A stretch of 64,000 nucleotides of DNA from Chara braunii. Taxonomy: Eukaryota > Plantae > Charophyceae. This document shows, in pieces, positions 1-64,000 of this stretch. The position numbers and the translations under genes were made by a program. Numbering within the stretch: position 1 is the first letter of the stretch; each line of letters starts with the position of its first letter. The stretch covers positions 6,479,957 to 6,543,956 of the forward strand of contig BFEA01000007.1 in assembly GCA_003427395.1 (NCBI GenBank), given 5' to 3'. Under the pieces are notes generated by a model that saw only the letters and a list, made by a program, of their open reading frames with translations, was not told where the DNA came from and made no database searches.

Positions 1-303
1 GAGCCACTCCAAGCACCTATACTGCCCGAGCCACTCCAAACAACTATACCGACCGAACTTTTCCAAGCACCTATACCGACCGAGCCACTCCAATCACCTA
101 TACGGACCGAGCCACTTCAAGCACCTACCCACCGAACCACTCCAACCACCTACCCATCGAACCACTCTAACCACCTACCCACTGAGCCACTCCAAGCACC
201 TGCCCACCGAGCCACTCCAACCACCTACCCACCGAGCCACTCCAAGCACCTATATCGACCGAGCCACTCCAAACACCTATACCACCCGAGCCACTCCAAC
301 CAC
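1..303. repeat. Minisatellite, ~23-27 bp unit (ccgagccactccaagcacctatac...)
   Basis: About 12 imperfect tandem copies of gagccactccaa-containing units. Confidence 0.9.
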
Positions 304-699
304 GGGGGGAGCATTGGCCGCGGGGGGAGGTCGTCGATGCGGATGTACATCTCGGAGGGGAGCCCTCCGATATGCGAATGTCGGGCCGACCGTCGTTTTG
401 TGTCCCCTTTTTTCTTTTTCTTTTTGTTTCTCTTTTTTGGGCGCTGTATATCAGGCCGGCCGGCGTTTTGTGTACCCGTTTTGTGTAGTGGTCGTTGCTC
501 CCCTTTTTTTTTGCCGCTGAATATCGGGCCGACCGTCGTTCCTTTTTTTTGTTTGTTTTGGCCTCTGTAGCATGCCGTCGTTCCCCTTTTTTTTGTCGCT
601 TTCCTGCTCTTTTTTCGCTCCCCGCTTTTTTTTCTTTTTTCTTTTTCGTCGCGCGCTCGTTGCTTTTCTGCTTTGCTCTCCCACTTTTCTATTTTTTTT

Positions 700-1415
700 T
701 TCCGTCGGTCGCTACCGTTTAGGGCAAAGAGCATCGGGGCGGCGGAGGTAGTCGCAGCAGGCAGAGCACCTATACAACGCACCCAGTCACAATGACACAC
801 AAACGCCTTTATTCGTTCCTCGTTTTTTTTTTTTTTTTTTTTTTTGTCGCGTGTCTGTCCCGTTCTCGCTCCACGCTCCCACTTTTGTCTTTTCTTTTTT
901 CGTCGGTCGCTACCGTGTAGGGCAAAACGCATCGGGGTGACGGAGGCAGCCGCAGCAGGCAGAGCATCCACGCAACGCAACCCAGTCACAGTGACAGTCA
1001 CACGCACACACACACGCACACACAGCCACGTCGTTTTGTGTGCCCGCACACGCAACCACGTCGTTTTGTGTGCCTGCACACGCAACCACGTCGTTTTGTG
1101 TGCCCGCTTTGTGTATCGGCCGTTGTTCCCCTTTTTTTTTGGGCGCTGCATATCAGGTCGCCCGTTGTTCCATTTTCTTTTTGTTTTGGCCGCTGTAGCG
1201 TGCCGTCGTTCCCTTTTTTGTTTTGGCGCTCTAACTTGTTGTCGTTCCCGCTTTCCCGCTCCGCCAGTTTTCTCACATGCCTGCCGCTTTCCCGCTCTGC
1301 GTTGCCACTTTGCTCTTTTCTTTTTCCATCGGTCGCTACCGTTTAGGGCAAAAAGCATCGGGGCGGCGTAGGCAGCCGCAGCAGGCAGAGCACCCACACA
1401 ATGCACCCAGTCACA
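700..1415. repeat. Three dispersed direct copies of a ~90 bp unit (cgtcggtcgctaccgtttagggcaaa...cccagtcaca), followed by (CA)n at ~1430-1690
   Basis: Copies at ~703-790, ~901-990 and ~1329-1414. Confidence 0.85.
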
Positions 1416-2206
1416 TTGACACTCACAAGCACACAGAGACGCACACCCACACGCATGCCCACACACCGACATGCACACACACACTCACACACACACACAC
1501 ACACACACAGATTCACACTCACACACACACACCCACACCCACACACCGACACACACATACACTCGCGCGCACACACTCACACGCACATACACACGCACAT
1601 CCATACTCACACTCACACTCACACACACTCACACGCACACACACACTCACACACTCACACACTCACACGCACACACACATACACACACATATTATGATTA
1701 TGAAGTTTGTTGCCAATGGTTGGCATCGGGGTTTGAACCCACGCAAAAGTGAGGGGATATCGATCGCTAGCACAAACTACCCAAGATGCTTGTTCGAGTT
1801 CACTATTGTTTTACGAGATGAACCTGGTTATGGTAAATCGAAGCATCTTTCGGAATTGCTCAACCCCCCAGACAATAGATAATGCGCGATCGTACGCTGA
1901 GGCGCCTTTTAGACCCATTTATCAAAAACGTTTTTGGTTACTTGTGGCAGATTGTTTACTTTTGAATCGCCAAAGATGGCGGTGTCAAAACGTGCTCGCC
2001 CACATTGTTTTTCACTTTTTACTTATTGTTTTCACTTCAGTTCGGGATCTAAACAATTTTATTATTTTTTCCAACTTTTTTAGTGGGTTTTGCATTATGT
2101 AGAGTACGCATTTGTAAATTTTCAGGGAATTTAGCTATGCCAAAAAAAAATAAAAAATCGCCAAAGATAGTGGTGTCGAAAACATGCTTGTGCACTCACT
2201 AATGTG

Positions 2207-3201
2207 CAGGGTAACCGCGGACCCGGACACCGGACACTTCCGGAGTGTCTTCCGGACCAGTGTCTGGACTGTCCGGTGATCCAGACATCATCGGACACTG
2301 GACATAACCGGACATCGGACAGTCCAANNNNNNNNNNNNNNNNNNNNNNNNNNNNNNNNNNNNNNNNNNNNNNNNNNNNNNNNNNNNNNNNNNNNNNNNN
2401 NNNNNNNNNNNNNNNNNNNNNNNNNNNNNNNNNNNNNNNNNNNNNNNNNNNNNNNNNNNNNNNNNNNNNNNNNNNNNNNNNNNNNNNNNNNNNNNNNNNN
2501 NNNNNNNNNNNNNNNNNNNNNNNNNNNNNNNNNNNNNNNNNNNNNNNNNNNNNNNNNNNNNNNNNNNNNNNNNNNNNNNNNNNNNNNNNNNNNNNNNNNN
2601 NNNNNNNNNNNNNNNNNNNNNNNNNNNNNNNNNNNNNNNNNNNNNNNNNNNNNNNNNNNNNNNNNNNNNNNNNNNNNNNNNNNNNNNNNNNNNNNNNNNN
2701 NNNNNNNNNNNNNNNNNNNNNNNNNNNNNNNNNNNNNNNNNNNNNNNNNNNNNNNNNNNNNNNNNNNNNNNNNNNNNNNNNNNNNNNNNNNNNNNNNNNN
2801 NNNNNNNNNNNNNNNNNNNNNNNNNNNNNNNNNNNNNNNNNNNNNNNNNNNNNNNNNNNNNNNNNNNNNNNNNNNNNNNNNNNNNNNNNNNNNNNNNNNN
2901 NNNNNNNNNNNNNNNNNNNNNNNNNNNNNGGGCCTGTGCGAAACCCGCCACCCCAAAAACCTGCAGTGTCTTGTGTCTGGACCTCTAGGCCCTGTCCGGT
3001 GGGGTGAAACGACATTGAAAAATCAACCCATTATTTTTCTAGGGGCGGCCAGGACTCGAAAAACGTCCTGGGCCGCCCCAATTTTTTTTTTGATTTTTGC
3101 CCCAGAGGCCTCAATCCAGACATATTGTCCAGACTCTGGGCACCAGACGCCGGACACCGGACTGTCTGGAAGCCGGTCCAGACGTCTGGGCGGTTACCAT
3201 G
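2207..3201. mobile_element. hAT-like MITE (spans an N gap)
   Basis: TIRs CAGGGTAACCGC (2207) / GCGGTTACCATG (3190-3201); subterminal ccggac repeats; flanks ctaatgtg / ctaatttt resemble a decayed 8-bp TSD. Confidence 0.65.
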
Positions 3202-3907
3202 CTAATTTTTTTTTTTTTTTAATTATTATTTTTTTTTGGTATTTTATTTTTATTTCAAATTTAGGTCGCGGTTAAGAGTCAGGATCGCGGTGATCTTGGC
3301 GGTATTCGCTGAGGGTATTGTGAGATGATCGTCGAGTTTTACCATTTAGAGGGAGGAGAAGTGAGTTGTGAGGTAGGAAGGAGAAGATAGCGCGAGAAGA
3401 GGAGAAAGAAGAAAAAAAAGAAGGCGAAGAAGAAAGAGGAGGAAGAAGAAGAAGAAGAAGAAGAAGAAGAAGAAAAAGAAGAAGAAGAAGAAGAAGAAGA
3501 AGGAGAGAGGGGGGGGGGAAATCACTTACCTGTCATTCGCATGATCGTTGAATGCTCGCTAATGTCTGTCAAGTCCTCCGGGTTATGGTCTCGGCATGCT
3601 GCTCGACGTGACGGGACGATGTTGCTCGACGTCACGGGACGTGTTGCGATGTGATTCCACTGCGGCTGGTTGAGAGGTGTCGTGACTTGGTAAGGAGGCT
3701 ATGCTTTCTCTGCTGTCTGAGTGGTGCCACCTTGTATCCCCTACTCACCTAGTGCAATGGTGGGGACTGTGGGATGTATGATGCATCAACTGACGACGTC
3801 GTGAGGTCGGCTCGTCATCTGTGCGACTTGTTGGGGTGCATGCATGTGCCTCTCGAGCTCCCCGCACTGTAATCGGTATGTTGTGAACTGAGACGGATCA
3901 CGCTATG

Positions 3908-3983
<76 letters not shown>

Positions 3984-4692
3984 AGAGAGTCTGCATTCAA
4001 GGAGGACCAAATGATAGATATTGCAAGCTCACGCTTCAGGATGATGATGTTCACGGGGTATAATCTTCTTCGTCCCAAACAACATTGCACATGAGAATCA
4101 ATGCGGACGAAGAATCAGATTAAAGGCGAACAAACTTGAAAACGATAAATATATATATATATATATATTATATATGTCTATAAAATAAAATAAAAATAAA
4201 AATAAAAAAATGTATCTCATGCAAGTGTGTGTTGTCGTATTCGCCATACACACCTCCACAAAGAAAAGCATTACTGTGTTGGGTTGTTTCCCCAGATTTT
4301 CACTAACTCGTAAGGTGTGTATGCGTGTGTGTGTGTGTGTGTGTGTGTGAGAGCGAATCCCGTGGCTGAGACCGCCACTTCCATTGATAGGATGAGCAAA
4401 ATCGAACGAATCTAACGAAAGAACACGGAAGTATGGGTTTGCCACGCTCGTTTATTTGGATGTGTGCGTTAGTGGGTGTATGTGTATGAGGAAGAGAAAA
4501 TCGTACCTGTTCCTCGATGGTCATTGTTGCCACTTTCACACGTCTTTTTCCCCGAACAGAACCCCGACTTTGAGCTAACTAGTATACATTCGTTACCATT
4601 TTATTACAATAAAGTTATCTTATTGTTTATTCAACTTTATTGTTATTATTACAGATACATCGCCTTATTAGTAGTTATTGTTGTTCTTATTC

Positions 4693-4751
<59 letters not shown>

Positions 4752-5225
4752 TGTGAGGAATGAGCCCTCAAGGGGCCCTATTAGACGTCACATGATCTAG
4801 GTGCCAGGGGTACAACGGGCGATCTGGAGGTCTTCTGGGAAGGAGGCGAGTGTGGGATTATCAAGGTCTGATCGAGGGTGACGAGATACGTACCTGGTAC
4901 ATGAAGAGAGGTCGGCTATGGTAATGACAGTCATGTACATTGGTCTTCGAGTGTCGAAGTGAGCCTGTTGCATGAACACAACTGTAGATAGGACAGTCGA
5001 CTGGAATAGGTTGGGTGTTGGGCGCCAGACAAAGAGGAGTGACTTTGAATATTATGTTGGTGTGGCCTACGGGCTTGAACATTGGCTCATTACTTCATTG
5101 TATTGCTCTATATGGAAGGTTTCTCGATGCATTTTTACTCTCTGCTTGGACACGACTATTTGGACATCTGTGTGATTTCGCAGCTTGGCTTTATGTATAT
5201 CGTTCACACTCATATATATCTTGTA
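4752..5225 (+). mobile_element. Short solo-LTR-like unit in (ATT)n
   Basis: Starts TGTGAGGAATGAGCCCTC, ends CTTGTA; both ends homologous to 6662-7782. Confidence 0.55.
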
Positions 5226-5227
5226 TA

Positions 5228-5299
<72 letters not shown>

Positions 5300-5320
5300 T
5301 ATTATTATTATTATTATTAT

Positions 5321-5758
5321 TGTAATCAGACTTGTCTTTCCTCGATGCCCAACATGCATGCTACCAGATGACGAACAAGCTGGCACTTTGCACCCACACA
5401 AACTCAAAGAATACGAAGCCAAGAACATAGATCAGATTCAAACTTGTTTCGGTCGGTTATGGCCCATCACTATACTCCCATCAACTTGTGCACACACAGA
5501 AAGAGAGAAACAGACAAACAACCAACAAAAGACAGACAGACAGACAGCAACAGACAGACGAATAGATACACGGACGAACAGGAGGACGAATAGACAGACG
5601 AACAAACACAGACATGCAGAACTAAAGACAAACATACAAGACAAGAACAAACACACAGATACAAAGAAATAAAGAGAGAGAAAGGGGGAGAGACGAAGAG
5701 AAAGGAAAGAGGGAAACTTACCTAGTCTCCACCGACTGTCGACCCTGAGTGCGACGCA
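5321..5758 (-). mobile_element. Solo-LTR-like unit in (ATT)n with internal (GACA)n
   Basis: TG...CA termini; 5716-5758 is the inverted counterpart of 11975-12018. Confidence 0.5.
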
Positions 5759-5778
5759 TATTTATTATTATTGTTATT

Positions 5779-5830
<52 letters not shown>

Positions 5831-5836
5831 CATTAT

Positions 5837-6470
5837 CAGGGTTACCTGACCGAACGTTCGGGGGCCCCCGGACTGGCCCACGAACGTTCAGGCATTCAGG
5901 GTCCTGTTCGGGCGCCGGAGGTGTTCGGCCCCCGCCAAAAACCATTTCGGGGCCTAAAAATAAGTTATTTTTCCTGAATGTTTTTTTATGAGGTTTCTAC
6001 GGTGTAGCCCACACGCCTATACATTTTGAAGCCATTCTGCGAATCCAAAAAAACATTAAAAATCGTCAAAGATGGGGGTGTCAAAACGTGCTTGCCCGCT
6101 CACTATTTTTTTTTTTTTTTCACTTTTAACTTTTTGTTTTCACTTTATTTCGGGGCATAAAAACATGTATTATTTTTTGAAAAATTTTTAATGATTTATT
6201 GATTATGTAAACTACATATCTGTAAATTTTCAGGACATTTGTCAATGCCAAAAAATAATTAAAAATCGGCAAAGATGGCGATGTCGAAAAGGTGTTGGCA
6301 CACTCACTCATTATAATTCTCTTTTTATTTTTTCTTATTTTTATCATAGTGTTTATTTTCTGTGTTTGATTTTTAATTCAAATTTGGTAAATGATTTGGA
6401 AGTAGTGCCCCGGCAAATGTTGCTTAGTTTATTTTTCGCCATAACATTTTATTTTTTCGGAATTCTTTGA

Positions 6471-6507
<37 letters not shown>

Positions 6508-6587
6508 GTCCGCGTTCGGCCTGAACGGCCGAACACCTTCCGAAGGGGTCCCGTACGTTCGGTCCATCCCGAACGCCGGCAACCCTG
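5837..6587. mobile_element. hAT-like MITE inserted in (ATT)n
   Basis: TIRs CAGGGTTACC / GGCAACCCTG; 8-bp flanks atcattat / attattat; subterminal ccgaac/gttcgg repeats; internal part resembles ~1880-2200. Confidence 0.75.
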
Positions 6588-6622
<35 letters not shown>

Positions 6623-6661
6623 CATTATTATTATTATTATTTTTATTATTATTATTATTAT

Positions 6662-7779
6662 TGCGAGGAATGAGCCCTCCCGGGGCTGTTAACAGATATG
6701 CACGTATTCTGAGCAACGGCCCTCAGCGAGCCTCGTGCCCGCCCTAAGTGAAGGCGGGCCTGAGTACCCACGAGAGGGGTTTGTCTCAGTGTCTTCCGAG
6801 GTGGGTCTGAGACAGCTGCTGCACGCTAGCTGGTTGAGGTACAACCGGTGCCTCACCCTGGGCTCTTCCAAAAAGTAGCAGTTGCGTCAGGCAGTTGAGC
6901 CCGGGACGTGGGTTGTCGCGCCCTGGGCACACGTAGTGTGAGGCCGACGCATTGCAGAGTGGTCACGGGTCAATGAGAAAAGCAAATTTGTCGTCACATC
7001 TACCCCACGGGCCAATGCAGACATAGCAAACGCTCAGAGTCTGGGTAATCCTACGTGTGCCCAACTATGAAAGACCAGGGGCCTCAATTGCTGAAACGAG
7101 CCTGGGTGCAGACACTGGGGCCCGACCGGAAGCTACTTACAATTTTCATGGCCAGGCCCAAACAGTCCAGCTACAGCAGCACCTCCCATATAGGGAGGGA
7201 GCCAGCCAGTCCAAGGCATTCTAGCCTAGGCAAGCAAAGTAGACACGCTGCTGCAACGCTATGCAAGTGTCGGCATGTGCGCAAGCTGGCCTGGGGTGCG
7301 CTCGTAGGTGCTGAGTAGTGTGGGGGTGCAGCAGTACAGCAAGGCATTTGCAGCCATAGCCGGAATGTAGGACGTCAGGGGGTGATGAACGGCGGTGTTT
7401 TTCACGAAGGAGGCGCAGTGTGAGTTGAGAAGGATGATGAGGGGAGTCAAGAGTACGTACCTAGTGTATGTGGGAGGACGACATTGGTGTTGACGTCATG
7501 GACATTGGTCTACGAAGGTGAAGTGAGTCTGTTGCAAGAGCGTAGATAGGATAGTTAAGATAAGTAGAGTAGACTGGGCGCCAGACAGTAGAAGCGATAT
7601 TGAATACAACAATAGCGTGGCCTGAGGATTTGGACAATTGTTGACATGGTCGCTCTATCGCTCTTATTTATATGGAGTCTTGGTGCATTTCAGCTCTCTA
7701 CTCGTTACATGACTATCTGGACTCCTACATGATTGATTATCACTTAGACTTCTCTGTATCACATTCACTCATATTTCTT

Positions 7780-7782
<3 letters not shown>
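6662..7782 (+). mobile_element. ~1.1 kb solo-LTR-like unit in (ATT)n
   Basis: Starts TGCGAGGAATGAGCCCTC, ends TTCTTGTA; (TAT)n on both sides; 3' part homologous to ~12550-13087, ~4880-5225 and ~10500-10843. Confidence 0.6.
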
Positions 7783-7844
<62 letters not shown>

Positions 7845-8680
7845 TTATTATTATTATTTTATTATTTTATTATTATTACTTGTTGATTGTTACTATTTCA
7901 CTTCCTATACGGTCCAAACCATTTGTTCTCATCTGATTGTTAGTACAATCAAACATGTTCACGTGAGCCTTGTGCTAGACTAGAACCATACTTGGGTTCA
8001 CACATGTTGACCCGGATGAAGCCCAAGTACACGCAGGGTCATCTAGACGGGAGGACAGAAAGGATGAAATGAAAAGGTAGAAAGAAGAAAAGAAGGAAGG
8101 AAACAGAAGAAAGAATGAGGAAGAAAATAACGAGAAAAGAGTTCGGAGAATGAGAGAGAACAAAGACATAAAATAAAAAGATAAGCAAAGTCATTTCTCA
8201 TTCTCATCCTATACACCCTTGTTTTTACTCACCCTCTACTGCTTTATAGATTGATTGATGTATGAATGTAGGACGATTGATAGGATAAGGCTACAGGGTG
8301 AGGAACATCCTATTACTCGCCTATACGTGTATACATATCTTAGATAGCTAGATTGACAGACTAGAAGTGGGGTATCCTTGTGTAGGTCATCCCATGGTCT
8401 GTCTAAGTGTAAGTGAGTTACACTAAAACAAGTAGTAGGGTATTCATGTCTGAGTCATCCTACTACTCGATCGAATCCATACAGACTCATAAGTATGAGA
8501 TGAAAGACTCTTGTGAGGGTCTTTTTACTTCATACTTACATTTGATTAGACTATATTATAGTCCTCCGTTAAAATTGAAGTTCACATTGTTGAACTTCAT
8601 ATAGGGCCATGTCGATAGTGAGGGGGGTGTTGAGATCTTGTGACCTGTGTGTATTTGCAGGTCATTTTAATCAAGGAGAC

Positions 8681-9987
8681 TTGTTATGAGTTTGTACAAG
8701 ACTGCATGTTGTTGCCTTATGGTAACAGGTTGGTTCGCCAACTCAACCCTCGCTCACCCTCTATACCCACACTTGCTATCAACCTTTGCATTAAACGACA
8801 TTTCTTTTTCATGTCATTGTCTAAAGGGTCTGTGTTTGGTCAAAAGAGGTCCTTTAATGACTAAGTCGAAAAGGGAATGTCTGGTTGAAAGGTTTGGAAG
8901 CGTAAGTATAATGTGTGTTAAGTGAATAAATGGTTGACTCTGCTAGGATTGTGTAATGTGATTGACTCTTGTCTGCATGTCAGTAAGACGACCAACCACG
9001 TGTTATTCACTCAACTCGCATTGCTTATGCTTACTTGAGCCTCGACTCAGACATTTCGTCGACTCGTAACCTTTGTACATTTGGCTTGGATTTTCGACTT
9101 TTGCCCCTTGATGTTGAATAAATTAGGACAATTGACAAAGGCGAAAGAGCCTTGTTCATATCATTTTTCTTTGAAAGGTCATGAACCTATCTTTTATTTA
9201 TGATGACGGACCATGAGCTTATTTTTGTTTGTGATGTTTGCTTGAAAGGCCAAGAGCCTATCGATTGTTTATCTTTCAAAAGTCAAAGCTTCGTTCATTC
9301 TGATGTTTGCCTCTGTTTGTGTTAAAAATGTAAAAGACCTCTCCTTGCCTTTCAGTCTCAACCTTTGAACTGTATTCTTCATGTACGTATTGATTTGGGA
9401 AAACTTAAATAGCTTATATAACTGGTCAAGTACAAGTAGGTCAGAGTAATGTATGCGCGAGAGATCGTCTATCGATTCAGCCTGAATAGTAAGTCTGTCT
9501 GGGAGATCAACGCCCAGATGCCCGACACGTAAACGGGTCAGTCGTAGGCGTTCAACCGCACGTATACCTATGCTACGACGATCGAGAAAACGCCCTCCGT
9601 CGACCTACCTCTACAAAGGCATGTAAAAGCCTTTGCATGTGGGCCGGTAGCTCAGCAGGGATACGCCTACCTGAGGGTGGTGACAGCCCCTTGGGTAGAG
9701 GTGAGTTGTACCTCGCGACGTCCTGACCTGTCGTGGGGCGTCATGAGCGGTATAGCCGCCGCGCACGATCGGACTGGTGACTTGTTGTTTTTCAAGAAAT
9801 AAACCTTGCATGACACGATCGTGAGGTTCAGCGCTCCCCAGCGGGATGCGGGACCGCCGCGCGACAGCGTATGTACATGCGTGTGTGTGAGCATGCTTCA
9901 AATGCGCAGTTGATTGTGTGGTACTTCAATCGATGGGAAGAGCATAAACAAAAGTTTGTGTGTGTGAACTTGGGAATATACACTACT

Positions 9988-10039
<52 letters not shown>

Positions 10040-10143
10040 NNNNNNNNNNNNNNNNNNNNNNNNNNNNNNNNNNNNNNNNNNNNNNNNNNNNNNNNNNNNN
10101 NNNNNNNNNNNNNNNNNNNNNNNNNNNNNNNNNNNNNNNNNNN

Positions 10144-10196
<53 letters not shown>

Positions 10197-10340
10197 CACG
10201 CACAGAAAGAGTGCGAAAGAGAGAGACGAGGGGGGCTATGGAAGAATGAAAGCCGCATACCTGAACACAACGCACAGTTGAGAACTCGCAGGGTTTAACC
10301 CCTGATGATTCGATAAAACTGCGACGAAATAGTCTGCCAC
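8681..10340 (+). mobile_element. Inverted, internally deleted copy of the 13.6-21.9 kb element (may extend further left)
   Basis: 8681-9866 is a close reverse complement of ~20745-21926; 9880-9990 resembles the reverse complement of ~13985-14100; ends in a degenerate hammerhead. Confidence 0.75.
10283..10337 (+). ncRNA. Degenerate type III hammerhead ribozyme
   Basis: ggg(tttaa)ccc-CTGATGA-ttcg...cgac-GAAAT-agtctg; stem III 5' arm and cleavage triplet decayed; position equivalent to 13597-13654. Confidence 0.6.
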
Positions 10341-10861
10341 GGTCGGTCGACGTTGTTCCCGGAAGAAAAGAGGAATGCGCAAGAAGAAGAAGAAGAAGAA
10401 GGAGCAGGCATCTATAGCCGAACTCCGATGTTATGTGTTGGATAGGGCGCATGGTGGTTCTTGGGTGCATGTGGCATCTGTGAGTTGGGGATCGAGGTTG
10501 TGAGTGATACGAGAGACATACCTGGTGCTTGAGGCGAACGACATTGGCCGAGATCTGCTGATACTTCAAGGAGTTTTTGACGTCATCAACGACATTGTAG
10601 ATAGGCTAGATAGGATCTGCCATTTGTAGTTTGGGCGCCGAGCGCCAGATAGGATGTCGACATTGGTTCTTTGTTGATGATAATGAGACTATTCGAATAT
10701 TGTCACTTATGAGCTTTTGCTTTGCTCTTATTTGGTGGGACTCGTGATGCAATTCTGCTTTTGGTTCGAGGTCACGACTATCTGGTCTCATATGTATGAT
10801 GCTGCTTGGTTTCCGAAATTCGCTATCAATCATATTCCTTGCATATTTATATTCATATTAA

Positions 10862-10906
<45 letters not shown>

Positions 10907-10907
<1 letters not shown>

Positions 10908-11916
10908 GTGACAAACTTAGACTGAAAGACACTCGTCAGAGGTCATAGTACAAGTAGACTCGGATGTGCACAATGTTTCCGGCAATCATGAAAGTGCTAT
11001 CAGATACAATGTCTCATTACCAACAGATGAAGAGAGTGGCAGGGGAATAAACAGATGAGAAGGTGGAAAAGAATGGTCAGTGACCGCAAAAGGGTAGCTA
11101 GACTTTACCCACTTCTTCTTCGGGCTTCCCCTCGCTTCCACATCATCAATCAGTATCCAATAATGAGCCTGACCAATCCTTATCACACGGAAGTGCCACG
11201 TGGCACTACTCTCCGAAGGAGACAATGAAGACATCCAGCATCTCACGGTATCGACGTAAGCCTGAAGTAAGTAACTCGTTTACAATCACCCACAGATCCC
11301 GATCTTCCTCCTCAACGCAACCAGTTACCTCATGTACACAGCGTGGCCTGTGCCACGACAGCAATAAAAACAGGTGGCAAGTGTCACGTCATCATGCAAT
11401 GTAGAACAGGGGCAGTGCCGCATCAGCATGAAGATAGGTGGCAGCGCCACGGTAGCCCCCGAGTGTCTGCGCCCAGACCCATGTCTATAGTTAATGGCCC
11501 GGGCCCATTGCAGTTGGGCACATTCATCACTATCGCGACTCTAAATATTTGTTGTATTTGCATCGGCCCGTGGAGTAGATGTGACGACATTGCTGCATTC
11601 TCGTCTATTTGCGGTTACTTAGTGATGTACCGGCCTCACAATATGTGTGTGTGTGTGTGCCCAGGGCGCAACCATCCGGGGCCCTAAGCTCAACTGTGCA
11701 GCGTAACTTTTGCTTCTGGAAGAAGCCAGCAAAAGCTCACGCTGTTTTGTAACCAACTGGTGTGCAGCAACTGTCCGAGACCCACTTTGGAAGATGCTGA
11801 GGCAAGCGCTTCTCGTGGGTATTCAGGCCCGCCTTCAATTAAGGTTGGCACGAGAGGGTCGTTGCTGAGAACACGTGCATGTCTGATAACTGCCTCGCGA
11901 GGGATTATTACTCGCA
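10907..11916 (-). mobile_element. Solo-LTR-like unit in (ATT)n
   Basis: TG...CA termini; 11916->11700 matches the 5' end of 6662-7782. Confidence 0.55.
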
Positions 11917-11974
11917 ATATTAATAACGACAATCAAAATAATATAACAATAATAATGATAATAATAATAAAATA

Positions 11975-13087
11975 TGCACCGCACTCAGGGTCGACAGTCG
12001 GTGGAGACCAGGTAAGTTTCCTTCTCTCCTTTCTATTCGTCTCTCCTCCTTTCTCTCTCTCTCTCTTTCTCCGTGTTTGTCTGTCTGTATGTTCGTCTTG
12101 TCTATTTGTGTCTGTCTGAATCTGTCTGTGTCTATTTGTCTGTGTTTGTCTGTCTGTATGTATGTCTGTCTGTCTGTCTGTCTGTTTTCGGTCTGTTCGT
12201 CTATCTGTTTGTAGGCAGGTACCCAGACAGCATCAGGACCAAGGCAAAAGTCTGCATTTGTACACAATCCAGGCCTTTGGCTGTGAATCAATCTAGACGA
12301 CTAAGGGAAGTAGACCCGAGGCGAGAGAGCCTTGTCAAATGGTACTTAAAAGACTGGCCTGGAGGTGGTCAACATTCAGTTTTGCTATACTGCTTCGATG
12401 TTGGCTTGACGCTGGCTTGACACTGGCGCTGTGGGCGACGACACGGATTGTGACAGCATGCTGGCGCATTCTGCATTGTGCGCCAGGCAATGCTGATCTG
12501 TTACTGCCACCTGTCTTCACCAGTCCACGACGTTTTGGCATAAGCATGCAAAGCGCACACGCTGTTGCAACACTGCAGAAGTATCCATATGTGTGCAAGT
12601 TGGCGTAGGGCGCGCTCGTAGGTGCTGAGGCACAGCAGGACAACGGGCCGCTAGCAGCCATAGCAGGAGTACAGGGCGCGAGAGGGTGATGAACAGCGGT
12701 GACCTACAGGAAGGAGGCGCCATGTGAGTTGAGAAGGATGATGAAGGGAGTCGAGAGTACATACCTAGTGTATATGGGAGGACCGTATTGGTGTTGACGT
12801 CATGTACATTGGTCTTTGAAGTCAAACTGAGCCTGTTGCAAGAACATAGGTAAGATAGGTAGGATGAGTAGAGTAGGTTAGGTGCCGAACAGTAGAAGTG
12901 ACATCGAGTACAACAATGTTGTGACCAGAGGGTGTGGACATTAACTCACAAGGTTACTATACCGCTCTTTTATTTATATGGAATTTTGGTTCATTTGAAC
13001 TCTTTACTTGTTACCTAACTATCTGGACTTCTACATGATTATTGTAACTTTGTTTTCTGTATATCTCGCTCATTCATATTTCTTGCA
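11975..13087 (+). mobile_element. Solo-LTR-like unit in (AAT/ATT)n
   Basis: TGCA...TGCA termini; 5' end shared with 5321-5758, 3' end shared with 6662-7782. Confidence 0.55.
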
Positions 13088-13103
13088 TTATTATTACTAT
13101 CAT

Positions 13104-13500
13104 CAGGTTAACCAACGTTCGAGATGGGCTGAATGCTCGAACGTGTGGGACCGCTTGGGGATGCGTTCGGCCATTCGGGCCGAACACGGACCCAAAAGAA
13201 CAAATCAAAAAAATCTGAAAAAAATATATGTTATAAAGAAAATAAATTAAACAAGATTTACCTGAGCATAACCTACGTAGCACCGTGTTTGCGTTCGGAG
13301 GAGAACGCGAACATGCTCGCCCAAACGCGAACAAGCGCCCAAAACCCTCCGAACGCGAACATAAAAAATAATTAAAAAAAAAAAAAAAAAAAAATCTCAA
13401 ACAATTCTGAAAACAATATATGATATGTAAAATAATAAAACAAGCAACGTTTGCCTTGGATTCATGTTCAAATTCTCCGCCAATCATGAGTTAAAAATCA
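13104..13500. mobile_element. Partial inverted copy of the 5837-6587 MITE family
   Basis: caggttaacc...cgttcggccattcgggccgaacacggacc resembles the reverse complement of ~6505-6587; right boundary approximate. Confidence 0.6.
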
Positions 13501-13589
13501 AAAACCGACACAAAATATATATATCGTCACAAACAGAACTGCCCGGTGAAACCGTAGGCAGAGAGAGAGAAGAGGACAACAAACGAGGG

Positions 13590-16500
13590 GCTGTGACAAA
13601 CTGTTTCGTCGGAGTTTCACCGACTCATCAGGAGGCTGAACCCTCAACAGTCTGAAAAACACACACAAGGATTACACTGTAAGTGATAATCCACCTTTAA
13701 CCAAAATCAAAGTAGACTATCACTCACCCACACCAGATGGAAAACTCTACAGACTGTCGGTTCACACCCCATCACAAGCCAGCATATATATTTTTTTACG
13801 GAAAAAAATACGTTCGCGACCTGTTCGCAAAACAATCGTTGGATTCATCGGTGTGGCGTGCGTGCAGTCCAGGTACGTAACTCTCTCTCCCACCCTTTCT
13901 GTGTGTGTGTGTGTGAGAGAGCAGTGATGATCAGTGGCAATCACTCTCTCACACAGACACACACACACATTCACACACACAAATGTGATAGTGTATATTT
14001 CCATATTCGAACGGTAGATTCAATCGATTTAGCTCAGTCTATCGTTGGAAGTATCATCTAACCATCTGCGATCGACACACACCCACTCATACTCACACAC
14101 ACACACACACACAACTCGTTTCTAAGTCTGCGTGTGTGCACACTTCAAGTTGTTTGTCTGCATCCCTATCTGAGTGTTTGTCGGCTTGAGTGTGTGTGTG
14201 TGACCCGCCTATGTACTTATTTAACCGGAAGGCCCGAAGGGCCGATATTTTACCTGTGGACATGACATTTAGGGTCGTGGTGGGGAAAACACTTCAGTGG
14301 CAGGGAAAGAGACCCGCGACACTTTAAGAGCAGCGGAAACACTCAAGTAGTAGGTAAGTCGGTACCTCACCAAGTAGAGGTAAATATGACGAGTACCCGA
14401 CTCGAAGGCCGAGTAGAGGAAGGCAAAAACTGACATTTTTAGACGTCCAGTACCGGTAGGTAGGCAGGTACCAGGTCAAGTCTCAGTGTGTGTCATAGAT
14501 CTATCTGACACAACATTAATTCAATCAACCCCTCGACCTTTTCGGTCAAGGGGTATTACTACTAATCATAACCATCACAGCGCGCGTTATAACAGCGCGC
14601 GCTCATACTCTCGAAATTTTCTCAACGATTCACCCCGGCCTCAATGGCCGAGGAATTCGTTTTGAGTGTCACGCCAAAGCACGCACACCCCTCTCATTCA
14701 TACCGGCTCCGTCATAGTAGCCGATGTCATCACCGTGTCGAATGCAAAAGCATGGCCAAATACCCTTGTAAGTGTATTTGGTCCGACAGTATTCCCGGAC
14801 CCTATTAAGCGACGTCCCCGTCGCTAAGGACGTTTATCACGATCGTTCATACAGTTTTCCTTTTTATTGTTTCCCAAAATCAAACCAACTGATAAAATAT
14901 GACAAGATCGATAACACCACTGGACAGATGATACAATACAAAACAATACATGTACTTCTCTTTCCTGTTTGAAAGAGAAGGTGAATCCCTTTCCCAGATA
15001 AGGCGCATCTTTGATAAGTGGATAGCCAAATCTGAGTCCCTCGATTGAGATGCAGTCACGATTCATATTGTCTCCCTTGATACATTCTACCATCGCCGGG
15101 ATTCTAACTCGGGTCTCCCACATACTGAAAAATTTCCAGAACGAAACTCAATGAACCAATGGTGGGGATACTGGATTTAACTACAATGATGAACACTACC
15201 AAGAGAGACAACGATCATTTTTTCCACATCTTTAGACTTTCTTCCCAGATCCTCGTTGGTTGTCCAATGAGTCATAAAATCTGTCTCTTTGGACGCAAGT
15301 CGTAACCTAAACCATATTACCGTCCCGCCCGAAGTCTAATGCGAAGGGATCGGCGGTCTCGGTCTCAACCCACCATATCCTGGTTGATTAGGCCAGATCT
15401 GCGACCCATTGTGTTGTTATCTTAACTGTGGTTCCCATATTGGTTGCGCAATAACTGAAAAATCCTCCTATCGTAGGTTTTACCTAGCTTTTAGACCTGA
15501 CTCTCGACCCCTTTGATAACTACCTGAATTGATCCCCAATAGGATGGCCGCCCTTCAAGTTTCAACTCTAGGCCAAGACCAGAATGTTCGCTGCCTGGTT
15601 ATACTTGGTCAGCAGCCAACGTTGGGAGTTACGTCCCAACGATGCCAATTTTTCACCATAGGCTTGGTAATTTAGTCCCTCTGACTGACCTCCTTGAGTG
15701 GATGAACGATGTTCATTTTAATATATACAAAAAAAAATTGATAATTCATTGATAAATTTCCCCCCCTCGTCAGGTTGCCATTATTCGATGAACGATGTGC
15801 ATTTCAAGATATAAAAAAAAAAATCAATATATAAACCAACCAATACAAACAAATTTCTCATCATCGTCAAATTGCCAAATAGTGGATGAACGAGGGGCAT
15901 CGTCAGGTTGCCACTCAGTGGTCGTGTCTTCCTGTCTCGATCACAGCTCAGTCAGACACACGTCTTGAGGATCTCTCAAAATAAGTAAAACGAGCCGAAA
16001 ACTCAAAATAAATATAATTTTTTTTGGCTTTCACAATATCATTGATGCAAAAGATATCTTTTCAGAACATTAACAATTTCAAACGATCCCATTTCGGGAT
16101 CCTTTAATCTTATCTCAGATTAACCCCATTGGGATGGTGAACGGTGCTCTCTGCAAAATATATACATTTTTAAAAGAAGCTGAAAAAATGACACATCTCA
16201 TGTGTCTTTTCATTGCAAGGCCCATCTTTTGGTTTCCCTCCAATAATTTTCATGACTCAAAATAAGACTCAATTTTTAAGGTCACCGTCAGCCCTCCATT
16301 TTGGGGTTAGATCTTAAATAATCCAAATAAGAACCGACTCAATAACGAATACATTTATAATACATGTGTCTGGGTATTAATCAGAACGTACTCAAGGAGG
16401 ATTAAACCTTCTCTAAGATGATCATCAAAGATCAAAATATCATATCATGTCAATCGAATCACAATCAATAGTGAGGAAACAACTCAAAAAAAACTTTTGT

Positions 16501-19500
16501 TGTACGCAGGGTTTTCCCCCTCTTTTCACGCAACTTTTAAAATAAAAATGTAAACGATATTCTCCTGCCATAAAGAAATAATACAGTGTGAATAATCAGT
16601 AATATTACGAAAAGATGTTTGAACTGTAAAGGAAGTTCGTGAAAATTTCAAACCATTGAATCATATCACTGCAGACAAACATCAACTGATAACTTCCACG
16701 GACAATGAGAACAATGCTTACATTAAAATACCACAACAACAAATACAATAAAGATACAAAATAACAATGACATAATATTTATTTGTTTTTTTTTGCTTAA
16801 CAGAGGTATATTGTGTCGAGGGGTGATGTAATCATACCTAAGAGATAACATCTCAGCTTATGAGTCCCACTCTAGGACTGAGCCTCACCACGTCTCCCTC
16901 CGATTCCAATGCCGAAATCCCATCAGTATACTGCCAACACGGTCGAACGACTTCATTTCACATGCTCCAGGTTGGTTAGGCCTTGACCATGGAGATGAGG
17001 TGGCCCTGCCCGACACAAGGTTAGGCAACCACTCCTTACCTCATGGCGAACAGCAGCCGCCTTCGCTATAGACAACATCGTAATGAGACCCCAAACATTT
17101 TCCTCCCCCTCGATGATAGTGTAGTTACTTCTCCTCTTTAGAAAATGTGACAACACCTCACTATGGACCGAAAACATTGTTCCGGCGTGAGTCTCATTAC
17201 CACCTACGAAACTTTTTTATACCCTCTTTAAGCGGTTCGGAAAAGTATCAACCAACGTTGCAATCTTTCAAAGGACAGTTTCTGCATGCTGATCTCCCTC
17301 GAGATAATTTTTCTCTTCAAAGATGGGTCACTTCATTCACCTCTAGCGCCGTGCTGAACGTGGATTTCATACTGTTTTTCTACCCTTATTGAAGAAAGCA
17401 ATTCATAAATATAGTCAGTCAGGTACAAACAATCACCAAACAATCGATAAATATGCGTACATAACAAGTTACAAATTTTAATCAACAAAGAACAAAGCAC
17501 AAAATGATATATCACTTTAAACATATATAATTCATTTTCACATGCATTCATTCATACCCCGTCATGTACATTCCCCATAGTGGGAATAAGTAGTCTTATC
17601 ACTCTTTATATAATACTGTAATTCGAGGAGTTGGTTATCCCTCAAGTGGATACTCTCATACTCTGATCATATTGAGTATAACAAAGAAGATAGTTATTTA
17701 AGTAGATAGTCCCATGATACAATTTTCAATGCTTGACCAACTAATAAAGTTCGAGTCCATTCATATCTCCTTTAAAAATTCGATAAATCTAATTGGACTC
17801 TTTATGCAATGATTCCTAAAGTTAAATCATTATCATACTTTATCATATATAACCTCAAACGGATATGTATTTTTCAAGTAGATGACATAATATTACGCTC
17901 GCTATACTATTCGTCCCTAAGGATTAATCAGTCACTAAGTGGGTGATGAAATAGTTAATTTATATTTTATGATCTTCTAAGTGTTAAATATTATTTCAAT
18001 AAATAACCCTACCAACAAACTCCATATCACATCGCCGTAATGTTACAAACTTGTTCCTACTAACTAATCAGTTTCTAACTCTTGAAATAACTAAACATAG
18101 TATCACCCACTTTTATTTTATTTATCTACTTATATCATCTTACACTCGGTTTTCTAGGGTCTCTTTAGCATACACATCCCAAGCTTCCCTTTCGAAATTT
18201 ATACCAAAGATCGAGGCTCCTTGTACCAGAGTAAACCTAATATATATTAGTTCACTACCACTTGAACGTACCTATCAAATACATAACTTGGCTACAGTAT
18301 AATGTTGGCAGCAGGACAACTGTAAAATATATATATCTCACTATATTCAGTAAGCTTTCAGAGAGGGTAATTACTTTAGGCAGATAGTCAAACTTCATAC
18401 GTCTCACGACATAACTTCCAGAGTCAGACTCGTATCGAGAAAACAAGTCTATCACGAAGACCTACATCAGATGACTTTGAAATTGGATGGTCGATTTTTA
18501 TTCTGTAAGTAATAATTAATAGGGTTAGTTTAATTTACAGTCTTATAGTCAGAATATATGACGCATGTCTTTGCGAACACACATGATCTTCAACTAGGTA
18601 GCCTAACAACTATACATTTTTCCACAACGGGCCTATTCGACATTCATATACATCATCAAACTCCAAAAGCGAACTAGCAGTACGCATCGTCTTTCTTTCC
18701 CTACCTCAACGAGACTTTTTCTAGTCTTTCAAGAGAGGTACTGTAACGGCGGGGCATGGGGGATACATAATCTTTCATTAATCTTCATGGTATGAAAAAA
18801 ACATTACTAAGTCAGACTTACCCCTTTGTAGACTTCTTGGCAATGACTTTGATTAGGGATTTAAGCCTCATTACAACAAGTGTTCTGGTCTTGCTAGCTC
18901 AGGAAAAGACAAACATTACTTGAATCCACTATGGTTGTCTTTCCGACCATTCCCCTATATGGTGGGCAAGAGATAACCCTGCCTAAATGGTTATAGCATA
19001 AAAAGGAAAGTGAAGACCCACCACACAGGAAATGATCCATTGGTACGACCTACAAATCGAAGGGTGGATCATGCACACATGATGGTGGTGGAAGCGCATG
19101 TCGAAAAAATTTGAAGAAGGACGGTTAAGTATAAGTAAGGAGGTAGGATGAAGATAATGGACGGATAATCTTATACATGAAAGTGATTTAAAGTATGGTA
19201 AGGAATGATATAGTATTCTTCGCAACAGGTACTACGTCACTTTATCAGTTGAGGTCGAATGTTTGTGTTTGTCACCTTGATAACCGCATAATCTCATACC
19301 ATTTTCTTTCCCTTCTCTTTTCTCATTTTTCCTCCTTCAATCATTCTCTCCTTCTTGTGAAGTAAACAAATAGATCGTTAGTAATAACTTATGCCATCCA
19401 TCAGTCATACCCAAATAAGTAGTAGGGTTACTCATACGGGAGTATCCCTCTACTGTCCAAATACAATCACCTCATTCCCTCGTTAGTTGATCCCTAAATC

Positions 19501-21926
19501 AAACAAGTATTATTCTGACCGTTCACATATCTTGCCTATGCGTCGTGTATGAGCAAGAGGCATGCCGACCTCACGGGAGTCCTCACTCTTCTTGTCAAGT
19601 GGCTTTCGCTGTGCATATTTTAGTTAGTGGCGAAAATAGTTTGTATGAAATTCTTTCCTCACCCCTTTTTCAATACCAAGTAGACTATTCAACCGGAGAT
19701 AAGATAGTTCTCACGAGAAACCCCCTTTCCCCACTTTTCAGTCTAATGGATCGTCCTAGACTTAGGAGTTTTTGTACTCACGTGGTGAGTACTTCAATTC
19801 CTTTCCAAGTCTTGTCCGAAAGGTGATTAGGAGAGCCCCACGGGAGCCTTCTGCCACCTTCGCTTATATTAGTCGTCCTAGCCTAGAAGCCATGTACCCC
19901 ACTGTAGTACCGGATTACCTCTTAGATCTAGTCCGTAAAGTAACAAAAAGACGCACGACATCTTCCCGTTACCAACGCCGAAGTCAGACAGACACTTCGC
20001 TAGATCATTACTTAGTTGGGTGAATGGCAGGGTAACTCTTACGGGAGTATCCCATCATTTACCTCAGTCATTTCATGCAAGCAACGTAACGACTCCAAGG
20101 GAGCCTCCATCATACAAGGAATAAAAGTCTGTCATAAACCTACAACTTATACATAGCTAAAGAGATACAGACAAAGAAAGTAGTAGTAAAACAAAGTTCA
20201 CTTAAGTCGGTGTACATTAGCGAAAAATAAGTGGAACAGTCAGTCACGCGTCTATCCCTCCTCGACTCTTTGAGAACTTATGAGAGTCAATTAGAATCAT
20301 TAACCTCTTAACAACTGAAGCTGACAGACGGGCCTACACAGACAAATGACCCGAGTACGTAAACAGAAGGAAGGATCCAGCATACGCAGACACCTTCCTC
20401 AAATCATTAACCTAACTTCTACCTACTATGTGAGAGTATTACATTCAGTAGTTGTATCTTTGACATAGACTCCTAACTATCCTATACCCTAGTCCGTTGT
20501 TTAAGGACGTTCGTAGGAAGTTGAAGTCCCGGACAATACAATTATGTTCACATTGTTGGTGTGACTTCGTACTCCTGCATATAACATTCTTAGTGTCTAG
20601 CCAACGGTAATTTAACTCACGTGTCACAAGCTATATTATCTTATCTAACGGTTGTCCTTCTCCTGTAATCATCGTTTTACCAAACCCGAGTTCGTTCACT
20701 GAGGACCTCGGTTGGAAAGCGACATCCCTGACAACAGCGCCACCTATCGCGTACGGTGGTCCCGCACCCCGCTGAGGAGCATTGAACCTCACGGTCGTGT
20801 CACGCAGGATTTATTTCTTGAAGAACAACAAGTCACCACTCCGACTGTGCGCGCTAGCTATAGCTCTCACGACGCCCCATGACAGGTCAGGACGTCGCGA
20901 GGTACAACTCACCTCTACCCGATGGGCTGTCACCCCTCAGGTAGGCGTATCCCTGCTGAGCTACCGGCCCACATGCAAAGGCTTTTACATGCCTTTGTAG
21001 AGGTAGGTCAACCGAAGGTGTTTTCTCGATCGTCGTAGCATAGGTATACGCGTGGTTGAACGCCTAAGACTGACCCGTTTACGTGTCGGGCATCGGGACG
21101 CTGATCTCCCGGACCGACTTACTATTCAGGTCGACTCTATTGACGATCTCTCACGCACACATTACTCTGACCTACTTGTACTTGACCAATTATATAAGTT
21201 ATTTTAGTTTTCCCAAATCAATTACATACATGAAGAATACAGTTCAAAGGTTGAGACTGGAGGGCAAGGAGATGTCTTTTATATTTTTACACAAACAGAG
21301 GCAAACATCAGAATGAACGAAGCTTTGACTTTTGAAAGGAAACAATCGATAGGCTTTTGGCCTTTCAAACACACATTACAAACAAAAATAAGCTCATGGC
21401 CTGTCATCAAAAATAAAAGATACGCTCGACCTTTCAAAGAAAAATGATATGAACAAGGCTCTTTCGCCTTTGTCAATTGTCCTAATCTATTCAACATCAA
21501 GTGACAAAAGTTGAAAATCCAAACCAAATGTACGAAGGTTACGAATCAAGAAATGTCTGAGTCGAGGCTCAAGTAAGCATAAGCAATGCAAGTTGAGTGA
21601 ATAGCACGTGGTTGGTCGTCTTACTGACATGCAGACAAGAGTCAATCACATTACACAATCCTAGCAGAGTCAACCATTCATTCACTTAACACACATTACA
21701 CTTACGCTTTCAAACCTTTCAACCTGACATTCCCTTTTTGACTTAGTCATTCAAGGACCTCTTTTGACCAAACACAGACTCTTTAGACAATGACCCGAAA
21801 CAAAAATGTCATTTAGTGCAAAGGCTGATGCGAAGTGTGGGTGTAGAGGGTGAGTGAGGGTTAAGTTGGCGAACCAACCTGTTACCATAAGGCAACAACA
21901 TGAAGTCTTGTACAAACTCATAACGA
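13590..21926 (-). mobile_element. Decayed large element of unresolved class with conserved RNA modules; truncated by the Gypsy LTR at 21927
   Basis: Shares modules with 40085-40347, 47648-48036 and 47017-47088; hammerhead near its left end; no intact ORF. Confidence 0.55.
13597..13654 (-). ncRNA. Type III hammerhead ribozyme
   Basis: Minus strand reads cagactGUU-gagg(guucag)ccuc-CUGAUGA-gucgg(ugaaacu)ccgac-GAAAC-aguuug; all three stems pair and the core is intact. Confidence 0.9.
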
Positions 21927-23029
21927 TGTCAGTCGGGGAGCTACCCTTTGTGCCAGGTCTCAGATATCAAGGTGCTTAGTGGTCCGAAGGCTGCCCCTTT
22001 CCGCCCCACTCCCCCGACACTGACTGTCTCAGCCTAGACTGGGTTCGGTAGCCTTAGCATTCCCCATGGTCACCCCCTCTACGACCCTTTGGCGCGACTC
22101 TGGCCTAGGCCTTCGCCCTGATCAGACTTGCGCCCTTAGTCCGATAGCGGTACGATCTGGCATGGAAAAAAATTACCGACGGACTCAGTTGCTAACGGAG
22201 AAAGGAACCCAGTTTTGAGTTGACAACGGGAGGGGGACGAACAGTTTGGGTTCGCGGAACTGCGGTTTGGTGAAGGCTAAGATTTGTTAAGTCCACGGGG
22301 CACGCATACCACGACATCAAGGCGGACAACAGTACTACAGAACTCAGTTCGGCGTTGGATAAACGGGTCTCCTCAAATTTCGGGAACTTAGTTCAGCGCA
22401 GAGGAGACAGAGTTTCTTGAGATTAAGGGACTTGGTTCGAAGCAGAACAAAACGGGAATGGGTTCGGTGAAGGGTAAAACAAGATTTTCCAAAGTCATTA
22501 AAACTCGGTATGGCGCAGAACAGAACTGCACCACATGCTCAGATGAGTCTCGAGCTTCAAAGTAAGGCAAACGCCTACGTGAAACTCAAATAAAACCCGG
22601 GGTGAAAAACGAAAAGGTTCGTATGAAGGCCGACCAAAAAAAGGACGTCTGGGAGCTTGACCCGAACCGTAAAGATCGAGTCTTCAGACTATGGTCCACT
22701 CTCCCTTTGTATCTACCGTTGGCAACAACCTCCCCTGTACTCGCGACTCAGCTTGTTCTTCTCTCCCTTTCTCTTACACCCTTTTTCTCTGGATAGCCTC
22801 TTTCCCTCTCCCTCGATACTCTCTCCTTCCCTCTCTCTCTCTCCCGGTACTCTCTCTCTCTCGGTACTCTCTCTCTCTCGGCACCCCTCCTCTACCTCTC
22901 TCGCTCTTTTCCCTCTCTCTTACACTCTTTCTCTCTAGATACCCTCTCTTTTTCTTCCTCCATACTCTCTCTCTTTCCCTCGGTACTCTCTCTCTCTCTC
23001 TACACCCCTCCTCTACCTCTCTCGCTCTT

Positions 23030-23090
<61 letters not shown>

Positions 23091-26000
23091 TGCGCGGACC
23101 GCGGACCCAGCTGTGCTAAGCCGCCAAGCAGACTGAAACGACTCACGCACTACCAAAGAAGCTGCAAAGCCCGAAACCTGGAGTCCGTGACCTGGATCAG
23201 GGGATTCTTCTCGGACCTCGTCGCGAATGGCACAAATTGCCCTCTCGGATGTGCCTGTAGCACTCGAAGAGCCCCAATCTTCTCCTCTTGCACTCACAGA
23301 GCGAGGAGCTCAGCTTGCCTGCGCAAGCAACACTGACATCCACGAGGCCCCTGATCGTATCCACAAGGCGAAGGCTCAGGCAACTCCCACGCCTGCCGGT
23401 CATAACCATGCATGGCTCTGACCGTATCCAGGGCACGAAGAGCTCAGGGCTGCTTCCCAGTGCGGTGGCCGGCCGGCCTGCCGATCGTGAGCCCGCTTAC
23501 GAGCTTGTAACCAAATGACACTCCGGGCCGTCGTGCGTGGCTCGCCACGGCTCCACACCCGGGTAGTGTCCACTGGCTCCAAAGGGATACGTGCGCACCG
23601 GAAACCGTTCCCACGATCCGACGAAGCGCTTACCTCCCTTTCTTGGGCAGTCTCCTCTCCCGACTCCTCCACGTCCGGTAGCTTCGCCGGCTGCTGCTAG
23701 CGCTCTCTCCGGGTTCGCGCGCCCTTTTCCGCCTCACACCTCACCGACCCCGGGCGCCTTTCGAGAGTCTCAGAGCACCCCGCAGTCCTCTTATCTATGT
23801 TTTCTCCCTCTCTCTCCTTCTTTGTCTCTCAGGTTCAACTGATCCGTGTGCAAGCCTCTGTCGTGGAGCGCAACTCTCGTTCACAAGCCAGCTCGCCGAC
23901 TAGTCCGACTCGTCTCGCGAAAGAGGCGCGCCTCTCGGTGCCCCAACAACAGGTGCGTTCACTACGTATGCTCCGGTCTCAAAAAGCCTCGTCCGGGTAC
24001 GAAGATCTCTCTCCTCCCGTCCGCCTGGATCGAATTACGCTCCGAGCGTCGGAGTCTTCCCTTCCCCGAACGCCACCGTGATCTTCAAACGCCTCTCAAC
24101 TACGCGTGCGCTTTTCTCCTCCTCCTCCCTTCGCTTTCACTCCTCCTTTTATACCCTCGTTCCTCGCTGGAAACGATCCTCCCTTTCCTCGTTTCGGCCA
24201 ATCATAGCTTTGGCCCTACTCCCGTCGTACACCCGACGACATTCTCCGTTTTCTCCTTTCCGCCGATCGCCGAGTGAATTTTCCTTGAAATTTTCAACTT
24301 CCCACCTACTCAGTCAAGCTCCCCCCCCCTCTCTCTTCGAACCATCTTCCCTTCTAGCCACAGTGCCGCTTTGGCCGGATGCCACAGAGCGCTAGGTCAC
24401 GCGAGTCGTCTCGATTTCCGCTCCAACTGCAACCAGCGCCTCCACCTGTCTTCCTGCAATGCTCCCCTGTGGTTTGCACTTGCCCTGCTTCCTTGCCTTG
24501 GTGCGCGCCAACCCTTTCCAACCTCTGCTGCTTGACAGTTATCAAGAAGCGTGCACATGCGCTCTCTTTTTCCTAACCGTTTCCAGTCACTCGGTCCTTT
24601 TTGATTTCTCCCACGCGCTTATTCTGCTATCTTCGTGTGGTGGATTCAACCCTCGCCTTCCTCGTCCTCCGATCCCATTCTCCCCCGGACCAAATTTTCC
24701 ATCCTCCTTCCTTAGGCCCCTGCAATGTCGTCCCCGCTCGCTACTCCCCTCGATTTTTCGTGCCCCCTAGCTGTGTCTACCTCCTCCGTAGAGTTTTCGG
24801 TCTCTTAACCGCGCAGATCCTCGGCGACATTCCTCAGTCGCCCGTTCGTCGAGGGATAGCTACCTCTTAGCACGAAGCCCTCTCCTTCAGCCTGCCAACC
24901 AGCATGTTGTCGACCTCCGATCCTAATGGGTTTGCTTCTCCTGATCCGTGCTCACACCCTTCCCTCCAATAGGAATCATCCCTTCTTCATTCGGTGGATC
25001 GATCTTGTGACACTCTCTCTCCGGTTTGCGTGTACCTCGTCCACGCTCTGTACCATCTGCCCTTTTCAACTCAGGTACACCCTGTGCTGTAGGCAGTTAC
25101 AGTCTTCCGCTTGCAACCGTTCGAGTTCCAATTTCCTCCCTCTCTTCGCTCAGTCCCCCTGGCCACGCCCCGTGGCAACCTGTCCGCCAATCCGGTTGTC
25201 AAGAAATCGGGCGCGCACGACTCTTCATTTCTTGATTCCAACTTCTCCGGTTGGCTCCTGCCTGCAATTTGCAGATCTCTTGCTCCCCCCCTTTTTTCCT
25301 ATTCGTGCTTCAGGGATCGCTGGGACACACCCCTCCCTACGAATTGCCCCTTCTCGCTTGCACCGACAGTTGAAGCTAGAGAGAAGTTGTTAGGTACTAC
25401 CCCCATTACGGTCGCAACCATACCTTAGTGGCTCGCGATTTTCGATTGGCGTCGAGCTCCTTCATTCGTGCCGGCTGCGTGCCCCATACCGATACTGGCA
25501 CAGCCCATCCGCCCATCGTACTGTTCCAGTTCGGAACAGGCTGATCGAGCTGCGCTGACTACCTTGCGGCGGCCTCTATGCCATCTTTGATTGCTCCGTG
25601 AGCCGGACCAAGTCACCTCACAGTTGAATGTCCGGAGGCCGATCCCACCAGCCGATCATTGTGTCGATTATCGCATTGCATTGTCGATTGATCTCTCGAG
25701 CTGACCTTGTCGGGTATCGCACAGCGGAGATGTCCGTCAAGACGCTCGCTCCAAACCTGGTTCGTCGCCTTGCTGTCGCCTAATCACTCGGGTTGGTTAC
25801 CTTGGTCCCGTGGCCTATCCCAGCGCTTGTGGCTAAGGCTTTCTGACCCCCGATCATCTCGTCTTCCGGGCCGCTGCCCCACGTCTGCGTGTAATCAATG
25901 GCTGATCCGCACGTCCGTCGTAACCCAACCGCTGAACATAATTAAAGCCCGGACCTTCCTTATTCCCCCCCTTTTACGACTTTTCCATGTTTCGATCCAA

Positions 26001-26662
26001 AGTTTACCATTTTTCCCCGGCTTTCAGGTGTGGCCCTGAAAAACCCCGATTTGTTGCCCGCATGACCCCGCTTGTTGCTTTGCGTCGACCGCCTTCATCC
26101 CTGCTTGTTCAAATGTTAGTATAAATAAAAAAACCTAAAGATCTTCCCCAAACCCCTCAGGCCTCATGCGTTCGTCACGGTTCGTGCATACAAACATGCA
26201 AAATCAAGGAAAAACATGCCAAAAAACTATGTTTGGTGAAGAGATAGTACTTTCGGCTGGTAGACAGCCGCCCGACAACCAGCCCACACCCGAATTCTCG
26301 TCGTCCCCGACGAGTATCTCTATGGCCCTTTTCCCAACCGAACTATGACACACACCCTATGGTTTATTTTCCCATGCACACTCCTTTCACAAGGGCCTTA
26401 GCTCGACACCCTTATCTGATTATGTTCCCCCGTTTTCCCCCATGGATCAGTTCTGGCTATGGGACAGCCTCCCTTAGTTTTCCGGGTTCCTTTTCTTTTA
26501 GCCTTTCGATCTCTAAATGACATTGCCTAACCATGGTACAATCTCCCTCAGTCTCCCTCCTTCTGGACTATGATTCTATGCGACATCCTCTAACCATGGT
26601 ACAGTCCCCCTTGGTCTGCCTTCTTTGGAATTATGATACATGTTCCTCCTAACTAAGGTACA
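21927..26662 (-). repeat. 3' LTR; left end well supported, right end inferred from the PPT
   Basis: TGTCAGTCGGGG at 21927 cuts off homology to the 8.7 kb copy; minus-strand GGGGAAAAGGGAGGT-TGTACC at 26677-26657. Confidence 0.6.
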
Positions 26663-26677
26663 ACCTCCCTTTTCCCC
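26663..26677 (-). promoter_or_regulatory. Polypurine tract candidate
   Basis: GGGGAAAAGGGAGGT just after the pol stop (26685) and directly before TG. Confidence 0.6.
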
Positions 26678-26684
26678 AAGGACA

Positions 26685-28350
26685 CTACATCCGTCTTTGT
26701 CTCCTCATTTTTCTCTCTCGCCTCTCTCTCTTTCGTTTCCTTTCTTCTCTCTCGCGTTTGGCTTTCAAGGCCTTCCTCAAAGCGCTTCGTCTTTCTTTCA
26801 TCCTGCGTTTTCCCCCTTGGTCGATATCACCGTCATTGTCCCTCGCCCTTTTCTTCCTCCTAGGCGTCTTTGGCAGGGAAGGTTTCCGAACCTTATACCC
26901 GTTCTTAGGTGGTTGCGAAGAGGCCCCTTGTTTGGATGTCTCCCCCTTCTCGTAGGTGACGGTTCCTCTTTCCTCGACCGACTCCTTTCCTTTCCCTTTC
27001 GGTTCGTCGCCACGGATCCCCCTCCATCGGAAAAGTTTGAGACGAGCCCCCGCGACAGGGTCTCGTAATCTAGCCCCATCTAGTTCGGCAAGAGGGTACG
27101 CTCCCCCATCCAATCTCTTCAGGACTCGATACGGCCTCATCCACCGATTTGCTCACATCTTGCTCCAAGTTTTTTCTAACGACGAATCGTACATCAAAAC
27201 GAGGTCACTAGTTCCTATCAGCTTTTGTCGGACCCGCAAATTCTTGTCCAACCTTTCTTTCCCTTTCAAAGGCTTTCATCCTTTTCTTCTCAATGTTCCT
27301 CCGTGCCTCGGTAAGTCCGGCGTCAAGATTTTCGACTATTTGTTGTATCCTCGCCTCTAACAGCTGAGTCCTCGTCATGTTGGTCTTCCAAGAGACAATC
27401 GTCCAAGTGTCGACGTGGAATTCGATGGGCAGCGTGCAGTGCCTACCGAACCAAAGCGTGTAAGGGGGATAACCTGTGCTTGCTTTGACCGTGATGTTGT
27501 CGGCCCAAATGGCATAGCGTAAGTACTTTGGTTATTGTTCCTCTCGCCCCTTGCACCATTTTGCTAATGCATCCACCAGCGTCTGGTGCCCTGTCTCGAC
27601 CGGAGCATTGCTTTGGGGGTGGTAGGTGGTTGTGTAGGTCGCCCTAATCCCGACTCTTTCCAATACCGCCTTGACCTTTTGGCTTAGGAACTCGGACCCC
27701 CTATCCATGACGATCTTCCTGACACATCCGTATCCCGCGATGTACTCTAGGAGAAATTCACTTACCTCCTCGACCGTCTTCTTTTTAATGGCCTTAGCCT
27801 CTACAAACCCTGTGAGGTCATCGCAGGCGTTAATGACATACCTAAGCCCGCCGACTCCTTTGGGCATAGTTACCAGGTTAACGTGGATCTTCTCGCATGG
27901 AACTGTGGGGAGCGAAGGTACAAAAAGTTCCTTGTAGCAAACTGTCGCCCTCTTTGGCAGGCCTCACAGGTCGAACAGTACTTATCGACTTCTCCGTACT
28001 ACCCATCCCACCAATAAAGCCTGCGGACTTTATTAAAAGTCCCCTTGACTCCCCGATGCCCCCCGACGCCTCCGTCGTGTAACTCCTCTATAACCGCCTT
28101 TCTCTCTTCCGGATCGCAAAGAACTCTCATGGGGATTGCGAACTTGGTGGGCCTCTTAAAGAGGTGGCCCCCTCACAGACAATACCCCAACGCCTCTCTT
28201 TTGACCGTCTTGGTGCCTTCTTCTCTACCGGCTACGTACAATCCTATGTTGCGGTACTTCCCATCGTAAAGTTTCGCGAGGAACGTCCTAGGGCTCTCGT
28301 CCTCTTCTCGGTTAGGCATTGTTACTTGTGCCTTGCTAAAGGCGACTTGC
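26685..28350 (-). pseudogene. pol: Integrase (HHCC, DDE core, GPY/F-like C-terminus, basic tail); contains stops
   Basis: ELHDGGVGGHRG...CSTCEACQ; CDDLTGFVEA...MDRGSEF...YHPQSNAPVE; RPYRVLKRLDGGAYPLAELDG. Confidence 0.92.
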
Positions 28351-28351
28351 A

Positions 28352-30102
28352 TTACCCAGTTCTTGGCCATAGATCGCGTTGTCTCCTCCAGTTTTGGATA
28401 CTCTTCCTCCCGGATCGGAAGCCTAGACAAGCCGTTAGCGACCTGGTTTTTAGCCCCGGAGATTCTTTTGACCTATAATCGTAGAGCCTAATGTGGATTA
28501 TCCACCTCCCAATAGTCGGGTCGGTCAGTGAGAAGTCCTTTTGGAGGACAAGGGCTACCGCGGTTGGGTCCACTCTCAGGAGGAACCTTCTCTCGTAGAT
28601 GTAGTGCCGAAAGGTTTTTAGGTAGTGCAATACCCCTAACACTTCTTTCTTGAACTGACTATAGTTTCTCTCAGCGGGGTTCAACGCCTTACTCTCAAAT
28701 TGCAGGGGTCTTTCTTTCCCATCCTGATCCTTTTGTGGAAGAAGTTCTCCTACAGAACATGACCCTGCGTCCGTAGAAACTACAAACGGGCGGTTCTCCT
28801 CGTCGTGGAAGTATGAAACGCCTAGGACTTGCCCTCCCTCGCGAAATTCCTCCTTGAGAATCTCCATAGCTGCGGCCTGATCGTCTCCCGAGACCCAACC
28901 TTCAACTTTCCTAAGCAGCTTTCTAAGGGGTTCCGCCTTCTCACTGTAGGATTTTATAAAAATCCTCCAGTAGCCCACCACCCCTAGAAACTGTCGCACC
29001 TCCGTGATCGATTTTAGCGGTGACGGCCATGTCATTAACTTTCCTAGTTTCTCAGAGTCGGGCCTCCGTCCGTCCCTGTCACTTATGAACCCTAGTATCT
29101 TGATCGAGGATACCGCCCGACGACTTTTTGTCCCACTCACAGTGAGGTTCGCATCGTCCAGTTTTTTTAGCACGCTCCTCACATCCGTCATGTGATCTAC
29201 CATGAATTTTCTGACCCCCGAAAAGACCTCCGCCTCATCCTTTTCAACCGGCCCTTTGATCGGGAAATCATCTAGGAAGACCTCCACCTTACCCGGAATG
29301 AACTCCTTGAGAACGGAGGTCATGGCCCTTTGAAAAACGGCTACGTCGTTGGTCCATCTCATAGGTACTACCATCATCTGCACCAACCCTAGGGGTGTGT
29401 GCATCGTGGTCATATGCCTCTCCCTATAATATAAAAGGATCTCGTCATATCCCGAGAAGAGGTCGCAGATCGAGTAGATGGATCGACCTGCCGACCCGTC
29501 CGCCAAGAGATCTACTTTCGATATTGATCCTATGTCCCTTATAGTAACCGCGTTGGTCTTTCGGAGATCCTGAATCCACCGAAGCTTGTTACTACCCCCT
29601 TTTCTAATGAAAACCATTTGCTGGAGTAGGCGCTATCACACGGCTCGGCCACGAAAGTCCGAATCTTTTCTTTTATAAAGGTCACGATTTCCTCCTTTTC
29701 CTTTTGGGCGTACTTCCACGGGGATCTATCTTTCCATGGAACGTGGAGGACAGTGCGGATTCTCGCGGGTTTGGCATACCCAGGGTCTATCCTCCCCCTT
29801 TCCGAATCATCAAACGTTATTACCTTGTCACAACCCCTAAAGATTGTGGCTATATACCTTTTTTCCTCGAAGGTGAGGTTCCCGTCCCCGATGTCCATCT
29901 TTGCCAACCTATCCGCCGTAATCCGTTGCCCCTCCGTTGCCTTCCGCTCTCGAATGACCTTTGCTATCTCCTCTTCCGATATCGTGGCTTCCCCTGTCCT
30001 GTCCTGGTTGACCGCGGCGGATTTTACTTTAACCGCCACAGTTTTATGCTTCCTACCTCCGCCGGCTAGAGGGATTCCCCCCAAAAATACAATCTTACGC
30101 AT
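28352..30102 (-). pseudogene. pol: Reverse transcriptase + RNase H, frameshifted near 29610
   Basis: LRWIQDLRKTN, DLFSGY, VFLDDF, VRQFLGVVGYWRIFI, STDAGS, ERNYSQFKKE. Confidence 0.95.
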
Positions 30103-30164
30103 CCACCAAATTCCTCTCCTTCATCCTCCTTTTCGTATCCGACTCCATTGATTATTATCCGGTC

Positions 30165-31552
30165 TCAAATCTCCTCGACTTCTACCCGACCGCCCGAAGG
30201 TTCCTTCTTGGAAGAGGGCGACTCTTCTAGGCGAACCTGGCACACCAATGACTGGACTTCTCTCCTCCTTGAAACATTGGTGCGGTTCTGCTCGTCATGG
30301 GCATCCACTGTCCTTAGGACCACCTGGATTTCGTCTAAACTTTGGATCGAGAGAGTTTGGCTTCCGTCCGGAAGGTCGACCGTGGTAATGTGGACCGCGC
30401 TCAACCATGTCCGACCAAGGATCAACTCTGACAAACACTCTTTTACAGAGAAAATTGGAATGGTAGTCTCTACCCCTGCGACCTCAATCACGGGGTTGTG
30501 GCAGACCCCTTCCGCCAGTTGAAGCTTGTTATCTGCTACCGCCATTGACATGGTGATTTCCCTATCCACTTCCAGAACCAGCTTCCTCGCAATGGAATCT
30601 CTACACACCGTCGATTTCGATCCAGTATCCACTAAGGCTCTCATCTTCTTCCCACTCACCACAGCTTGGAGCTGGCCACTTCCCAGTACATAGAATCTCT
30701 TGGCCTCTTCTTCCGAGAATAAATTTGTCGGCATCTCCTCCATGGTAATTCGAGAGGCCTGCACCTCCTCCTTAGCAGGTCCTTCCCCTAGAACGGTCAG
30801 CCCTCCGGTAAGCGGAATCCTCACCTTCTTAGTAATGCTCAAGAGTTCGTCTCTGATATTTTTGCTCGCCGCTAAGTTCTCCAGAAGGGTACATTGCATT
30901 GGTTGCATTAGAGTCCTCCGCAAGGGCGCAACCATGTCTATCTCGTCCAAGGTGCACTTCATTTCGAACTTCTTTGGTCCTCTCTTCCTTGACGATTTTG
31001 GTGATGTAGGATCTTCCCCCTTTCTTTCTTTCGCGGCTTTCGAGTCGACCATCGGTTGGTCATCGTCCCCACTCCTCTTTCCCCCGTCCACTATTGTGAC
31101 CTCCTTGCCTTTGGACGGCCCGACCCCCACTTGGGTCCTTACTCTTAGGCACGGTTCCTCTTCTTCAGACTTCCTCTCTACGAACTTGATGCTAGAGACT
31201 TGCGGCTCCCTTATGGACACACCACCCTGCGATTCCGTAATTTGGACGCGGGATGAGCTGTAAGCCCCGCCGACCTCAGGCTTCTTTCCCAGGCTTGCCT
31301 CTTGTAGGGCAATCCTCTTGTCCACATTTATTTTCATCGCGGGGTAGAAGGAGACCGCCTCTCCATCATCTCCCCACACGGCCAACTTATTCTCGTTCAA
31401 CTTTACCACTCCCAACCTTGGGGCTTCCGTGAGGTGAGGACATTCCCGCTTAATGTGACCATCTTCATTACAATAGACACACCCGCTCCGAGGCGGCGGG
31501 TTGTTAGGGCGAGGCCCCACTGGTGGCGCTGCCCCTATGGCACAAGCGGTTA
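30165..31552 (-). pseudogene. gag: Gag C-terminus (CCHC knuckle) + aspartic protease
   Basis: CVYCNEDGHIKREC; ALVDTGS...LILGRTWL. Confidence 0.93.
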
Positions 31553-31998
31553 TCGGGTAGCTGAAAATTAAGGAATGAAAATTCTGAAGTGAGAGTTTTG
31601 GGCAGTCTGAGAATCCTGAATAGTCCTGAAGTGGTAAAAGGTCTTAAGACCCTGAAAACCACTTATTTAGGTAAACTGCATTCTGAAGTGGTGAAGGGTG
31701 TCCTGAAGTGGTCAAGTGAAAGTCTTGGGCAGTCCGAAAATCCTGAATGGTCCCGAAGTGGTGAAAGGTTCGAAGACCATGAAAACCACCCTTCACCATT
31801 TGAGGATGCAGCCTGCCTAAACAGGTGGTTTTCAGGGTCTTCGGAGTTTTCACCACTTCAGGACCATTCAGGATTTTCAGACCTGAATGGTCCTGAAGTA
31901 GTGAAAGGTCTGAAAACCCTGAAAACCACCTTTTTAGGCAGGTTGCATCCTGAAGTGGTGAAGGTTGTCGTGAAGTGGTGATGAAAAATACAACTGTT
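31553..31998. mobile_element. 446-bp fold-back insertion in gag with 4-bp GTTA duplication
   Basis: gtta at 31549-31552 and 31999-32002; internal direct and inverted ~120-bp units (tcctgaagtggtgaa). Confidence 0.8.
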
Positions 31999-33572
31999 GT
32001 TAACCTTCTCTCCCCTATGGTCGTCGAAGGACCGGGCGGCTGCGAAGCCCTAGCCTGGCTTACCTCCGACCGAGCCCCCGTGGCCTTGGGTTGGAGAGGG
32101 TCTCCCCACCTTCTATCTCTCACGTCCTTCCAATGGGAATTCCCCAAATTAGGGCCCCGATGTCCTCCAATTTCTCGGTCATTTCTCCAATTCCCCTGGT
32201 TTCTTGTTGGTCCTCCTCCCCAACGTGGGCTGGGGGGTCCCGGTGGCGGCCTATCGTTGTCGCGAGGACCGTCGTTCCTTTGGGTGCGTATACTTCGGAG
32301 AGCCATGTCAAGGCTTTCCTTCATGTATTCCCGGACGTCTACTCCCCCTCCCGTAAAGACGACCTCGGCGACCTTCTCAAAATTCGTCGAGTCCCTGGGC
32401 CCCTTCTCGAGGATTTCTTTCCTCTTTTCCTCGGGTAGGTGTAACATAAACATGACACACCTATCCACTTCAGACAGCATCCCCCAATCTACCAAGGCTT
32501 GGGATAGGCGCTTGAACCTTCTAGTGAAGGCCACCAAGCTCTCCTATTCCCCCCTTGATACCCGGCGTAGCCCTTCTATTGTCGGAATCAAGTCATCGCA
32601 AGCGAAGGTCCGCAGAAGGCTACTCTTGAAGGTGTTACACCTCCCATCTATCGGGTATATTACCCTAATGGCCTGATCCAGTTCGGGATCCGAGTGCTGT
32701 ATGAAGTGGTCGATCCACTCCTTTTCTGATAACTTCTTTCGGAATGCATAACTTTCTCATTTTTCGACGAACCTCGTCACATCTCGCCCATTAAAGTAGA
32801 GTGCCTCGAGGCCCAGGTGTACATCGTAGTAGGGGACTCGTCGATCGTTATATCGACAGAAGTAGGGGCCTTCCGCTGGCCCGTCTAGTACCGGATCGTA
32901 GGGCTTGTACCAAACGAGGACTAGTTCCTCCATCTGCGATCGAGCCCCCGGAGGCCCCCAGGGTTCCTCCTCGTGGCGGCCTCTATCATTTGGTTTTTCA
33001 CGTTCCCAACGCGCTGGTCCTCGGCCCCTACACCCCCTCTAGGTGTCTCTGAACCCCCCCACATTTCTCCCTATTGCTTCCTCCATCATCCATGTAGGGT
33101 TCGTTTCTCGCCCGGGTCACCTTCGCGGTCCTCCGCCAGTCTTTCTCCGTTGCTCCTCTCCCAATTCTCTCCTTCTTAAGCTCCCCTCTTCATCCCTTCT
33201 AGGTGCCCAACATCCCAGCCTTTCACGCGGGGATTTTTGCCCCTCTCCGGCTCTCTCTTCCGCGTCCTCTTGATCTGCCCATCGGGTCTCAACAAGGAAG
33301 CCCTTCGAGGCCTCTGTCGTCCTTTCTCTCACTGGTACTCGCGGCTTCACCTCCCGGTGCAGACGTTTCTCGGTACTTGTTCGCTGCCTTGCGGCTCTTT
33401 CTCCGAGAGATATTTCCGGGCTCCTTACGGCCCTACCCATCGCCTCCATCCCTTCGGTCACCCCCTCGGTTGCCTTGCTTAACCTCGCTCCCAATTCGGT
33501 ATCTTTCTCGCCTTGCCCCATGTCAGTGGTCTCAGGTGGTTGGTAGTGTCTGGGGTCCACCTCACTCTCCAT
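31999..33572 (-). pseudogene. gag: Gag N-terminal/capsid region with in-frame stops
   Basis: FNGRDVTRFVEK...ESLVAFTRRFKRLS; in frame with the 30165-31520 ORF once the 31553-31998 insertion is removed; start uncertain. Confidence 0.8.
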
Positions 33573-34434
33573 GCACCCTATTGCTAACTTCTAGTCGCCC
33601 TCCTCGCTAGTGTCACTGTCCCGTTCTTGAACTTTTTTCTTCCTGACTTGACTCTCGATTTTCACTGTCGCCTGCAAATTCCTTGCTAGTTACGGTCCAC
33701 CAAGAGTCGCGCACTCGCTTCTCCTTGCAAGCTGCTAGCGCGAGATTGCCAACCTCAAGATTGAAAATACTCCTAATGCCTTCTTGAAAACACCGTTTAA
33801 TCAACTCTCTATCCACCTCTCTGGCCTGCCCTCGAAACAAAGGTTTGATAAATTCTCTGAGTAACGCCCACCACTCGAAGTCAGTATCTTCCAGCGATTC
33901 CTAGCATCGGGTGAACAACTCGGAGCCCTTCTCCTCTCCTAGGGGGAATTTTTCAGTTACCTGCCCCCTATTTTGAACCCTCCTCACTGCTACGTCATTG
34001 GGGTAGAGCAACCGGTAGTCCCAAGTAGGGATTTCCCAGTCCGGCCGTGAGCCGCATGTGGAATCTCTAGCCTTCCCCGGTATTCGACCTGTCCTCCACA
34101 CGTTCTTCAGCGGGGCCCCCTCTCAAAATTCTAAGCCAATCCAGCGCTCTTTTGGCGATGTCCAGGGGGTCTTTTCCTTCTGCTAATTCGGTTGCGAAGA
34201 CTTGTCTGTCGTAGTGAGACAGGAAGATTTCGGCCTTCCGCGTGCGAGTACCTCTTTCGAAAACTACTGAAAACCGAACAAGCGTCTCTCACCCGTAGAT
34301 CTCAAAGAATTCGACAACAGTCTCTCCCTCCTCTCTACTCTTGGAGAGGGTTACTCCATACCTACCCCTCGACTTCAAGGCTCGTTCCAAGGTTCCGACA
34401 GGGTTCCCCCTATCATATCTAATCATTGACAATT

Positions 34435-35029
34435 TTATCTTACCTGCGCTAACCTCTCGGCCGCCTCCGCCAACGAGTCTTCAGACCTCTCTCGAGCGCC
34501 CTCGCCTTGATCGTGTATTGCTTGTTGCAGGGTTTTTTCGTACTCCTCCTCGAACTTTCTCTCGACCTCTAGCAGCGGTTCTCTTCGCGTCCTTTGGAAC
34601 CGCACCCCTCCTGCCTCACTGACAGAAATCGAGAACCTTGCTAATGTGGTCCAGGAACTCCTTTTCCACAAGGCCAATCGCCGGATTTCAACAAGGAATT
34701 ATTTTTTTGCTCGAGCCGTCTCTCCCCAAGCCCCATAGCTAGTTCCGCACCTCCTTCTACCTCGACCTCAAACCCGCCGTCCCGAGTCTCCAACTCCCAA
34801 GTTATCGAATTTGAGCTAAAGCTCGCTCTCATACCTATCTTTCTCCCGAAAGCAGCTCCTCCTTTAAATCGTTGAATATCTTAACCGTCGATGTCTCAAG
34901 GGATTTGATCCGGTGTAAAGATCCCGGTCTGGCTCTCCTTTTCTCTTCCCAGCAGAGAGTCGGGATCCTATACAATTCCGCCCTCACCCTCTCTAGGCCC
35001 ACTAGTTCTCCTTCGTCAGGTTCGCTCAT
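34435..35029 (-). pseudogene. Decayed accessory ORF(s), Glu/Leu/Arg-rich
   Basis: Chained frames 35029-34835, 34832-34641 and 34677-34435. Confidence 0.45.
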
Positions 35030-35480
35030 GCCTCAAGTTCCTTCTCCGACATGCAATAGCGACCCGAATGAGATCCGAGGGGTCTAGCCCTTCCAAGCCT
35101 GCCTCACAGATTTCCCCCAAGTATCTCCACGAGACGGACAATACCCTCACGTTTCGACCCCAGCCTTCGAATGCGTAACCGAAGTCTTCTAAGGAGGACC
35201 CATTGTTCTGATGCGGATTGTGCAAACACCAAAACAACAGGGCGTACAAGTCTGACTCGGTGAACCGAAATTGATTCAAGATTGAGACTCTACGTTCCAC
35301 CGCTCTTTTGACCGCATCGGAGGGGTAGACTCGCTCGAAGATGAAGCGGGGAACTTCCACCGGCTGGCTGGTAATAAATAGCGGCACCTCTTCCCAACCT
35401 GCGTACTCCACTCGATACACCCTTTTGTACTTCTGGCGAGGCCTCACTTCCCCGACTATGCTCTCTAGACGACGTCTCAT
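35016..35480 (-). CDS. Accessory ORF (154 aa; PxF[VI]F...C motif family)
   Basis: ATG 3 nt after the previous stop; PRFIFERV...FTESDLYALLFWCLHNP. Confidence 0.65.
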   Translation of the reverse strand: MRRRLESIVGEVRPRQKYKRVYRVEYAGWEEVPLFITSQPVEVPRFIFERVYPSDAVKRAVERRVSILNQFRFTESDLYALLFWCLHNPHQNNGSSLEDFGYAFEGWGRNVRVLSVSWRYLGEICEAGLEGLDPSDLIRVAIACRRRNLRHERT

Positions 35481-35483
35481 GGC

Positions 35484-35768
35484 TCACGCGTTTAAGAGAG
35501 GGTCCTCCCCTAACTTCAGACTTTGAATTACCTCGAGGAGTCCCTCCTTCGAGAGGAAGATCTTAGCTTCCCCGATCACTAAGCCTTTTTCAATACCCAC
35601 TGTCAATCGGACAAACGCCTTTTCCTGGCGGATTTCGGACACTTCCGTTAGAACGATTCGTGTTAGAACTTCCAAACTTGCCTTCGGTAGTGTGACGCGA
35701 ACGACCACTCCTGCCTCCTCGATAGGCTCCACCGAGGCCCAAAGGGTCCCCGGAATCCTTCTTATCAT
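35484..35768 (-). CDS. Accessory ORF (~94 aa)
   Basis: TGATG stop/start overlap at 35770-35766. Confidence 0.6.
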   Translation of the reverse strand: MIRRIPGTLWASVEPIEEAGVVVRVTLPKASLEVLTRIVLTEVSEIRQEKAFVRLTVGIEKGLVIGEAKIFLSKEGLLEVIQSLKLGEDPLLNA

Positions 35769-36031
35769 CACCTCGTCTGAGGCTCGTACCCCCTACGGTT
35801 TGTTACTTGTTCTTCCCCGAAGAGACGAGCGTAGGGGACGTCAGCGACGTGTGCCCTTACTCCTTCGAACTCTCTCAATCGCTCCAAAATCCCCAACAAT
35901 TCTCTCTCTCCCGGTATTTCCGAGTCCACACACCGGGTGTAAAGCCAGAACAAACCCAAAGTTCGGACCCCAAACCGATGGGCAGACCGGAGCACTTCTA
36001 CCACCCTCTCTTCTGAATCTCGTAGGAGTGT

Positions 36032-36412
36032 TCATGCCAAAAAGTTTGGCAGAGCCACGTGGAGTACCTTCGAGGCGTGGGGGATTTCTCCCGGTTCAGC
36101 AAACGCCACTAGTGTTGATAATTCGAAGGTGCCTTCCTCGTAACCTTTCAGGACTAAGTCGTTAGTCACCTGCCTAGCCAATTCTCGGTACCCCGTGTGT
36201 ACCTCCCGGTCGGTGACCAATCCCCTCCAGACCTCGGTCCACGAATCGTCGTCCATAAAAATTGTCGCGTGTATCTCGAGAAACCTGCCGATATGCGGCG
36301 GACTACCCCTTCGCACTCCTTCCTGCCACGTCAATCTACACGCCCTAACCCACACGTAAGCGCCCTCCTTAATTAATCCCCCCTTCTCATCACTCATACA
36401 ATAAGGTGTCAC
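36032..36412 (-). CDS. Accessory ORF, 5' end probably frameshifted
   Basis: Globular-looking 126 aa; its stop overlaps the next ATG (ATGA). Confidence 0.55.
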   Translation of the reverse strand: MTPYCMSDEKGGLIKEGAYVWVRACRLTWQEGVRRGSPPHIGRFLEIHATIFMDDDSWTEVWRGLVTDREVHTGYRELARQVTNDLVLKGYEEGTFELSTLVAFAEPGEIPHASKVLHVALPNFLA

Positions 36413-36591
36413 TCGAGGGTCCCCCGGGACCAGGATTTGGCCCCCCTCACTGGCCTCTATCGTTTCGATACCTCATTGTTGCTAAGAGCGAATCTGACCA
36501 TCTACCACGGCCGTCTGAACACCCACTCATAGTAGGTCTTCGGGGAGAGGGTAACAAACTTCTCTAGGGACCCAAGCCTCCTATAAATCCC

Positions 36592-37164
36592 CTAGAGCTT
36601 TGTTCGAGGAGGGGCCTCATGGCAGATACAATGGGTGTAAAGTAGCCACAAGGGTCTAAAAGGCAAACCCAAACTCCTCCCTCTTTCTAGGAGCCTCACT
36701 ATCTTATCCTCGTTTGATCCTAAGAACACAAAACATGGAGTCCTTACGGTCACCGGATAACCCGCCCTTGGAAGCTCACCCTCCCGCGCGAATCTTTCCG
36801 CTTTTATCGCCACAAAACAAAACTCCTTCCGAGTCATAACTATCCACCTCCTTTTTACTTCTCTCACCTCTTGGAGCAATAGATCCAGCCCACCTCCTTG
36901 GCCTAAGACCAGGTGTACCACGATCCTCGCCCAAGCGGCTGGTTCGATGAAGATTATAGCGGTGACTTTGAGGCCTGCCCCTGTCGCTTCCTTCCTCACT
37001 TCCTCTAACTCTATCCACACAAAATTTTTCCCCGTAGTGACTTCTCCACCCTCCAATTTCCTCCAATTGGGGGCCTCCCCGTTACTCGGGACCAGGCTAC
37101 AAATCCCTCGCTTGTCTAAGGGGAACTTGACAAAACGACCGAGCTCCTTGTCAAAAAGAACCAT
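36592..37164 (-). CDS. Accessory ORF (190 aa; probably extended to ~36502 before a nonsense change)
   Basis: TGA-ATG junction; PCFVFLG...FRPLWLLYTHCICHEAP. Confidence 0.65.
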   Translation of the reverse strand: MVLFDKELGRFVKFPLDKRGICSLVPSNGEAPNWRKLEGGEVTTGKNFVWIELEEVRKEATGAGLKVTAIIFIEPAAWARIVVHLVLGQGGGLDLLLQEVREVKRRWIVMTRKEFCFVAIKAERFAREGELPRAGYPVTVRTPCFVFLGSNEDKIVRLLERGRSLGLPFRPLWLLYTHCICHEAPPRTKL

Positions 37165-37521
37165 TCATGATCTCTCTCCGATTCCAAACACCCTTTGGTA
37201 ACAGTAATCTCGCCCACCTTCATGATCTCTCTCCGATTCCAAAGAGATTCTCCTGCGAATCCGGTCGACCCTAACCACATATGACACTGGGTTATTTACA
37301 CAATAGGAGAAGTACCAATGGAGTGACTGAAAAGACAGTCCCCTCCTTCTCTCCCGCCTAATGGATTTTACGACCTTCTCGTACGAGGCCCCCTCCCCAC
37401 ACACTCTCCGGAAGACAAAGGACGGAAAGATGGCTTGGACACACCCCGTAGCGCAAGGGTACTCCTTGTCCCGAGCACAAGTTACCCGCAAGCGGAGCGG
37501 CAGATGGTGCCGAAGGGGCAC
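37165..37521 (-). CDS. Small accessory ORF (PxF[VI]F...C motif family)
   Basis: PSFVFRRV...FQSLHWYFSYCVNNP; stop abuts the next ATG. Confidence 0.6.
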   Translation of the reverse strand: MPLRHHLPLRLRVTCARDKEYPCATGCVQAIFPSFVFRRVCGEGASYEKVVKSIRRERRRGLSFQSLHWYFSYCVNNPVSYVVRVDRIRRRISLESERDHEGGRDYCYQRVFGIGERS

Positions 37522-37554
37522 TTCTTCAAAAACCTATTTTAGGATAGGCCCTAC

Positions 37555-37905
37555 TCACACCTCCCAATGATCCGCCCGATACCACCCTAGTGCCCAGTGG
37601 GTGATGTATTCCACCCAGGCCTCTTGACCCAAGTAGACTGTGCCTTCCGCACGAATCGCTGTTTGTCGGGCCTTCTGCCCGTTCCTAGGTTTATTCCTGG
37701 TCTACTGATCCCCCTCCCAAATTCCCACGACGAAACGCGCCCAGAGAAAAAAACCCTTCTCGAGTTCCACACCTTTTTCGTGCCCGACTAAATATCTCTC
37801 CGTACGATGGTCCAAAGGGACGTTGAAGCACTCTCTCTCCTTGTGAAGGTCGGCCTTCTCGATTTGGATTCTACCGTCGCCAATCGCTTCTACAATCCTA
37901 ACCAT
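37555..37905 (-). pseudogene. Small accessory ORF with an internal TAG at 37704
   Basis: ATG overlaps the end of the previous ORF; the frame stays open after the single stop. Confidence 0.5.
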
Positions 37906-38273
37906 GCCCTTCCCTGGCTTTGGACCACCTCCTCAATAATCCCTACTAACACCTTCCAACCGTCCGACCCGTCGAGGTAGGCTTCCAGTATCGTTGGGGC
38001 AGGTCGCTCTCCTCGCCGAAAGGTCCGGCAACCCAGCGTATAAAAATACCGAATCCCGAAATTTCTTGAAAGTTCCCTCTTTAGCTGAGCATGACCAACC
38101 GCCTCTTCCCAGCTATCAAGGAAGTCTTCCCCTCGATCCGTCCCTTCTTCCACATTGAGTGCTAGATCAAAATCTTCGGCCCATAGATAATAGTCGTAAC
38201 ACCATACGTCCACACCCCCACGACTACCCATGATAATGCCTGTCGGCTCAACCTCGATAACTCCTAGGCTCAT
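37890..38273 (-). CDS. Small accessory ORF of unknown function (127 aa)
   Basis: ATG 7 nt after the previous stop; strong protein-level similarity to the upstream ORF. Confidence 0.75.
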   Translation of the reverse strand: MSLGVIEVEPTGIIMGSRGGVDVWCYDYYLWAEDFDLALNVEEGTDRGEDFLDSWEEAVGHAQLKRELSRNFGIRYFYTLGCRTFRRGERPAPTILEAYLDGSDGWKVLVGIIEEVVQSQGRAWLGL

Positions 38274-38280
38274 AGGCCCC

Positions 38281-38631
38281 TTACTCCCCCACTATCTCCT
38301 TTACGATCGCGACCAGCACTCTCCACCCCTTTGATCCGTCGAGATACGCGTTCGGAATTACGAGTGCGGGTCGCCCGCCCCTAGGGTAGGTCCGGTACCC
38401 CAAAGCGTAGAAGTATCTAAACCCGTACCCCCTCACCTCAGCTCTTTCTATGCGAGAGTAACCGACTGCCTCCTCCCATCCACGAAGGAAATTTTCTCCT
38501 TGATCTTGCCCTTCCTCTACGTAAATGGCAACGTCAAAATCTCCCGTCCATAGACGAAAGCTGTAGCACCACACGTCGATTCCTCCGTAGGTACTCACAC
38601 TAGTCCCTTCCGGAACCGCCTCTAGGCTTAT
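38281..38631 (-). CDS. Small accessory ORF of unknown function (paralog of 37890-38273); start codon probably mutated ATG->ATA at 38631
   Basis: GGIDVWCY...DFDVAIYVEEGQDQGENFL aligns with the neighbouring ORF. Confidence 0.7.
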   Translation of the reverse strand: MSLEAVPEGTSVSTYGGIDVWCYSFRLWTGDFDVAIYVEEGQDQGENFLRGWEEAVGYSRIERAEVRGYGFRYFYALGYRTYPRGGRPALVIPNAYLDGSKGWRVLVAIVKEIVGE

Positions 38632-40084
38632 GTGCCCATCCTAATCAAGGAAAATCTCCTTCGTTGCCTTTACTTTGGTCACTCGAGAGACCACCCCTAC
38701 CCTGCAAGGAGAAGGCACCTGAGAGCCCAGCGGGATCAAATGGACCAGAGAAGGAACGTCGTCTCACTCGGCTACCCTCCTGTCCTCCCCCGCTGAAAGG
38801 TCCTCCCACTTCCAAGCATAGAAACTAGCCGCGAACACAGGTTATCCCCGAGGAAGGGTGGCAACCCCCTCCCCGTAGTCGGACCGAAGTCACACACCAG
38901 TGCCCTATGTCCCCCACCGAACCGACCTCTAGTCCTAAGTTAGCCTATCCGGCACCACGCCCCAACTCAGCCTACCTCGAGCGTGGAATTACCCGGGTCC
39001 CATGACTTTTATCTGCCTATCGATCGATAATCACTAGCCTACCTACTCCATCTCATTCTCCTCCTTGGATCGCGAACTCTTCTCACTTTGTTCCCTTCTT
39101 TCTCTTCTCCACCGTCTGACTCTTTTCTCTCTCGGAATCCGAATATTTAATCAGGGTTTCACAAAAAAAGGGTGGGGAAGCAGAGCTTTAGCAAGAGAGT
39201 ATCTCAGGTTTGGCCACTTTAAATACGTACCTTGCAGTCTTCGACTTTTTCAGTATTCGTTCTCGTAGTCGCAGTAGTCCTCGAGATCCGAGTCCGAGAA
39301 ATCGACAAGGCACCAGTCCACTCAAGACTCGGCCTCCGATTCCTCGTCCAAGGTACCCCACGTATCTCTTCTCTCTTCTTCCCGAATTAGTTCCCTACCC
39401 CTTTCGTTCTCTACGGCGGTTGAAGTTCCCTCGACCCTTTGTCCCGGAGCCCGAAGCACTACCCTCCTCGCCCCCAAGTCCCGAACAGCACCCAAGTGAG
39501 AACTTCGCTCCCTCGCGGGAGTCGCGTCCCATGCAGGTATTGTCCACAACCCGCGTGGGTCGAGAACAGAAAACCCAGCCCCCACTTGAGAAGCTCGTTC
39601 CCTTGTAGGAGTCTCGTCCCGTGCGGGCGACGTCCACAACCCGTGCGGGTCGAGAATATTAGGAAAACCCTTTTCTCTTTGGACCAGCCCTCTTGGATCA
39701 CAAACTGATGGCGTCCCTGGGCCCCCTCGAACCCCCGTTTCCTCTCTCCTCCTAGTGTCCACTATCTCTTCCCCACGCGCGGACCCACTCACGCAATTTT
39801 CCTTGACGACTCTTCGTCCCCCTCTTTGGTTGTTTTTCACCCTCATTTAAACCCAATAAGCAAACTGTTTTACCCTCTTAATTAGTGAATTTTTAGAAAT
39901 AAATGCACAAAAAAAATCACGTTGTCGAGCGCATCGGCCCTCACGTGAAAACGAGGGCCCTCTCGGCTATGTCACGCAGGAGTGTACCTAAAAACATAAC
40001 GTTTAGAGACAACTCGGGAACGATGCATACTGTTCCGCGAACCACCGAGACGGACGCGGTTGCTTCGCTCCTTCGCCGCTCTAG

Positions 40085-40347
40085 CCGGGTGCGTCAGCTA
40101 TACATCCCACGGTCCCCTACGACAGGATAGGTTCCCGCGGGGCATAAGCTTGCATCCCTAAAGGGTTGTCACCACCCTTAGAGGCGTATCCCTACCGAGC
40201 TATTGATCCACGTGCGAAGGCTTTTAAATGCAATCGCAGAGGTAGATTAGCCGAGGGTGTTTGCTCGTCTCGCTGCAGTATAGGAATCGTTTGACTAAAC
40301 TCCGAATCAACCCGAGCGTCGTCCGTTCTCTGGGGCGCTGATCTCCC
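40085..40347 (-). ncRNA. Conserved structured RNA module B of unknown function; homologs at 20841-21110 (-) and 9501-9772 (+)
   Basis: Shared blocks GGGAGATCA, AAAAGCCTT, TAGCTC, AGGGATACGCCT, GGTGACA, CCTGTCRT, TATAGC within non-homologous flanks. Confidence 0.7.
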
Positions 40348-41166
40348 AAGTACGAAACATACGCCGGTGGACTAGGACAGTCTCAACCAAACGTGGAAAC
40401 GATCCTTAGTCCCTAGCAATCAAACAACAAAATTCTCATATTTAAAACAACATCACACAATCCAAATCGTTGACTTGATGAGTTGGTCTGCCAAAGTGTC
40501 CTTTTTCAACTTGTATGACTGACATAACTTTTTATACTGTCGTTCCAAAGATTATTAATTTAAAGAAATAAACTAAGAATGATCTTTTTATCATGACTAC
40601 TGAAACTTGTCATGAATAACTTCTTTAAATAAATATCACTGGTACCATGCAGATCAACAAGTGATCTGGTTCCTGGTCGATGTTTGAACTCCCGGTTCGA
40701 AAACGTTTCCGTACCATATACAACTACTTGGAGGAGCGAGTGACAACTTTGTTGGTTGCTTTGTCCTCCTAGACAATAATTATTATTTCTCTTGCACGAA
40801 TGATGGAGTATCCACCTCCAACACCAAGTTACGCAACGCAGAAATGTTTCATCTTCCCCTGCTTCGCTTGACAAATTTTTCAGACGTTCGCTTTTCACTT
40901 TATCCTGCTTATTTTTATGCGAACGATTACCCCTCAATGCATAAGCATGATAGTAAAATCATCGGGGTAATCCGAATACTATCCATCCGACGGTCCTAAC
41001 TACATAAGGTGTTTTGTTTTTGTTTTTAGATTACCTCGTGAAACCTTAAGTTATATGATTTCCTCAACGGGACTGAGTCTATGCGAAGTGTTTTCTGAAA
41101 TCTGAGTAAGATTTCAGAAGACGATGTCTAATCATGGTAAATCTCTCACCCGCCACGCACCTGTGC

Positions 41167-41679
41167 CTACAATAAATCCAAACGTGCGAGTTCGTCGTCG
41201 TCGAAAATCAAAGTAGACCTTCGTCCACATCGCATGACTTTCACAATCCGAGTATTATAGAAGGAGGTCATCCGAGAGGCTAGTCTCCAAACTATAACTC
41301 GGAGAGGTCGATTAAGTCCAAACAGGTGTCGAGTCTCTGTGTCCCGGATCCGGACGACGCTGAAACGCCTACCGGACGAGGTAATCTTGATACTCACAAT
41401 GACTCGAGAGAGACATTGAAGGTTACCCGCGCAGTGGAAATACAAAGTATAACCGTAAAGCTCGTCGGAAGTTCGATCCATGTTGGCTCTGAAATCTGCG
41501 CGAGTATTAGGAAAAAATCCCTCGCCACTTTGAAGCAGTCCAACGAAGACGAACCAGTCGATAGGAGATCCATCTCTTACTCGTAAAAGTCGCGCTGCAC
41601 TCCTGATGAGATCCTCCTCGGGTGTATCACGGACCAGAAGATACCTCGGGATTGTCAAGTCTCGTCGTGCTCCAGGCAT
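41167..41679 (-). CDS. Hypothetical protein (170 aa), ATG directly after a splice acceptor
   Basis: gactgatttggattcgttctgatacgcag|ATG; 23 nt after the previous stop. Confidence 0.65.
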   Translation of the reverse strand: MPGARRDLTIPRYLLVRDTPEEDLIRSAARLLRVRDGSPIDWFVFVGLLQSGEGFFPNTRADFRANMDRTSDELYGYTLYFHCAGNLQCLSRVIVSIKITSSGRRFSVVRIRDTETRHLFGLNRPLRVIVWRLASRMTSFYNTRIVKVMRCGRRSTLIFDDDELARLDLL

Positions 41680-41702
41680 CTGCGTATCAGAACGAATCCA
41701 AA

Positions 41703-42215
41703 TCAGTCACGTAAAAACTCCTCAAGTTCTTCCGCTTCATTTTCCAATTCATGATCATATAATGTTTCAGCCCCTATAATTGCGTACCTATTGGCACGTA
41801 TCCGCTCCGCGTAGTATATGCCAAAAATTGAGCCTTGTCGCTTGTTCAGCCAAAGCACGTAACGGACGAACATCAACCTTATTTCAGGGATTTCGTCCAC
41901 TCGTGTGTTGATCTCATGGGGCTGCAACACCACCAGGTTCATATTGACGAAGTGACGCTCGGGCAATGGCGGTGCGAACTCGTAATGAAGAATATCCATG
42001 CCGTTATCACTCCTGAAAACAAGTCGCCTAGGGGGTCTTTGCGCACTACCACCCCAAAATCGCGGAACGTCCTCCTCAGAATATAATTCTGACAGATTAT
42101 AAATAAGTCGGCCTATCCTTTCTACCCTCACTCTATCACGCCTTTGGAGTTCAACTCTCTCTGTTGCCGCATCACGATTGTTGAAAAGGAATAGTTTCGT
42201 GGTTCTCATAGCCAT
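41703..42215 (-). CDS. Hypothetical protein (170 aa), ATG directly after a splice acceptor
   Basis: ttctttttctttcag|ATG; intact, non-repetitive ORF. Confidence 0.65.
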   Translation of the reverse strand: MAMRTTKLFLFNNRDAATERVELQRRDRVRVERIGRLIYNLSELYSEEDVPRFWGGSAQRPPRRLVFRSDNGMDILHYEFAPPLPERHFVNMNLVVLQPHEINTRVDEIPEIRLMFVRYVLWLNKRQGSIFGIYYAERIRANRYAIIGAETLYDHELENEAEELEEFLRD

Positions 42216-44119
42216 CTGAAAGAAAAAGAAGCCAAATGTGTTTTGAGTTAAACTTTTGCCCTTGAGTATTATTCGGTTTTTGTCTTCCTTACAGCCCGTG
42301 TTTCTTATGACACGACTAACCACGTCAGGAGTATCTAACCGTACTCCGTTCAGCTAATAGGACATGAGTCAGGCTGCTTGTGACGCCAACTCTCCATACA
42401 GTAGTGGTACCTAGGATGACCACTTAAAACAGGATTGCTAAGGCAATTTTCCTTTTTCGCAAGGCATCAAGAAATAATTTTCTTCCGTGTAGATGCCTTT
42501 TCCATTACCCTAAGAGGTGGTCTGGGATACTTCTTCTCCTCGCCCGAGTATAAAACTCGGATCTCAGAAGTCGGGCCGTCTCCACCGAATCGGCATAGTA
42601 CCCCCCCGCAAGCGATCCGCAAAGCGGTCCACTCTGAGTCGATAACAGGGCCGGCCCCTAAGGCAACGAACCCCCGCCCCAGATGCCTCCTAGAAAAAAA
42701 GAAAAACACCTACACGGCAGACAAGTAAAGTCTTGCTGCATAGCGTCAAAGTAAACTTAGACGAAGAAAGAGGAATCGTAGAAAGATAGAATCATTCAGA
42801 CTGACAGGCATAGATGGAAGAGGGTTATTCGGGAAAGAATGGGTAACCTCAAGAATAAGTCTAAACCAAGTTGAACTTCTCTTCCTTATGCTCGCTTCGT
42901 TTCTCGTCGTTTTCTCTTTCTTTTATTTATACATAGAACACAAGCACAAAGATGAAAAGTCAATCATTCTTTCACCGCCATAACCCTCATCCATTTCAGT
43001 CCACATGTCGTACCTACAGTCAAAACCCAACGACACACAGACCACCATGCATTCCTTTACCATTGTCAGACTCCCAGTTATACACGCAAAAACACACATC
43101 CTCTTCCCTTTTTCAATGAACATTCAGTGAAAAACAGGTCAAAGCAAGTGTGGGTTCACTCAAGTGTGAAGGGAACTGAGTCAATTTAACTGACTGACCT
43201 TGAGTGAAATTGAAGAAACGGCCCACTCAGGAAGACCGTGTAAATCACACTCAAGAGAAGACGATCGTCACAATGACTCGCCCGCAAAACAATCCACACC
43301 ACTCCTTAGAACGATCGCTTGTCGCGACACCCTGCGTCGCCGCAGTAAAATTATCGCAGCGCTCCCGCACCACAGCTGGTTAAACCGGAGTAACCGTCGA
43401 AAGATTTCGACAGTGCTACCGCACCACTACCGAAAAACCCGGAACCGCCCCCGTAGAGAACCCGGTGGCGCTTCAGCACCACCACTGAAAAACCAGGCTT
43501 GTTGCTGCAAAAAAAAAAAAAACGGCGGCGCTTCCGCACCACCGCTGAAAAACCAGGCCTGTTCCCACAAAAAAACCGGCAGTGCTTCCGCACCACCGCT
43601 GAAAAACCAGGCGCGCCACTGCAAAAACACCGGCAGCGCTTCGGCAGCACTCTTGTACTACCACAGTAAAAGCCTGTGCCGCCGCAGCAAAATTTCGGCA
43701 GCACTTTCGTACTACCGCAGAAAAAGTCTGTGCCGCCGCAGCAAAATTTCGGTAGCACTCTCGTACTACCGCAGTAAAAGCCTGTGCCGCCTCAGCAAAA
43801 TTTCGGCAGCACTCTCGTACTACCGCAGTAAAAGTCTGTGCTGCCTGCCGTAGTACCTCAGTGCCACTGGGCCTGTCCCGTGGGACCAACACCAGTCAAA
43901 GGGGAGGGGAACAGAGTGCTCCCTGCCTTGGCTATGGCTGCCCAGTCCTCCTCCTGGTGGTCCTCTGCAGTCCTCCAGCTCCTCCTCACATTGCCTCAGC
44001 AGTCCTCCAGCTCCTCCTCACGTTGCCTCAGCAGCAGCTTCAGCAGCCACAACACTCAAGTGTGCCCGTCACACACTGGCAGCACGAGTGCTTTGTGTGG
44101 CAGCTGGGGGGCAGCTGCC

Positions 44120-44128
44120 TTTTTTATA
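44120..44128 (-). promoter_or_regulatory. TATA box candidate (second copy at 50030-50038)
   Basis: Minus strand ccaaTATAAAAAAggc in a GC-rich context, pointing toward the accessory ORFs. Confidence 0.45.
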
Positions 44129-46190
44129 TTGGCTGAAGAGAGCTAGACGTCACTCCATCCCCCAGGCAAAAACGCGGGATCACAGTGAGCCCTTGATCTG
44201 GCCTAGATTCAGGGCTGACTGTGGCCGCACCACAGCCACAGCCTTAGTGTGGGGCAGTTTCTTTAACTGCCCTATTTTCTTTTTTTTTTTCTTTTTCCCA
44301 GCTCTCTCGGAATCTGGCGAGATAGCTGGTTTCCTGCCATTTCCAAAAGTGTTTTTCTTTTATTTTTCTGATAAGGGGTTGGAAAGTTACAGTCCGTTAC
44401 AGTTTGATGTATCTGGACCCTTTTTCCAGGGCAGATACATCGGGGAAAAGGTTGTATCTAGCCTTTTCCTTAGCGGCCCTTAATTTTCCAGGCTCCCTGC
44501 AAAAACGAGAGCCTGACAGTTTCCTCTGGCAGCTTGTGCCAAAGGTAGGACCACGTGAGGACAAGTGTCCTCACAGAAAATAAAGAAAAGAAAAAGAAAA
44601 ACTAACTTTCTTATTCCTAATGAACCTGGCTTTTACCTCAGCCAGGTTCGTGTTGTTGCATGCAATAGCCTTCCCTTATTTCCCTCTGCCTTCCCCTGAA
44701 AAAGGGGCCCCTGAAAAAGGGCAGGGCAGTTGGCAGGTTGGGAGGAGTAGGACCTCCCCCTCCCAACTCCCACGTCCCTCTCTCTCATTCTCCCACGCGA
44801 GTACTGTCGGCCGTGAGATTCAAGATCTCGCGGCCACAGTGTGTTGGGCAAAAAAAAAAAATGAAGTGGGAGTTTTGTGCTCCCACACAGTCCTGAAGGA
44901 CTGTTTTTTTCCTACCATGAGGCAATTGCCTCGTTCGTTCTTTTTTTCTNNNNNNNNNNNNNNNNNNNNNNNNNNNNNNNNNNNNNNNNNNNNNNNNNNN
45001 NNNNNNNNNNNNNNNNNNNNNNNNNNNNNNNNNNNNNNNNNNNNNNNNNNNNNNNNNNNNNNNNNNNNNNNNNNNNNNNNNNNNNNNNNNNNNNNNNNNN
45101 NNNNNNNNNNNNNNNNNNNNNNNNNNNNNNNNNNNNNNNNNNNNNNNNNNNNNNNNNNNNNNNNNNNNNNNNNNNNNNNNNNNNNNNNNNNNNNNNNNNN
45201 NNNNNNNNNNNNNNNNNNNNNNNNNNNNNNNNNNNNNNNNNNNNNNNNNNNNNNNNNNNNNNNNNNNNNNNNNNNNNNNNNNNNNNNNNNNNNNNNNNNN
45301 NNNNNNNNNNNNNNNNNNNNNNNNNNNNNNNNNNNNNNNNNNNNNNNNNNNNNNNNNNNNNNNNNNNNNNNNNNNNNNNNNNNNNNNNNNNNNNNNNNNN
45401 NNNNNNNNNNNNNNNNNNNNNNNNNNNNNNNNNNNNNNNNNNNNNNNNNNNNNNNNNNNNNNNNNNNNNNNNNNNNNNNNNNNNNNNNNNNNNNNNNNNN
45501 NNNNNNNNNNNNNNNNNNNNNNNNNNNNNNNNNNNNNNNNNNNNNNNNNNNNNNNNNNNNNNNNNNNNNNNNNNNNNNNNNNNNNNNNNNNNNNNNNNNN
45601 NNNNNNNNNNNNNNNNNNNNNNNNNNNNNNNNNNNNNNNNNNNNNNNNNNNNNNNNNNNNNNNNNNNNNNNNNNNNNNNNNNNNNNNNNNNNNNNNNNNN
45701 NNNNNNNNNNNNNNNNNNNNNNNNNNNNNNNNNNNNNNNNNNNNNNNNNNNNNNNNNNNNNNNNNNNNNNNNNNNNNNNNNNNNNNNNNNNNNNNNNNNN
45801 NNNNNNNNNNNNNNNNNNNNNNNNNNNNNNNNNNNNNNNNNNNNNNNNNNNNNNNNNNNNNNNNNNNNNNNNNNNNNNNNNNNNNNNNNNNNNNAGAAAA
45901 ATTAAAAAAAAAATCCAACTTACCTCAGAAAACGGCTCGACGTTGTAGAAACGGCGCCGTTTTCTTCAGGGACTATAAGTCTCTTTTTTCTCAGTGCGCC
46001 ATCTGGCGCAGTTCGTTTTTGCTTGTTTGTTTGTTTGTTTGTTTATTTGTTTGTTTGTTTGTTTGTTTGTTTTTTAGAATTCTCGTTGGCTTATGCCAAC
46101 GATCGTGCTGTGTTCGTGGGTTCACCCACGAACTGTTGCAATGAAGACCCGAATTCGAGTCCAAATGGACTCAAAAAATAATATAAAAAA

Positions 46191-46248
46191 AAAATTGACT
46201 ATTTCTCGATTTATGCGTGTCATCCTTGCGCAGGGGCCATGCTAATCT
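46191..46248 (-). ncRNA. U6: U6 snRNA 3' half (no 5' stem-loop or ACAGAGA box)
   Basis: Minus strand reads AGATTAGCATGGCCCCTGCGCAAGGATGACACGCATAAATCGAGAAATAGTCAATTTT, the plant-type U6 3' half as I recall it, followed by a T run. Confidence 0.93.
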
Positions 46249-47647
46249 CGCGCGCGGCTGATCTCAACCGCGAGATCTTCTTGATCGGACGACCGAGATC
46301 GACCGTGCCCGAAAGACTGGGTTGCTCCAAAAGGACCTAGCCCGGTAGTTACAGTTTCTCAGATTCGATCCTGGTGTCTGCTGGGTGGTAGTCGGGTGAC
46401 GTAACCTACTGGGCTAGCTCTTGTTTCACACTAAACAGGAGCAGCTCTTCAATATGAAGAGCTAGCCCAGCTGATTCTCCTGCCTGCGGCCTTGCAGGCT
46501 CCTCCTGTATGTGGCCTAGCAGGCCTGCCCAGGCTGTGGCCTAGCAGGGCTGCCCAGCCTGTGGCCTGCCGGCATTCCTGCCCGTGGCCTACCCATACCA
46601 GTTAGCCGCGTGATCGCGGCTTGGTCGGCCATCGAACCGGGTAAGCCTTGGCATTGGCCTATCGGCCCCAAGGCTCGACGTCAAACCCCGCGGCCTGTGC
46701 CGCGGCCTTATACCCCGCGCAACCGTCTTTTTAGCCCACTTAAGTCCTGAATCGCGCGGCTGCTACTAGGTGTAACTCTAGTCTTTCCATGACTGCACGC
46801 TACTGCGGTCTCGTCGAAAAACCCGTGGATGACAGTGTTGACTTTCGCTATCCCGTGCGGACGTCGATGTCGTCTTGCGTTGACGACGTAAGGTTCTAAA
46901 AGGTTTAGGTTTCTCAGTCATAGCGCTGGTCTAAATAAACGTTTGGCAAACATCAGTCTCATCAAGTCCTTCAATTCAACGCAAGAGTCGGACAACGTCC
47001 CACGTTCAAAAACACCGGCAAATAACCTTGTCAGGGTTTTTGCCTCGACAGCAATCCCAAACCCCATTGAACGACGTCCTCGTCGTTCACCCTATATTAG
47101 TCAACAATACAGGGCTCTCTGGATTCTTATGGAACTCTTTTCAACAAAATTTCTTTCAATCGAAAATAAGTCGAAGCTTATAACCAAAATCCGAGTTATT
47201 GCCTCGGTAATCTGAAATTCAATCATCCTTAATTGGAATGGTACCAGATGTAGCCTCTAGCAAGCCTTTCACCAAAACCTGAATTTATACCGGTTTCAAG
47301 TTCCGGAATTACTAAAATATTCGGAAACTTTGTCTAAATGGTCCCAGCATCATCCCACTGGTGGCAAATCTAAACATTATTTTAGTCTCTCAGAATGGTA
47401 CTGGAAATAGCCTCCGGCTAGCCTTCTAAACCTCAGTTGGCTAATATTTACATTTATCTAAGAGATCAGGTTTAACCCCCTGACGGGTATTTCAAAATAA
47501 ATAACCTTCTGAGCGGCCCAGACAGAATCTGAACCAACCATTCATGAGAAAAATCATTTATCAAAATTCCTTGTTCAGGTTTTGTATCCCATTCCAATTA
47601 CGAGTTATCACATATGACATTTTTCCTGCATGCTTTGTGATATGCGT

Positions 47648-48036
47648 TGAGTAGTGGTGTAATCCTCAAGGGATAACATCTCGACTTCGAGCCCCGCTTT
47701 AGACTCGAGCCTCACCACCTTCCCTTCGATTTCAGTATCATGTGTTTGCCAGTCCTCTACCTGCAAGGTTGAACTACCCTTTCTCTATGACCTAGGCTGA
47801 TCAGACCCGGGCATAAAGGCGAGGCGACCCCATTCGTCACAAGGTCAAGGTGACCACTCTTTTCCCCATGACGAGCGGCAGTCATCACCCTCACAAGCAA
47901 GATTCCGACAATCACAATAATAACATCCTCCCTTTCAATGATAGTGTAGCCACCTTCCTTAAAAAAAAAAAAAAAGTGACAGCATCCCACTATAGACCAG
48001 GAACTGAGTTCCGGCGTAGGCCTCACTACCACCTAC
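47648..48036 (-). ncRNA. Conserved module C of unknown function; homolog at ~16815-17208
   Basis: Shared blocks gataacatctc, gagcctcaccac, atgatagtgtag, gttccggcgt, taccacctac. Confidence 0.6.
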
Positions 48037-50833
48037 AGAGCTCACTACATCAGGACTCATCATAACATGTTTTGTGAATAACTCATAGTTATGCCACAAG
48101 CCATATAATGCAAATTACATATAATTTTCCTAGAACTTTTTTTTTTTTTACAACGAGAATATACATCAAATAACAACATACATTTTCACAGAGAGTTTCA
48201 TAACATTCCAGTCAAAAAATATTCATTAATTTGCATTGCATCACATTTCATCGAAAAAAGTAACAAGAAATCATTCAAATTTAGGAATCAACAAATTTTC
48301 GATCCAAAATCACAACATAATTCCACCGAATCGGCATAGTACCCCCCCAAAAAGCGGTCCACTCTGAGTCGATAACAGGGCCGGCCCCTAAGGCAACGAA
48401 CCCCCGCCCCAGATGCTTCCCAGAAAAAAAGGAAAACACCTACACGGCAGACAAGTAAAGTCTTGCCGCGTAGCGTCAAAGTAAACTTAGACGAAGAAAG
48501 AGGAATCGTAGAAAGATAGAATCATTCAGACTGACAGGCATAGATGGAAGAGGGTTATTCAGGAAAGAATGGGTAACCTCAAGAATAAGTCTAAACCAAG
48601 TTGAACTTCTCTTCCTTATGCTCGCTTCGTTTCTCGTCGTTTTCTCTTTCTTTTATNNNNNNNNNNNNNNNNNNNNNNNNNNNNNNNNNNNNNNNNNNNN
48701 NNNNNNNNNNNNNNNNNNNNNNNNNNNNNNNNNNNNNNNNNNNNNNNNNNNNNNNNNNNNNNNNNNNNNNNNNNNNNNNNNNNNNNNNNNNNNNNNNNNN
48801 NNNNNNNNNNNNNNNNNNNNNNNNNNNNNNNNNNNNNNNNNNNNNNNNNNNNNNNNNAAAAGTCAATCATTCTTTCACCGCCATAACCCTCATCCATTTC
48901 AGTCCACATGTCGTACGTGCAGTCAAAACCCAACGACACACAGACCACCATGCATTCCTTTACCATTGTCAGACTCCCAGTCATACATGCAAGAACACAC
49001 ATCCTCTTCCCTTTTTCAATGAACATTCAGTGAAAAACAGGTCAAAGCAAGTGTGGGTTCACTCAGGTGTGAAGGGAACAGAGTCAATTTAACTGACTGA
49101 CCTTGAGTGAAATTGAAGAAACGGCCCACTCAGGAAGACCGTGCAAATCACACTCAAGAGAAGAAGATCGTCACAATGAGTCGTCCGAAAAACAATTCAC
49201 ACCACTCCTTAGAACGATCGCTTGTTGTGACACCCTGCGTCGCCGCCGTAAAATTATCGCAGCGCTCCCGCACCACAGCAGGTTAAACCGGAGTCACCGT
49301 CGAAAGATTTCGACAGCGCTACCGCACCACTGCCGAAAAACCCGGAACTGCCGCCGTAGAAAACCCGGAGGCGCTTCCGCACCACCACTGAAAAACCAGG
49401 CCTGCTTCCGCACCACCGCTGAAAAACCAGGCCTGCTGCCACAAAAAAACCGGCAACGCTTCCGCACCACTGCTGAAAAACCTGCCCTGCCGCCGCAAAA
49501 AAAACGGCAACACTTCCGCACCACCGCTGAAAAAACCCGTGCCGCCGCAAATGTCGGCAGCACTCTCGTACTACCACAGTAAAAGTCTGTGCCGCCGCAG
49601 CAAAATTTCGGCAACACTTTCATACTACCGCAGAAAAAGTCTGTGCCGCCGCAGCAAAATTTCGGCAGCACTCTTGTACTACCGCACTATAAGTCTGTGC
49701 CGCCGCAACAAAATTTCGGCAACACTCTCGTACTACCGCAGTAAAAGTCTGTGCCGCATGCCGTAGTACCGCAGTGTCACTGGGCCTGTCCCGTGGGACC
49801 AACACCAGCCAAAGGGGAGGGGAGCAGAGCGCTCCCTGCCTTGGCTATGGCTGCCCAGTCCTCCTCCCGGTGCTCCTCTGCACTCCTCCAGCTCCTCCTC
49901 ACGTTGCCTCAGCAGTCCTACTACTCCTCACGTTGCCTCAGTAGTAGCTCCAGCAGCCACAACACTCAAGTGTGTCCGTCACACACTGGCAGCACGAGTG
50001 CTTTGTGTGGCAGCTGGGGGGCAGCTGCCTTTTTTATATTGGTTAAAGAGAGTTGGACGTCACTCCAGCCTCCAGGCAAAAACGCGGGTTCACAGTGAGC
50101 CCTTGATCCAGGGCTGACTGTGGCCGCACCACAGCCACAGCCTTAGTGTGGGGCGGTTTCTTTAACTGCCCTATTTTTTCTTTTCTTTTCTTTTTCCCAG
50201 CTATCTCGAAAGCTGGCGAGATAGCTGGTCTCCTGTCATTTCCAAAAGTGTTTTTCTTTTATTTTTCTGATAAGGGGTTGGAAAGTTACAGCCCCTTACA
50301 GTTTGATGTATCTGGACCCTTTTTCCAGGGCAGATACATCGGGGAAAAGGTTGTATCTAGCCTTTTCCTTAGCGGCCTTTAATTTTCCAGGCTCCCTGCA
50401 AAAACGAGAGCCTGACAGTTTCCTCTCGCAGCTTGTGCCAGAGGTAGCACCACGTGAGGACAAGTGTCCTCACAGAAAATAAAGAAAAGAGAAAGAAAAA
50501 CTAACTTTCTAATTCCTAATGAACCTGGCTTTTACCTCAGCCAGGTTCGTGTTGTTGCATGCAACAGCCTTTCCTTATTTCCCTCTGCCTTCCCCTGAAA
50601 AAGGGGAGGGCAGTTGGCAGGTTGAGAGGAGTAGGACCTCCCCCTCCCAACTCCCACGTCCCTCTCTTTCATTCTCCCACGCGAGTACAGTCGGCGTGAG
50701 ATTCAAGATCTCGCGGCCACAGTGTGTTGGGCAAATAAAAAAAACAAAGTGGGAGTTTTGTGCTCCCACACAGTCCCAAAGGACTGTTCTTTTCCTACCA
50801 CGAGGCAATTGCCTCGTTCGTTCTCTTTTTCTA

Positions 50834-50899
<66 letters not shown>

Positions 50900-51216
50900 T
50901 CTCTTACTTTTTCTTTTCGTTTCTTAGTCCTTTCCCCGTTTTTTTGTGCAACGGTCCTCCTTCAAAGGCCACGAACGGGGAGGAACAAGAGGGGAAAAAA
51001 AAAAAAAAAAAAAAACAGAAAAACAAAATACAAAAACTTACCTGAAATCGTCGTTTTGCGGCCGCAGCAACAACACTGCTTTGGCCACTGCTCGTGACTG
51101 TATTCTTCCGCGTTCCCGCGAAAGATTCATTCGATTATGCTCATCCTTTAGTTGGCCTCCTCGTCGAGGAGCCAACCTCAGGTAGGTTGGCAGGTAGGTA
51201 GGTAGGTAGGTAGGTA

Positions 51217-51282
<66 letters not shown>

Positions 51283-51466
51283 NAAAATTGTTGTTTTGCG
51301 GCCACAGTAACAGCAGTGGCCTTGGCCACTGCTCGTGACTGCATTCTTCCGCGTTCCCGCAGAAGATTCATTCGATTTTGCTCATCCTTTAGTTGGCCTC
51401 CTCGTCGAGGTCGTCGAGGAGCCAACCTCAGGTAGGTTGGTAGGTAGGTAGGTAGGTAGGTAGGTA

Positions 51467-51534
<68 letters not shown>

Positions 51535-51596
51535 CGTGCGCGCACGCGCGTGCGTGCGCTTGTACCTGGTCGCTATTGGTGCCAGGTTCAGGCGTT

Positions 51597-51657
51597 TGTC
51601 GACTGTCGGGGTCCAACCCCCTGATGAGTCGATGTAGCTCCGACAAAACAGTCGGCA
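51597..51657 (+). ncRNA. Type III hammerhead ribozyme with G12->A core change
   Basis: tgtcgactGTC-gggg(tccaa)cccc-CTGATGA-gtcg(atgtagctc)cgac-AAAAC-agtcggca. Confidence 0.85.
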
Positions 51658-51756
51658 CAGTTTGGGTCTCCCCCCCCCCTTTTGCATCTCTCTATTTTAC
51701 GCTTGTACCTAGGCGCCATAAGCGCCAGGTTCAGGCGCTTTTACTCGTTCAGTTGC

Positions 51757-51819
51757 TGCCCAGACTGTCGAGGCTCAGCCTCCTGATGAGTCGGTGAAAC
51801 CCGACGAAACAGTATGGCA
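51757..51819 (+). ncRNA. Type III hammerhead ribozyme, intact core
   Basis: gactGTC-gaggc(tca)gcctc-CTGATGA-gtcgg(tgaaac)ccgac-GAAAC-agt; predicted cleavage 3' of C51769. Confidence 0.92.
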
Positions 51820-52237
51820 CATGCATGCTTCGATTTGCCCGTTCGTTTCAAACAAACGGACACTCAGTCTCAAGCAAACAAAAAAAAGAAAAAAAAAATC
51901 TAAGTAGAATCTAAGAAGAAATCTAAGAAAAAGAAGAAAAGAAAATTAAAATTAAAAAATTCCAACTTACCTCCGAAAACGGCTCGACGCTGTAGAAACG
52001 GCGCCGTTTTCTTCAGAGACTATAAGTCCCTTTCTTCTCAGTGCGCCATCTGGCGCAGTTCGTTTTTGCTCGTTTGTTTGTTTGTTTGTTTGTTTGTTTG
52101 TTTGTTTGTTTGTTTGTTTGTTTTTAGAATTCTTGTTGGCTTATGCCAACGGTCGTGCTGTGTTCGTGGGTTCACCCACGAACTGTTGCAATGCAGACCC
52201 GAGTTCGAGTCTAGATGGACTCAAAAAAAATAATAAA

Positions 52238-52297
52238 AAAAATTGGACTATTTCTCGATTTATGCGTGTCATCCTTGCACAGCGCCCATGCTAATCT
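52238..52297 (-). ncRNA. U6: U6 snRNA 3' half, second copy with 3 substitutions in the ISL/U4-pairing region
   Basis: Minus strand reads AGATTAGCATGGGCGCTGTGCAAGGATGACACGCATAAATCGAGAAATAGTCCAATTTT. Confidence 0.9.
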
Positions 52298-53568
52298 CGC
52301 GCACGGCTGATCTCAGCCGCGAGATCTTCTTGATCGGACGACCGAGATCGACCATGCCTAAAAGACTGGGCTGCTCCAAATGGAGCTAGCCGGGTAGTTA
52401 CAGTTTCCCAGATTCGATCCTGGTGTCTGCTGGGTGGTAGTCGGGTGACGTAACCTACTGGGCTAGCTCCTGTTTCACACTTAACAGGAGCAGCTCTTCA
52501 ATATGAAGAGCTAGCCCAGCTGATTCTCCTGCCTGCGGCCTTGCAGGCTCCGCCTGTATGTGGCCTAGCAGGCCTTCCCAGGCTGTGGCCTAGCAGGGCT
52601 GCCCAGCCTGTGGCCTGCCGGCATTCCTGCCCGTGGCCTACCCATACCGGTTAGCCGCGTGACCGCGGCTTGGTCGGCCATCGAACCGGGTAAGCCTTGG
52701 CATTGGCCTATCGGCCCCAAGGCTCGACGTCAAACCCCGAGGCCTGCGTCGCGGCCTTATACCCCGCGCAACCCTCTTTTTAGCCCACTTAAGTCCTGAA
52801 TCGCGCGGCTGCTTACTTTAGGTAGACTAGGTGTAACTCTAGTCTTTCCATAACTGCACACTACTGCGGTCTCGTCCAAAAACCCGCGGATGACAGTGCT
52901 GACTTCCGCTATCTCGTGCGGACGTCGATGTCATCTTGCGTTGACGACGTCAGGTTCTAAAAGGTTTAGGTTTCTCAGTCATAGCACTGGTCTGAATAAA
53001 TGTTTGGCAAACATCAGTCTCATCAAGTCTTTCAATTCAACGCAAGAGTCGGACAACGTCCAACGTTCAAAAACACCGGCAAATACCCTTGTCAGGGTTT
53101 TTGCCCCGACAACGCCTCCCAGCAAGAATCTGACCTGGTTTTTCTTCTAGAAGTCGCAAGTGGGCTGAAGCTGCAAGCGGGGTTGGCGTGGACCTGCAAA
53201 ACCAAGAGATTCCAATACCCCAAGCCCCTCACACCCAAGCAACCTGGCAACCCCTCCCACACGGAAGAACACACGTCCCAACGATGCCCAAAAGGATGTC
53301 TTCTAGGAAATGTCGTCGAAAGGTCGCCGAAAAAAAGTACCGAGGAACTTCAAAGCCGAAGAGGCCGTTGAAAAAGTTGATGCCGAAACGAAAACTTTTG
53401 AAGAAACTGATGCCGAGAAAATGCCGTTGAAAAAGTTGATGCCGAAAACAAAAATTGCCGAAAAAACTGATGTCGATACCAAAAAAAATGAGCCCTCCGC
53501 TACCTGTCATGCTCGTTCTCCCTCTTACCGTAGTCCTTGAGCCGACCGAGGCCACGAGAGAAAGCCCA

Positions 53569-53586
53569 TCCCCGGCAACGGCGCCA
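53569..53586 (-). promoter_or_regulatory. Primer-binding site, tRNA-Asp
   Basis: TGGCGCCGTTGCCGGGGA, 3 nt after the LTR end ...CTGACA; complementary to the plant tRNA-Asp(GUC) 3' end, as used by Athila-type elements. Confidence 0.9.
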
Positions 53587-53589
53587 TTT

Positions 53590-54550
53590 TGTCAGCCGGG
53601 GAGCTACCCTTTGTCTCTGGTCTCAGATATCAAGGTGCTTAGTGGTCCGAAGGCTGCCCCTTTTCGCTCCACTCCCCCGGCACTAACTGTCTCAGCCTAG
53701 ACTGGGTTCGGTAGCCCTAGCATTCCCCATGGTCACCCCCTCTCCAGCCCTCTTGAGCCGGTCGAGGCCACGAGAGAAAGCCCATCCCCGACAACGGTGT
53801 CATTTTGCCAGTCGGGGAGCTACCCTTTGTCCCTGGTATCAGATATCAAGGTGCTTAGTGGTCCGAAGGCTGCCCCTTTTCGCTTCACTCCCCCGGCATT
53901 AACTGTCTCAGCCTAGACTGGGTTCGGTAGCCCTAGCATTCCCCATGGTCACCCCCTCTCCGGCCCTTTGGCGTGGCTCTGGCCTAGGCCTTCGCCCTTA
54001 TCAGACTTGCGCCCTTAGTCCAATAGCGGTACGATCCGACACCGAAAAGAATTACCGACGAACTCGGTTGCCAATGGGGAAAGGAACCCAGTTTTGAGTT
54101 GACAATGGGAGGGGGGCGAACAGTTTGGGTTTGCGGAACTGCGGTTTGGTGAAGACTAAGATTTGTTAAGTCCACGGGGCACCCATACCACGACATCAAG
54201 GTGGATAACAGTACTACGGAACTAAGTTCAGCGTTGGATAAAAGGGTCTCCTCAAATTTCGGGAACTTGGTTCAGCGCAGAGGAAACATAGTTTCTCGAG
54301 ATTAAGGGACTTGGTTCGAAGCAGAACAAAATGGAACTGGGTTCGGTGGAGGGTAAAACAGGATTTCCCAAAGTCATTAAAACTCAGTCTGGTGCAGAAC
54401 AGAACTGCACCACATGCTCGGATGAGTCTCGAGCTTCAAAGTAAAGCAAACACCTACGCGAAACTCAAATAAAACCCGGGGTGAAAAAATGAAAAGGTTT
54501 GTATGAAAGCCGACCAAAAAAAGGACGTTTGGGAGCTTGACCCGAACCGT
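53590..54550 (-). repeat. 3' portion of the 5' LTR, with a ~217-bp tandem duplication of the LTR-end/PBS junction
   Basis: Matches 21927-22670; ~53536-53752 is repeated at ~53753-53969 with a degenerate second PBS. Confidence 0.85.
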
Positions 54551-55111
54551 TGTCGGGACTGGTGGGTCCCGAATAACATTCCGTCACTCGAGAAATGGTA
54601 TATAGCCAGATTGTGCACGACAGAGAAATATGGAGTAAGGAGGAAAGAGAGATAAAAGACAAAGAATTAGGGCGCAGGAGGGAGTGATGCCCTGGGGTGA
54701 GAACCACAGAAGGAGAGAACCAGCGACAGCAAGCAAGTAAGCGCAAGAACAGGGGCACATAGAACATAGCGTGAGGCCAGGAGGGCCGTTGGAATTCAAC
54801 AAGACTAAGGCCGAGGGGCCATCAAACCGACAAACACGGCACGGGAGCGACAAAAGAATGAGGAAGTCGAGAGATGAACGGCCCCGGAGGCCGTGGGAAG
54901 CTAGAGAACAAGGGTCCAACATGGGGGCCACTGACGGGAGCCTCGGGTTGGAGGCCCCGCGACCATGGGACCGGCGCGCGCAAGCCGCAAGAAAGACAAT
55001 GGAGAGGGGTCACCTGGGGGCGACAAACGCCCAAGGAACGTAGGACACCTTGCGGAAAGGCACCTCGGGCCACGTGGGACAAAAAAAAAATAATGGCATC
55101 CGAGACAAAAC

Positions 55112-55238
55112 GTGTCGGGAACCACCGACGGGACTAAGTGTCGGGGACCACCGACGGGACTAAGTGTCGGGGACCACCGGCAGGACTAAGTGTCGGGGAC
55201 CGCCGACGGGACTAAGTGTCGGGGACCACCGACGGGAC
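55112..55238. repeat. 26-bp tandem repeat x5 (gtgtcggggaccaccgacgggactaa)
   Basis: Direct inspection; each unit can form a gtcgg/ccgac hairpin. Confidence 0.9.
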
Positions 55239-58200
55239 GAATGGCGGGGACATATGAAGGTCTCAAGAGAAAACGACGGCACCATATGAAGGAAAAATAA
55301 TTAAGGCAAGGTGCACGGTCAAGATCAAGATCTTGGCGACCAAGAATATTAGCACCACTCGTGCAAGCACTAGCGGTAGTTAACGGGAAGGCCGAAAGGA
55401 AAATAAAAAGTAAAGAAACATGAAGTGGGGGGCATGAGAGCAATCCGAAAAATCTCGGATCTGCCTCCCTTAAGAAAATGGAGTCAAAAGAGACCCCATG
55501 TGAAAAATAGGTCTCCGAGAGAAAATCGGAGTAGAGAGGGTCACTATGGGAGAAAAATAGAGGAGAGAGGGAGCTCCCATGGGCATGAGAAGACCATTAT
55601 TGCAGTCCGAGAAATAGCGGACTGCAACTTGGGCATAGGAAGGGCCAATACTAAGAGGATGGGGCTAGAACAGGGCCTTAACGGCCACTTGACACTTGAC
55701 ATGCTAGGAAAAAAGAAAGAAAATAAAAGCAAATGTGGGAGAATAAGACAAAAAGAGTGAGAGGGAGTGAGTGAGTTGGCCGTCAGTAGGGACTGCCACA
55801 AGTAGGGACCGGCGGGTCCCTACCGTCCAAGGAAGGAGGAAAAAGAAAAGAAAAGAAAAAAGAAAATAAAATAAAAGAGAAAAAGACCTTAACGGTAAAA
55901 AATGACCACTTGGGGAGATACATCCGTGACCAGATTCATTCTGGAATATAGTGGTTGCAATGGACTTTGATTTTCTTTGATTTTTACAGATAAAATCAAA
56001 GAAAATCAAGACCCCATGCAACCGAAAAATAACAGAGTACATGGGGGAGGAAAAACACATGTTCTAGTTGCATCCGGAGTCAAAATTGGATCCGGATGCA
56101 CTTGGAAGTTGACCGTTTCTTTTTTTTTCAAGAAAGGGCTAGTTGTGGGGCATTGGGGCTAGGGAATTAACCCCTATTGCAGTTCGAGTTGCAACGGACT
56201 GCATGGGGAAGGGAAAACACATATTTTAGGTGCATCCGGGGCTAATATTGAGCCCGGATGCACTTAGAAATTAAACGCTTCATTTTCGTTTAGCATAGGG
56301 CAAGTTGTAGAGTTGTGGGACTAGAAAAATGATCATGATTGCAGTCCGAGAAATAACGGACTGCATGGGGATGCCTAGGCTAAGGGAAAATGAGCCACGG
56401 CAAGCCCGAAATGCTAGAAAGGAGCAATTTCGGCATAAGGCAAGTGGAGACGGTAAACGGCAACCGTGAGATGAGATCTCACGACCTAGAAAAATCGGCA
56501 CACATGTGGCACCTAAGGGAGAGATGTTGGGATCACCAAGGGCAAGGGGGACCAAAAATAAAAATGGGACACCGTCCGAAATGTTGTCGAGGACCAAATG
56601 GGTCCAGATAATGAACGTCGAAAAAAGGGGCACGCGCCGGCGGGACTACCGGTGGGACAAGAAAATGAAACTAGTACGGAGAAAAGTGGCGGGGACTTGA
56701 GATGTCCCAAGGGAACCATGGGCCAACGCAAGAAATAATTGCGCAAGGAAATGACACTGTCGAGATCGAGGATCTAGACGGTGGAAAATATTAGCACCTC
56801 TAATGCAAACACTAGTGGGGGCAAGTGGGAGAGTCATGAGAAGAAAAGAAAGTAAAATAATGGTGTTGGGAGGGCTGCCCAGCAGTCCGAAATATCTCGG
56901 ATCAGCTAGGCATAAGAAAATCGAGCCTCAAGAGGCTCAACATGAGAAAAATGTTGTCCAAAGAAAATTGGAGCAAAAGGGGCTCAAAATTGGACAAACG
57001 GAGGCAAAATGGAACCCCTAGGAGCATGGGGGTGCTATTATTGCAATCCGAGATATAACGGTCAAGTACCAGCCATGAATCTGGCCTTGAATAAGGCCCC
57101 AAGACCGAGAAAGAAGGTGCACAGCTGCTTGACACTTGTCACAACTGAAATAAAAGAAAAAAAAAGAAAAATGAGAGAAAATGGAGAAAGAATGAGACAA
57201 AAGGGGAAAAAAGAATGAAGGAGGTGTACACTAGGTACTGGCAGTTCCCAACTGCGACCTCATCCCTTCTAGAATGAGGGAGGGCAATCCGGATTGTAGA
57301 GATATGACCCTTGGGGCCATATCTATACAAAATCTGAATTAAAAAGAAGAAAATAAGGAAAAATGCAAAAGGGGAATTACTGTTTTTTTTTAACCATGGA
57401 TCTGATATCAGATCTCATAGTAGAGAGGAACTAGCCATTTTTTATGGGCCAGCTCAAAACAGCTAGCTCCGGAATGAGGTGGCAACCCAAAATGGAAAGA
57501 AACGAAAGAGGGAAAAAGACAAAATTGTGCATTTGACCCAAAAAGAGAGCCAGGTGCAAAAAAAATCAAACAGTGGACTAAGGGGCTCAAATTTGAAGCA
57601 AGGGCTACTTGGGGGTGACACGGAATATTGTTGGCCTTGGATCTCAGCCAGATCCAAGGCTAAAAATGCACCGTTGCATGGGAAAATATCTTGGCCTACC
57701 CAAAATGGGGTATAAACTGAAAAAATCGAGAAAAAGGTCCACTAGGTTTTTTTCTCTCAAGTAAAGTTGCCCCTTGGGCATTAGGACCCAAGGGGGCAGT
57801 ATTTTGGAAGTGAAAAGGGGGCTGAAGGAGGCCAAGAGGCAATCCGAGTTGGTAACAACCACACAGACTACATGTATTTGGCCAAAAAGAGGTCTGGGTA
57901 CCTCCGGAAGGGCCTAGTAGTGAAATTTTGCCTTAGGGGTACGTCGGTTCACCTCAAGGCACATGGGGAGGCCCATGGGCTGGCTGAACTGCTGGTTTCA
58001 GCCTACATAAGCTGGGAATTCAGTCCGCCACATTCACAATTGAATGAGGAGTGCCCATGATGCTCAAGTGAGCTCATAGGAGCACTCTTTCACTTGGAGA
58101 GAGGAGAGGGGAACCCATGCCAGTTTGGGAGCTTAGAGGAGACTATGAACAAGGGAGGGGAGCTCTAGAGGCTAGTGGTAGTGAGGCTGGCACTAGGGAG

Positions 58201-58697
58201 GTGATCCGCCATAGCCCCCAAGGTGTGAGGAAGAGAAAGAGGCTAGAGGGAGTCTCATTAGCCCTCCTAGAGGGGAGGACTCCATAGCCATAGTGAGAGG
58301 AGTTTGCCATAGCTTGAGAAGAGAGAGAGAGGAAGGAGAGGGAGGCTTAAGGAAGAAGGGAGCCATAGCCAAGGAAGTGTTTGTGCAAGGAGAAAGAAGC
58401 CTCATCAAGGTTGAGACTCCATCTCCAAGACATCAACAAGGTGAGTGGAAGGAAGAATATTAGCCTTCTACCTCTTCTTGTTCTTCTTGTTCTTCTTCTT
58501 CTTCTTCTTCTTCTTTCTCTCCTTCTTTTTCCTCTTCTTCTTCTTATTCCTCTCTTCTTCTCCTTCTTCTTCTTCTATCACTCCTTCCCTCATCTTCCTT
58601 CTTCTTCTTCTTCCCCCCCTTTTTTTCCCCTTCTTGTCTTCTTCCTCTTCTTCTTCTTCATCTTCTTCTTCTTCTACTACTTCTTCTTCTTTTTTCC

Positions 58698-60240
58698 TTT
58701 GGTCTATTTCAACTTCTGCTTTTCACTCACAAACTAGTAGGTAGTGCTTTGATTCTTTCATGGATGATCTCTTGCTCAAAACTTCTGATTTGGTCTACTT
58801 CAACTCTTACTTTTCACTCACACACTAGTAGGTAGTACTCCGATTCTTTCATGGATGATCTCTTACTCAAATCTTGTGATTTGATTTACTCTAACTCTTG
58901 TTTTTCACTCATATACTAGTAGGTAGTGCTCCGATTCTTTCATGGATGATCTCTTGCTCAAAACCTGTGCTTTGGTTTACTTCAACTCTTGCTTTTCACT
59001 CACACACTGGTAGGCAGTGCTACGATTCTTTCATGGATGATCTCTTGCTCAAAACTTGTGATTTTGTCTACTTCAACTCTTGTTTTTCACTCACACATTT
59101 GTAGGTGGTGCTCTGATTCTTCTATGGATGATCTTATGCTCAAAACTTCTGATTTGATTTTCTTCAACTTTTGTTTTTCACTCACACACTAGTAGGTAGT
59201 GCTCCGATTCTTTCATGGATGATCTCTTGCTCAAAACTTGAGACTTGGTCGACTTCAACTCGTGTTTTTCACTCACACACTAGTAGGTAGTGCTCTGATT
59301 TTTTCATGGATGATCTCTTGCTTAAAACTTGTGATTTGGTTTACTCCAACTCTTGGTTTTCACTCACACACTAGTAGGTAGTGCTTTGATTATTTCATGG
59401 ATGATCTCTTGCTCAAATCTTGTGATTTGATCTACTCCAACTCTTGTTTTTCACTCATATGGTAGTAGGTAGTGCTCCGATTCCTTCATGGATGATCTCT
59501 TGCTCAAAACTTGTGATTTGGTCTACTTCAACTTTTGCTTTTCACTCACACACTAGTAGGTAGTGCTCCGATTCTTTCATGGATGATCTCTTGCTAAAAT
59601 TTTGTGATTTGATATACTCAAACTCTTGTTTTTCACTCATATGCTATTCTTTCATAAATGATCTCTTGCTCAAAACTTGTGATTTTATCTACTCCAACTC
59701 TTGCTTTTCACTCACACACTAGTAGGTAGTGCTCCGTTCGTTCATGGATGATCTCTTGCTCAAATCTTGTGATTTGATCTACTCCAACTCTTGTTTTTCA
59801 CTCATATGTTTGTAGGTAGTGCTCCGATTCTTTCTTGGATGATCTCTTGCTCAAAACTTGTTATTTGGTCTACTTCAACTCTCGCTTTTCACTCACACAC
59901 TAGTAGGTAGTGCTCCGATTCTTTCATGGATGATCTCTTGCTCAAAACTTATGATTTGGTCTACTTCAACTCTTGCTTTTCACTCACACACTAGTAGGTA
60001 GTGCTATGATTCTTCTACGGATGATCTCATGCTCAAAACTTGTGAGCTGGTCTACTTGAACTCTTGCTTTTCACTCACACACGAGTAGGTAGTGCTCTGA
60101 TTCTTCTATGGATGATCTCATGCTAAAAACTTGTGATTTGGTCTACTCTAAGTCTTGCTTTTCACTCACATGCTAGTAGGTGGTCCTCCGATTCTTCCAT
60201 GGATAAACACTGGCTCAAAACTTGTGTTTTGAACTAGCCT
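58698..60240. repeat. 91-bp tandem array, ~17 copies
   Basis: ttttcactca recurs at 58811, 58902 and onward. Confidence 0.95.
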
Positions 60241-60454
60241 AGCTAATGCTTTCCGCTCACAAAGTACATTATGACATTCCATTTCGAACTTGGTTGCATT
60301 CATGAGCTATGAGTATGTGTTTGAGCAAGTCTCACTCACATGCATAGCTCAATTCTCTCATGATGACATTCCGTTTCAAACGTGGTTGCAGTCATGAGCT
60401 ATGAGCATGTGTTTGAACAAGTCTCACTCACATACACAGTTCAATTCTCACATG

Positions 60455-63400
60455 ATGACATTCCGGTTCATACTTAGTTGCTCTTTCCTCCATGTGCATG
60501 TGGTTTTCATTAGTTCAACCTTCTCATTGTCAAGTTCATGTGTGTTATAATGTTTCGGTTCATACTTTGTTGATCTTTCTTCCATGTGCATGTTCTTTTC
60601 ACTAGTTCAATCTTCACATCGTCAAGTTCATATCTGTTGTAGTGTTCCGGTTTATACTTAGTTGATCTTTCCTCTATGTGCACGTGCTTTTCACTAGTTT
60701 AATCTTCACATTGTCAAGTTCATGTATGTTGTGATGTTCTGGTTCATACTTAGTTGATCTTTCCTCCATGTGCATGTGTTTTTCACTAGTTCAATCTTCA
60801 CATTGTCAAGTTCATGTGTGTTGTAGTGTTCCGGTTCATACTAAGTTGATCTTTCCTCCATGTGCATGTGCTTCTCACTAGTTCAATCTTCATATTGTCA
60901 AGTTGATGTGTGTTGTAGTGTTCCGGTTCATACTTAGTTGATCTTTCCTCCATTTGCATGTGTTTTTCACAAGTCTAGCCTTCTCATTGGCAAGTTCATG
61001 TGTGTTGTAGTGTTCCGGTTCATACTTAGTTGATTTTTCCTCCATGTGCATGTGTTTTTCACTAGTTCAACCTTCTCATTGTCAAGTTCATGTGTGTTGT
61101 AGTGTTCCGGTTCATACTTAGTTGATCTTTTCTTCATGTGCATGTGTTTTTCACTAGTTCAAACTTCTCATTATCAAGTTCATGTGTGTTGTAGTGTTCC
61201 GGTTCATAATTAGTTGATTTTTCCTCAATGTGCATGTGCTTCTCACTAGTTCAATCTTCGTATTGTCAAGTTCATGTGTGTTGTAGTGTTCCGGTTCATA
61301 CTTAGTTGATTTTTCCTCCATATTCATGTATTTTTCACAAGTTCACCCTTTTCATTGGCATGTTCATGTGTATTGTAGTGTTCCAATTCATACTTGGTTG
61401 ATTTTTCCTCCATGTGCATGAATTTTTCACTAGTTCAACCTTCTCATTGTCAAGTTCATGTGTGTTATAACGTTTCGGTTCATACTTAGTTGATCTTTCC
61501 TCCATGTGTTTTTCACTAGATCAATCATCACATTGTCAATTTCATTTGTGTTGTAGTGTTCCGGTTCATACTTAGTTGATTTTTCCTCCATGGGCATGTG
61601 TTTTTCACTAGTTCAATGTTCACATTGTCAAGTCCATGTGCGTTGTAGTGTTCCAATTCATACCTAGTTAATGTTTCTGCCATGTGTATGTGTTTTTCAC
61701 TAGTTCAACCTTCACATTGTCAAGTTCATGTTTATTGTAGTGTTCTGGTTCATGCTTAGTTGATCTTTCCTCCATGTGCATGTGCTTCTCACTAGTTCAA
61801 TCTTCACATTATCAAATTCATGTGTGTAGTAGTGTTCCGGTTCATACCTACTTGCTCTTTCTTCCATGTGCATGTGTTTTTCACTGGTTGAACCTTCTCA
61901 TTGTCAAGTTCATGTGTGTTGTAGTATTCCGGTTCAAACCTGGTTGCTCTTTCTTCCATATGTATGTGTTTTTCACTAGTTCAATCTTCACATTGTCAAG
62001 TTCATGTGTGTTGTAGTGTTCCGGTTCATACTGAGTTGATCTTTCCTCCATGTGCATGAAAGTTTCACTAGTTAAATCTTCACATCGTCAAGTTCATGTG
62101 CGTTCTAGTGTTCCAGTTCATACCTATTTGCTCTTTCTTCCATGTGCATGTGTTTTTCACTAGTTCAACCGTCACATTGTCAAGTTCATGTGTGTTGTAG
62201 TGTTCCGGTTCATACTTAGTTGATCTTTACTTCATGTACATGTGTTTCTCACTACTTCAATCTTCACATTGTCAAGTTCATGTGTGTTGTAGTGTTCCGG
62301 TTCATACCTAGTTGCTTTTTCTTCCATGTGCATGTGTTTTTCACTAGTTCAACCTTCTCATTGTTAAGTTCATGTGTGTTGTAGTATTCCGATTCATACC
62401 TAGTTGCTCTTTCTTTCATGTGCATGTGTTTTTCACTAGTTAAACCTTCTCATTGTCAAGTTCATGTATTGTGTAGTATTCCGGTTCATACTTAGTTGCT
62501 CTTTCCTTCATGTGCATGTGTTTTTCACTAGTTCAACCTTCTCATTGTGAAGTTCATGTGTGTTGTAGTGTTCCGGTTTATACTTAGTTGCTTTTTCCTC
62601 CATACGCGTGTGTTTTTCACTAGTTGAACCTTCTCATTGTCAAGTTCATGTGTGTTGTAGTGTTCCGGTTCATACTTAGTTAATATTTTCTCCATGTGTA
62701 TGTGTTTTTCAATAGTTTAACCTTCTCATTGTCAAGTGCATGTGTGTTGTAGTGTTCCGGTTCATACTTAGTTGATCTTTCCTTCATGTTCATGTGTTTT
62801 TCACTAGTTCAACCTTCTCATTGTCAAGTTCATGTGTGTTGTAATGTTTCGGTTCATACTTTGTTGATCTTTCTTCCATGTGCATGTCCTTTTCACTAGT
62901 TCAATCTTCACATCGTCAAGTTCATATCTGTTGTAGTGTTCCGGTTTATACTTAGTGATCTTTCCTTTATGTGCACGTGCTTTTCACTAGTTTAATCTTC
63001 ACATTGTTAAGTTCATGTATGTTGTGATGTTCTGGTTCATACTTTGTTGATCTTTCCTCCATGTGCATGTGTTTTTCACTAGTTTAATCTTCACATTGTC
63101 AAGTTCATGTGTGTTGTAGTGTTCCGGTTCATACTAAGTTGATTTTTCCTCCGTGTGCATGAGTTTTTCACTAGTTCAATCTTCACATTGTCAAGTTAAT
63201 GTGAGTTGTAGTATTCCGGTTCACACTTAGTTGCTCTCTTGCTCGTGTGAATGTGTTCCACTAGTCGTTTGTCAAGTTCAAACATGTGTTGATGTCCCGG
63301 TTCACACTTAGTTGCTCTCCTACGCATGTGAATGTGTTCCACTAGTTTTTTGTCAAATTCAAATATGTGTTGATGTTCCGTTTCAAACTTAGTTGCGCTC

Positions 63401-63580
63401 TTGTGCATATGAATATGTTTCACTAGTTCTTTCGTCACTTTGTCAAGCTCAAGCATGTGTTCCGGTTCACACTTAGTTGCTCTTCTTCCTCTAGTTCAAT
63501 CCTCACCTTGTCTAGTTCAAGCATGTGTTGATATTCCGGTTCTCATTTAGTTGTTTTTCTACTCGTGTGAATGTGTTCCA
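60455..63580. repeat. 92-bp tandem array, ~33 copies, degenerate at the right end
   Basis: ccggttcata recurs at 60831, 60923, 61015 and onward. Confidence 0.95.
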
Positions 63581-63707
63581 CCAGCTCAATCTTCAAGTTC
63601 AAGTGTATGGTAGTGTTCCATTTCAACACTTGGTGGCTCTTTCCCTATGAGATGGGTGACTGGCATTTGGCTGCTACTACGGCGTGATGATTTGATTAGG
63701 ACTAGAA

Positions 63708-63792
<85 letters not shown>

Positions 63793-63891
63793 TTNNNNNN
63801 NNNNNNNNNNNNNNNNNNNNNNNNNNNNNNNNNNNNNNNNNNNNNNNNNNNNNNNNNNNNNNNNNNNNNNNNNNNNNNNNNNNNNNNNNNN

Positions 63892-63939
<48 letters not shown>

Positions 63940-64000
63940 TTGGCATATAACTAACCCTTCATCCCTCACCTGTTACATTGCGAGGGAATGAACGGTAAAG

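Follow-up and report, generated by a model that had tools for sequence, protein, structure and literature searches.

A decayed Ty3/Gypsy element of more than 30 kb lies, as a broken copy, on the minus strand of a 64,000-nt stretch of the Chara braunii genome (GCA_003427395.1, contig BFEA01000007.1, positions 6,479,957 to 6,543,956), hereafter the window, whose numbering is used throughout. Ahead of gag it carries a coding block of approximately 5.5 kb (33.1-38.65 kb) in which about nine small genes abut, five belonging to two families of paralogs, and further upstream a 13-kb leader (39.9-53.1 kb) with two ORFs, hammerheads, a unit present twice and a structured RNA that has a U6 tail. These parts are real but probably derive from two elements, and we give a probability of roughly 60% to the reading that a Gypsy lineage with an AUG-poor array of its own acquired its leader from a commoner LTR family. 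An earlier sequence-only reading, which proposed a single virus-like giant element with both an accessory gene block and its own RNA toolkit, is borne out in part: there is support for a Gypsy element whose accessory array resembles a polycistron, but so far none for the combined all-in-one system.

Architecture of the Gypsy element

Domain and protein matches identify gag, protease, RT, RNase H and integrase in Gypsy order at 26685-33038 (minus strand), the Pfam order being protease, RVT_1, RT_RNaseH, Integrase_H2C2 and rve, and the best solved relative of the RT is that of Ty3 (E 4e-29). The gag-pol region is interrupted by a 500-bp hairpin insertion at about 31520-32013 and by stops and frameshifts. 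All 19 relatives of the protease (19/19) carry the name C. braunii. This pol order, the LTR pair, a primer binding site (PBS) as well as a polypurine tract place the element in Ty3/Gypsy.

The internal region measures 26.9 kb. A putative polypurine tract at 26664-26677 (minus strand) is followed by TG, from which the start of the 3' LTR (21927-26662, minus strand; about 4.7 kb, TG...CA) was placed with an uncertainty of about 130 nt. The 5' LTR survives only as its 3' part (53590-54550, minus strand), which matches 21927-22670 with 745 bp alignable at 92% identity; it is truncated at 54551, at a depth step with loose ends, by a plus-strand, high-depth element beginning with TG. A 216-bp tandem duplication in this remnant spans LTR end and PBS. 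The tRNA-Asp type of the PBS, already recognized in the sequence-only reading, was confirmed: located at 53568-53586 (minus strand), 3 nt past the CA that ends the LTR (53590), it agrees in 19/19 letters with a PBS described in the FIDEL paper as complementary to Asp tRNA, and a second, degenerate copy lies near 53800. The 3' LTR is followed by TCGTT, where an intact copy of the target LTR has TTGTT; this pentamer is a candidate target-site copy, and the 5' side lies outside the window.

Content of the leader

The leader unit is 4.8 kb long and its two copies, detected by self-match, are 91-95% alike. Copy 1 (48322-53114, minus strand), which ends at a depth edge at 53114, contains module D, a TATA-like box, structured RNA, a U6 half, a tRNA-like piece, hammerheads and 54-bp tandem arrays. 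Copy 2 (42581-47050, minus strand) is separated from it by a spacer (47051-48321, minus strand) that holds module C, also found at 16812-17207 in a neighbouring element. The U6-derived chimeric RNA predicted earlier was recovered as two U6 3' halves (model positions 46-105) on the minus strand at 52298-52237 and 46249-46188, of which the second is not independent, since the unit is duplicated; one U6 copy has changed core bases. The 500 nt from TATA-like box to U6 T-tract (52236-52735 in copy 1, minus strand) form a candidate structured RNA, predicted to be a Pol III-type transcript, that folds with z -6.9 and -5.8 against shuffles in the two copies (0/100 each). Module B (39923-40540, minus strand) folds weakly (z -1.6, 8/100 shuffles); it consists of a TATA-like box and the 3' end of another family's LTR, the alignment running down to the terminal CA with no PBS after it.

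The claimed hammerheads exist as two type III motifs at 51600-51654 and 51762-51815, 162 nt apart, but they lie on the plus strand, antisense to gag-pol, and a conserved core base is changed in the first; the core of the second is intact. A 945-N gap (44950-45894) sits where those of unit copy 2 would be. GTAAGT donors at 51972, 51044 and 45925 are all in sense. ORF42 (170 aa; 41703-42215, minus strand), for which domain and protein searches found no homolog, starts directly after a strong splice acceptor (42216); the ATGs at 41679 and of gag have a bare GCAG in front. ORF41 (170 aa; 41167-41679, minus strand), which gave no family match, begins 23 nt after ORF42, and sense ATG-ORFs of at least 60 aa cover 93% of 42.25-41.15 kb. 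ORF39 (174 aa; 39322-39846, minus strand) is partly a 90-bp repeat and of weak coding status. At 53.5-42.3 kb no excess of sense ORFs was seen at 60 aa (42/200 and 175/200 shuffles reach the observed values); at 90 aa the stretch 53.5-47 kb beats shuffles (3/200), with frames that sit in short tandem or simple repeats. The small ORFs do not occupy the whole 20 kb of the sequence-only reading, the coding block being about 5.5 kb long.

Origin of the leader

Contig depth in DNA run X1 was summed over near-copies at least 80% alike, a rough guide that gives no copy number and favours conserved parts. By this measure the LTR has a depth of 11-47, most of the array 146-336 and most leader bins 2,600-4,100, with peaks of 14,000 at module D and 53,138 in the bin of module B; relative to the leader, depth is roughly 10 times lower in the array and 100 times lower in this element's LTR. 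The neighbouring element, which is unrelated, also contains modules C, D and E as well as a hammerhead. Among the 19 gene models chosen by protease match none (0/19) joins leader modules to this gag-pol, a result of limited reach, as models so selected and 214-683 aa long rarely extend far upstream. Given these three observations, the view of the RNA modules as the family's own toolkit is so far not supported, and the accompanying caveat that part of the structure could be a second element has become the more likely reading for 39.9-53.1 kb.

The leader (53114-39923) likely entered by a template switch between co-packaged RNAs primed by tRNA-Asp, or else by later insertion, and its unit would have duplicated after arrival. 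K2P distances between unit copies are 0.02-0.05 versus 0.085 between LTRs (p 1e-4), with transversions alone giving p 0.37. The hammerheads would be tolerated because, being antisense, they are proposed not to cut genomic RNA. Here 450 nt separate the PBS from module D downstream of it, compared with 22 nt for a PBS of this kind in one X1 contig, so that the leader stands in a native-looking place.

It could instead be supposed that all of this is one stable family of about 36 kb, in which LTR, PBS, unit, ORF42/41, module B (serving as an internal promoter and a splice donor), array and gag-pol go together, with leader copies elsewhere as its deletion derivatives or diverged sister lineages and with U6 RNA and antisense hammerheads kept for function. 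We regard this as unlikely. All parts do lie within a single pair of LTRs whose 3' junction is clean, module D natively follows a PBS, donors and acceptor-led ORFs are all in sense, and in the window neither a target-site repeat nor a second B-type LTR marks a nested insertion. In other copies, four X1 contigs also connect the U6 piece with the structured region upstream of it (sides of 22-28 nt, a weak link), and the depth steps are not clean: integrase reaches about 1,000, merely 3-4 times below the leader, and 38.3-39.9 kb lies near it at 1,200-1,600. Co-inherited parts should, however, match in abundance, whereas near-copies at 80% or above are numerous for the leader but close to none for this LTR, and RT depth is below that of the leader; moreover, module B is an LTR end, none of the 19 gene models reaches the leader, and core bases are changed in one hammerhead and one U6 copy. 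Rather unlikely, too, is the fullest version, a stable 36-kb charophyte Gypsy lineage with a virus-like programme in which at least nine selected genes would be scanned from one RNA, gag would be spliced, an internal LTR-derived promoter would act, a Pol III RNA on the catalytic half of U6 would tune splicing or bind U6 factors, and antisense hammerheads would cut silencing transcripts.

The accessory gene array

Whatever the source of the leader, ATG-ORFs of at least 60 aa at 38.7-33.1 kb cover 58% in sense to gag-pol versus 11% in antisense and 12% in shuffles (0/200). All array genes are on the minus strand. Family A (37890-38640; gene model P0012) comprises A1 (38640-38281) and A2 (38273-37890), which are 55% identical and differ by 35/29/65 over the three codon positions (dN 0.33, dS ~3.0); the pair is under purifying selection. 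Family B (35768-37905; P0010) comprises three paralogs of about 200-240 aa with starts at 37905, 37164 and about 36500, all damaged in this copy. Genes C (94 aa) and D (154 aa) follow at 35016-35768, with a TGATG overlap before C and a C-D gap of 3 nt, then an uncertain ORF x (64 aa) and gene E at 34435-35029 (P0008, P0013), the latter broken here and about 157 aa long in two gene models. The broken genes F and G (33117-34288; P0008, P0009, P0013) could be a 5' extension of gag. The seven junctions range from a 16-nt overlap to a 7-nt gap and include TGATG and TGA-ATG. The array would have expanded by tandem duplication. Pieces of gene F weakly resemble C and D.

P0008, P0009, P0010, P0012 and P0013, i.e. 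5/19 protease relatives, also match array ORFs at 45-66% identity. They lie on other contigs, of five different lengths, and have array pieces joined to the same gag/protease in the order of the window, so that the block recurs at five loci besides this one. Pieces of such arrays are also carried as annotated Chara host genes. The array differs from its first description: several small ORFs taken as separate genes are pieces of larger genes broken here, as with 36472-35771, a single unbroken stretch of about 236 aa in P0010; the block does not end at 34435 but continues to about 33.1 kb; and, rather than all ORFs being co-oriented, 19 of 41 mechanical ATG-ORFs of at least 55 aa are sense and 22 antisense, only the coding-supported ones being all sense.

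Searches of Pfam, PHROGs, proteins and metagenome and viral contigs found no homolog of the array proteins outside Chara, and no fold was found. Pfam and protein searches gave no env match among the element's proteins, and hydrophobic 19-mers in the array proteins do not exceed 1.2 except in B2 (1.82, borderline). The array proteins are likely soluble accessory factors rather than envelope. That they counter host silencing or handle RNA or the particle is a guess by analogy, and a somewhat doubtful one.

Translation of the array

The array contains 45 AUGs versus 64.0 +/- 6.4 expected, a count as low in 0/300 shuffles, and AUG is its third-lowest trinucleotide; protease-integrase has 78 versus 65 expected, and ORF42/ORF41 are not AUG-poor (17 versus 18.4 expected). 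Internal Met occurs in 1/518 positions of three array gene-model parts versus 11/483 in P0001 (p 0.002). The array thus has the AUG-depleted, closely joined upstream ORFs of a leaky-scanning polycistron, depleted rather than free of AUG. The 45 that remain exceed what scanning along the entire array would allow in this copy, and some of them may be later mutations.

The array genes are likely read from one RNA through leaky scanning and stop-start reinitiation: ribosomes would enter ahead of the array, on a capped or spliced RNA, and move along it by scanning, each gene taking a share, and gag is likely reached via splicing to the GCAG preceding its ATG. TGGGA, the core of the calicivirus TURBS, was absent from the 100 nt before each of 10 array starts tested. 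No expression was seen, as two of three RNA runs are almost without array reads and the third tracks DNA depth on both strands. Of the virus-like expression logic first proposed, the recurring polycistron-like block and the scanning-type signs stand; the RNA modules as its own toolkit are so far unsupported.

Alternatively, the array genes could be real and the element's own, but each translated, in the manner of complex retroviruses, from a separate mRNA that is spliced or has an internal start. This fits the leader's donors and the ATGs with a leading acceptor at ORF42, ORF41 and gag, and about nine genes are many for scanning; RTBV scans only about 900 nt (PMC5902531). The array itself, however, contains no acceptor with at least 12 pyrimidines, its intergenic gaps of at most 7 nt leave little room for acceptors, and monocistronic mRNAs need no AUG depletion, all of which makes this improbable compared with reading from one RNA. 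Finally, that the array is the remnant of a separate element or virus beside gag by chance, or mere open frames in purine-rich DNA, is very improbable and largely refuted already, for although it lacks homologs outside Chara and RNA support and its codon score tops the six frames in just 5/16 pieces, five independent gene models hold its pieces in order with the same gag/protease, dS greatly exceeds dN in A1/A2, no shuffle matches the ORF cover or the AUG depletion, and its read depth resembles that of gag.

Significance and comparison with known systems

In the plant Gypsy elements that have been reported, extra ORFs number one or a few and mostly lie after pol. If true, a selected, paralog-expanded block of about nine orphans before gag would bring the gene content of LTR elements towards that of pararetroviruses and give a natural test of the range of leaky scanning and reinitiation on eukaryotic RNA. 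The leader family, which is abundant and has a structured RNA whose terminal part is half a U6, merits a description of its own.

Like retrozymes, the leader has tandem type III hammerheads near Gypsy signals; retrozyme hammerheads are in LTRs of 300-400 bp around 300-600 bp, with a tRNA-Met PBS (PMC4918200), and since those found here are internal, antisense and 162 nt apart, this identity was rejected. Cassandra, Helenus and Ajax are tiny TRIMs whose LTRs contain 5S or tRNA promoter pieces (PMC10886601, a paper with 0 occurrences of "snRNA"); our element resembles them as an LTR element carrying a piece of a Pol III small-RNA gene, but that piece is internal, is a 3' half and ends a structured region, and the identity was likewise rejected. 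A complex retrovirus or env-bearing Gypsy was also rejected, as no env match was found and only B2 is borderline hydrophobic.

The OTA non-chromoviruses (Athila, Ogre, Tat/Retand) have LTRs that reach about 5 kb, tandem repeats within long non-coding regions, and extra ORFs (PMC6317226, PMC6431247, PMC2844528). The tRNA-Asp PBS and long LTRs are like those of the Athila/Calypso group, and without its 13-kb leader the element would be about 23 kb, at the top of the reported OTA range (about 24 kb). The aRH of Tat/Ogre was not found, as the stretches from protease to RT, from RNase H to integrase and beyond integrase gave no further RNase H match; nor was an Athila env-like ORF or ORF1 domain, the integrase tail reaching 26685, just before the polypurine tract, with no Pfam match; nor a chromodomain at the integrase end (Pfam, 27152-26685). 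Unlike Ogre, with 1-2 extra ORFs, this element has about nine small abutting genes 5' of gag. The OTA survey counted only extra ORFs of at least 250 codons, so arrays of small genes would be missed and may be wider spread. Burro, a planarian giant Gypsy, is similar in its internal region of about 25 kb, its length of more than 30 kb with LTRs and its accessory functions, but joins known domains into a single polyprotein, about 4,900 aa long and with homology to env (PMC6431247), whereas here the accessory genes are separate small orphans ahead of gag.

As in green-algal bicistronic genes, AUG is under-represented before downstream ORFs; those, however, are chlorophyte host genes with two ORFs, tested in vivo, as opposed to about nine predicted genes of a retroelement (PMC11892635). 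RTBV, badnaviruses and CaMV likewise have close or overlapping AUG-poor ORFs ahead of a capsid-RT gene, allowing leaky scanning (PMC5902531). No movement protein or TAV was recognized among the proteins of our element, which differs from these viruses in its LTRs and integrase, its residual AUGs and its many more upstream genes.

Structure of the large element

Judged by its sequence, the large minus-strand element is a member of Ty3/Gypsy, with protease, reverse transcriptase (RT), RNase H and integrase in Gypsy order and Ty3 RT as the best solved relative. All four are broken in the window copy, and gag is interrupted by a 500-bp hairpin insertion. This palindromic sequence of ~500 bp (31520-32013), with a summed depth near 96,000 in DNA sequencing run X1, is likely a very abundant MITE-like element. 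All 19 protease relatives (gene models with P numbers) are assigned to Chara braunii by their sources, which makes a Chara the likely host; P0015-P0018 form a second Chara subfamily of the gag-protease, at about 40% identity.

Self-comparison of the window gives an LTR pair (21927-22670 and 53806-54550, 92% alike), both copies of which close with CTGACA or a variant. The primer binding site (PBS), 19 nt at 53586-53568 on the minus strand, lies 3 nt past the end of the upstream LTR copy, and its letters are the same 19 for which the FIDEL paper, in the part consulted, states complementarity to Asp tRNA (PMC2844528), as the sequence-only reading had it. A purine tract at 26677-26664 (minus), followed by TG, suggests a 3' LTR of 4.7 kb, from ~26662 to 21927; the internal region measures 26.9 kb. 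The 5' LTR is interrupted at 54551 by a plus-strand element with far higher read depth, and its missing piece is absent from the 64-kb window. The interrupting element (54551-58400) begins with TG and contains 26-bp tandem repeats and internal duplications; reads at about 54.9-57.6 kb are strand-biased in two RNA runs. Satellite arrays of 91 and 92 bp lie side by side at 58698-63257.

The 3' end of the large element lies ~57 nt inside the LTR of another family and is adjoined by TCGTT, likely a target-site copy, where an intact copy of the target LTR has TTGTT. Another long LTR element occupies 21924-13600 on the minus strand, and its 5' LTR is the apparent insertion site of the large element. 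This neighbour carries a tRNA-Asp-like PBS near 20741, a TATA-like box accompanied by hairpins and, at 13653-13598, a type III hammerhead in sense orientation. Open frames of at least 80 aa on the minus strand number only four in its stretch 20744-13500. A full LTR of this neighbouring family, 92% like 21924-20744, follows a purine tract at 8627-9866 (plus).

The accessory gene array

The array ahead of gag (38.65-33.1 kb) is a real gene block. Sense ATG-initiated ORFs cover 58% of 38.7-33.1 kb versus 12% in shuffles (0/200 shuffles), and antisense cover is 11%. At 60 aa no comparable sense excess was found in 53.5-42.3 kb; the coding block measures about 5.5 kb, against the ~20 kb first noticed. 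The array holds family A (two paralogs, 55%), family B (three paralogs), C, D, E, F and G, besides a doubtful x, and nine genes are counted when x is left out. Differences between A1 and A2 fall 35, 29 and 65 times on codon positions 1, 2 and 3, with dN 0.33 and dS about 3. The codon-usage score exceeded that of its own shuffles in 16/16 array pieces (z 1.3-4.2) and was top of six frames in only five of them. Among 21 differences that were listed between the window and other copies, 19 are non-synonymous; this is near chance and was set aside as evidence.

Array ORFs are spliced onto gag or protease in five of the 19 protease-relative gene models, located on contigs of five different lengths: family A in P0012, B3 in P0010, E followed by G or F in P0008 and P0013, and F and G in P0009. 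Identities are 45-66% and the order is always that of the window, so by sequence comparison the array is a companion of this gag-pol. The proposed recurrence of module order at other loci hence stands for array and gag or protease, whereas nothing above 38.6 kb is matched in any of the 19 models (selected by protease, at most 683 aa). B3 forms one stretch of about 236 aa in P0010 and is in pieces in the window, which shows that some of the "small ORFs" of the window copy, earlier taken as separate genes, are gene fragments.

An exact look-up of ten window ORFs gave no hit in the sequence collection; word searches gave 0/165 candidates for B2 at near lengths and 0/1,366 for the leader's ORF42 (41703-42215) at longer lengths only. 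The single full-library match of gene D, a repeat-rich protein, was dismissed as chance. All array ORFs stayed short of the curated cut-offs in Pfam and PHROGs and had no match there with an E-value below 0.01. Metagenome contigs contained no ORF42 and one RT relative at 30%; viral contigs had no match for family A or RT. Predicted folds have pLDDT 49 for family B and 39 for family A, and Foldseek searches of the viral and PDB sets at E 0.001 came back empty. Atlas scores of family B towards gag or coat-protein clusters (0.76-0.80) are a lead only; profile comparison with the element's own gag gave probability 0.05. ORF42 scored 0.90, towards unrelated, unnamed clusters. No membrane segments were found in array proteins, bar a borderline one in B2. 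Our guess, by analogy, is that the array proteins might act in counter-silencing or in RNA or particle handling.

Translation of the array

At seven array junctions, neighbouring genes overlap by up to 16 nt or stand at most 7 nt apart; TGATG and TGA-ATG are examples, and the joint between B2 and B3 is ambiguous. The array has 45 AUGs versus 64.0 +/- 6.4 in shuffles (0/300 as low), while protease-integrase has 78 versus 65 and ORF42/41 (41703-42215 and 41167-41679) 17 versus 18. Ranked by under-representation among trinucleotides, AUG is third in the array; in pol it comes 59th. In three non-overlapping array parts from other loci, one of 518 residues is an internal Met versus 11 of 483 in P0001 (p 0.002). 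In the sections consulted, AUG-free upstream ORFs allow leaky scanning in RTBV and badnaviruses (PMC5902531), and algal bicistrons are depleted of AUG ahead of ORF 2 (PMC11892635). Given the tight junctions, the AUG depletion and these parallels, the array is likely translated by leaky scanning plus stop-start reinitiation. The 45 AUGs left in the decayed window copy count against scanning. The absence of the TGGGA core motif from the 100 nt ahead of ten array starts counts against scanning plus reinitiation. No long pyrimidine splice acceptor was found in the array; GCAG directly precedes the gag ATG, which hints at expression of gag by splicing.

RNA modules of the leader

By Rfam, the leader contains two 3' halves of U6 in sense and two antisense type III hammerheads, confirming that the U6-derived sequence and hammerheads initially noticed are present; a third hammerhead, that of the neighbouring element at 13598, lies outside the large element. 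A core base is changed in the first hammerhead of the leader, and cleavage of the genomic RNA is expected from neither leader hammerhead, as both are antisense. A degenerate hammerhead-like motif (10270-10345, plus) and a module E copy beside (GT)n (4389-4434) occur away from the large element.

A strong fold is predicted for the 500 nt from a TATA-like box to the U6 T-tract (z -6.9 and -5.8 in two copies), and they contain one internal T4 run only, which would fit a candidate Pol III RNA. One 4.8-kb duplication gave both U6 copies. The U6 piece is joined to the upstream region in four X1 contigs (diverged copies, short sides); further contigs show ordinary or A-tailed U6 pieces, which makes a captured 5'-truncated U6 retrocopy a simple origin. 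The U6 half shares a T/A tract with a degenerate, A-tailed tRNA-like piece (52140-52230 and 46090-46180, plus) that is placed tail to tail to it, and RNA reads there run on into tRNA- or SINE-like starts. Both copies of the leader unit (48322-53114 and 42581-47050) include 54-bp tandem arrays of two alternating unit types (43330-43850, 49250-49760) and a minus-strand ORF of ~66 aa (43123-42923, 49026-48860), whose five differences, three at third positions, are too few to judge.

Module B can be aligned to the final 350 nt of the LTR of the neighbouring family, TATA-like box through terminal CA, and no PBS comes after it. Other copies, by their loose ends, have a GTAAGT splice donor on the element strand at 40144, inside module B; the window copy lacks it, and the neighbouring LTR carries GTGAGT at the equal position.

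Origin of the leader

Summed contig depths in X1 at 80% likeness, a rough relative guide only (single contigs 6-17), are 11-47 for the large element's LTR, 53-237 just past the PBS, 2,600-3,600 for the structured RNA, 14,000 for module D (edge at 53114), 2,600-11,000 for 40.5-43.3 kb, 53,000 for module B, 1,200-1,600 for 38.3-39.9 kb, 146-336 for the remaining array, 235-362 for gag, 400-680 for RT-RNase H and about 1,000 for integrase. Since near-copies of the leader outnumber those of RT and the LTR has almost none, exchange of the leader with a more abundant family would be the best explanation. The neighbouring element (20.7-13.6 kb) shares modules C, D and E and has a hammerhead too. We favour, at a probability of roughly 60%, a composite element with a leader from another family and scanning of its array.

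A stable family in which leader, array and gag-pol belong together, as originally proposed, is unlikely: all parts do lie inside one LTR pair, module D natively follows a PBS in another contig and no insertion scar was found; against it stands the excess of leader over RT near-copies beside a nearly copy-less LTR. Of that all-in-one system the recurring array before gag holds, while the RNA-rich leader is probably of other origin than the array-bearing Gypsy lineage. No fitting target-site repeat was found around module B. K2P distances of 0.02-0.05 between leader unit copies versus 0.085 between LTRs suggest duplication of the unit after insertion; transversions alone give no support.

Expression

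Over 26.5-43.3 kb, three oligo-dT runs, sampled at 6-13% each and which Pol III RNA would escape, yielded 71, 2,067 and 166 reads, two of them at 99% or more. The array is nearly without reads in two runs, and the third tracks DNA depth on both strands. Depth on the structured region does not exceed 1 in two runs; the third reaches about 6. No RNA joints occur among the rows shown, and a sequencing-run search listed no RNA run as containing the element. The oligo-dT reads show no expression and exclude none.

Comparison with known systems

Comparison ruled out both a retrozyme (PMC4918200) and a Cassandra-type TRIM (PMC10886601), as these are described in the parts consulted. Set beside the clades of PMC6317226 (consulted part), the element shares a tRNA-Asp PBS and long LTRs with Athila but lacks its env-like ORF, and it lacks the aRH of Tat/Ogre as well as a chromodomain. 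Extra ORFs number one to two in Ogre, and in Burro a single polyprotein accounts for a length of 30 kb (PMC6431247, in part); extra ORFs of plant elements lie mostly after pol, per the section consulted of a review (PMC7264820). No description of such an array was found in the literature searched, mostly open-access, and the Chara genome paper may describe these repeats. Within that literature, it is new for a Gypsy lineage to carry about nine orphan genes ahead of gag in a block that recurs, is poor in AUG and shows selection.

Follow-up and report, generated by a model that had tools for sequence, protein, structure and literature searches.

Extra open reading frames (ORFs) that lie 5' of gag in the sense orientation are a recognised class in plant Ty3/gypsy elements of the Ogre/Tat/Athila type, as set out in PMC6317226, PMC6431247, and PMC7264820. 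In plant LTR retrotransposons such ORFs also count as a recognised open problem, and the known cases have one or two of them. In Drosophila, the sORFs of MDG1 elements are reported to ride on unspliced full-length RNA (10.1101/2025.03.14.642691), and the account of RTBV and badnaviruses in PMC5902531 gives upstream ORFs that are free of internal AUG, with short uORFs tolerated and leaky scanning that spans 0.9 kb in RTBV.

In a 64,000-nucleotide stretch of Chara braunii DNA (the window) we identified a minus-strand block of nine extra cistrons that immediately precedes, on the 5' side, the decayed gag-pol of a Ty3/gypsy element. The cistrons (A1, A2, U1 to U4, f, C, and U5) are all in the sense strand relative to the element; seven of the nine belong to two duplicated families, A and B, and the two single genes, f and C, lie among the members of family B. 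We consider it fairly probable, taking the reading as a whole, that the block represents an array of accessory genes at the 5' side of a multicopy Ty3/gypsy family, encoding helper products and translated as a leaky-scanning polycistron. An LTR retrotransposon with extra ORFs falls into a recognised class, and the nine-cistron leader itself is a new variant. The array was built largely via ancient tandem duplication, and the copy in the window is dead and decaying.

The Pfam matches of the core run on the minus strand in the order gag and then PR-RT-RH-INT, as in Ty3/gypsy elements. The core comprises gag with an N-terminal extension (32050..33572; several stops; 64% to residues 480-925 of P0008), a zinc knuckle and aspartic protease (30165..31520; PF00098, weak, with PF13975 and PF13650), a broken reverse transcriptase and RNase H (28352..30120; PF00078 and PF17917; 73-79% to P0016), and a broken integrase (26685..27963; PF00665). 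Pfam gave no match to a second (archaeal) RNase H in the pol pieces of this decayed copy or in P0016, and none to a chromodomain after the decayed integrase (26685-27152). A 3' LTR with an adjoining polypurine tract (21928..22728, minus strand) likely belongs to this element; it is 92% identical to 53806-54550 (K2P 0.085), within a matching, truncated candidate 5' LTR with a primer-binding site (53571..54550, minus strand), the latter putatively of the tRNA-Asp type. This LTR pair, with its primer-binding site and polypurine tract, brackets the block, and 15 kb of other repeats separates the 5' LTR from it. The leader also contains a possible tenth cistron, a 174-aa Met-free ORF (39322..39846, minus strand), for which no orthologue was seen.

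The interposed repeats, together with a high-copy repeat that starts at 39970, would suit a block that lies outside the retrotransposon, be it an independent repeat, DNA captured from a host or virus, or a duplicated stretch without coding function. We regard this as very improbable, given that DNA read depth is unbroken from the block into gag, that P0008, P0015, and L001 preserve the gene order and the connection with gag, and P0016 that with pol, that the searches made found no relatives outside these repeats, and that the block ORFs are under codon-level selection. Relatives of the block genes occur only in other copies of the element, and the named ones are from Chara braunii. P0008 has U2, C, the end of U5, gag, and protease in the order of the window, P0016 joins A1 to a window-type pol (72-79%), and L002 carries the end of U4, f, C, and the start of U5 as open frames, with junctions of -20, 4, and 8 nt (-14, 2, and 8 in the window copy). 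The other-copy DNA represents one copy, since L001 and L002 overlap at 395/395, and the proteins from other copies are automatically generated gene models, which may skip stops, nor are they independent of one another (four resemble U5 and two U2). One further protein, P0014, comes from a distant Chara lineage and carries two B-like units followed by gag-like sequence. P0012, one of nine profile matches, was dropped as false: it is a repeat protein that bears a secretion-sorting tail and has no counterpart in the window. An exact look-up of window ORFs found 0/10, word-index searches for homologues of A2 and ORF 35016 returned nothing, and neither a viral scan with U5 nor a metagenome scan with family A yielded relatives.

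Comparison with the other copy shows purifying selection. The pN/pS ratio is 0.29 for the 3' part of U4 and 0.29 for f (both against L002), 0.28-0.44 for C, and 0.23-0.33 for U5 (against L001/L002); overall, six ORF segments give 0.23-0.44 (p from 8e-7 to 4e-28), as against 0.91 in two shifted-frame controls. A1/A2, U4, f, C, and U5 are thus under purifying selection, which bears out the earlier proposal that the block encodes real proteins. The description of the set as diversifying gains no support: all measurable ORFs are constrained, and the paralogues diverged well before the copies separated. Sites at which the window copy differs from most others (34 of the 40 rows examined, out of 75) comprise 15 synonymous and 19 non-synonymous changes (p=0.07), consistent with largely neutral decay of this copy.

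Family A consists of A1 (38281..38631, minus strand) and A2 (37890..38273, minus strand), the latter an acidic protein of 127 aa (pI 4.5). A1 has lost its start codon here; P0016, a protein of another copy that is 78% identical over 64 aa, has Met at the position corresponding to 38631, placing the true start there. The two ORFs had been read as tandem paralogues, and the comparison confirms it, with 58% in the alignment, 55% identity over 112 codons, and z=53.5 (0/2000 shuffles as good). Their divergence is not neutral: over 112 aligned codons, pS is 0.80 and pN 0.26 (pN/pS 0.32; Fisher p=8e-18), and differences fall 35/29/65 by codon position. Profile comparison found no relatedness between family A and family B. 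Matches of A2 in the ESM Atlas reach top scores of 0.92, in unnamed and mostly phage clusters that lie below the recognition threshold and serve as leads only; a DMP12 DNA-mimic entry at rank 22, likewise below the threshold, is also a lead only. The top Atlas match of U2 is <0.9.

Family B consists of five paralogues of ~220-270 codons each, spanning 37905-33613 on the minus strand, and not of three, as the initial annotation had it. U1 (37165..37905) has 246 codons and three in-frame stops, which the U1-U3 alignment crosses (p=2e-9). U2 (36502..37164) has 220 codons and one in-frame stop at 36592, and its orthologues P0007, P0008, and P0015 are 50-58% identical. U3 (35768..36501), one of the two paralogues that had been missed, has a probable frame change near 36475, as judged from comparison with P0010, and an in-frame stop at 36032 that is private to this copy; at position 36034, ~90% of read depth differs (three DNA runs, one sample). 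U4 (35016..35768) has 250 codons and one stop at 35484, where read coverage is too thin to class the stop as private; U5 orthologues align through it in one frame (E from 1e-10 to 8e-8). U5 (33613..34426), the other missed paralogue, carries two stops and two frame changes and is continuous in P0009, P0011, and P0013. The ORF boundaries used earlier were wrong: in-frame stops interrupt two genes of ~250 codons, U1 and U4, of which ORFs 37165 and 35016 are the 3' parts, and the gene that contains ORF 36592 continues beyond its stop. As true gene borders, the stop codons are rejected for U3 and U5 and are unlikely to be borders in U1, U2, and U4.

The family B paralogues are only 23-30% identical. 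U1, U2, and U3 resemble one another with p from 1e-7 to 3e-12, and the U1-U2 group matches the U4-U5 group at 96.3% in hhalign (E=1.8e-9) when the profiles include other-copy sequences; comparisons without these were weak (E=0.046 and 0.0018), and six control ORFs were not significant against either profile. In a tree of the family, the paralogue splits long precede the copy splits. Pairwise support was uneven among the ORFs as originally delimited: 37165/36592 gave z=10.7 (0/2000 shuffles), 37165/35016 gave z=2.9 (30/2000), and 36592/35016 gave z=-0.3 (1266/2000). The motif that had been proposed to unite these three is present at the places claimed, and a loosened, post hoc form matches those ORFs only in six frames, but as written it matches 0/6 relatives from other copies. 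A different core, E-[VLIYF]-[PK]-x10-P-x-[FW], is common to 10/10 sequences tested, as is a later Cys to the members long enough to reach it. Growth of the block by internal gene duplication is supported. The single genes are f (34835..35029, minus strand; 64 aa), with an open 62-aa orthologue in L002, and C (34435..34832, minus strand), which has a frame change near 34700 here, is an open 158-aa ORF in L002, and is also present in P0008.

The best-supported unusual feature of the locus, missed in the initial annotation, is a translation signature of tight junctions and AUG purging. Coding sequence occupies 4836/5019 nt of the block (96% of 5 kb); 8/9 cistron junctions are <=16 nt (per-junction chance 0.22) and 4/9 are <=2 nt (per-junction chance 0.035). 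Internal Met is found at 6/1643 positions in the block, compared with 37/1770 in gag-pol (p=3.5e-6), and at 2/1908 compared with 32/1216 in other copies. Out-of-frame ATGs are also reduced (22 against 43.6 expected; 0/2000 codon shuffles), compared with 49 against 44.3 expected in gag-pol, and antisense CAT is not depleted (36 against 33.8). At the trinucleotide level the A1-A2 part of the window shows no depletion (ATG 9 against 9.8 expected), and in 35450-36620 half of the non-start ATGs (4/8) fall at sites where most other copies differ. Starts are backed by another copy for A1, U2, f, C, and U5, and approximately for U3 (P0010); those of A2, U1, U4, and gag have the window copy as their sole basis. 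Among the nine intact starts (eight cistrons and gag), judged without an algal context model, none has A at -3, and U1 alone combines a purine at -3 with G at +4.

The near-absence of internal start codons makes a single RNA read by scanning ribosomes likely, and the block is likely translated from it by leaky scanning with reinitiation. In the proposed mechanism, 40S subunits would quite probably continue scanning inside the genes. Any AUG in frame would commit them to a long truncated product, and such AUGs are purged ~6- to 25-fold; an out-of-frame AUG would open only a short ORF (median length 13 codons) beyond which scanning could restart, and these AUGs are only halved. Leaky scanning past nine AUGs over 5 kb goes far beyond the 900 nt documented in RTBV, and expression of gag therefore probably depends on reinitiation, shunting, splicing, or a separate RNA. 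It is unlikely, in our estimate, that every gene is expressed from a spliced or subgenomic RNA of its own, or that pure stop-start termination-reinitiation operates without scanning of gene bodies: junction gaps of 0, 0, and -1 nt suit such reinitiation, nine leaky starts would be inefficient, and MDG1 elements are reported to yield a short sORF1 RNA via early polyadenylation (10.1101/2025.03.14.642691), but neither route requires Met-free bodies (Met 0.1-0.4% versus 2.1-2.6% in gag-pol), the loss of Met and AUG is confined to the sense strand, and a pyrimidine-rich splice acceptor tract is absent before 8/9 starts, with a partial one before A1. Poly(A) RNA runs from other samples, in which X6 covers either strand of the block at a depth <=1.5, X5 at close to zero, and X7 at zero, speak neither for nor against the single-RNA, leaky-scanning route.

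The block proteins probably assist the element as soluble helpers without enzymatic activity. As noted earlier, they contain no recognisable domain: Pfam gave no match for the ORF pieces, the B-family parts of gene models, or three open U5 orthologues, which also means no DUF1985 or DUF287; PHROGs gave nothing better than E=0.03 for the block, and PDB sequence searches nothing below E=0.05. The suggested structural check produced no confident fold (pLDDT 41.6 and 50.2; best Z 5.5 with rmsd 9.0 over 71 aligned residues; no Foldseek E<=0.001). The position upstream of gag matches that of the MDG1 sORFs (10.1101/2025.03.14.642691), which would suit proteins for cell-to-cell movement or particle structure, env-like or resembling the MDG1 sORF2 membrane fusogens. 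Plasmodesmata, which charophytes have, would suit such proteins too. Against this improbable alternative, hydropathy (KD19) alone reveals no transmembrane segment, with 19-residue maxima of 0.25-1.19 in 8/9 sequences and 1.82 in U2 alone, where the segment is not hydrophobic in the paralogues, and there is no viral fold match.

The initial annotation saw a diversifying set of anti-silencing or host-interaction factors, which would resemble VANC of VANDAL DNA transposons; we hold this view possible but doubtful. The proteins are lineage-restricted, fast-evolving, soluble, and under selection, their paralogues are 23-30% identical, U1, U2, and U4 are basic (pI 9.0-9.7), and retroelement accessory genes often work in this way according to PMC7264820. 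Set against this are the absence of a VANC domain (DUF1985 and DUF287, by Pfam) and of a confident fold, the lack of basic nuclear-signal runs, the purifying selection on the measurable ORFs, and the fact that tandem arrays carrying a motif did not emerge as targets. For the helper products, adaptors whose binding would counteract silencing by the host or RNA decay are a speculative and tentative first guess; some other function is, equally speculatively, slightly better placed, a translation transactivator would be rather unlikely, and a particle or movement role still less likely. A tentative broader possibility is a virus-like operon in a charophyte LTR lineage, with about nine accessory cistrons that would all be translated from the genomic RNA across 5 kb ahead of gag, in which family A or B would supply a TAV-like reinitiation factor and/or a counter-defence set and which the P0014 lineage would share.

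Nine selected cistrons with two internal families would place the leader among the most gene-rich of LTR elements and would indicate that retrotransposons can enlarge accessory gene sets like viruses. The AUG purge offers a testable handle on how one eukaryotic RNA may serve many cistrons. For annotation, Chara gene models merge the block ORFs into false long "genes". A search of the literature on Chara LTR elements and multi-ORF paralogous leaders, with the Chara genome paper and the REXdb eORF supplement outside its scope, found no description of such an array.

Among known systems, Ogre/Tat/Athila elements are similarly large Ty3/gypsy elements, most copies of which keep conserved extra ORFs whose function is unknown, but the available portions of PMC6317226, PMC6431247, and PMC7264820 give one or two extra ORFs for Ogre, against nine in Chara, and describe no internal paralogue families. 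The plant mobile, Transposase_28, and Athila ORF-1 domains that these sources assign to Ogre ORF1, Retand, and Athila were not found in the block by Pfam, nor was the archaeal RNase H of Tat/Ogre in the decayed Chara pol; the REXdb survey applied a cut-off of 250 codons, and most Chara block cistrons are shorter. VANC of VANDAL elements, as presented in PMC5735166, is likewise a transposon-borne, fast-diverging accessory protein, but it belongs to DNA transposons and carries DUF1985 and DUF287, whereas the Chara proteins are much smaller and have neither. The MDG1 sORF1 and sORF2 of Drosophila are also small selected ORFs upstream of gag, but they number two, and sORF2 is described as transmembrane and fusogen-like (10.1101/2025.03.14.642691), in contrast to the predicted soluble products of the Chara block. 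RTBV and badnaviruses share abutting cistrons before a capsid-RT polyprotein and upstream ORFs purged of internal AUG (PMC5902531, which also covers the TAV reinitiation of cauliflower mosaic virus; no TAV or movement-protein domain was found in the block); unlike these caulimovirids, the Chara element is an integrase-bearing LTR retrotransposon, and its leader spans 5 kb rather than 0.9 kb.

Immediately 5' of a Ty3/gypsy gag-pol, and like it on the minus strand, lie the nine accessory cistrons, in the order A1, A2, U1, U2, U3, U4, f, C, U5, gag; A1 and A2 form family A, U1 to U5 form family B, and f and C are single genes. The minus-strand polyprotein comprises zinc knuckle and protease (30165-31520), RT-RNase H (28352-29632), and integrase (26685-27963), but in the window copy it is interrupted by stops and frameshifts, and this copy is therefore dead. 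Two LTRs, 92% identical to each other, are a candidate pair for this gag-pol: one at 21928-22728 has a polypurine tract, and one at 53571-54550 has a primer-binding site and is separated from the block by 15 kb of other repeats. Within gag, direct and inverted repeats of ~95 nt form an array (31530-32010; contig depth ~98,000) that is likely a very high-copy small insertion.

Internal gene duplication, proposed in the initial annotation, is clearest in family A. A1 (38281-38631, starting at 38631, where P0016, a protein from another copy, has Met) and A2 (ORF 37890) align at 58%, matched by 0/2000 shuffles, and their divergence is not neutral (pS 0.80 and pN 0.26 over 112 codons, p=8e-18). For family B, a motif had been claimed to unite ORFs 37165 (3' part of U1), 36592 (in U2), and 35016 (3' part of U4). 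It is present in the window and matched by 0/6 relatives, and pairwise shuffles made only 37165/36592 clearly significant (37165/35016, 30/2000; 36592/35016, 1266/2000). This unevenness arises because adjacent ORFs share one frame and homology continues through their stops, as six-frame self-comparison revealed. With stops read as X, U1, U2, and U3 (35768-36501) each match the others significantly (p 1e-7 to 3e-12) and U4 (35016-35768) matches the two pieces of U5 (33613-34426; p 7e-5 and 2e-4), while U1-U4 alone is weak (4e-3); 7/91 pairs reached p<0.02 in this comparison. Homology across all three ORFs was recovered between groups: with rows from other copies included, the U1-U2 and U4-U5 profiles match at 96.3% (E=1.8e-9). 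The U1-U2 profile scores U4 at 23.1 bits (0/300 shuffles) and two of three U5 orthologues weakly (17/300 and 8/300), with none of six control ORFs significant, and the core E-[VLIYF]-[PK]-x10-P-x-[FW] is present in 10/10 sequences. An exact 25-nt direct repeat at the U1/U2 junction (37164-37243, copies 55 nt apart) may act as a junction signal or may have arisen by local duplication.

A search of 1.84 billion proteins with a profile of five rows returned nine matches: three orthologues each of U2 and U5, a U3-like protein without a name, P0014, and one discarded as false. Seven of the nine, and also the sole family A match, are gene models that carry the name Chara braunii. The U5 orthologues are uninterrupted where the window U5 is broken, and they align over the U4 stop in a single frame (E 1e-10 to 8e-8). 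The U3 in-frame stop is private to the window copy: in three runs from a single sample, ~90% of depth differs at position 36034, over a stretch with the U2 and U4 stops at its edges. P0008, from another copy, has U2, C, the U5 end, gag, and protease in the window's order, and one Chara braunii gene model matches the window pol at 71-79%. This pol match and the names of the profile matches point to Chara as the likely host. A metagenome scan yielded two overlapping contigs (L001 and L002) of one other copy, ~67% identical to the window in DNA. That copy has open frames for the end of U4, f, C, and the beginning of U5, and a single stop interrupts U5 in L001. In read run X1, contig depth over the block, unbroken into gag, sums to 150-350 at ~6-14 per single contig, which indicates tens of copies, although the summed depth is not itself a copy number. 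Since orthologues share 64-82% identity and paralogues 23-30%, the duplications are older than the spread of copies; U3 was omitted from this comparison, and the tree does not give the branching order. Residues ~95-385 of P0014, a Chara gene model, hold two distant family-B units and then a stretch labelled gag-like by eye, and this sequence suggests that a second LTR lineage carries an array of this kind.

Between the window and the other copy, six accessory segments have pN/pS of 0.23-0.44, and the gag N-terminus 0.42, against 0.91 in shifted-frame controls. Judged by these substitution patterns and the A1/A2 divergence, the accessory ORFs so compared are genes maintained by selection, and the earlier proposal of real protein coding is borne out.

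The cistrons are tightly packed, with 4836/5019 nt coding and gaps from A1 to gag of 7, -16, 0, 0, -1, -14, 2, 8, and 40 nt; three junctions visible in L002 are -20, 4, and 8 nt. They are also poor in internal Met (6/1643 residues versus 37/1770 in gag-pol, p=3.5e-6; in other copies, whose sequences are not independent, 2/1908 versus 32/1216). Ranked from the lowest up, ATG comes second among the 64 trinucleotides in the block and 61st in pol, and out-of-frame ATGs number 22 versus 43.6 under codon shuffling; antisense CAT is not depleted in the block, nor is the ATG trinucleotide in the A1-A2 part alone. Leftover non-start ATGs begin short ORFs (median 13 codons), and 4/8 of those in the stretch compared with other copies are at positions where the majority of other copies differ. 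Proteins free of Met would not be required under pure stop-start reinitiation or with separate mRNAs, and the sense-strand purge is strongest for in-frame AUGs; together these points argue that leaky scanning, combined with reinitiation at the close junctions, is probably how one polycistronic RNA is read. Ribosomes would then scan through gene bodies, and selection would remove sense-strand AUGs, in-frame ones most.

Domain and profile searches found no known domain in the accessory proteins, in agreement with the initial annotation; no catalytic motif was evident by eye, there is neither a common membrane segment nor a basic nuclear run, and structure models were too poor for fold assignment. 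We infer a binding or adaptor role benefiting the element itself, with anti-silencing as the leading, though doubtful, guess by analogy.

A high-copy LTR-like repeat at 39970-~42373 begins TGTCAC, has a possible target duplication (4/5), and matches LTR-like repeats at 8683-9867 and 20744-21924 at 71% over 200 nt; it is a solo LTR or the 5' LTR of the block's own element. Adjacent minus-strand ORFs of 170 and 206 aa (41167-41679 and 41703-42323), at ~ten times the block's contig depth, have normal Met content, no relation to families A and B, and no Pfam or PHROG match. Minus-strand U6 snRNA fragments (Rfam RF00026; 46188-46249 and 52237-52298), both within a tandem duplication of ~5.8 kb (42581-47050 and 48322-53111, 91-95%), are possibly a U6-derived retrocopy or SINE inside the leader of an LTR element. 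A plus-strand Type III hammerhead ribozyme (51762-51815, 58 bits; similar stretch near 51620-51650) is possibly a Penelope-like or retrozyme remnant, and tandem arrays of 91-nt (~15 copies) and 92-nt (>30 copies) units lie in 58571-63365.

Such an array is not described in the literature searched, outside which lie the Chara genome paper and supplements that may mention it. Plant Ty3/gypsy elements are known to carry extra ORFs, which vary in kind and for the most part lack an explanation (PMC7264820; PMC6317226); Ogre has one or two (PMC6431247), and in MDG1 elements two precede gag (10.1101/2025.03.14.642691). DUF1985 and DUF287, both present in VANC (PMC5735166), are absent from the block proteins. 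In line with the proposed scanning, RTBV has upstream ORFs without AUGs and a short uORF that leaves downstream translation unharmed (PMC5902531); the block spans five times the length in RTBV, which counts against that mechanism. The array is a real feature, of a class, extra ORFs, that is already known.

What the first reader, a model, noticed from the sequence alone, without database searches (positions are those of the whole stretch)
40085..40347. Conserved ~270-nt structured RNA (module B) upstream of the ORF chain, IRES-like candidate
Seen: three copies (40085-40347 -, 20841-21110 -, 9501-9772 +). The 40 kb copy is strongly diverged with unrelated flanks, yet keeps block order and a stem with changed but still pairing arms around a GGUGACA loop (cuaccugaggg...cccuuggguag vs cucuaaggg...cccuuuaggg). 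It lies between upstream ORFs and the ORF chain/gag. Motifs GGAUACGCCU, GGUGACA and AAAAGCC loosely recall picornaviral or dicistroviral IRES motifs; that resemblance is only an impression. Alternatives are a packaging/export signal or a new ribozyme.
Basis: partly seen in the sequence, partly recalled or inferred. Interest (0 to 1): 0.8.

Follow-up and report, generated by a model that had tools for sequence, protein, structure and literature searches.

The report
Conserved folded RNA in algal retrotransposons
A 330-400-base stretch, shared by otherwise unalignable repeat families of a stonewort-type alga, is predicted to fold into a many-armed RNA with a splice-signal motif in its middle, and it likely steers the retrotransposon's full-length RNA towards export and packaging rather than acting as a ribosome entry site.

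Summary
The module is real, non-coding and longer than reported: about 39955-40347 (-), 20783-21110 (-), 9501-9830 (+). The three copies are two lineages (68-70% identical, flanks at chance level). The 40-kb copy lies in a giant Chara-type Ty3/gypsy element, ahead of a stop/start-coupled ORF chain and gag-pol. The 21-kb copy lies in a multi-copy repeat with no long ORF for 6.5 kb downstream. Laid DNA contigs pile on the module at least 25 times deeper than on the element's other bins. With three rows this is support, not a significance test. Relatives carry a near-consensus splice donor right after the 'GGUGACA' hairpin, whose apex is a variable GNRA-type tetraloop. There is no Rfam match, and IGR and type IV IRES hallmarks are not met. 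No RNA joint or pile-up of RNA ends was seen, at low coverage. Best reading (0.45): a cis signal on genomic RNA for export or packaging, like MusD MTE or a retroviral SD/psi leader. IRES 0.2, leader exon 0.15, ribozyme 0.07.

The parts
39955..40347 (-). Module B, 40k copy (extended; includes a 57-nt lineage-specific insert in the P5 loop)
   Evidence: depth peak
20783..21110 (-). Module B, 21k copy, in an ORF-less multi-copy repeat
9501..9830 (+). Module B, 9k copy, same lineage as 21k, cut off shortly downstream
40298..40339 (-). 5' hairpin P1 (predicted; no two-sided change; apical part aligns poorly in the 40k copy)
   Evidence: helices 1-2
40185..40289 (-). Central domain H1 with two inner arms (predicted three-way junction); contains the invariant CUACCUCU and GGGAUACG blocks
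   Evidence: helices 3-7: 5 pairs with two-sided changes
40155..40183 (-). Hairpin C, 9-11 bp stem of variable length with a tetraloop (GUGA here; GAGA, GUAA, UUUC in relatives)
   Evidence: loose ends
40146..40156 (-). Position of the 5'-splice-site motif; decayed in this copy, AG|GURAGU in the other copies and most listed relatives
20907..20915 (-). Splice-donor motif GAG|GUGAGU of the 21k copy
9698..9706 (+). Splice-donor motif GAG|GUGAGU of the 9k copy
40097..40148 (-). Hairpin D with the conserved apex CCU-GUCRU-RGG (predicted)
   Evidence: helix 9: 2 two-sided changes, 6 of 17 pairs depart in one copy
40082..40089 (-). 5' arm of the long-range helix P5
   Evidence: helix 11; swap energies
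39962..39980 (-). Conserved block: predicted kissing partner of the hairpin D apex (39970-39980) and 3' arm of P5 (39962-39969)
41703..42215 (-). Upstream ORF U1 (170 aa), directly preceded by a pyrimidine tract and CAG (acceptor-like); no homolog found
41167..41679 (-). Upstream ORF U2 (170 aa), no Pfam family
32757..39846 (-). Chain of small ORFs with coupled stop/start junctions
   Evidence: 10 coupled junctions vs 2.5 +/- 1.6 in a Markov null (1 of 500 as high), 0 on the other strand; parts match Chara proteins
31644..32543 (-). Likely gag (by position only; no Pfam family)
26685..31643 (-). Broken pol: protease, RT, RNase H, integrase in Ty3/gypsy order
21927..22670 (-). 3' LTR (aligned part), ending in TGACA; inserted into the repeat that holds the 21k copy
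53570..54550 (-). 5' LTR (aligned part, with a 216-nt tandem duplication), followed by a PBS-like TGGCGCC at 53586
   Evidence: the PBS reading is recalled knowledge
14200..21926 (-). Multi-copy repeat region without long ORFs, holding module B and a second shared module

Best explanation
Module B is a conserved non-coding stretch of Chara-type Ty3/gypsy retrotransposons and a related ORF-less repeat, predicted to fold into a many-armed RNA that likely acts in cis on the full-length element RNA, routing it to export and packaging. Shown: conservation against unalignable flanks, no shared reading frame, sharing among many repeat families, and presence in an ORF-less repeat. Predicted: a 5' hairpin, a three-way-junction domain, a tetraloop hairpin, a 5'-splice-site motif, a fourth hairpin, and a long-range helix whose loop can kiss the fourth hairpin's apex. 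Inferred: the fold is bound by Gag or by an element-encoded Rev/CERV-like protein (U1 and U2 are candidates). The embedded donor would be either exposed to U1 snRNP (spliced or retained RNA) or hidden by pairing in the base of hairpin D or with the CUACCUC block (unspliced RNA for export and packaging). ORF-less derivatives would keep it because they need it to be mobilised.
For: Depth of laid DNA contigs: 161,567 at 40098-40243, 28,881 and 13,939 in the two adjacent bins, and 153-6,400 in the other 27 of 30 bins. On the other lineage: 31,569 at 20872-21049 against 83-1,174 in 25 of 30 bins. A second source (run X5) also peaks there, 13.5-14.3. Model on 3 rows: 93.9% of 262 cells pair and 12 of 89 pairs change on both sides (shuffles 4.7 +/- 1.5, 0 of 500; slid controls 0-2). 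Helix P5 has four consecutive two-sided changes; own-copy duplexes are -6.7 to -10.9 kcal/mol, cross-lineage swaps -1.1 to -3.7. Of 12 frequent letter changes listed within the module, 8 fall in modelled pairs and all 8 keep or repair the pair. No long ORF lies downstream of the 21k copy, yet that region is itself multi-copy. The two shared modules stand in opposite order in the two repeats, which suits position-independent signals. Donor motif: AGGTRAGT is expected 0.026 times per 270 nt in this window and recurs at this spot in loose ends from X1, X6, X7, X8. [quoted passage not shown]
Against: No functional test was possible. Three rows are two lineages and the model was derived from them, so one search is not a probability. 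The kissing interaction has no two-sided change (4 one-sided) and competes with a local hairpin. Single-sequence MFE folds do not all recover the model; the extended 40k copy scores only z -1.47. The module lies about 13 kb from the PBS (about 4 kb without two inferred insertions), unlike a retroviral psi, and far from the 3' LTR, unlike MTE. No RNA joint at the donor was listed, the listed RNA loose ends run through it unspliced, and no strong acceptor was found between the module and 36.7 kb. One X5 contig has GUAAUG, not GURAGU. That the 21k repeat is a non-autonomous element is inferred; its ends were not found, and coding parts could lie outside the intact stretch. Contig depth is not a copy number.
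Confidence: 0.45

Rival explanations
1. It is an IRES or ribosome-loading platform that feeds the coupled ORF chain and gag-pol, which then run by termination-reinitiation; ORF-less copies carry it only by descent or recent capture.
For: The 40k copy ends about 110 nt ahead of the first long AUG ORF (39846), with one 5-codon ORF between; the chain has 10 coupled junctions vs 2.5 expected. Two upstream ORFs stand between cap and chain. Size, a modelled GNRA loop and a possible pseudoknot resemble viral IRES features (PMC12656792 passages).
Against: No long ORF follows the 21k copy. A stop follows the modelled pseudoknot within 1-3 codons. No Rfam family matches. No apical GGG loop in the model. 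The cited motifs vary among relatives. Coupled ORFs can be read without any cis element, as with CaMV TAV (PMC5902531 passages).
Confidence: 0.2
2. It is the structured first exon of a subgenomic RNA: transcription starts near the 5' GGGAGA and the conserved donor is spliced to acceptors ahead of gag, pol or accessory ORFs.
For: A near-consensus donor at a fixed place; a sharp 5' homology boundary; the element has acceptor-like sites at 42216 and 31561; Ogre and EVADE use splicing (PMC12786077 passages).
Against: No pile-up of RNA starts or ends and no RNA joint in 3 and 2 RNA runs (low depth, 6-13% of each run read). Conservation is highest around and after the donor, in what would be intron. 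No acceptor is conserved in the P5 loop (loose ends).
Confidence: 0.15
3. It is a new self-cleaving or self-splicing ribozyme, or an intron-derived catalytic relic.
For: Complex fold with a tetraloop and a possible tertiary contact; invariant unpaired blocks.
Against: Rfam finds three hammerheads elsewhere in the window but nothing here. The model has no P3/P7-type or HDV-type nesting (by inspection). No pile-up of RNA ends.
Confidence: 0.07
4. It is a captured host non-coding RNA gene or a Pol III-type unit carried by the elements, or an independent small mobile unit that inserts into them.
For: Far deeper coverage than either host repeat; an A-box-like stretch inside, and a B-box-like stretch in the 21k/9k copies (by eye, box consensus recalled).
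Against: No Rfam or ARAGORN hit. The B-box-like stretch is absent from the 40k copy. No tail or target-site duplication is seen. RNA enrichment over flanks is no greater than DNA enrichment, and reads come from both directions.
Confidence: 0.08

Closest known systems
MusD transport element (MTE) and related export elements (RRE, CTE, RTE, MLV PTE)
   Same: About 400 nt, non-coding, in an LTR retroelement, many stem-loops with a kissing contact and a pseudoknot (PMC4588558 part 1 of 2; PMC3362945 passages).
   Different: MTE lies next to the 3' LTR of a mouse element; this one lies upstream of an ORF chain and gag in an algal Ty3/gypsy, holds a donor motif, and shows no sequence match. Export activity is untested.
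Retroviral 5' leader with major splice donor and psi (HIV-1, MLV) - recalled
   Same: A splice donor set between conserved hairpins, a GNRA-type loop, and possible alternative pairings that hide the donor.
   Different: Not adjacent to the PBS (about 4-13 kb away); no conserved palindromic dimerisation loop; donor use not shown.
Viral IRESs: dicistrovirus IGR, type IV, type I/II
   Same: Size of 300-400 nt, a position between ORFs (40k copy only), a modelled GNRA loop and pseudoknot.
   Different: No ORF after the pseudoknot, no three nested pseudoknots, no apical GGG loop, and an ORF-less context in the second lineage.
LARD non-autonomous LTR elements
   Same: ORF-less, multi-copy repeat keeping conserved internal blocks; conserved internal RNA structure in LARDs is recalled (the passages read in PMC5718144 did not state it).
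   Different: The LTRs and PBS of the ORF-less repeat were not found in the window; the module is shared with an autonomous element.
Cer1 of C. elegans with its CERV protein
   Same: A Ty3/gypsy-type element with an extra protein made from a spliced mRNA and needed for genomic RNA export (PMC10309623 abstract and passages).
   Different: No response element appeared in the passages read; U1/U2 show no detectable homology to any protein.

Membership tests
Dicistrovirus IGR IRES | Lies between two ORFs | tested here: inconclusive
   True of the 40k copy; not of the 21k and 9k copies
Dicistrovirus IGR IRES | Three nested pseudoknots PKI-PKIII (PMC12656792) | tested here: not met
   Model holds one candidate kissing pseudoknot, without two-sided change
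Dicistrovirus IGR IRES | Open frame begins right after the tRNA-mimicking pseudoknot | tested here: not met
   Stop at codon 1 (40k) or codon 3 (21k, 9k) after the pseudoknot's 3' strand
Type IV (HCV-like) IRES | About 300 nt, compact, with pseudoknot | tested here: inconclusive
   Size fits; the pseudoknot is a prediction only
Type IV (HCV-like) IRES | Apical IIId loop that pairs with an 18S rRNA CCC triplet; AUG placed just downstream | tested here: not met
   No apical GGG loop in the model; first AUGs after the module open 5-14 codon ORFs
Type I/II picornavirus IRES | Essential GNRA tetraloop | tested here: inconclusive
   Hairpin C apex is GNRA in the window copies and two listed variants, UUUC in one; essentiality untested
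Any IRES | Cap-independent initiation in a reporter | not testable with these tools
   Needs a bench assay
Curated RNA families (ribozymes, introns, snRNA, SRP, RNase P, IRES) | Match to an Rfam covariance model | tested here: not met
   0 hits to E 10 on the 40k copy; one chance-level snoR9 hit (15.3 bits, gathering 90) on the 9k copy; hammerheads and U6 are found elsewhere in the window
Retroelement export element (MTE/RRE/CTE type) | Several hundred nt of conserved structure with long-range contacts in a retroelement RNA | tested here: met
   (long-range helix supported; kissing contact predicted only)
Retroelement export element (MTE/RRE/CTE type) | Confers export on an unspliced reporter RNA; binds a host export factor or an element protein | not testable with these tools
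   Needs a bench assay
Retroviral SD/psi leader | Major splice donor among conserved hairpins | tested here: inconclusive
   Motif present and conserved; use in splicing not seen
Retroviral SD/psi leader | Directly downstream of the PBS | tested here: not met
   PBS-like motif at 53586, module at 40347
Retroviral SD/psi leader | Gag binding and RNA dimerisation | not testable with these tools
   Needs a bench assay
Ty3/gypsy LTR retrotransposon (host element) | PR-RT-RH-IN order between LTRs, with a PBS | tested here: met
   RT relatives: 29 of 31 named Chara braunii proteins

The most novel reading that the evidence does not exclude
A new class of retrotransposon RNA switch: one fold, shared by very many Chara elements, both loads ribosomes at the head of an operon-like chain of ten or more coupled ORFs and, by exposing or hiding its own U1 site, decides between translation and packaging. 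This would be a structured-RNA gate for polycistronic translation in a green-plant nuclear retroelement.
Probability: 0.18. Interest if true: 0.85.

Novelty: new variant of a known kind. Interest (0 to 1): 0.62.

Why it matters
A review read here states that RNA export of plant LTR retrotransposons has not been studied directly and that it is unclear whether they carry export motifs (PMC12786077 passages). A large, covarying, very widely shared RNA module in the closest-algal-relative lineage would be a concrete candidate for such a signal, with many natural variants to solve its structure. It sits ahead of a stop/start-coupled ORF chain, which makes polycistronic translation in a nuclear retroelement testable as well.

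Tried and rejected
No whole genome is held for this window, so homologs could not be collected in bulk and R-scape was not possible. Pattern scans: viral contigs 0, 0 and 4 hits, metagenome contigs 11 hits, genome contigs 17 hits. None of these 32 loci matches the full profile beyond the pattern; all were dropped as chance. The patterns were exact and built on few copies (the one misses the majority letter at 40182), so these blanks are weak. An RT alignment found no related locus in viral contigs. U1 and the 36595-37164 ORF found no homolog; the Atlas gave only 0.88-0.90 hits for U1, not usable. No RNA holder was listed by the run search. Earlier findings of the scan: nothing in four look-ups. 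Rejected by inspection: a shared reading frame; group I, group II and HDV-like topology; a PTE-like G-bulge; a small intron from the donor into the P5 loop (acceptor not conserved in loose ends); the downstream TGACA as an LTR end (no PBS after it). Pairing of CUACCUC with the donor gives -8.0 kcal/mol in the 21k and 9k copies and -2.7 in the decayed 40k copy, but a two-sided change supports the local helix instead (helix 6), so it stays a possibility only. Literature: eight searches listed no paper whose title or abstract start describes this RNA; the Chara genome paper is not held, so it and its supplements may describe the elements.

Full report
Observation. The 40k copy is 68-70% identical to the other two, against 50.4 +/- 2.0% for shuffles; its 270-nt flanks are at 51.9% and 48.9%. 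The 21k and 9k copies belong to one 1.19-kb repeat with the same identity in module and flank (91.5% and 91.1%), so there are two lineages, not three. All 18 frames hold stops and the alignment has 1-2-nt gaps, which excludes a shared reading frame.

Setting. The 40k copy lies on the minus strand of a Ty3/gypsy element of more than 32 kb. Protease, RT, RNase H and integrase stand in gypsy order at 26.7-31.6 kb; 29 of 31 RT relatives are named Chara braunii proteins. LTR copies lie at 21927-22670 and 53806-54550, and a PBS-like motif follows the upstream one. That giant gypsy elements with extra ORFs were described for Chara is recalled; the paper is not held. Upstream of the module are two 170-aa ORFs, the first directly behind an acceptor-like tract. 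Downstream is a chain of small ORFs with 10 coupled stop/start junctions, against 2.5 +/- 1.6 in a Markov null (1 of 500 as high) and 0 on the other strand. A cruder count, 7 of 23 long frames against a 23% background, did not show this excess. The 21k copy lies in a different repeat, into which the big element inserted. Over 14.2-21.9 kb its longest sense frame is 107 codons, it has no coupled junction, and no Chara pol protein matches it. It is multi-copy throughout 16.6-21.9 kb. Its ends were not found, so 'non-autonomous' is an inference.

How widely it is shared. At 80% likeness, DNA contigs of run X1 sum to 161,567 at 40098-40243, to 28,881 and 13,939 in the adjacent bins, and to 153-6,400 in the other 27 of 30 bins. 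On the second lineage the peak is 31,569, with 8,516 and 6,641 beside it, 4,200 and 8,516 in two bins further upstream, and 83-1,174 in the remaining 25. Run X5 also peaks there (13.5-14.3). These sums are not copy numbers, but they show that the module is shared by many more sequences than either host repeat. RNA reads peak on it too (X7 61 and 101 by direction; X8 8.9 and 5.5; X6 4.8 and 0.8), by no more than the DNA does and in both directions. Neither lay listed an RNA joint in its joint table or a pile-up of starts or ends; one 4-read X7 joint at 40060-40175 is not GT-AG. Only 6-13% of each RNA run was read.

Structure. RNAalifold and inspection give, 5' to 3': hairpin P1; a three-way-junction domain H1; hairpin C; a short linker; hairpin D; and a long-range helix P5 that closes a variable loop. 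P5 extends the module about 125 nt beyond the reported end in the 40k copy. On the three rows, 93.9% of 262 cells pair and 12 of 89 pairs change on both sides; shuffles give 4.7 +/- 1.5 (0 of 500) and slid controls 0-2. The model was derived from these rows and they are two lineages, so this is support, not a probability. The best single piece is P5: four consecutive two-sided changes, and arms that pair within a copy (-6.7 to -10.9 kcal/mol) but not across lineages (-1.1 to -3.7). As a partly independent check, 12 frequent letter changes were listed within the module by the two lays, from more than 1,200 rows each that were mostly not shown. Eight fall in modelled pairs: 3 repair a broken pair, 3 turn G-U into Watson-Crick, 2 turn Watson-Crick into G-U, none breaks one; 4 are unpaired in the model. 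These are unphased. Against the model: 6 of 17 pairs of hairpin D depart in one copy, the apical part of P1 aligns poorly, two loose ends show a letter in the H1 3' strand that would mismatch unless its partner also changed, and the extended 40k copy folds at only z -1.47.

The motifs. The AAAAGCC block also varies. First, a 5'-splice-site motif follows hairpin C: GAG|GUGAGU in the 21k and 9k copies, RAG|GUAAGU in loose ends of X1, X6, X7 and X8, GUAAUG in one X5 contig, and decayed in the 40k copy. Such an octamer is expected 0.026 times per 270 nt here. Its last three bases can pair in the base of hairpin D. Second, the apex of hairpin D (UGUCRU-RGG) is complementary to a conserved block just inside P5 in all three copies (9 of 9 pairs, 4 one-sided changes, no two-sided change; about -8.5 kcal/mol). 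This would be a kissing contact and is a prediction only.

Mechanism. An IRES must stand ahead of an ORF. The 40k copy does, but the 21k copy does not, and the two modules that both repeats share stand in opposite order (A then B in the big element, B then A in the ORF-less repeat). Signals for export and packaging are the usual things that ORF-less derivatives keep (established knowledge, recalled). [quoted passage not shown] I therefore favour a cis element on the genomic RNA whose fold is read by Gag or an accessory protein and which gates its own U1 site (0.45). All steps after conservation and folding are inferred. An IRES or ribosome-loading role stays open (0.2) because of the coupled chain, although CaMV shows that such chains can be read with no cis element (PMC5902531, passages). 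A leader exon (0.15), a captured or stand-alone RNA (0.08) and a ribozyme (0.07) are less likely.

Known families. Rfam gives no usable match on the 40k or 9k copy while finding hammerheads and U6 pieces elsewhere in the window. IGR and type IV IRES hallmarks, as given in PMC12656792 (passages), are not met. No homolog was found outside the runs laid: all 32 pattern hits in viral, metagenome and prokaryote collections were chance. Eight literature searches listed no description of this RNA (listings only), and the genome paper and its supplements could not be seen.

Verdict. A real, strongly conserved, uncatalogued structured RNA module of Chara-type retroelements. It works most likely as an export or packaging signal with an embedded splice-donor motif. 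It is not shown to be an IRES. Novelty: new variant of a known kind. Interest 0.62.

Noticed in passing
window 32757-39846 (-): Chain of small ORFs with operon-like coupled stop/start junctions (10 vs 2.5 expected), implying reinitiation in a nuclear retroelement; parts match other Chara proteins at 26-67%.
   Followed up: partly
window 47643-48036 (-) and 16812-17207 (-): A second shared non-coding module (about 400 nt, 66% identical) with 19 of 110 predicted pairs changed on both sides in two rows; order relative to module B differs between the two repeats.
   Followed up: partly
window 17288-17298 (-): An isolated GGGAGATCAGC, the 5' motif of module B, about 90 nt ahead of the second module in the ORF-less repeat.
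   Followed up: no
window 19430-19450 and 20030-20055 (-): Two small hairpins starting GGGATACTC, like the GGGATACGC block of module B; contig depth is raised at 19270-19625.
   Followed up: no
window 53275-53288 / 15633-15646 and 47071-47079 / 14809-14817 (-): Two short motifs shared by the big element's leader and the ORF-less repeat; each weak alone (BLAST E 0.14).
   Followed up: no
window 21584-21920 (-): Another block with raised DNA depth (4,200-8,516) and some RNA, 500-800 nt upstream of the 21k copy.
   Followed up: no
window 51600-51654 (+), 51762-51815 (+), 13598-13653 (-): Three type III hammerhead ribozymes (58.1, 48.2, 45.8 bits; gathering 48.5) near simple repeats.
   Followed up: no
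window 46188-46249 and 52237-52298 (-): 3' halves of U6 snRNA with T tails inside two copies of a 4.5-4.8-kb repeat (42581-47050, 48322-53111) that seems inserted in the big element's leader.
   Followed up: partly
window 40748-40811: A 60-nt piece matched by RNA reads from mostly one direction in X6, X7 and X8, with unrelated flanks in those reads; possibly a captured piece of an expressed sequence.
   Followed up: no
window 32064 and 31561 (-): Donor-like site in the likely gag and an acceptor-like site just after its stop; a possible gag-pol intron, not in frame in this decayed copy.
   Followed up: no
window 54551 onward (+), 58698-60261, 60455-63644: A sequence starting TGTC interrupts the 5' LTR at 54551; beyond it lie long 91-nt and 92-nt tandem arrays.
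   Followed up: no

Follow-up and report, generated by a model that had tools for sequence, protein, structure and literature searches.

Why does a stretch of 64,000 nucleotides of the Chara braunii genome (the window, in what follows) carry the 3' half of U6 snRNA twice? A preliminary description of this DNA had placed a U6 3' half in both of two repeat units, and a search with the Rfam model RF00026 confirms it on the minus strand in each case, at 46188-46249 (56.9 bits, E 1.2e-11) and at 52237-52298 (46.0 bits, E 2.2e-8); both matches span the 3' half of U6 only (positions ~46-105). The pieces themselves lie at 46188..46248 (copy 1, about U6 nt 47-106) and 52237..52297 (copy 2), and a 24-nt U6 core occurs twice in the window at up to three mismatches, where shuffled sequences give an expectation of 0.00. 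Rfam and nhmmer searches returned no separate U6 5' half anywhere in the window, and the 5' stem-loop and the ACAGAGA box are absent from the two pieces or present at most as a weak remnant. As described before, each piece runs to a T tract (10 T in copy 1, 8 T in copy 2) without poly(A); nor does a target-site duplication (TSD) of its own or a LINE tail adjoin the U6 sequence in the window. The tail is of the plant/algal type, and the core of copy 1 is identical to authentic U6, the reference being non-animal eukaryotic contaminants in MAGs and not Chara's own U6 gene. In five MAG contigs (L125, L129, L130, L132, and L136) the U6 tail is of the animal type; these were scored for tail identity and GC only and then excluded. 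Copy 2 differs from copy 1 by the three substitutions already reported and by a 1-nt length difference just ahead of the U tract; two of the three substitutions remove C-G pairs of the standard U6 ISL pairing, without compensation.

The surroundings show what these pieces are part of. Self-comparison reveals two copies, 42581-47050 and 48322-53111, that are 91–95% identical, and the two repeat units of the preliminary description are the long terminal repeats (LTRs) of one internally deleted, 13.2-kb element of the Ty3/Gypsy type. When 53112-53620 is joined to the sequence left of 39923, an uninterrupted Gypsy 5' leader is restored, as in the empty sites L122 and L124; thus, 39923-53111 is a single insertion, bounded by inverted terminal pentamers (TG..CA) and flanked by a 4-bp duplication, ACGT at 39919..39922 on the left and ACGC at 53112..53115 on the right, with one transition between them. 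The interrupted host, itself a Gypsy element on the minus strand, contributes extra ORFs, gag-PR-RT-RH-INT and a 3' LTR at 21927..39922, with its PBS and 5' part continuing at 53112-54550. Another LTR, at window position 14788, begins with the sequence seen at the right end of the insertion and at the 47050 junction, and the left end has its counterparts in LTR ends that precede a tRNA-Asp-like PBS, both at window position 20744 and in L123. The reading direction is therefore that of the minus strand, from a 5' LTR (53111-48322, truncated by the internal deletion and 91–95% identical to its partner) through a 1.27-kb internal remnant (47051..48321) to a complete 7.1-kb 3' LTR (47050-39923, with TG..CA termini and a 945-N gap inside). 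The remnant, which is homologous to 14789-20740 of a related element, ends ahead of the 3' LTR in a PPT-like tract that is shared with relatives and also precedes the LTR at 14788, whereas the PBS and gag-pol have been deleted; N gaps interrupt both LTRs. An alternative LTR end at ~42590, next to a tRNA-Ala-like PBS, was rejected, given that the LTR continues to 39923 and that a further copy of it (L139, from C. braunii) is colinear through ~42590. The earlier proposal that a mobile element had carried and amplified the U6 half is borne out; both LTRs of one element hold it.

Within the LTR, the U6 half lies in sense orientation, 814 nt from the LTR start (~0.8 kb into U3). The canonical TATA box candidate of the LTR (50030..50038, minus strand, repeated at 44120-44128) would place it in U3, upstream of the genomic-RNA start. 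This anatomy bears on a further explanation, in which the junction would be the edge of a transposon specific for U6 genes (Dada-U6 type) or of a broken U6 gene. A U6 half beside foreign DNA is indeed the look of such insertions, in which a partial U6 borders a mobile element (PMC3706591). In Dada-U6, however, U6 is the target and not the cargo: insertion takes place at U6 nt 65-70 with a 6-bp TSD, the other half of U6 lies at the far end, and the element encodes a DDE transposase (PMC3706591). Here the break falls at nt 46/47, neither a 5' half nor a DDE transposase was seen, and the piece sits 0.8 kb inside an LTR. We regard this explanation as almost certainly wrong, and for the window locus the LTR anatomy refutes it. 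The window U6 half is not a U6 gene.

The same lineage of giant LTRs recurs elsewhere in Chara. Its insertions have 4-bp TSDs in three instances (the window element and solo LTRs of 7.45 kb in L121 and 7.6 kb in L140), and in L143 a gag-protease, an RT-homologous region and RNase H, with no integrase match, lie between LTRs that are 96.5% identical, so that the lineage evidently has coding members. Two 170-aa ORFs lie inside the window LTR on the minus strand; one (41706..42215) has no homologue that we could find, and the sole homologue of the other (41170..41679) is C. braunii CBR_g49381, located in L139, the third copy of the LTR, which was reached through this LTR-encoded ORF. The family sample comprises three copies, two of them from one element, and was supplemented with about 0.24 Mb of other Chara sequence, all homologous loci coming from assembly GCA_003427395.1.

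Related LTRs share the same 45-nt start and the U5 with the window family, and their U3 regions are largely unalignable, yet units derived from U6 occupy the same zone in them, in the same orientation. Relative to authentic U6, identities across the units fall at about 60%, 69–88% and 100%. L140 holds a near-full-length unit (50.9 bits) with an older one just upstream. L145 holds four in a row (about 62, 59, 61 and 88% identity, the freshest last) with E values of 0.4, 5, 0.08 and 5e-19, the first two of which are marginal alone but stand in register from U6 +1; two L145 copies that are exact duplicates were counted once. The units begin at U6 +1, and no U6 promoter precedes them, which is what copying from an RNA template should leave. 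Uncompensated breaks in the ISL, the AGC triad or the ACAGAGA box occur in the units of L139, L140 and L145, and none of those in L140 and L145 has an intact catalytic set. What all of the fresher units have in common is U6 nt ~47-85, which holds the AGC triad, the ISL and the U4-pairing strand. No sense U6 was found in the LTRs of L121, L143 or L124 or in that at window position 14788; L121 has instead, 640 nt from the LTR start and in the same zone as U6, a diverged fragment of LSU rRNA (E 3.6e-8). In all cases, the U6 or rRNA pieces lie 0.64–1.3 kb from the LTR start. Such lineage-wide, tandem and graded capture of U6 is unexpected.

Whether the piece is maintained or merely inherited was addressed through its rate of decay, a comparison that the preliminary description had named. 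Between the two LTRs of the window element, U6 shows four events in 60 nt, against 4.5–5.6% in the flanks, and between copy 1 and L139 a 45-nt core differs by 15.6%, against 18.5% in the upstream flank (Fisher p 0.84). U6 thus diverges like its flanks in both comparisons, which points to passive capture. In L139, the 45-nt core has accumulated eight changes relative to copy 1 (seven substitutions and one insertion), and an A-rich run replaces the U tract. CpG loss in L139 is no greater than in the window copy (13 vs 20 sites), so L139 was probably damaged in U6 while its lineage continued to transpose, and that lineage appears to have spread with the defective U6. Copy 1 matches authentic U6 throughout the core, so that L139 accounts for all eight core differences (two-sided binomial p about 0.008). 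The window lineage thus kept or refreshed a perfect core, and selection would give the same pattern.

The explanation that we favour, with moderate confidence, is that the U6 half is a passenger, captured by template switching of reverse transcriptase (RT), repeatedly over time, and then passively inherited in this giant-LTR Ty3/Gypsy lineage of Chara. Particles of the element would co-package abundant host RNAs; RT would switch onto U6 and back during minus-strand synthesis through U3, and the new U3 would then be copied to both LTRs. Precedents exist for the individual steps, in that MLV and RSV package U6 and template switching patches host RNAs into reverse transcripts (PMC4997597), and U6 is a favoured template-switch partner of LINEs (PMC4476161). 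Older U6 remnants may provide homology that favours fresh captures beside them, each unit decaying neutrally until a renewed capture replaces it. In the window family, either the 3' half alone would have been copied or a full-length copy would have lost its 5' half to the local hairpin, two courses that we consider about equally probable. Against passive capture, the recurrence of U6 in three subfamilies could reflect benefit and not mechanism.

Selection on the piece as a cis element is the strongest competitor, although we consider it unlikely. On this account, U6 nt ~47-85 would bind U4 or U6-binding proteins, would help to retain, protect or package the genomic RNA or to keep it unspliced, and would be refreshed on decay. 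The occurrence of U6 in the U3 of three subfamilies whose U3 is otherwise divergent would fit such a role, as would the perfect core of copy 1 with its 0-versus-8 polarity, the sharing of nt 47-85 by all fresher units and the conserved splice donors nearby. Against these stand the units of L139, L140 and L145, broken in the ISL, AGC triad or ACAGAGA box without compensation, the LTRs without sense U6 (L121, L143, L124 and window 14788) and the rRNA piece that occupies the same zone in L121. It is the perfect core kept by the window lineage that gives a cis role some probability. A bolder form of the idea, which we regard as improbable, holds that the lineage depends on a mimic of a spliceosomal RNA: a polarised U3 array would be replenished with U6 time and again, and its U4-pairing/ISL segment, within the element's own RNA, would attach to snRNP factors and govern whether the genomic RNA is spliced, retained or packaged. 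Were this true, a captured snRNA would be a working part of a retrotransposon, complete with a built-in record of its acquisition, and selection on the U6 segment in any form would reveal a novel use of the spliceosome by a retrotransposon.

A different role had been suggested in the preliminary description, namely that of a discrete chimeric RNA ending at the U tract and serving as an LSm/U4 decoy, a re-targeted U6 or a borrowed stabilising 3' end. Its most explicit form would be a ~500-nt RNA running from a TATA-like motif in U3 to the U tract and acting as an LSm2-8/U4 decoy or a re-targeted U6, perhaps in the manner of Cassandra. The motif (46709..46716, and 52758-52765 in copy 2, minus strand) is a candidate U3-internal promoter and belongs to a conserved block that precedes U6 by ~470 nt; in the window family no T run longer than four separates this block from the U6 tail, and the region folds strongly. 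Neither a B box nor a tRNA was found in the U6-bearing LTR, however, only an isolated A-box-like match, and a USE with a TATA box at U6 spacing was not found upstream of the U6 half with a land-plant consensus, from which Chara's own motif may differ. Runs of T4 in both window copies and of T4–T6 in L139 lie upstream of U6, the U tract is absent from L139, and a 5' splice-donor-like site conserved in 3/3 copies follows ~270 nt downstream of the U tract (45918..45925, and 51965-51972 in copy 2, minus strand), with a second donor near 51040. Such signals are easier to reconcile with Pol II read-through than with a Pol III transcript terminated at the U tract. Nor is there a conserved guide in place of the ACAGAGA box, the loop being variable, and a guide/target pair with a 13-nt complement at 50705-50717 was rejected, the complement not being kept in L139. 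Together with the decay of U6 at the rate of its flanks, this leaves the discrete RNA unsupported, and we hold it to be quite improbable. Under passive capture, the U6 piece would be transcribed only within longer Pol II RNAs (the 3' end of the genomic RNA and perhaps a spliced RNA initiated in U3), and it would therefore have no free oligo-U end and no snRNA action. The region may nonetheless be a functional transcript, given the conserved TATA-like block and several conserved hairpins.

One of these hairpins directly adjoins the U6 half on its 5' side (46260..46300, and 52309-52349 in copy 2, minus strand). Its 16 pairs are kept in 3/3 copies, with three one-sided changes among them (U-G/U-A or G-C/G-U), three sequences being too few to show covariation. 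This 12+4-bp stem has a predicted pairing probability of 0.98–1.00 and outcompetes the 8-bp cis helix put forward in the preliminary description; the two strands of that helix are indeed complementary (8/8), yet their predicted pairing probability is 0.00 and only 5/8 pairs persist in L139, and the helix was rejected on both grounds. The dense stems reported upstream are likewise real (z -6.6 for the folding of 46185-46800) but do not form a domain of 450 nt, as hairpins are in excess on either strand over ~3 kb of the LTR, from 53111 to ~50000. Strand-specific selection on structure was rejected, the mean z being about equal on the two strands. The 45 nt upstream of the hairpin resemble the U6 5' half in register and weakly (shuffle p 0.007–0.35 in the window copies), and L139 gave nothing comparable. 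Since sibling LTRs hold full-length U6, these 45 nt, or the hairpin with them, may be a remodelled 5' half.

The LTR also holds ribozymes. Two type III hammerhead ribozymes, one with an intact core (51762..51815) and one with a single core change (51600..51654), lie on the plus strand, antisense to U6 and to the LTR, and the pair is present in L139 as well as in the window. In another, equally passive explanation, the U6 half would have entered the LTR by way of a non-LTR or Penelope-type chimera, made of 5'-truncated U6 and an element tail, or by capture at the DNA level, along with the hammerheads and microsatellites. C. braunii does have Penelope-like elements that bear hammerheads (10.1101/2021.04.23.441226), 5'-truncated U6 chimeras are known for L2 and RTE (PMC4476161), and related hammerheads with an associated motif also occur outside the U6-bearing LTR, some of them elsewhere in the window. 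This route is nevertheless very unlikely in our estimation: no TSD or poly(A) surrounds the U6 sequence, the hammerheads are antisense, and sibling LTRs hold U6 without hammerheads. The hammerheads would be cargo separate from U6. Retrozyme LTRs are only a few hundred bases long and carry the ribozyme in sense, whereas the Chara hammerheads are antisense in a 7-kb LTR. The presence of type III hammerheads in a retroelement repeat is a feature shared with retrozymes and with the Penelope-like elements of C. braunii (10.1101/2021.04.23.441226).

Among known systems, the closest in architecture are the TRIMp3 elements Cassandra, Helenus and Ajax, which likewise have sequence derived from small-RNA genes in both LTRs and for which a functional RNA is likewise unlikely (PMC10886601; 10.1101/2023.07.14.548913). 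Their cargo is 5S or tRNA sequence, whereas the Chara LTRs carry U6 and, in a sibling, LSU rRNA. TRIMp3 elements keep internal Pol III promoter boxes, of which none were found here (U6 has no A/B/C-box to keep), and whole elements measure 0.3–1.3 kb (PMC10886601), compared with 7–7.6 kb for the Chara LTRs and 13.2 kb for the window element. On promoter and size, the Chara element is therefore akin in architecture and not a TRIMp3 member, and the Chara lineage also differs in its tandem units, graded decay and gag-pol-bearing members. U6/LINE chimeras similarly join U6 to a retroelement through RT template switching (PMC4476161), but each of those is a single insertion, dead on arrival, in which U6 forms the 5' end, a LINE 3' part and poly(A) follow, and a TSD of its own flanks the whole, in contrast to the LTR-internal U6 of Chara that is propagated with its element. 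The preliminary description had set the window piece against typical U6 retro-chimeras, which keep the U6 5' end; the contrast is weaker than it appeared, as U6 chimeras of platypus L2 are as a rule truncated at the 5' end (PMC4476161). Host-RNA capture by retroviruses would proceed by the mechanism proposed here and is known from rare recombinants (PMC4997597), whereas in Chara the outcome is inherited as part of U3 and seems to have arisen repeatedly in different subfamilies.

Small-RNA sequence described in LTRs has so far been 5S rRNA and tRNA, where it supplies a promoter, and we found no earlier report of U6 inside LTRs in the literature searched, a search that stopped short of Repbase and most subscription journals. 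Scanning metagenomes with a 16-nt junction pattern gave chance matches only, viral contigs yielded no U6 core, and a spurious ORF overlying the U6 region, used as a protein query, returned nothing useful. Tandem U6 copies of differing age at a single position in U3, with rRNA in a sibling, form a natural record of co-packaging and template switching in vivo, through which a long-standing idea, that packaged snRNAs become genomic copies by way of LTR elements, can be tallied directly. As for the Gypsy host that the U6-bearing element interrupts, it alone shows the complete gag-pol order (PR-RT-RH-INT), being related to the U6-bearing element, and all close matches to its reverse transcriptase (28352-29617) are in Chara braunii. 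Finally, Rfam counts of U6 in Chara include these LTR passengers.

Related LTRs of the U6-bearing Gypsy lineage also carry pieces of host RNA in U3, the part of the LTR upstream of the genomic-RNA start. Tandem U6-derived units lie in the U3 of two subfamilies, represented by L145 (19248–18700) and L140 (2366–2602); in both, the units show graded decay with the 3'-most unit the freshest, and the last units share a common 3' extension. A diverged fragment of cytosolic LSU rRNA (RF02543 positions 822–950, E 3.6e-8) occupies the minus strand at 8380–8515 of L121 (BFEA01000283.1); the LTR whose U3 holds it is a solo copy, 7.45 kb long, that also belongs to this lineage. In a further lineage LTR, L143, 14 nt about 1 kb into U3 (18117–18130) exactly match U6 nt 51–64 in antisense; this LTR contains no sense U6, and the match may be due to chance. 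Separately, eukaryotic U6 genes were found at 14 loci on 13 bacterial MAG contigs (GTDB collection; L125–L138), and these are contamination.

Approximately 3 kb of U3 in the window element (50000–53111) and in L139, the third copy of its LTR family (4378–7450), is dense in short near-perfect hairpins on both strands, an excess that is absent from the sibling LTRs. A subset of these hairpins is lineage-specific, and hairpins therefore keep arising. Target sites were compiled from the window element (39919–39922/53112–53115) and the LTR flanks of L121, L139, L140, and L145; all are 4 bp and contain CG (ACGT/GCGT, CCGC, and GCGT, with single flanks ACGT and GCGG), which suggests a CpG target preference.

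Type III hammerheads of one family, adjoining microsatellites, occur in the window at 51600–51815 (+), 13598–13653 (−), and 10284–10337 (+), and in L139, with intact cores and antisense to the LTR, at 5637–5691 and 6217–6271. A recurring motif of ~50 nt accompanies them (window 4389–4435, 13992–14048, 51099–51155, and 51340–51396) and is tandem in L139 (20676–21413); the family is probably Penelope-related.

Arrays of minus-strand ORFs of 100–220 aa, without Pfam hits, lie at 41170–42215 and 33120–38640: two are within the LTR and several are upstream of the gag of the interrupted host Gypsy element, the latter being conserved in L124 (~66% DNA identity). Between the host element's gag and protease ORFs is a cluster of long inverted repeats (31587–31979; folding z about −23), and a similar cluster is present in L140 (12080–12824). 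A 216-bp tandem duplication (53536–53967) takes in both the LTR end of the host element and its tRNA-Asp-like PBS, and satellite arrays with 91–92-bp and 81-bp units (>50 copies) occupy 58698–63483.
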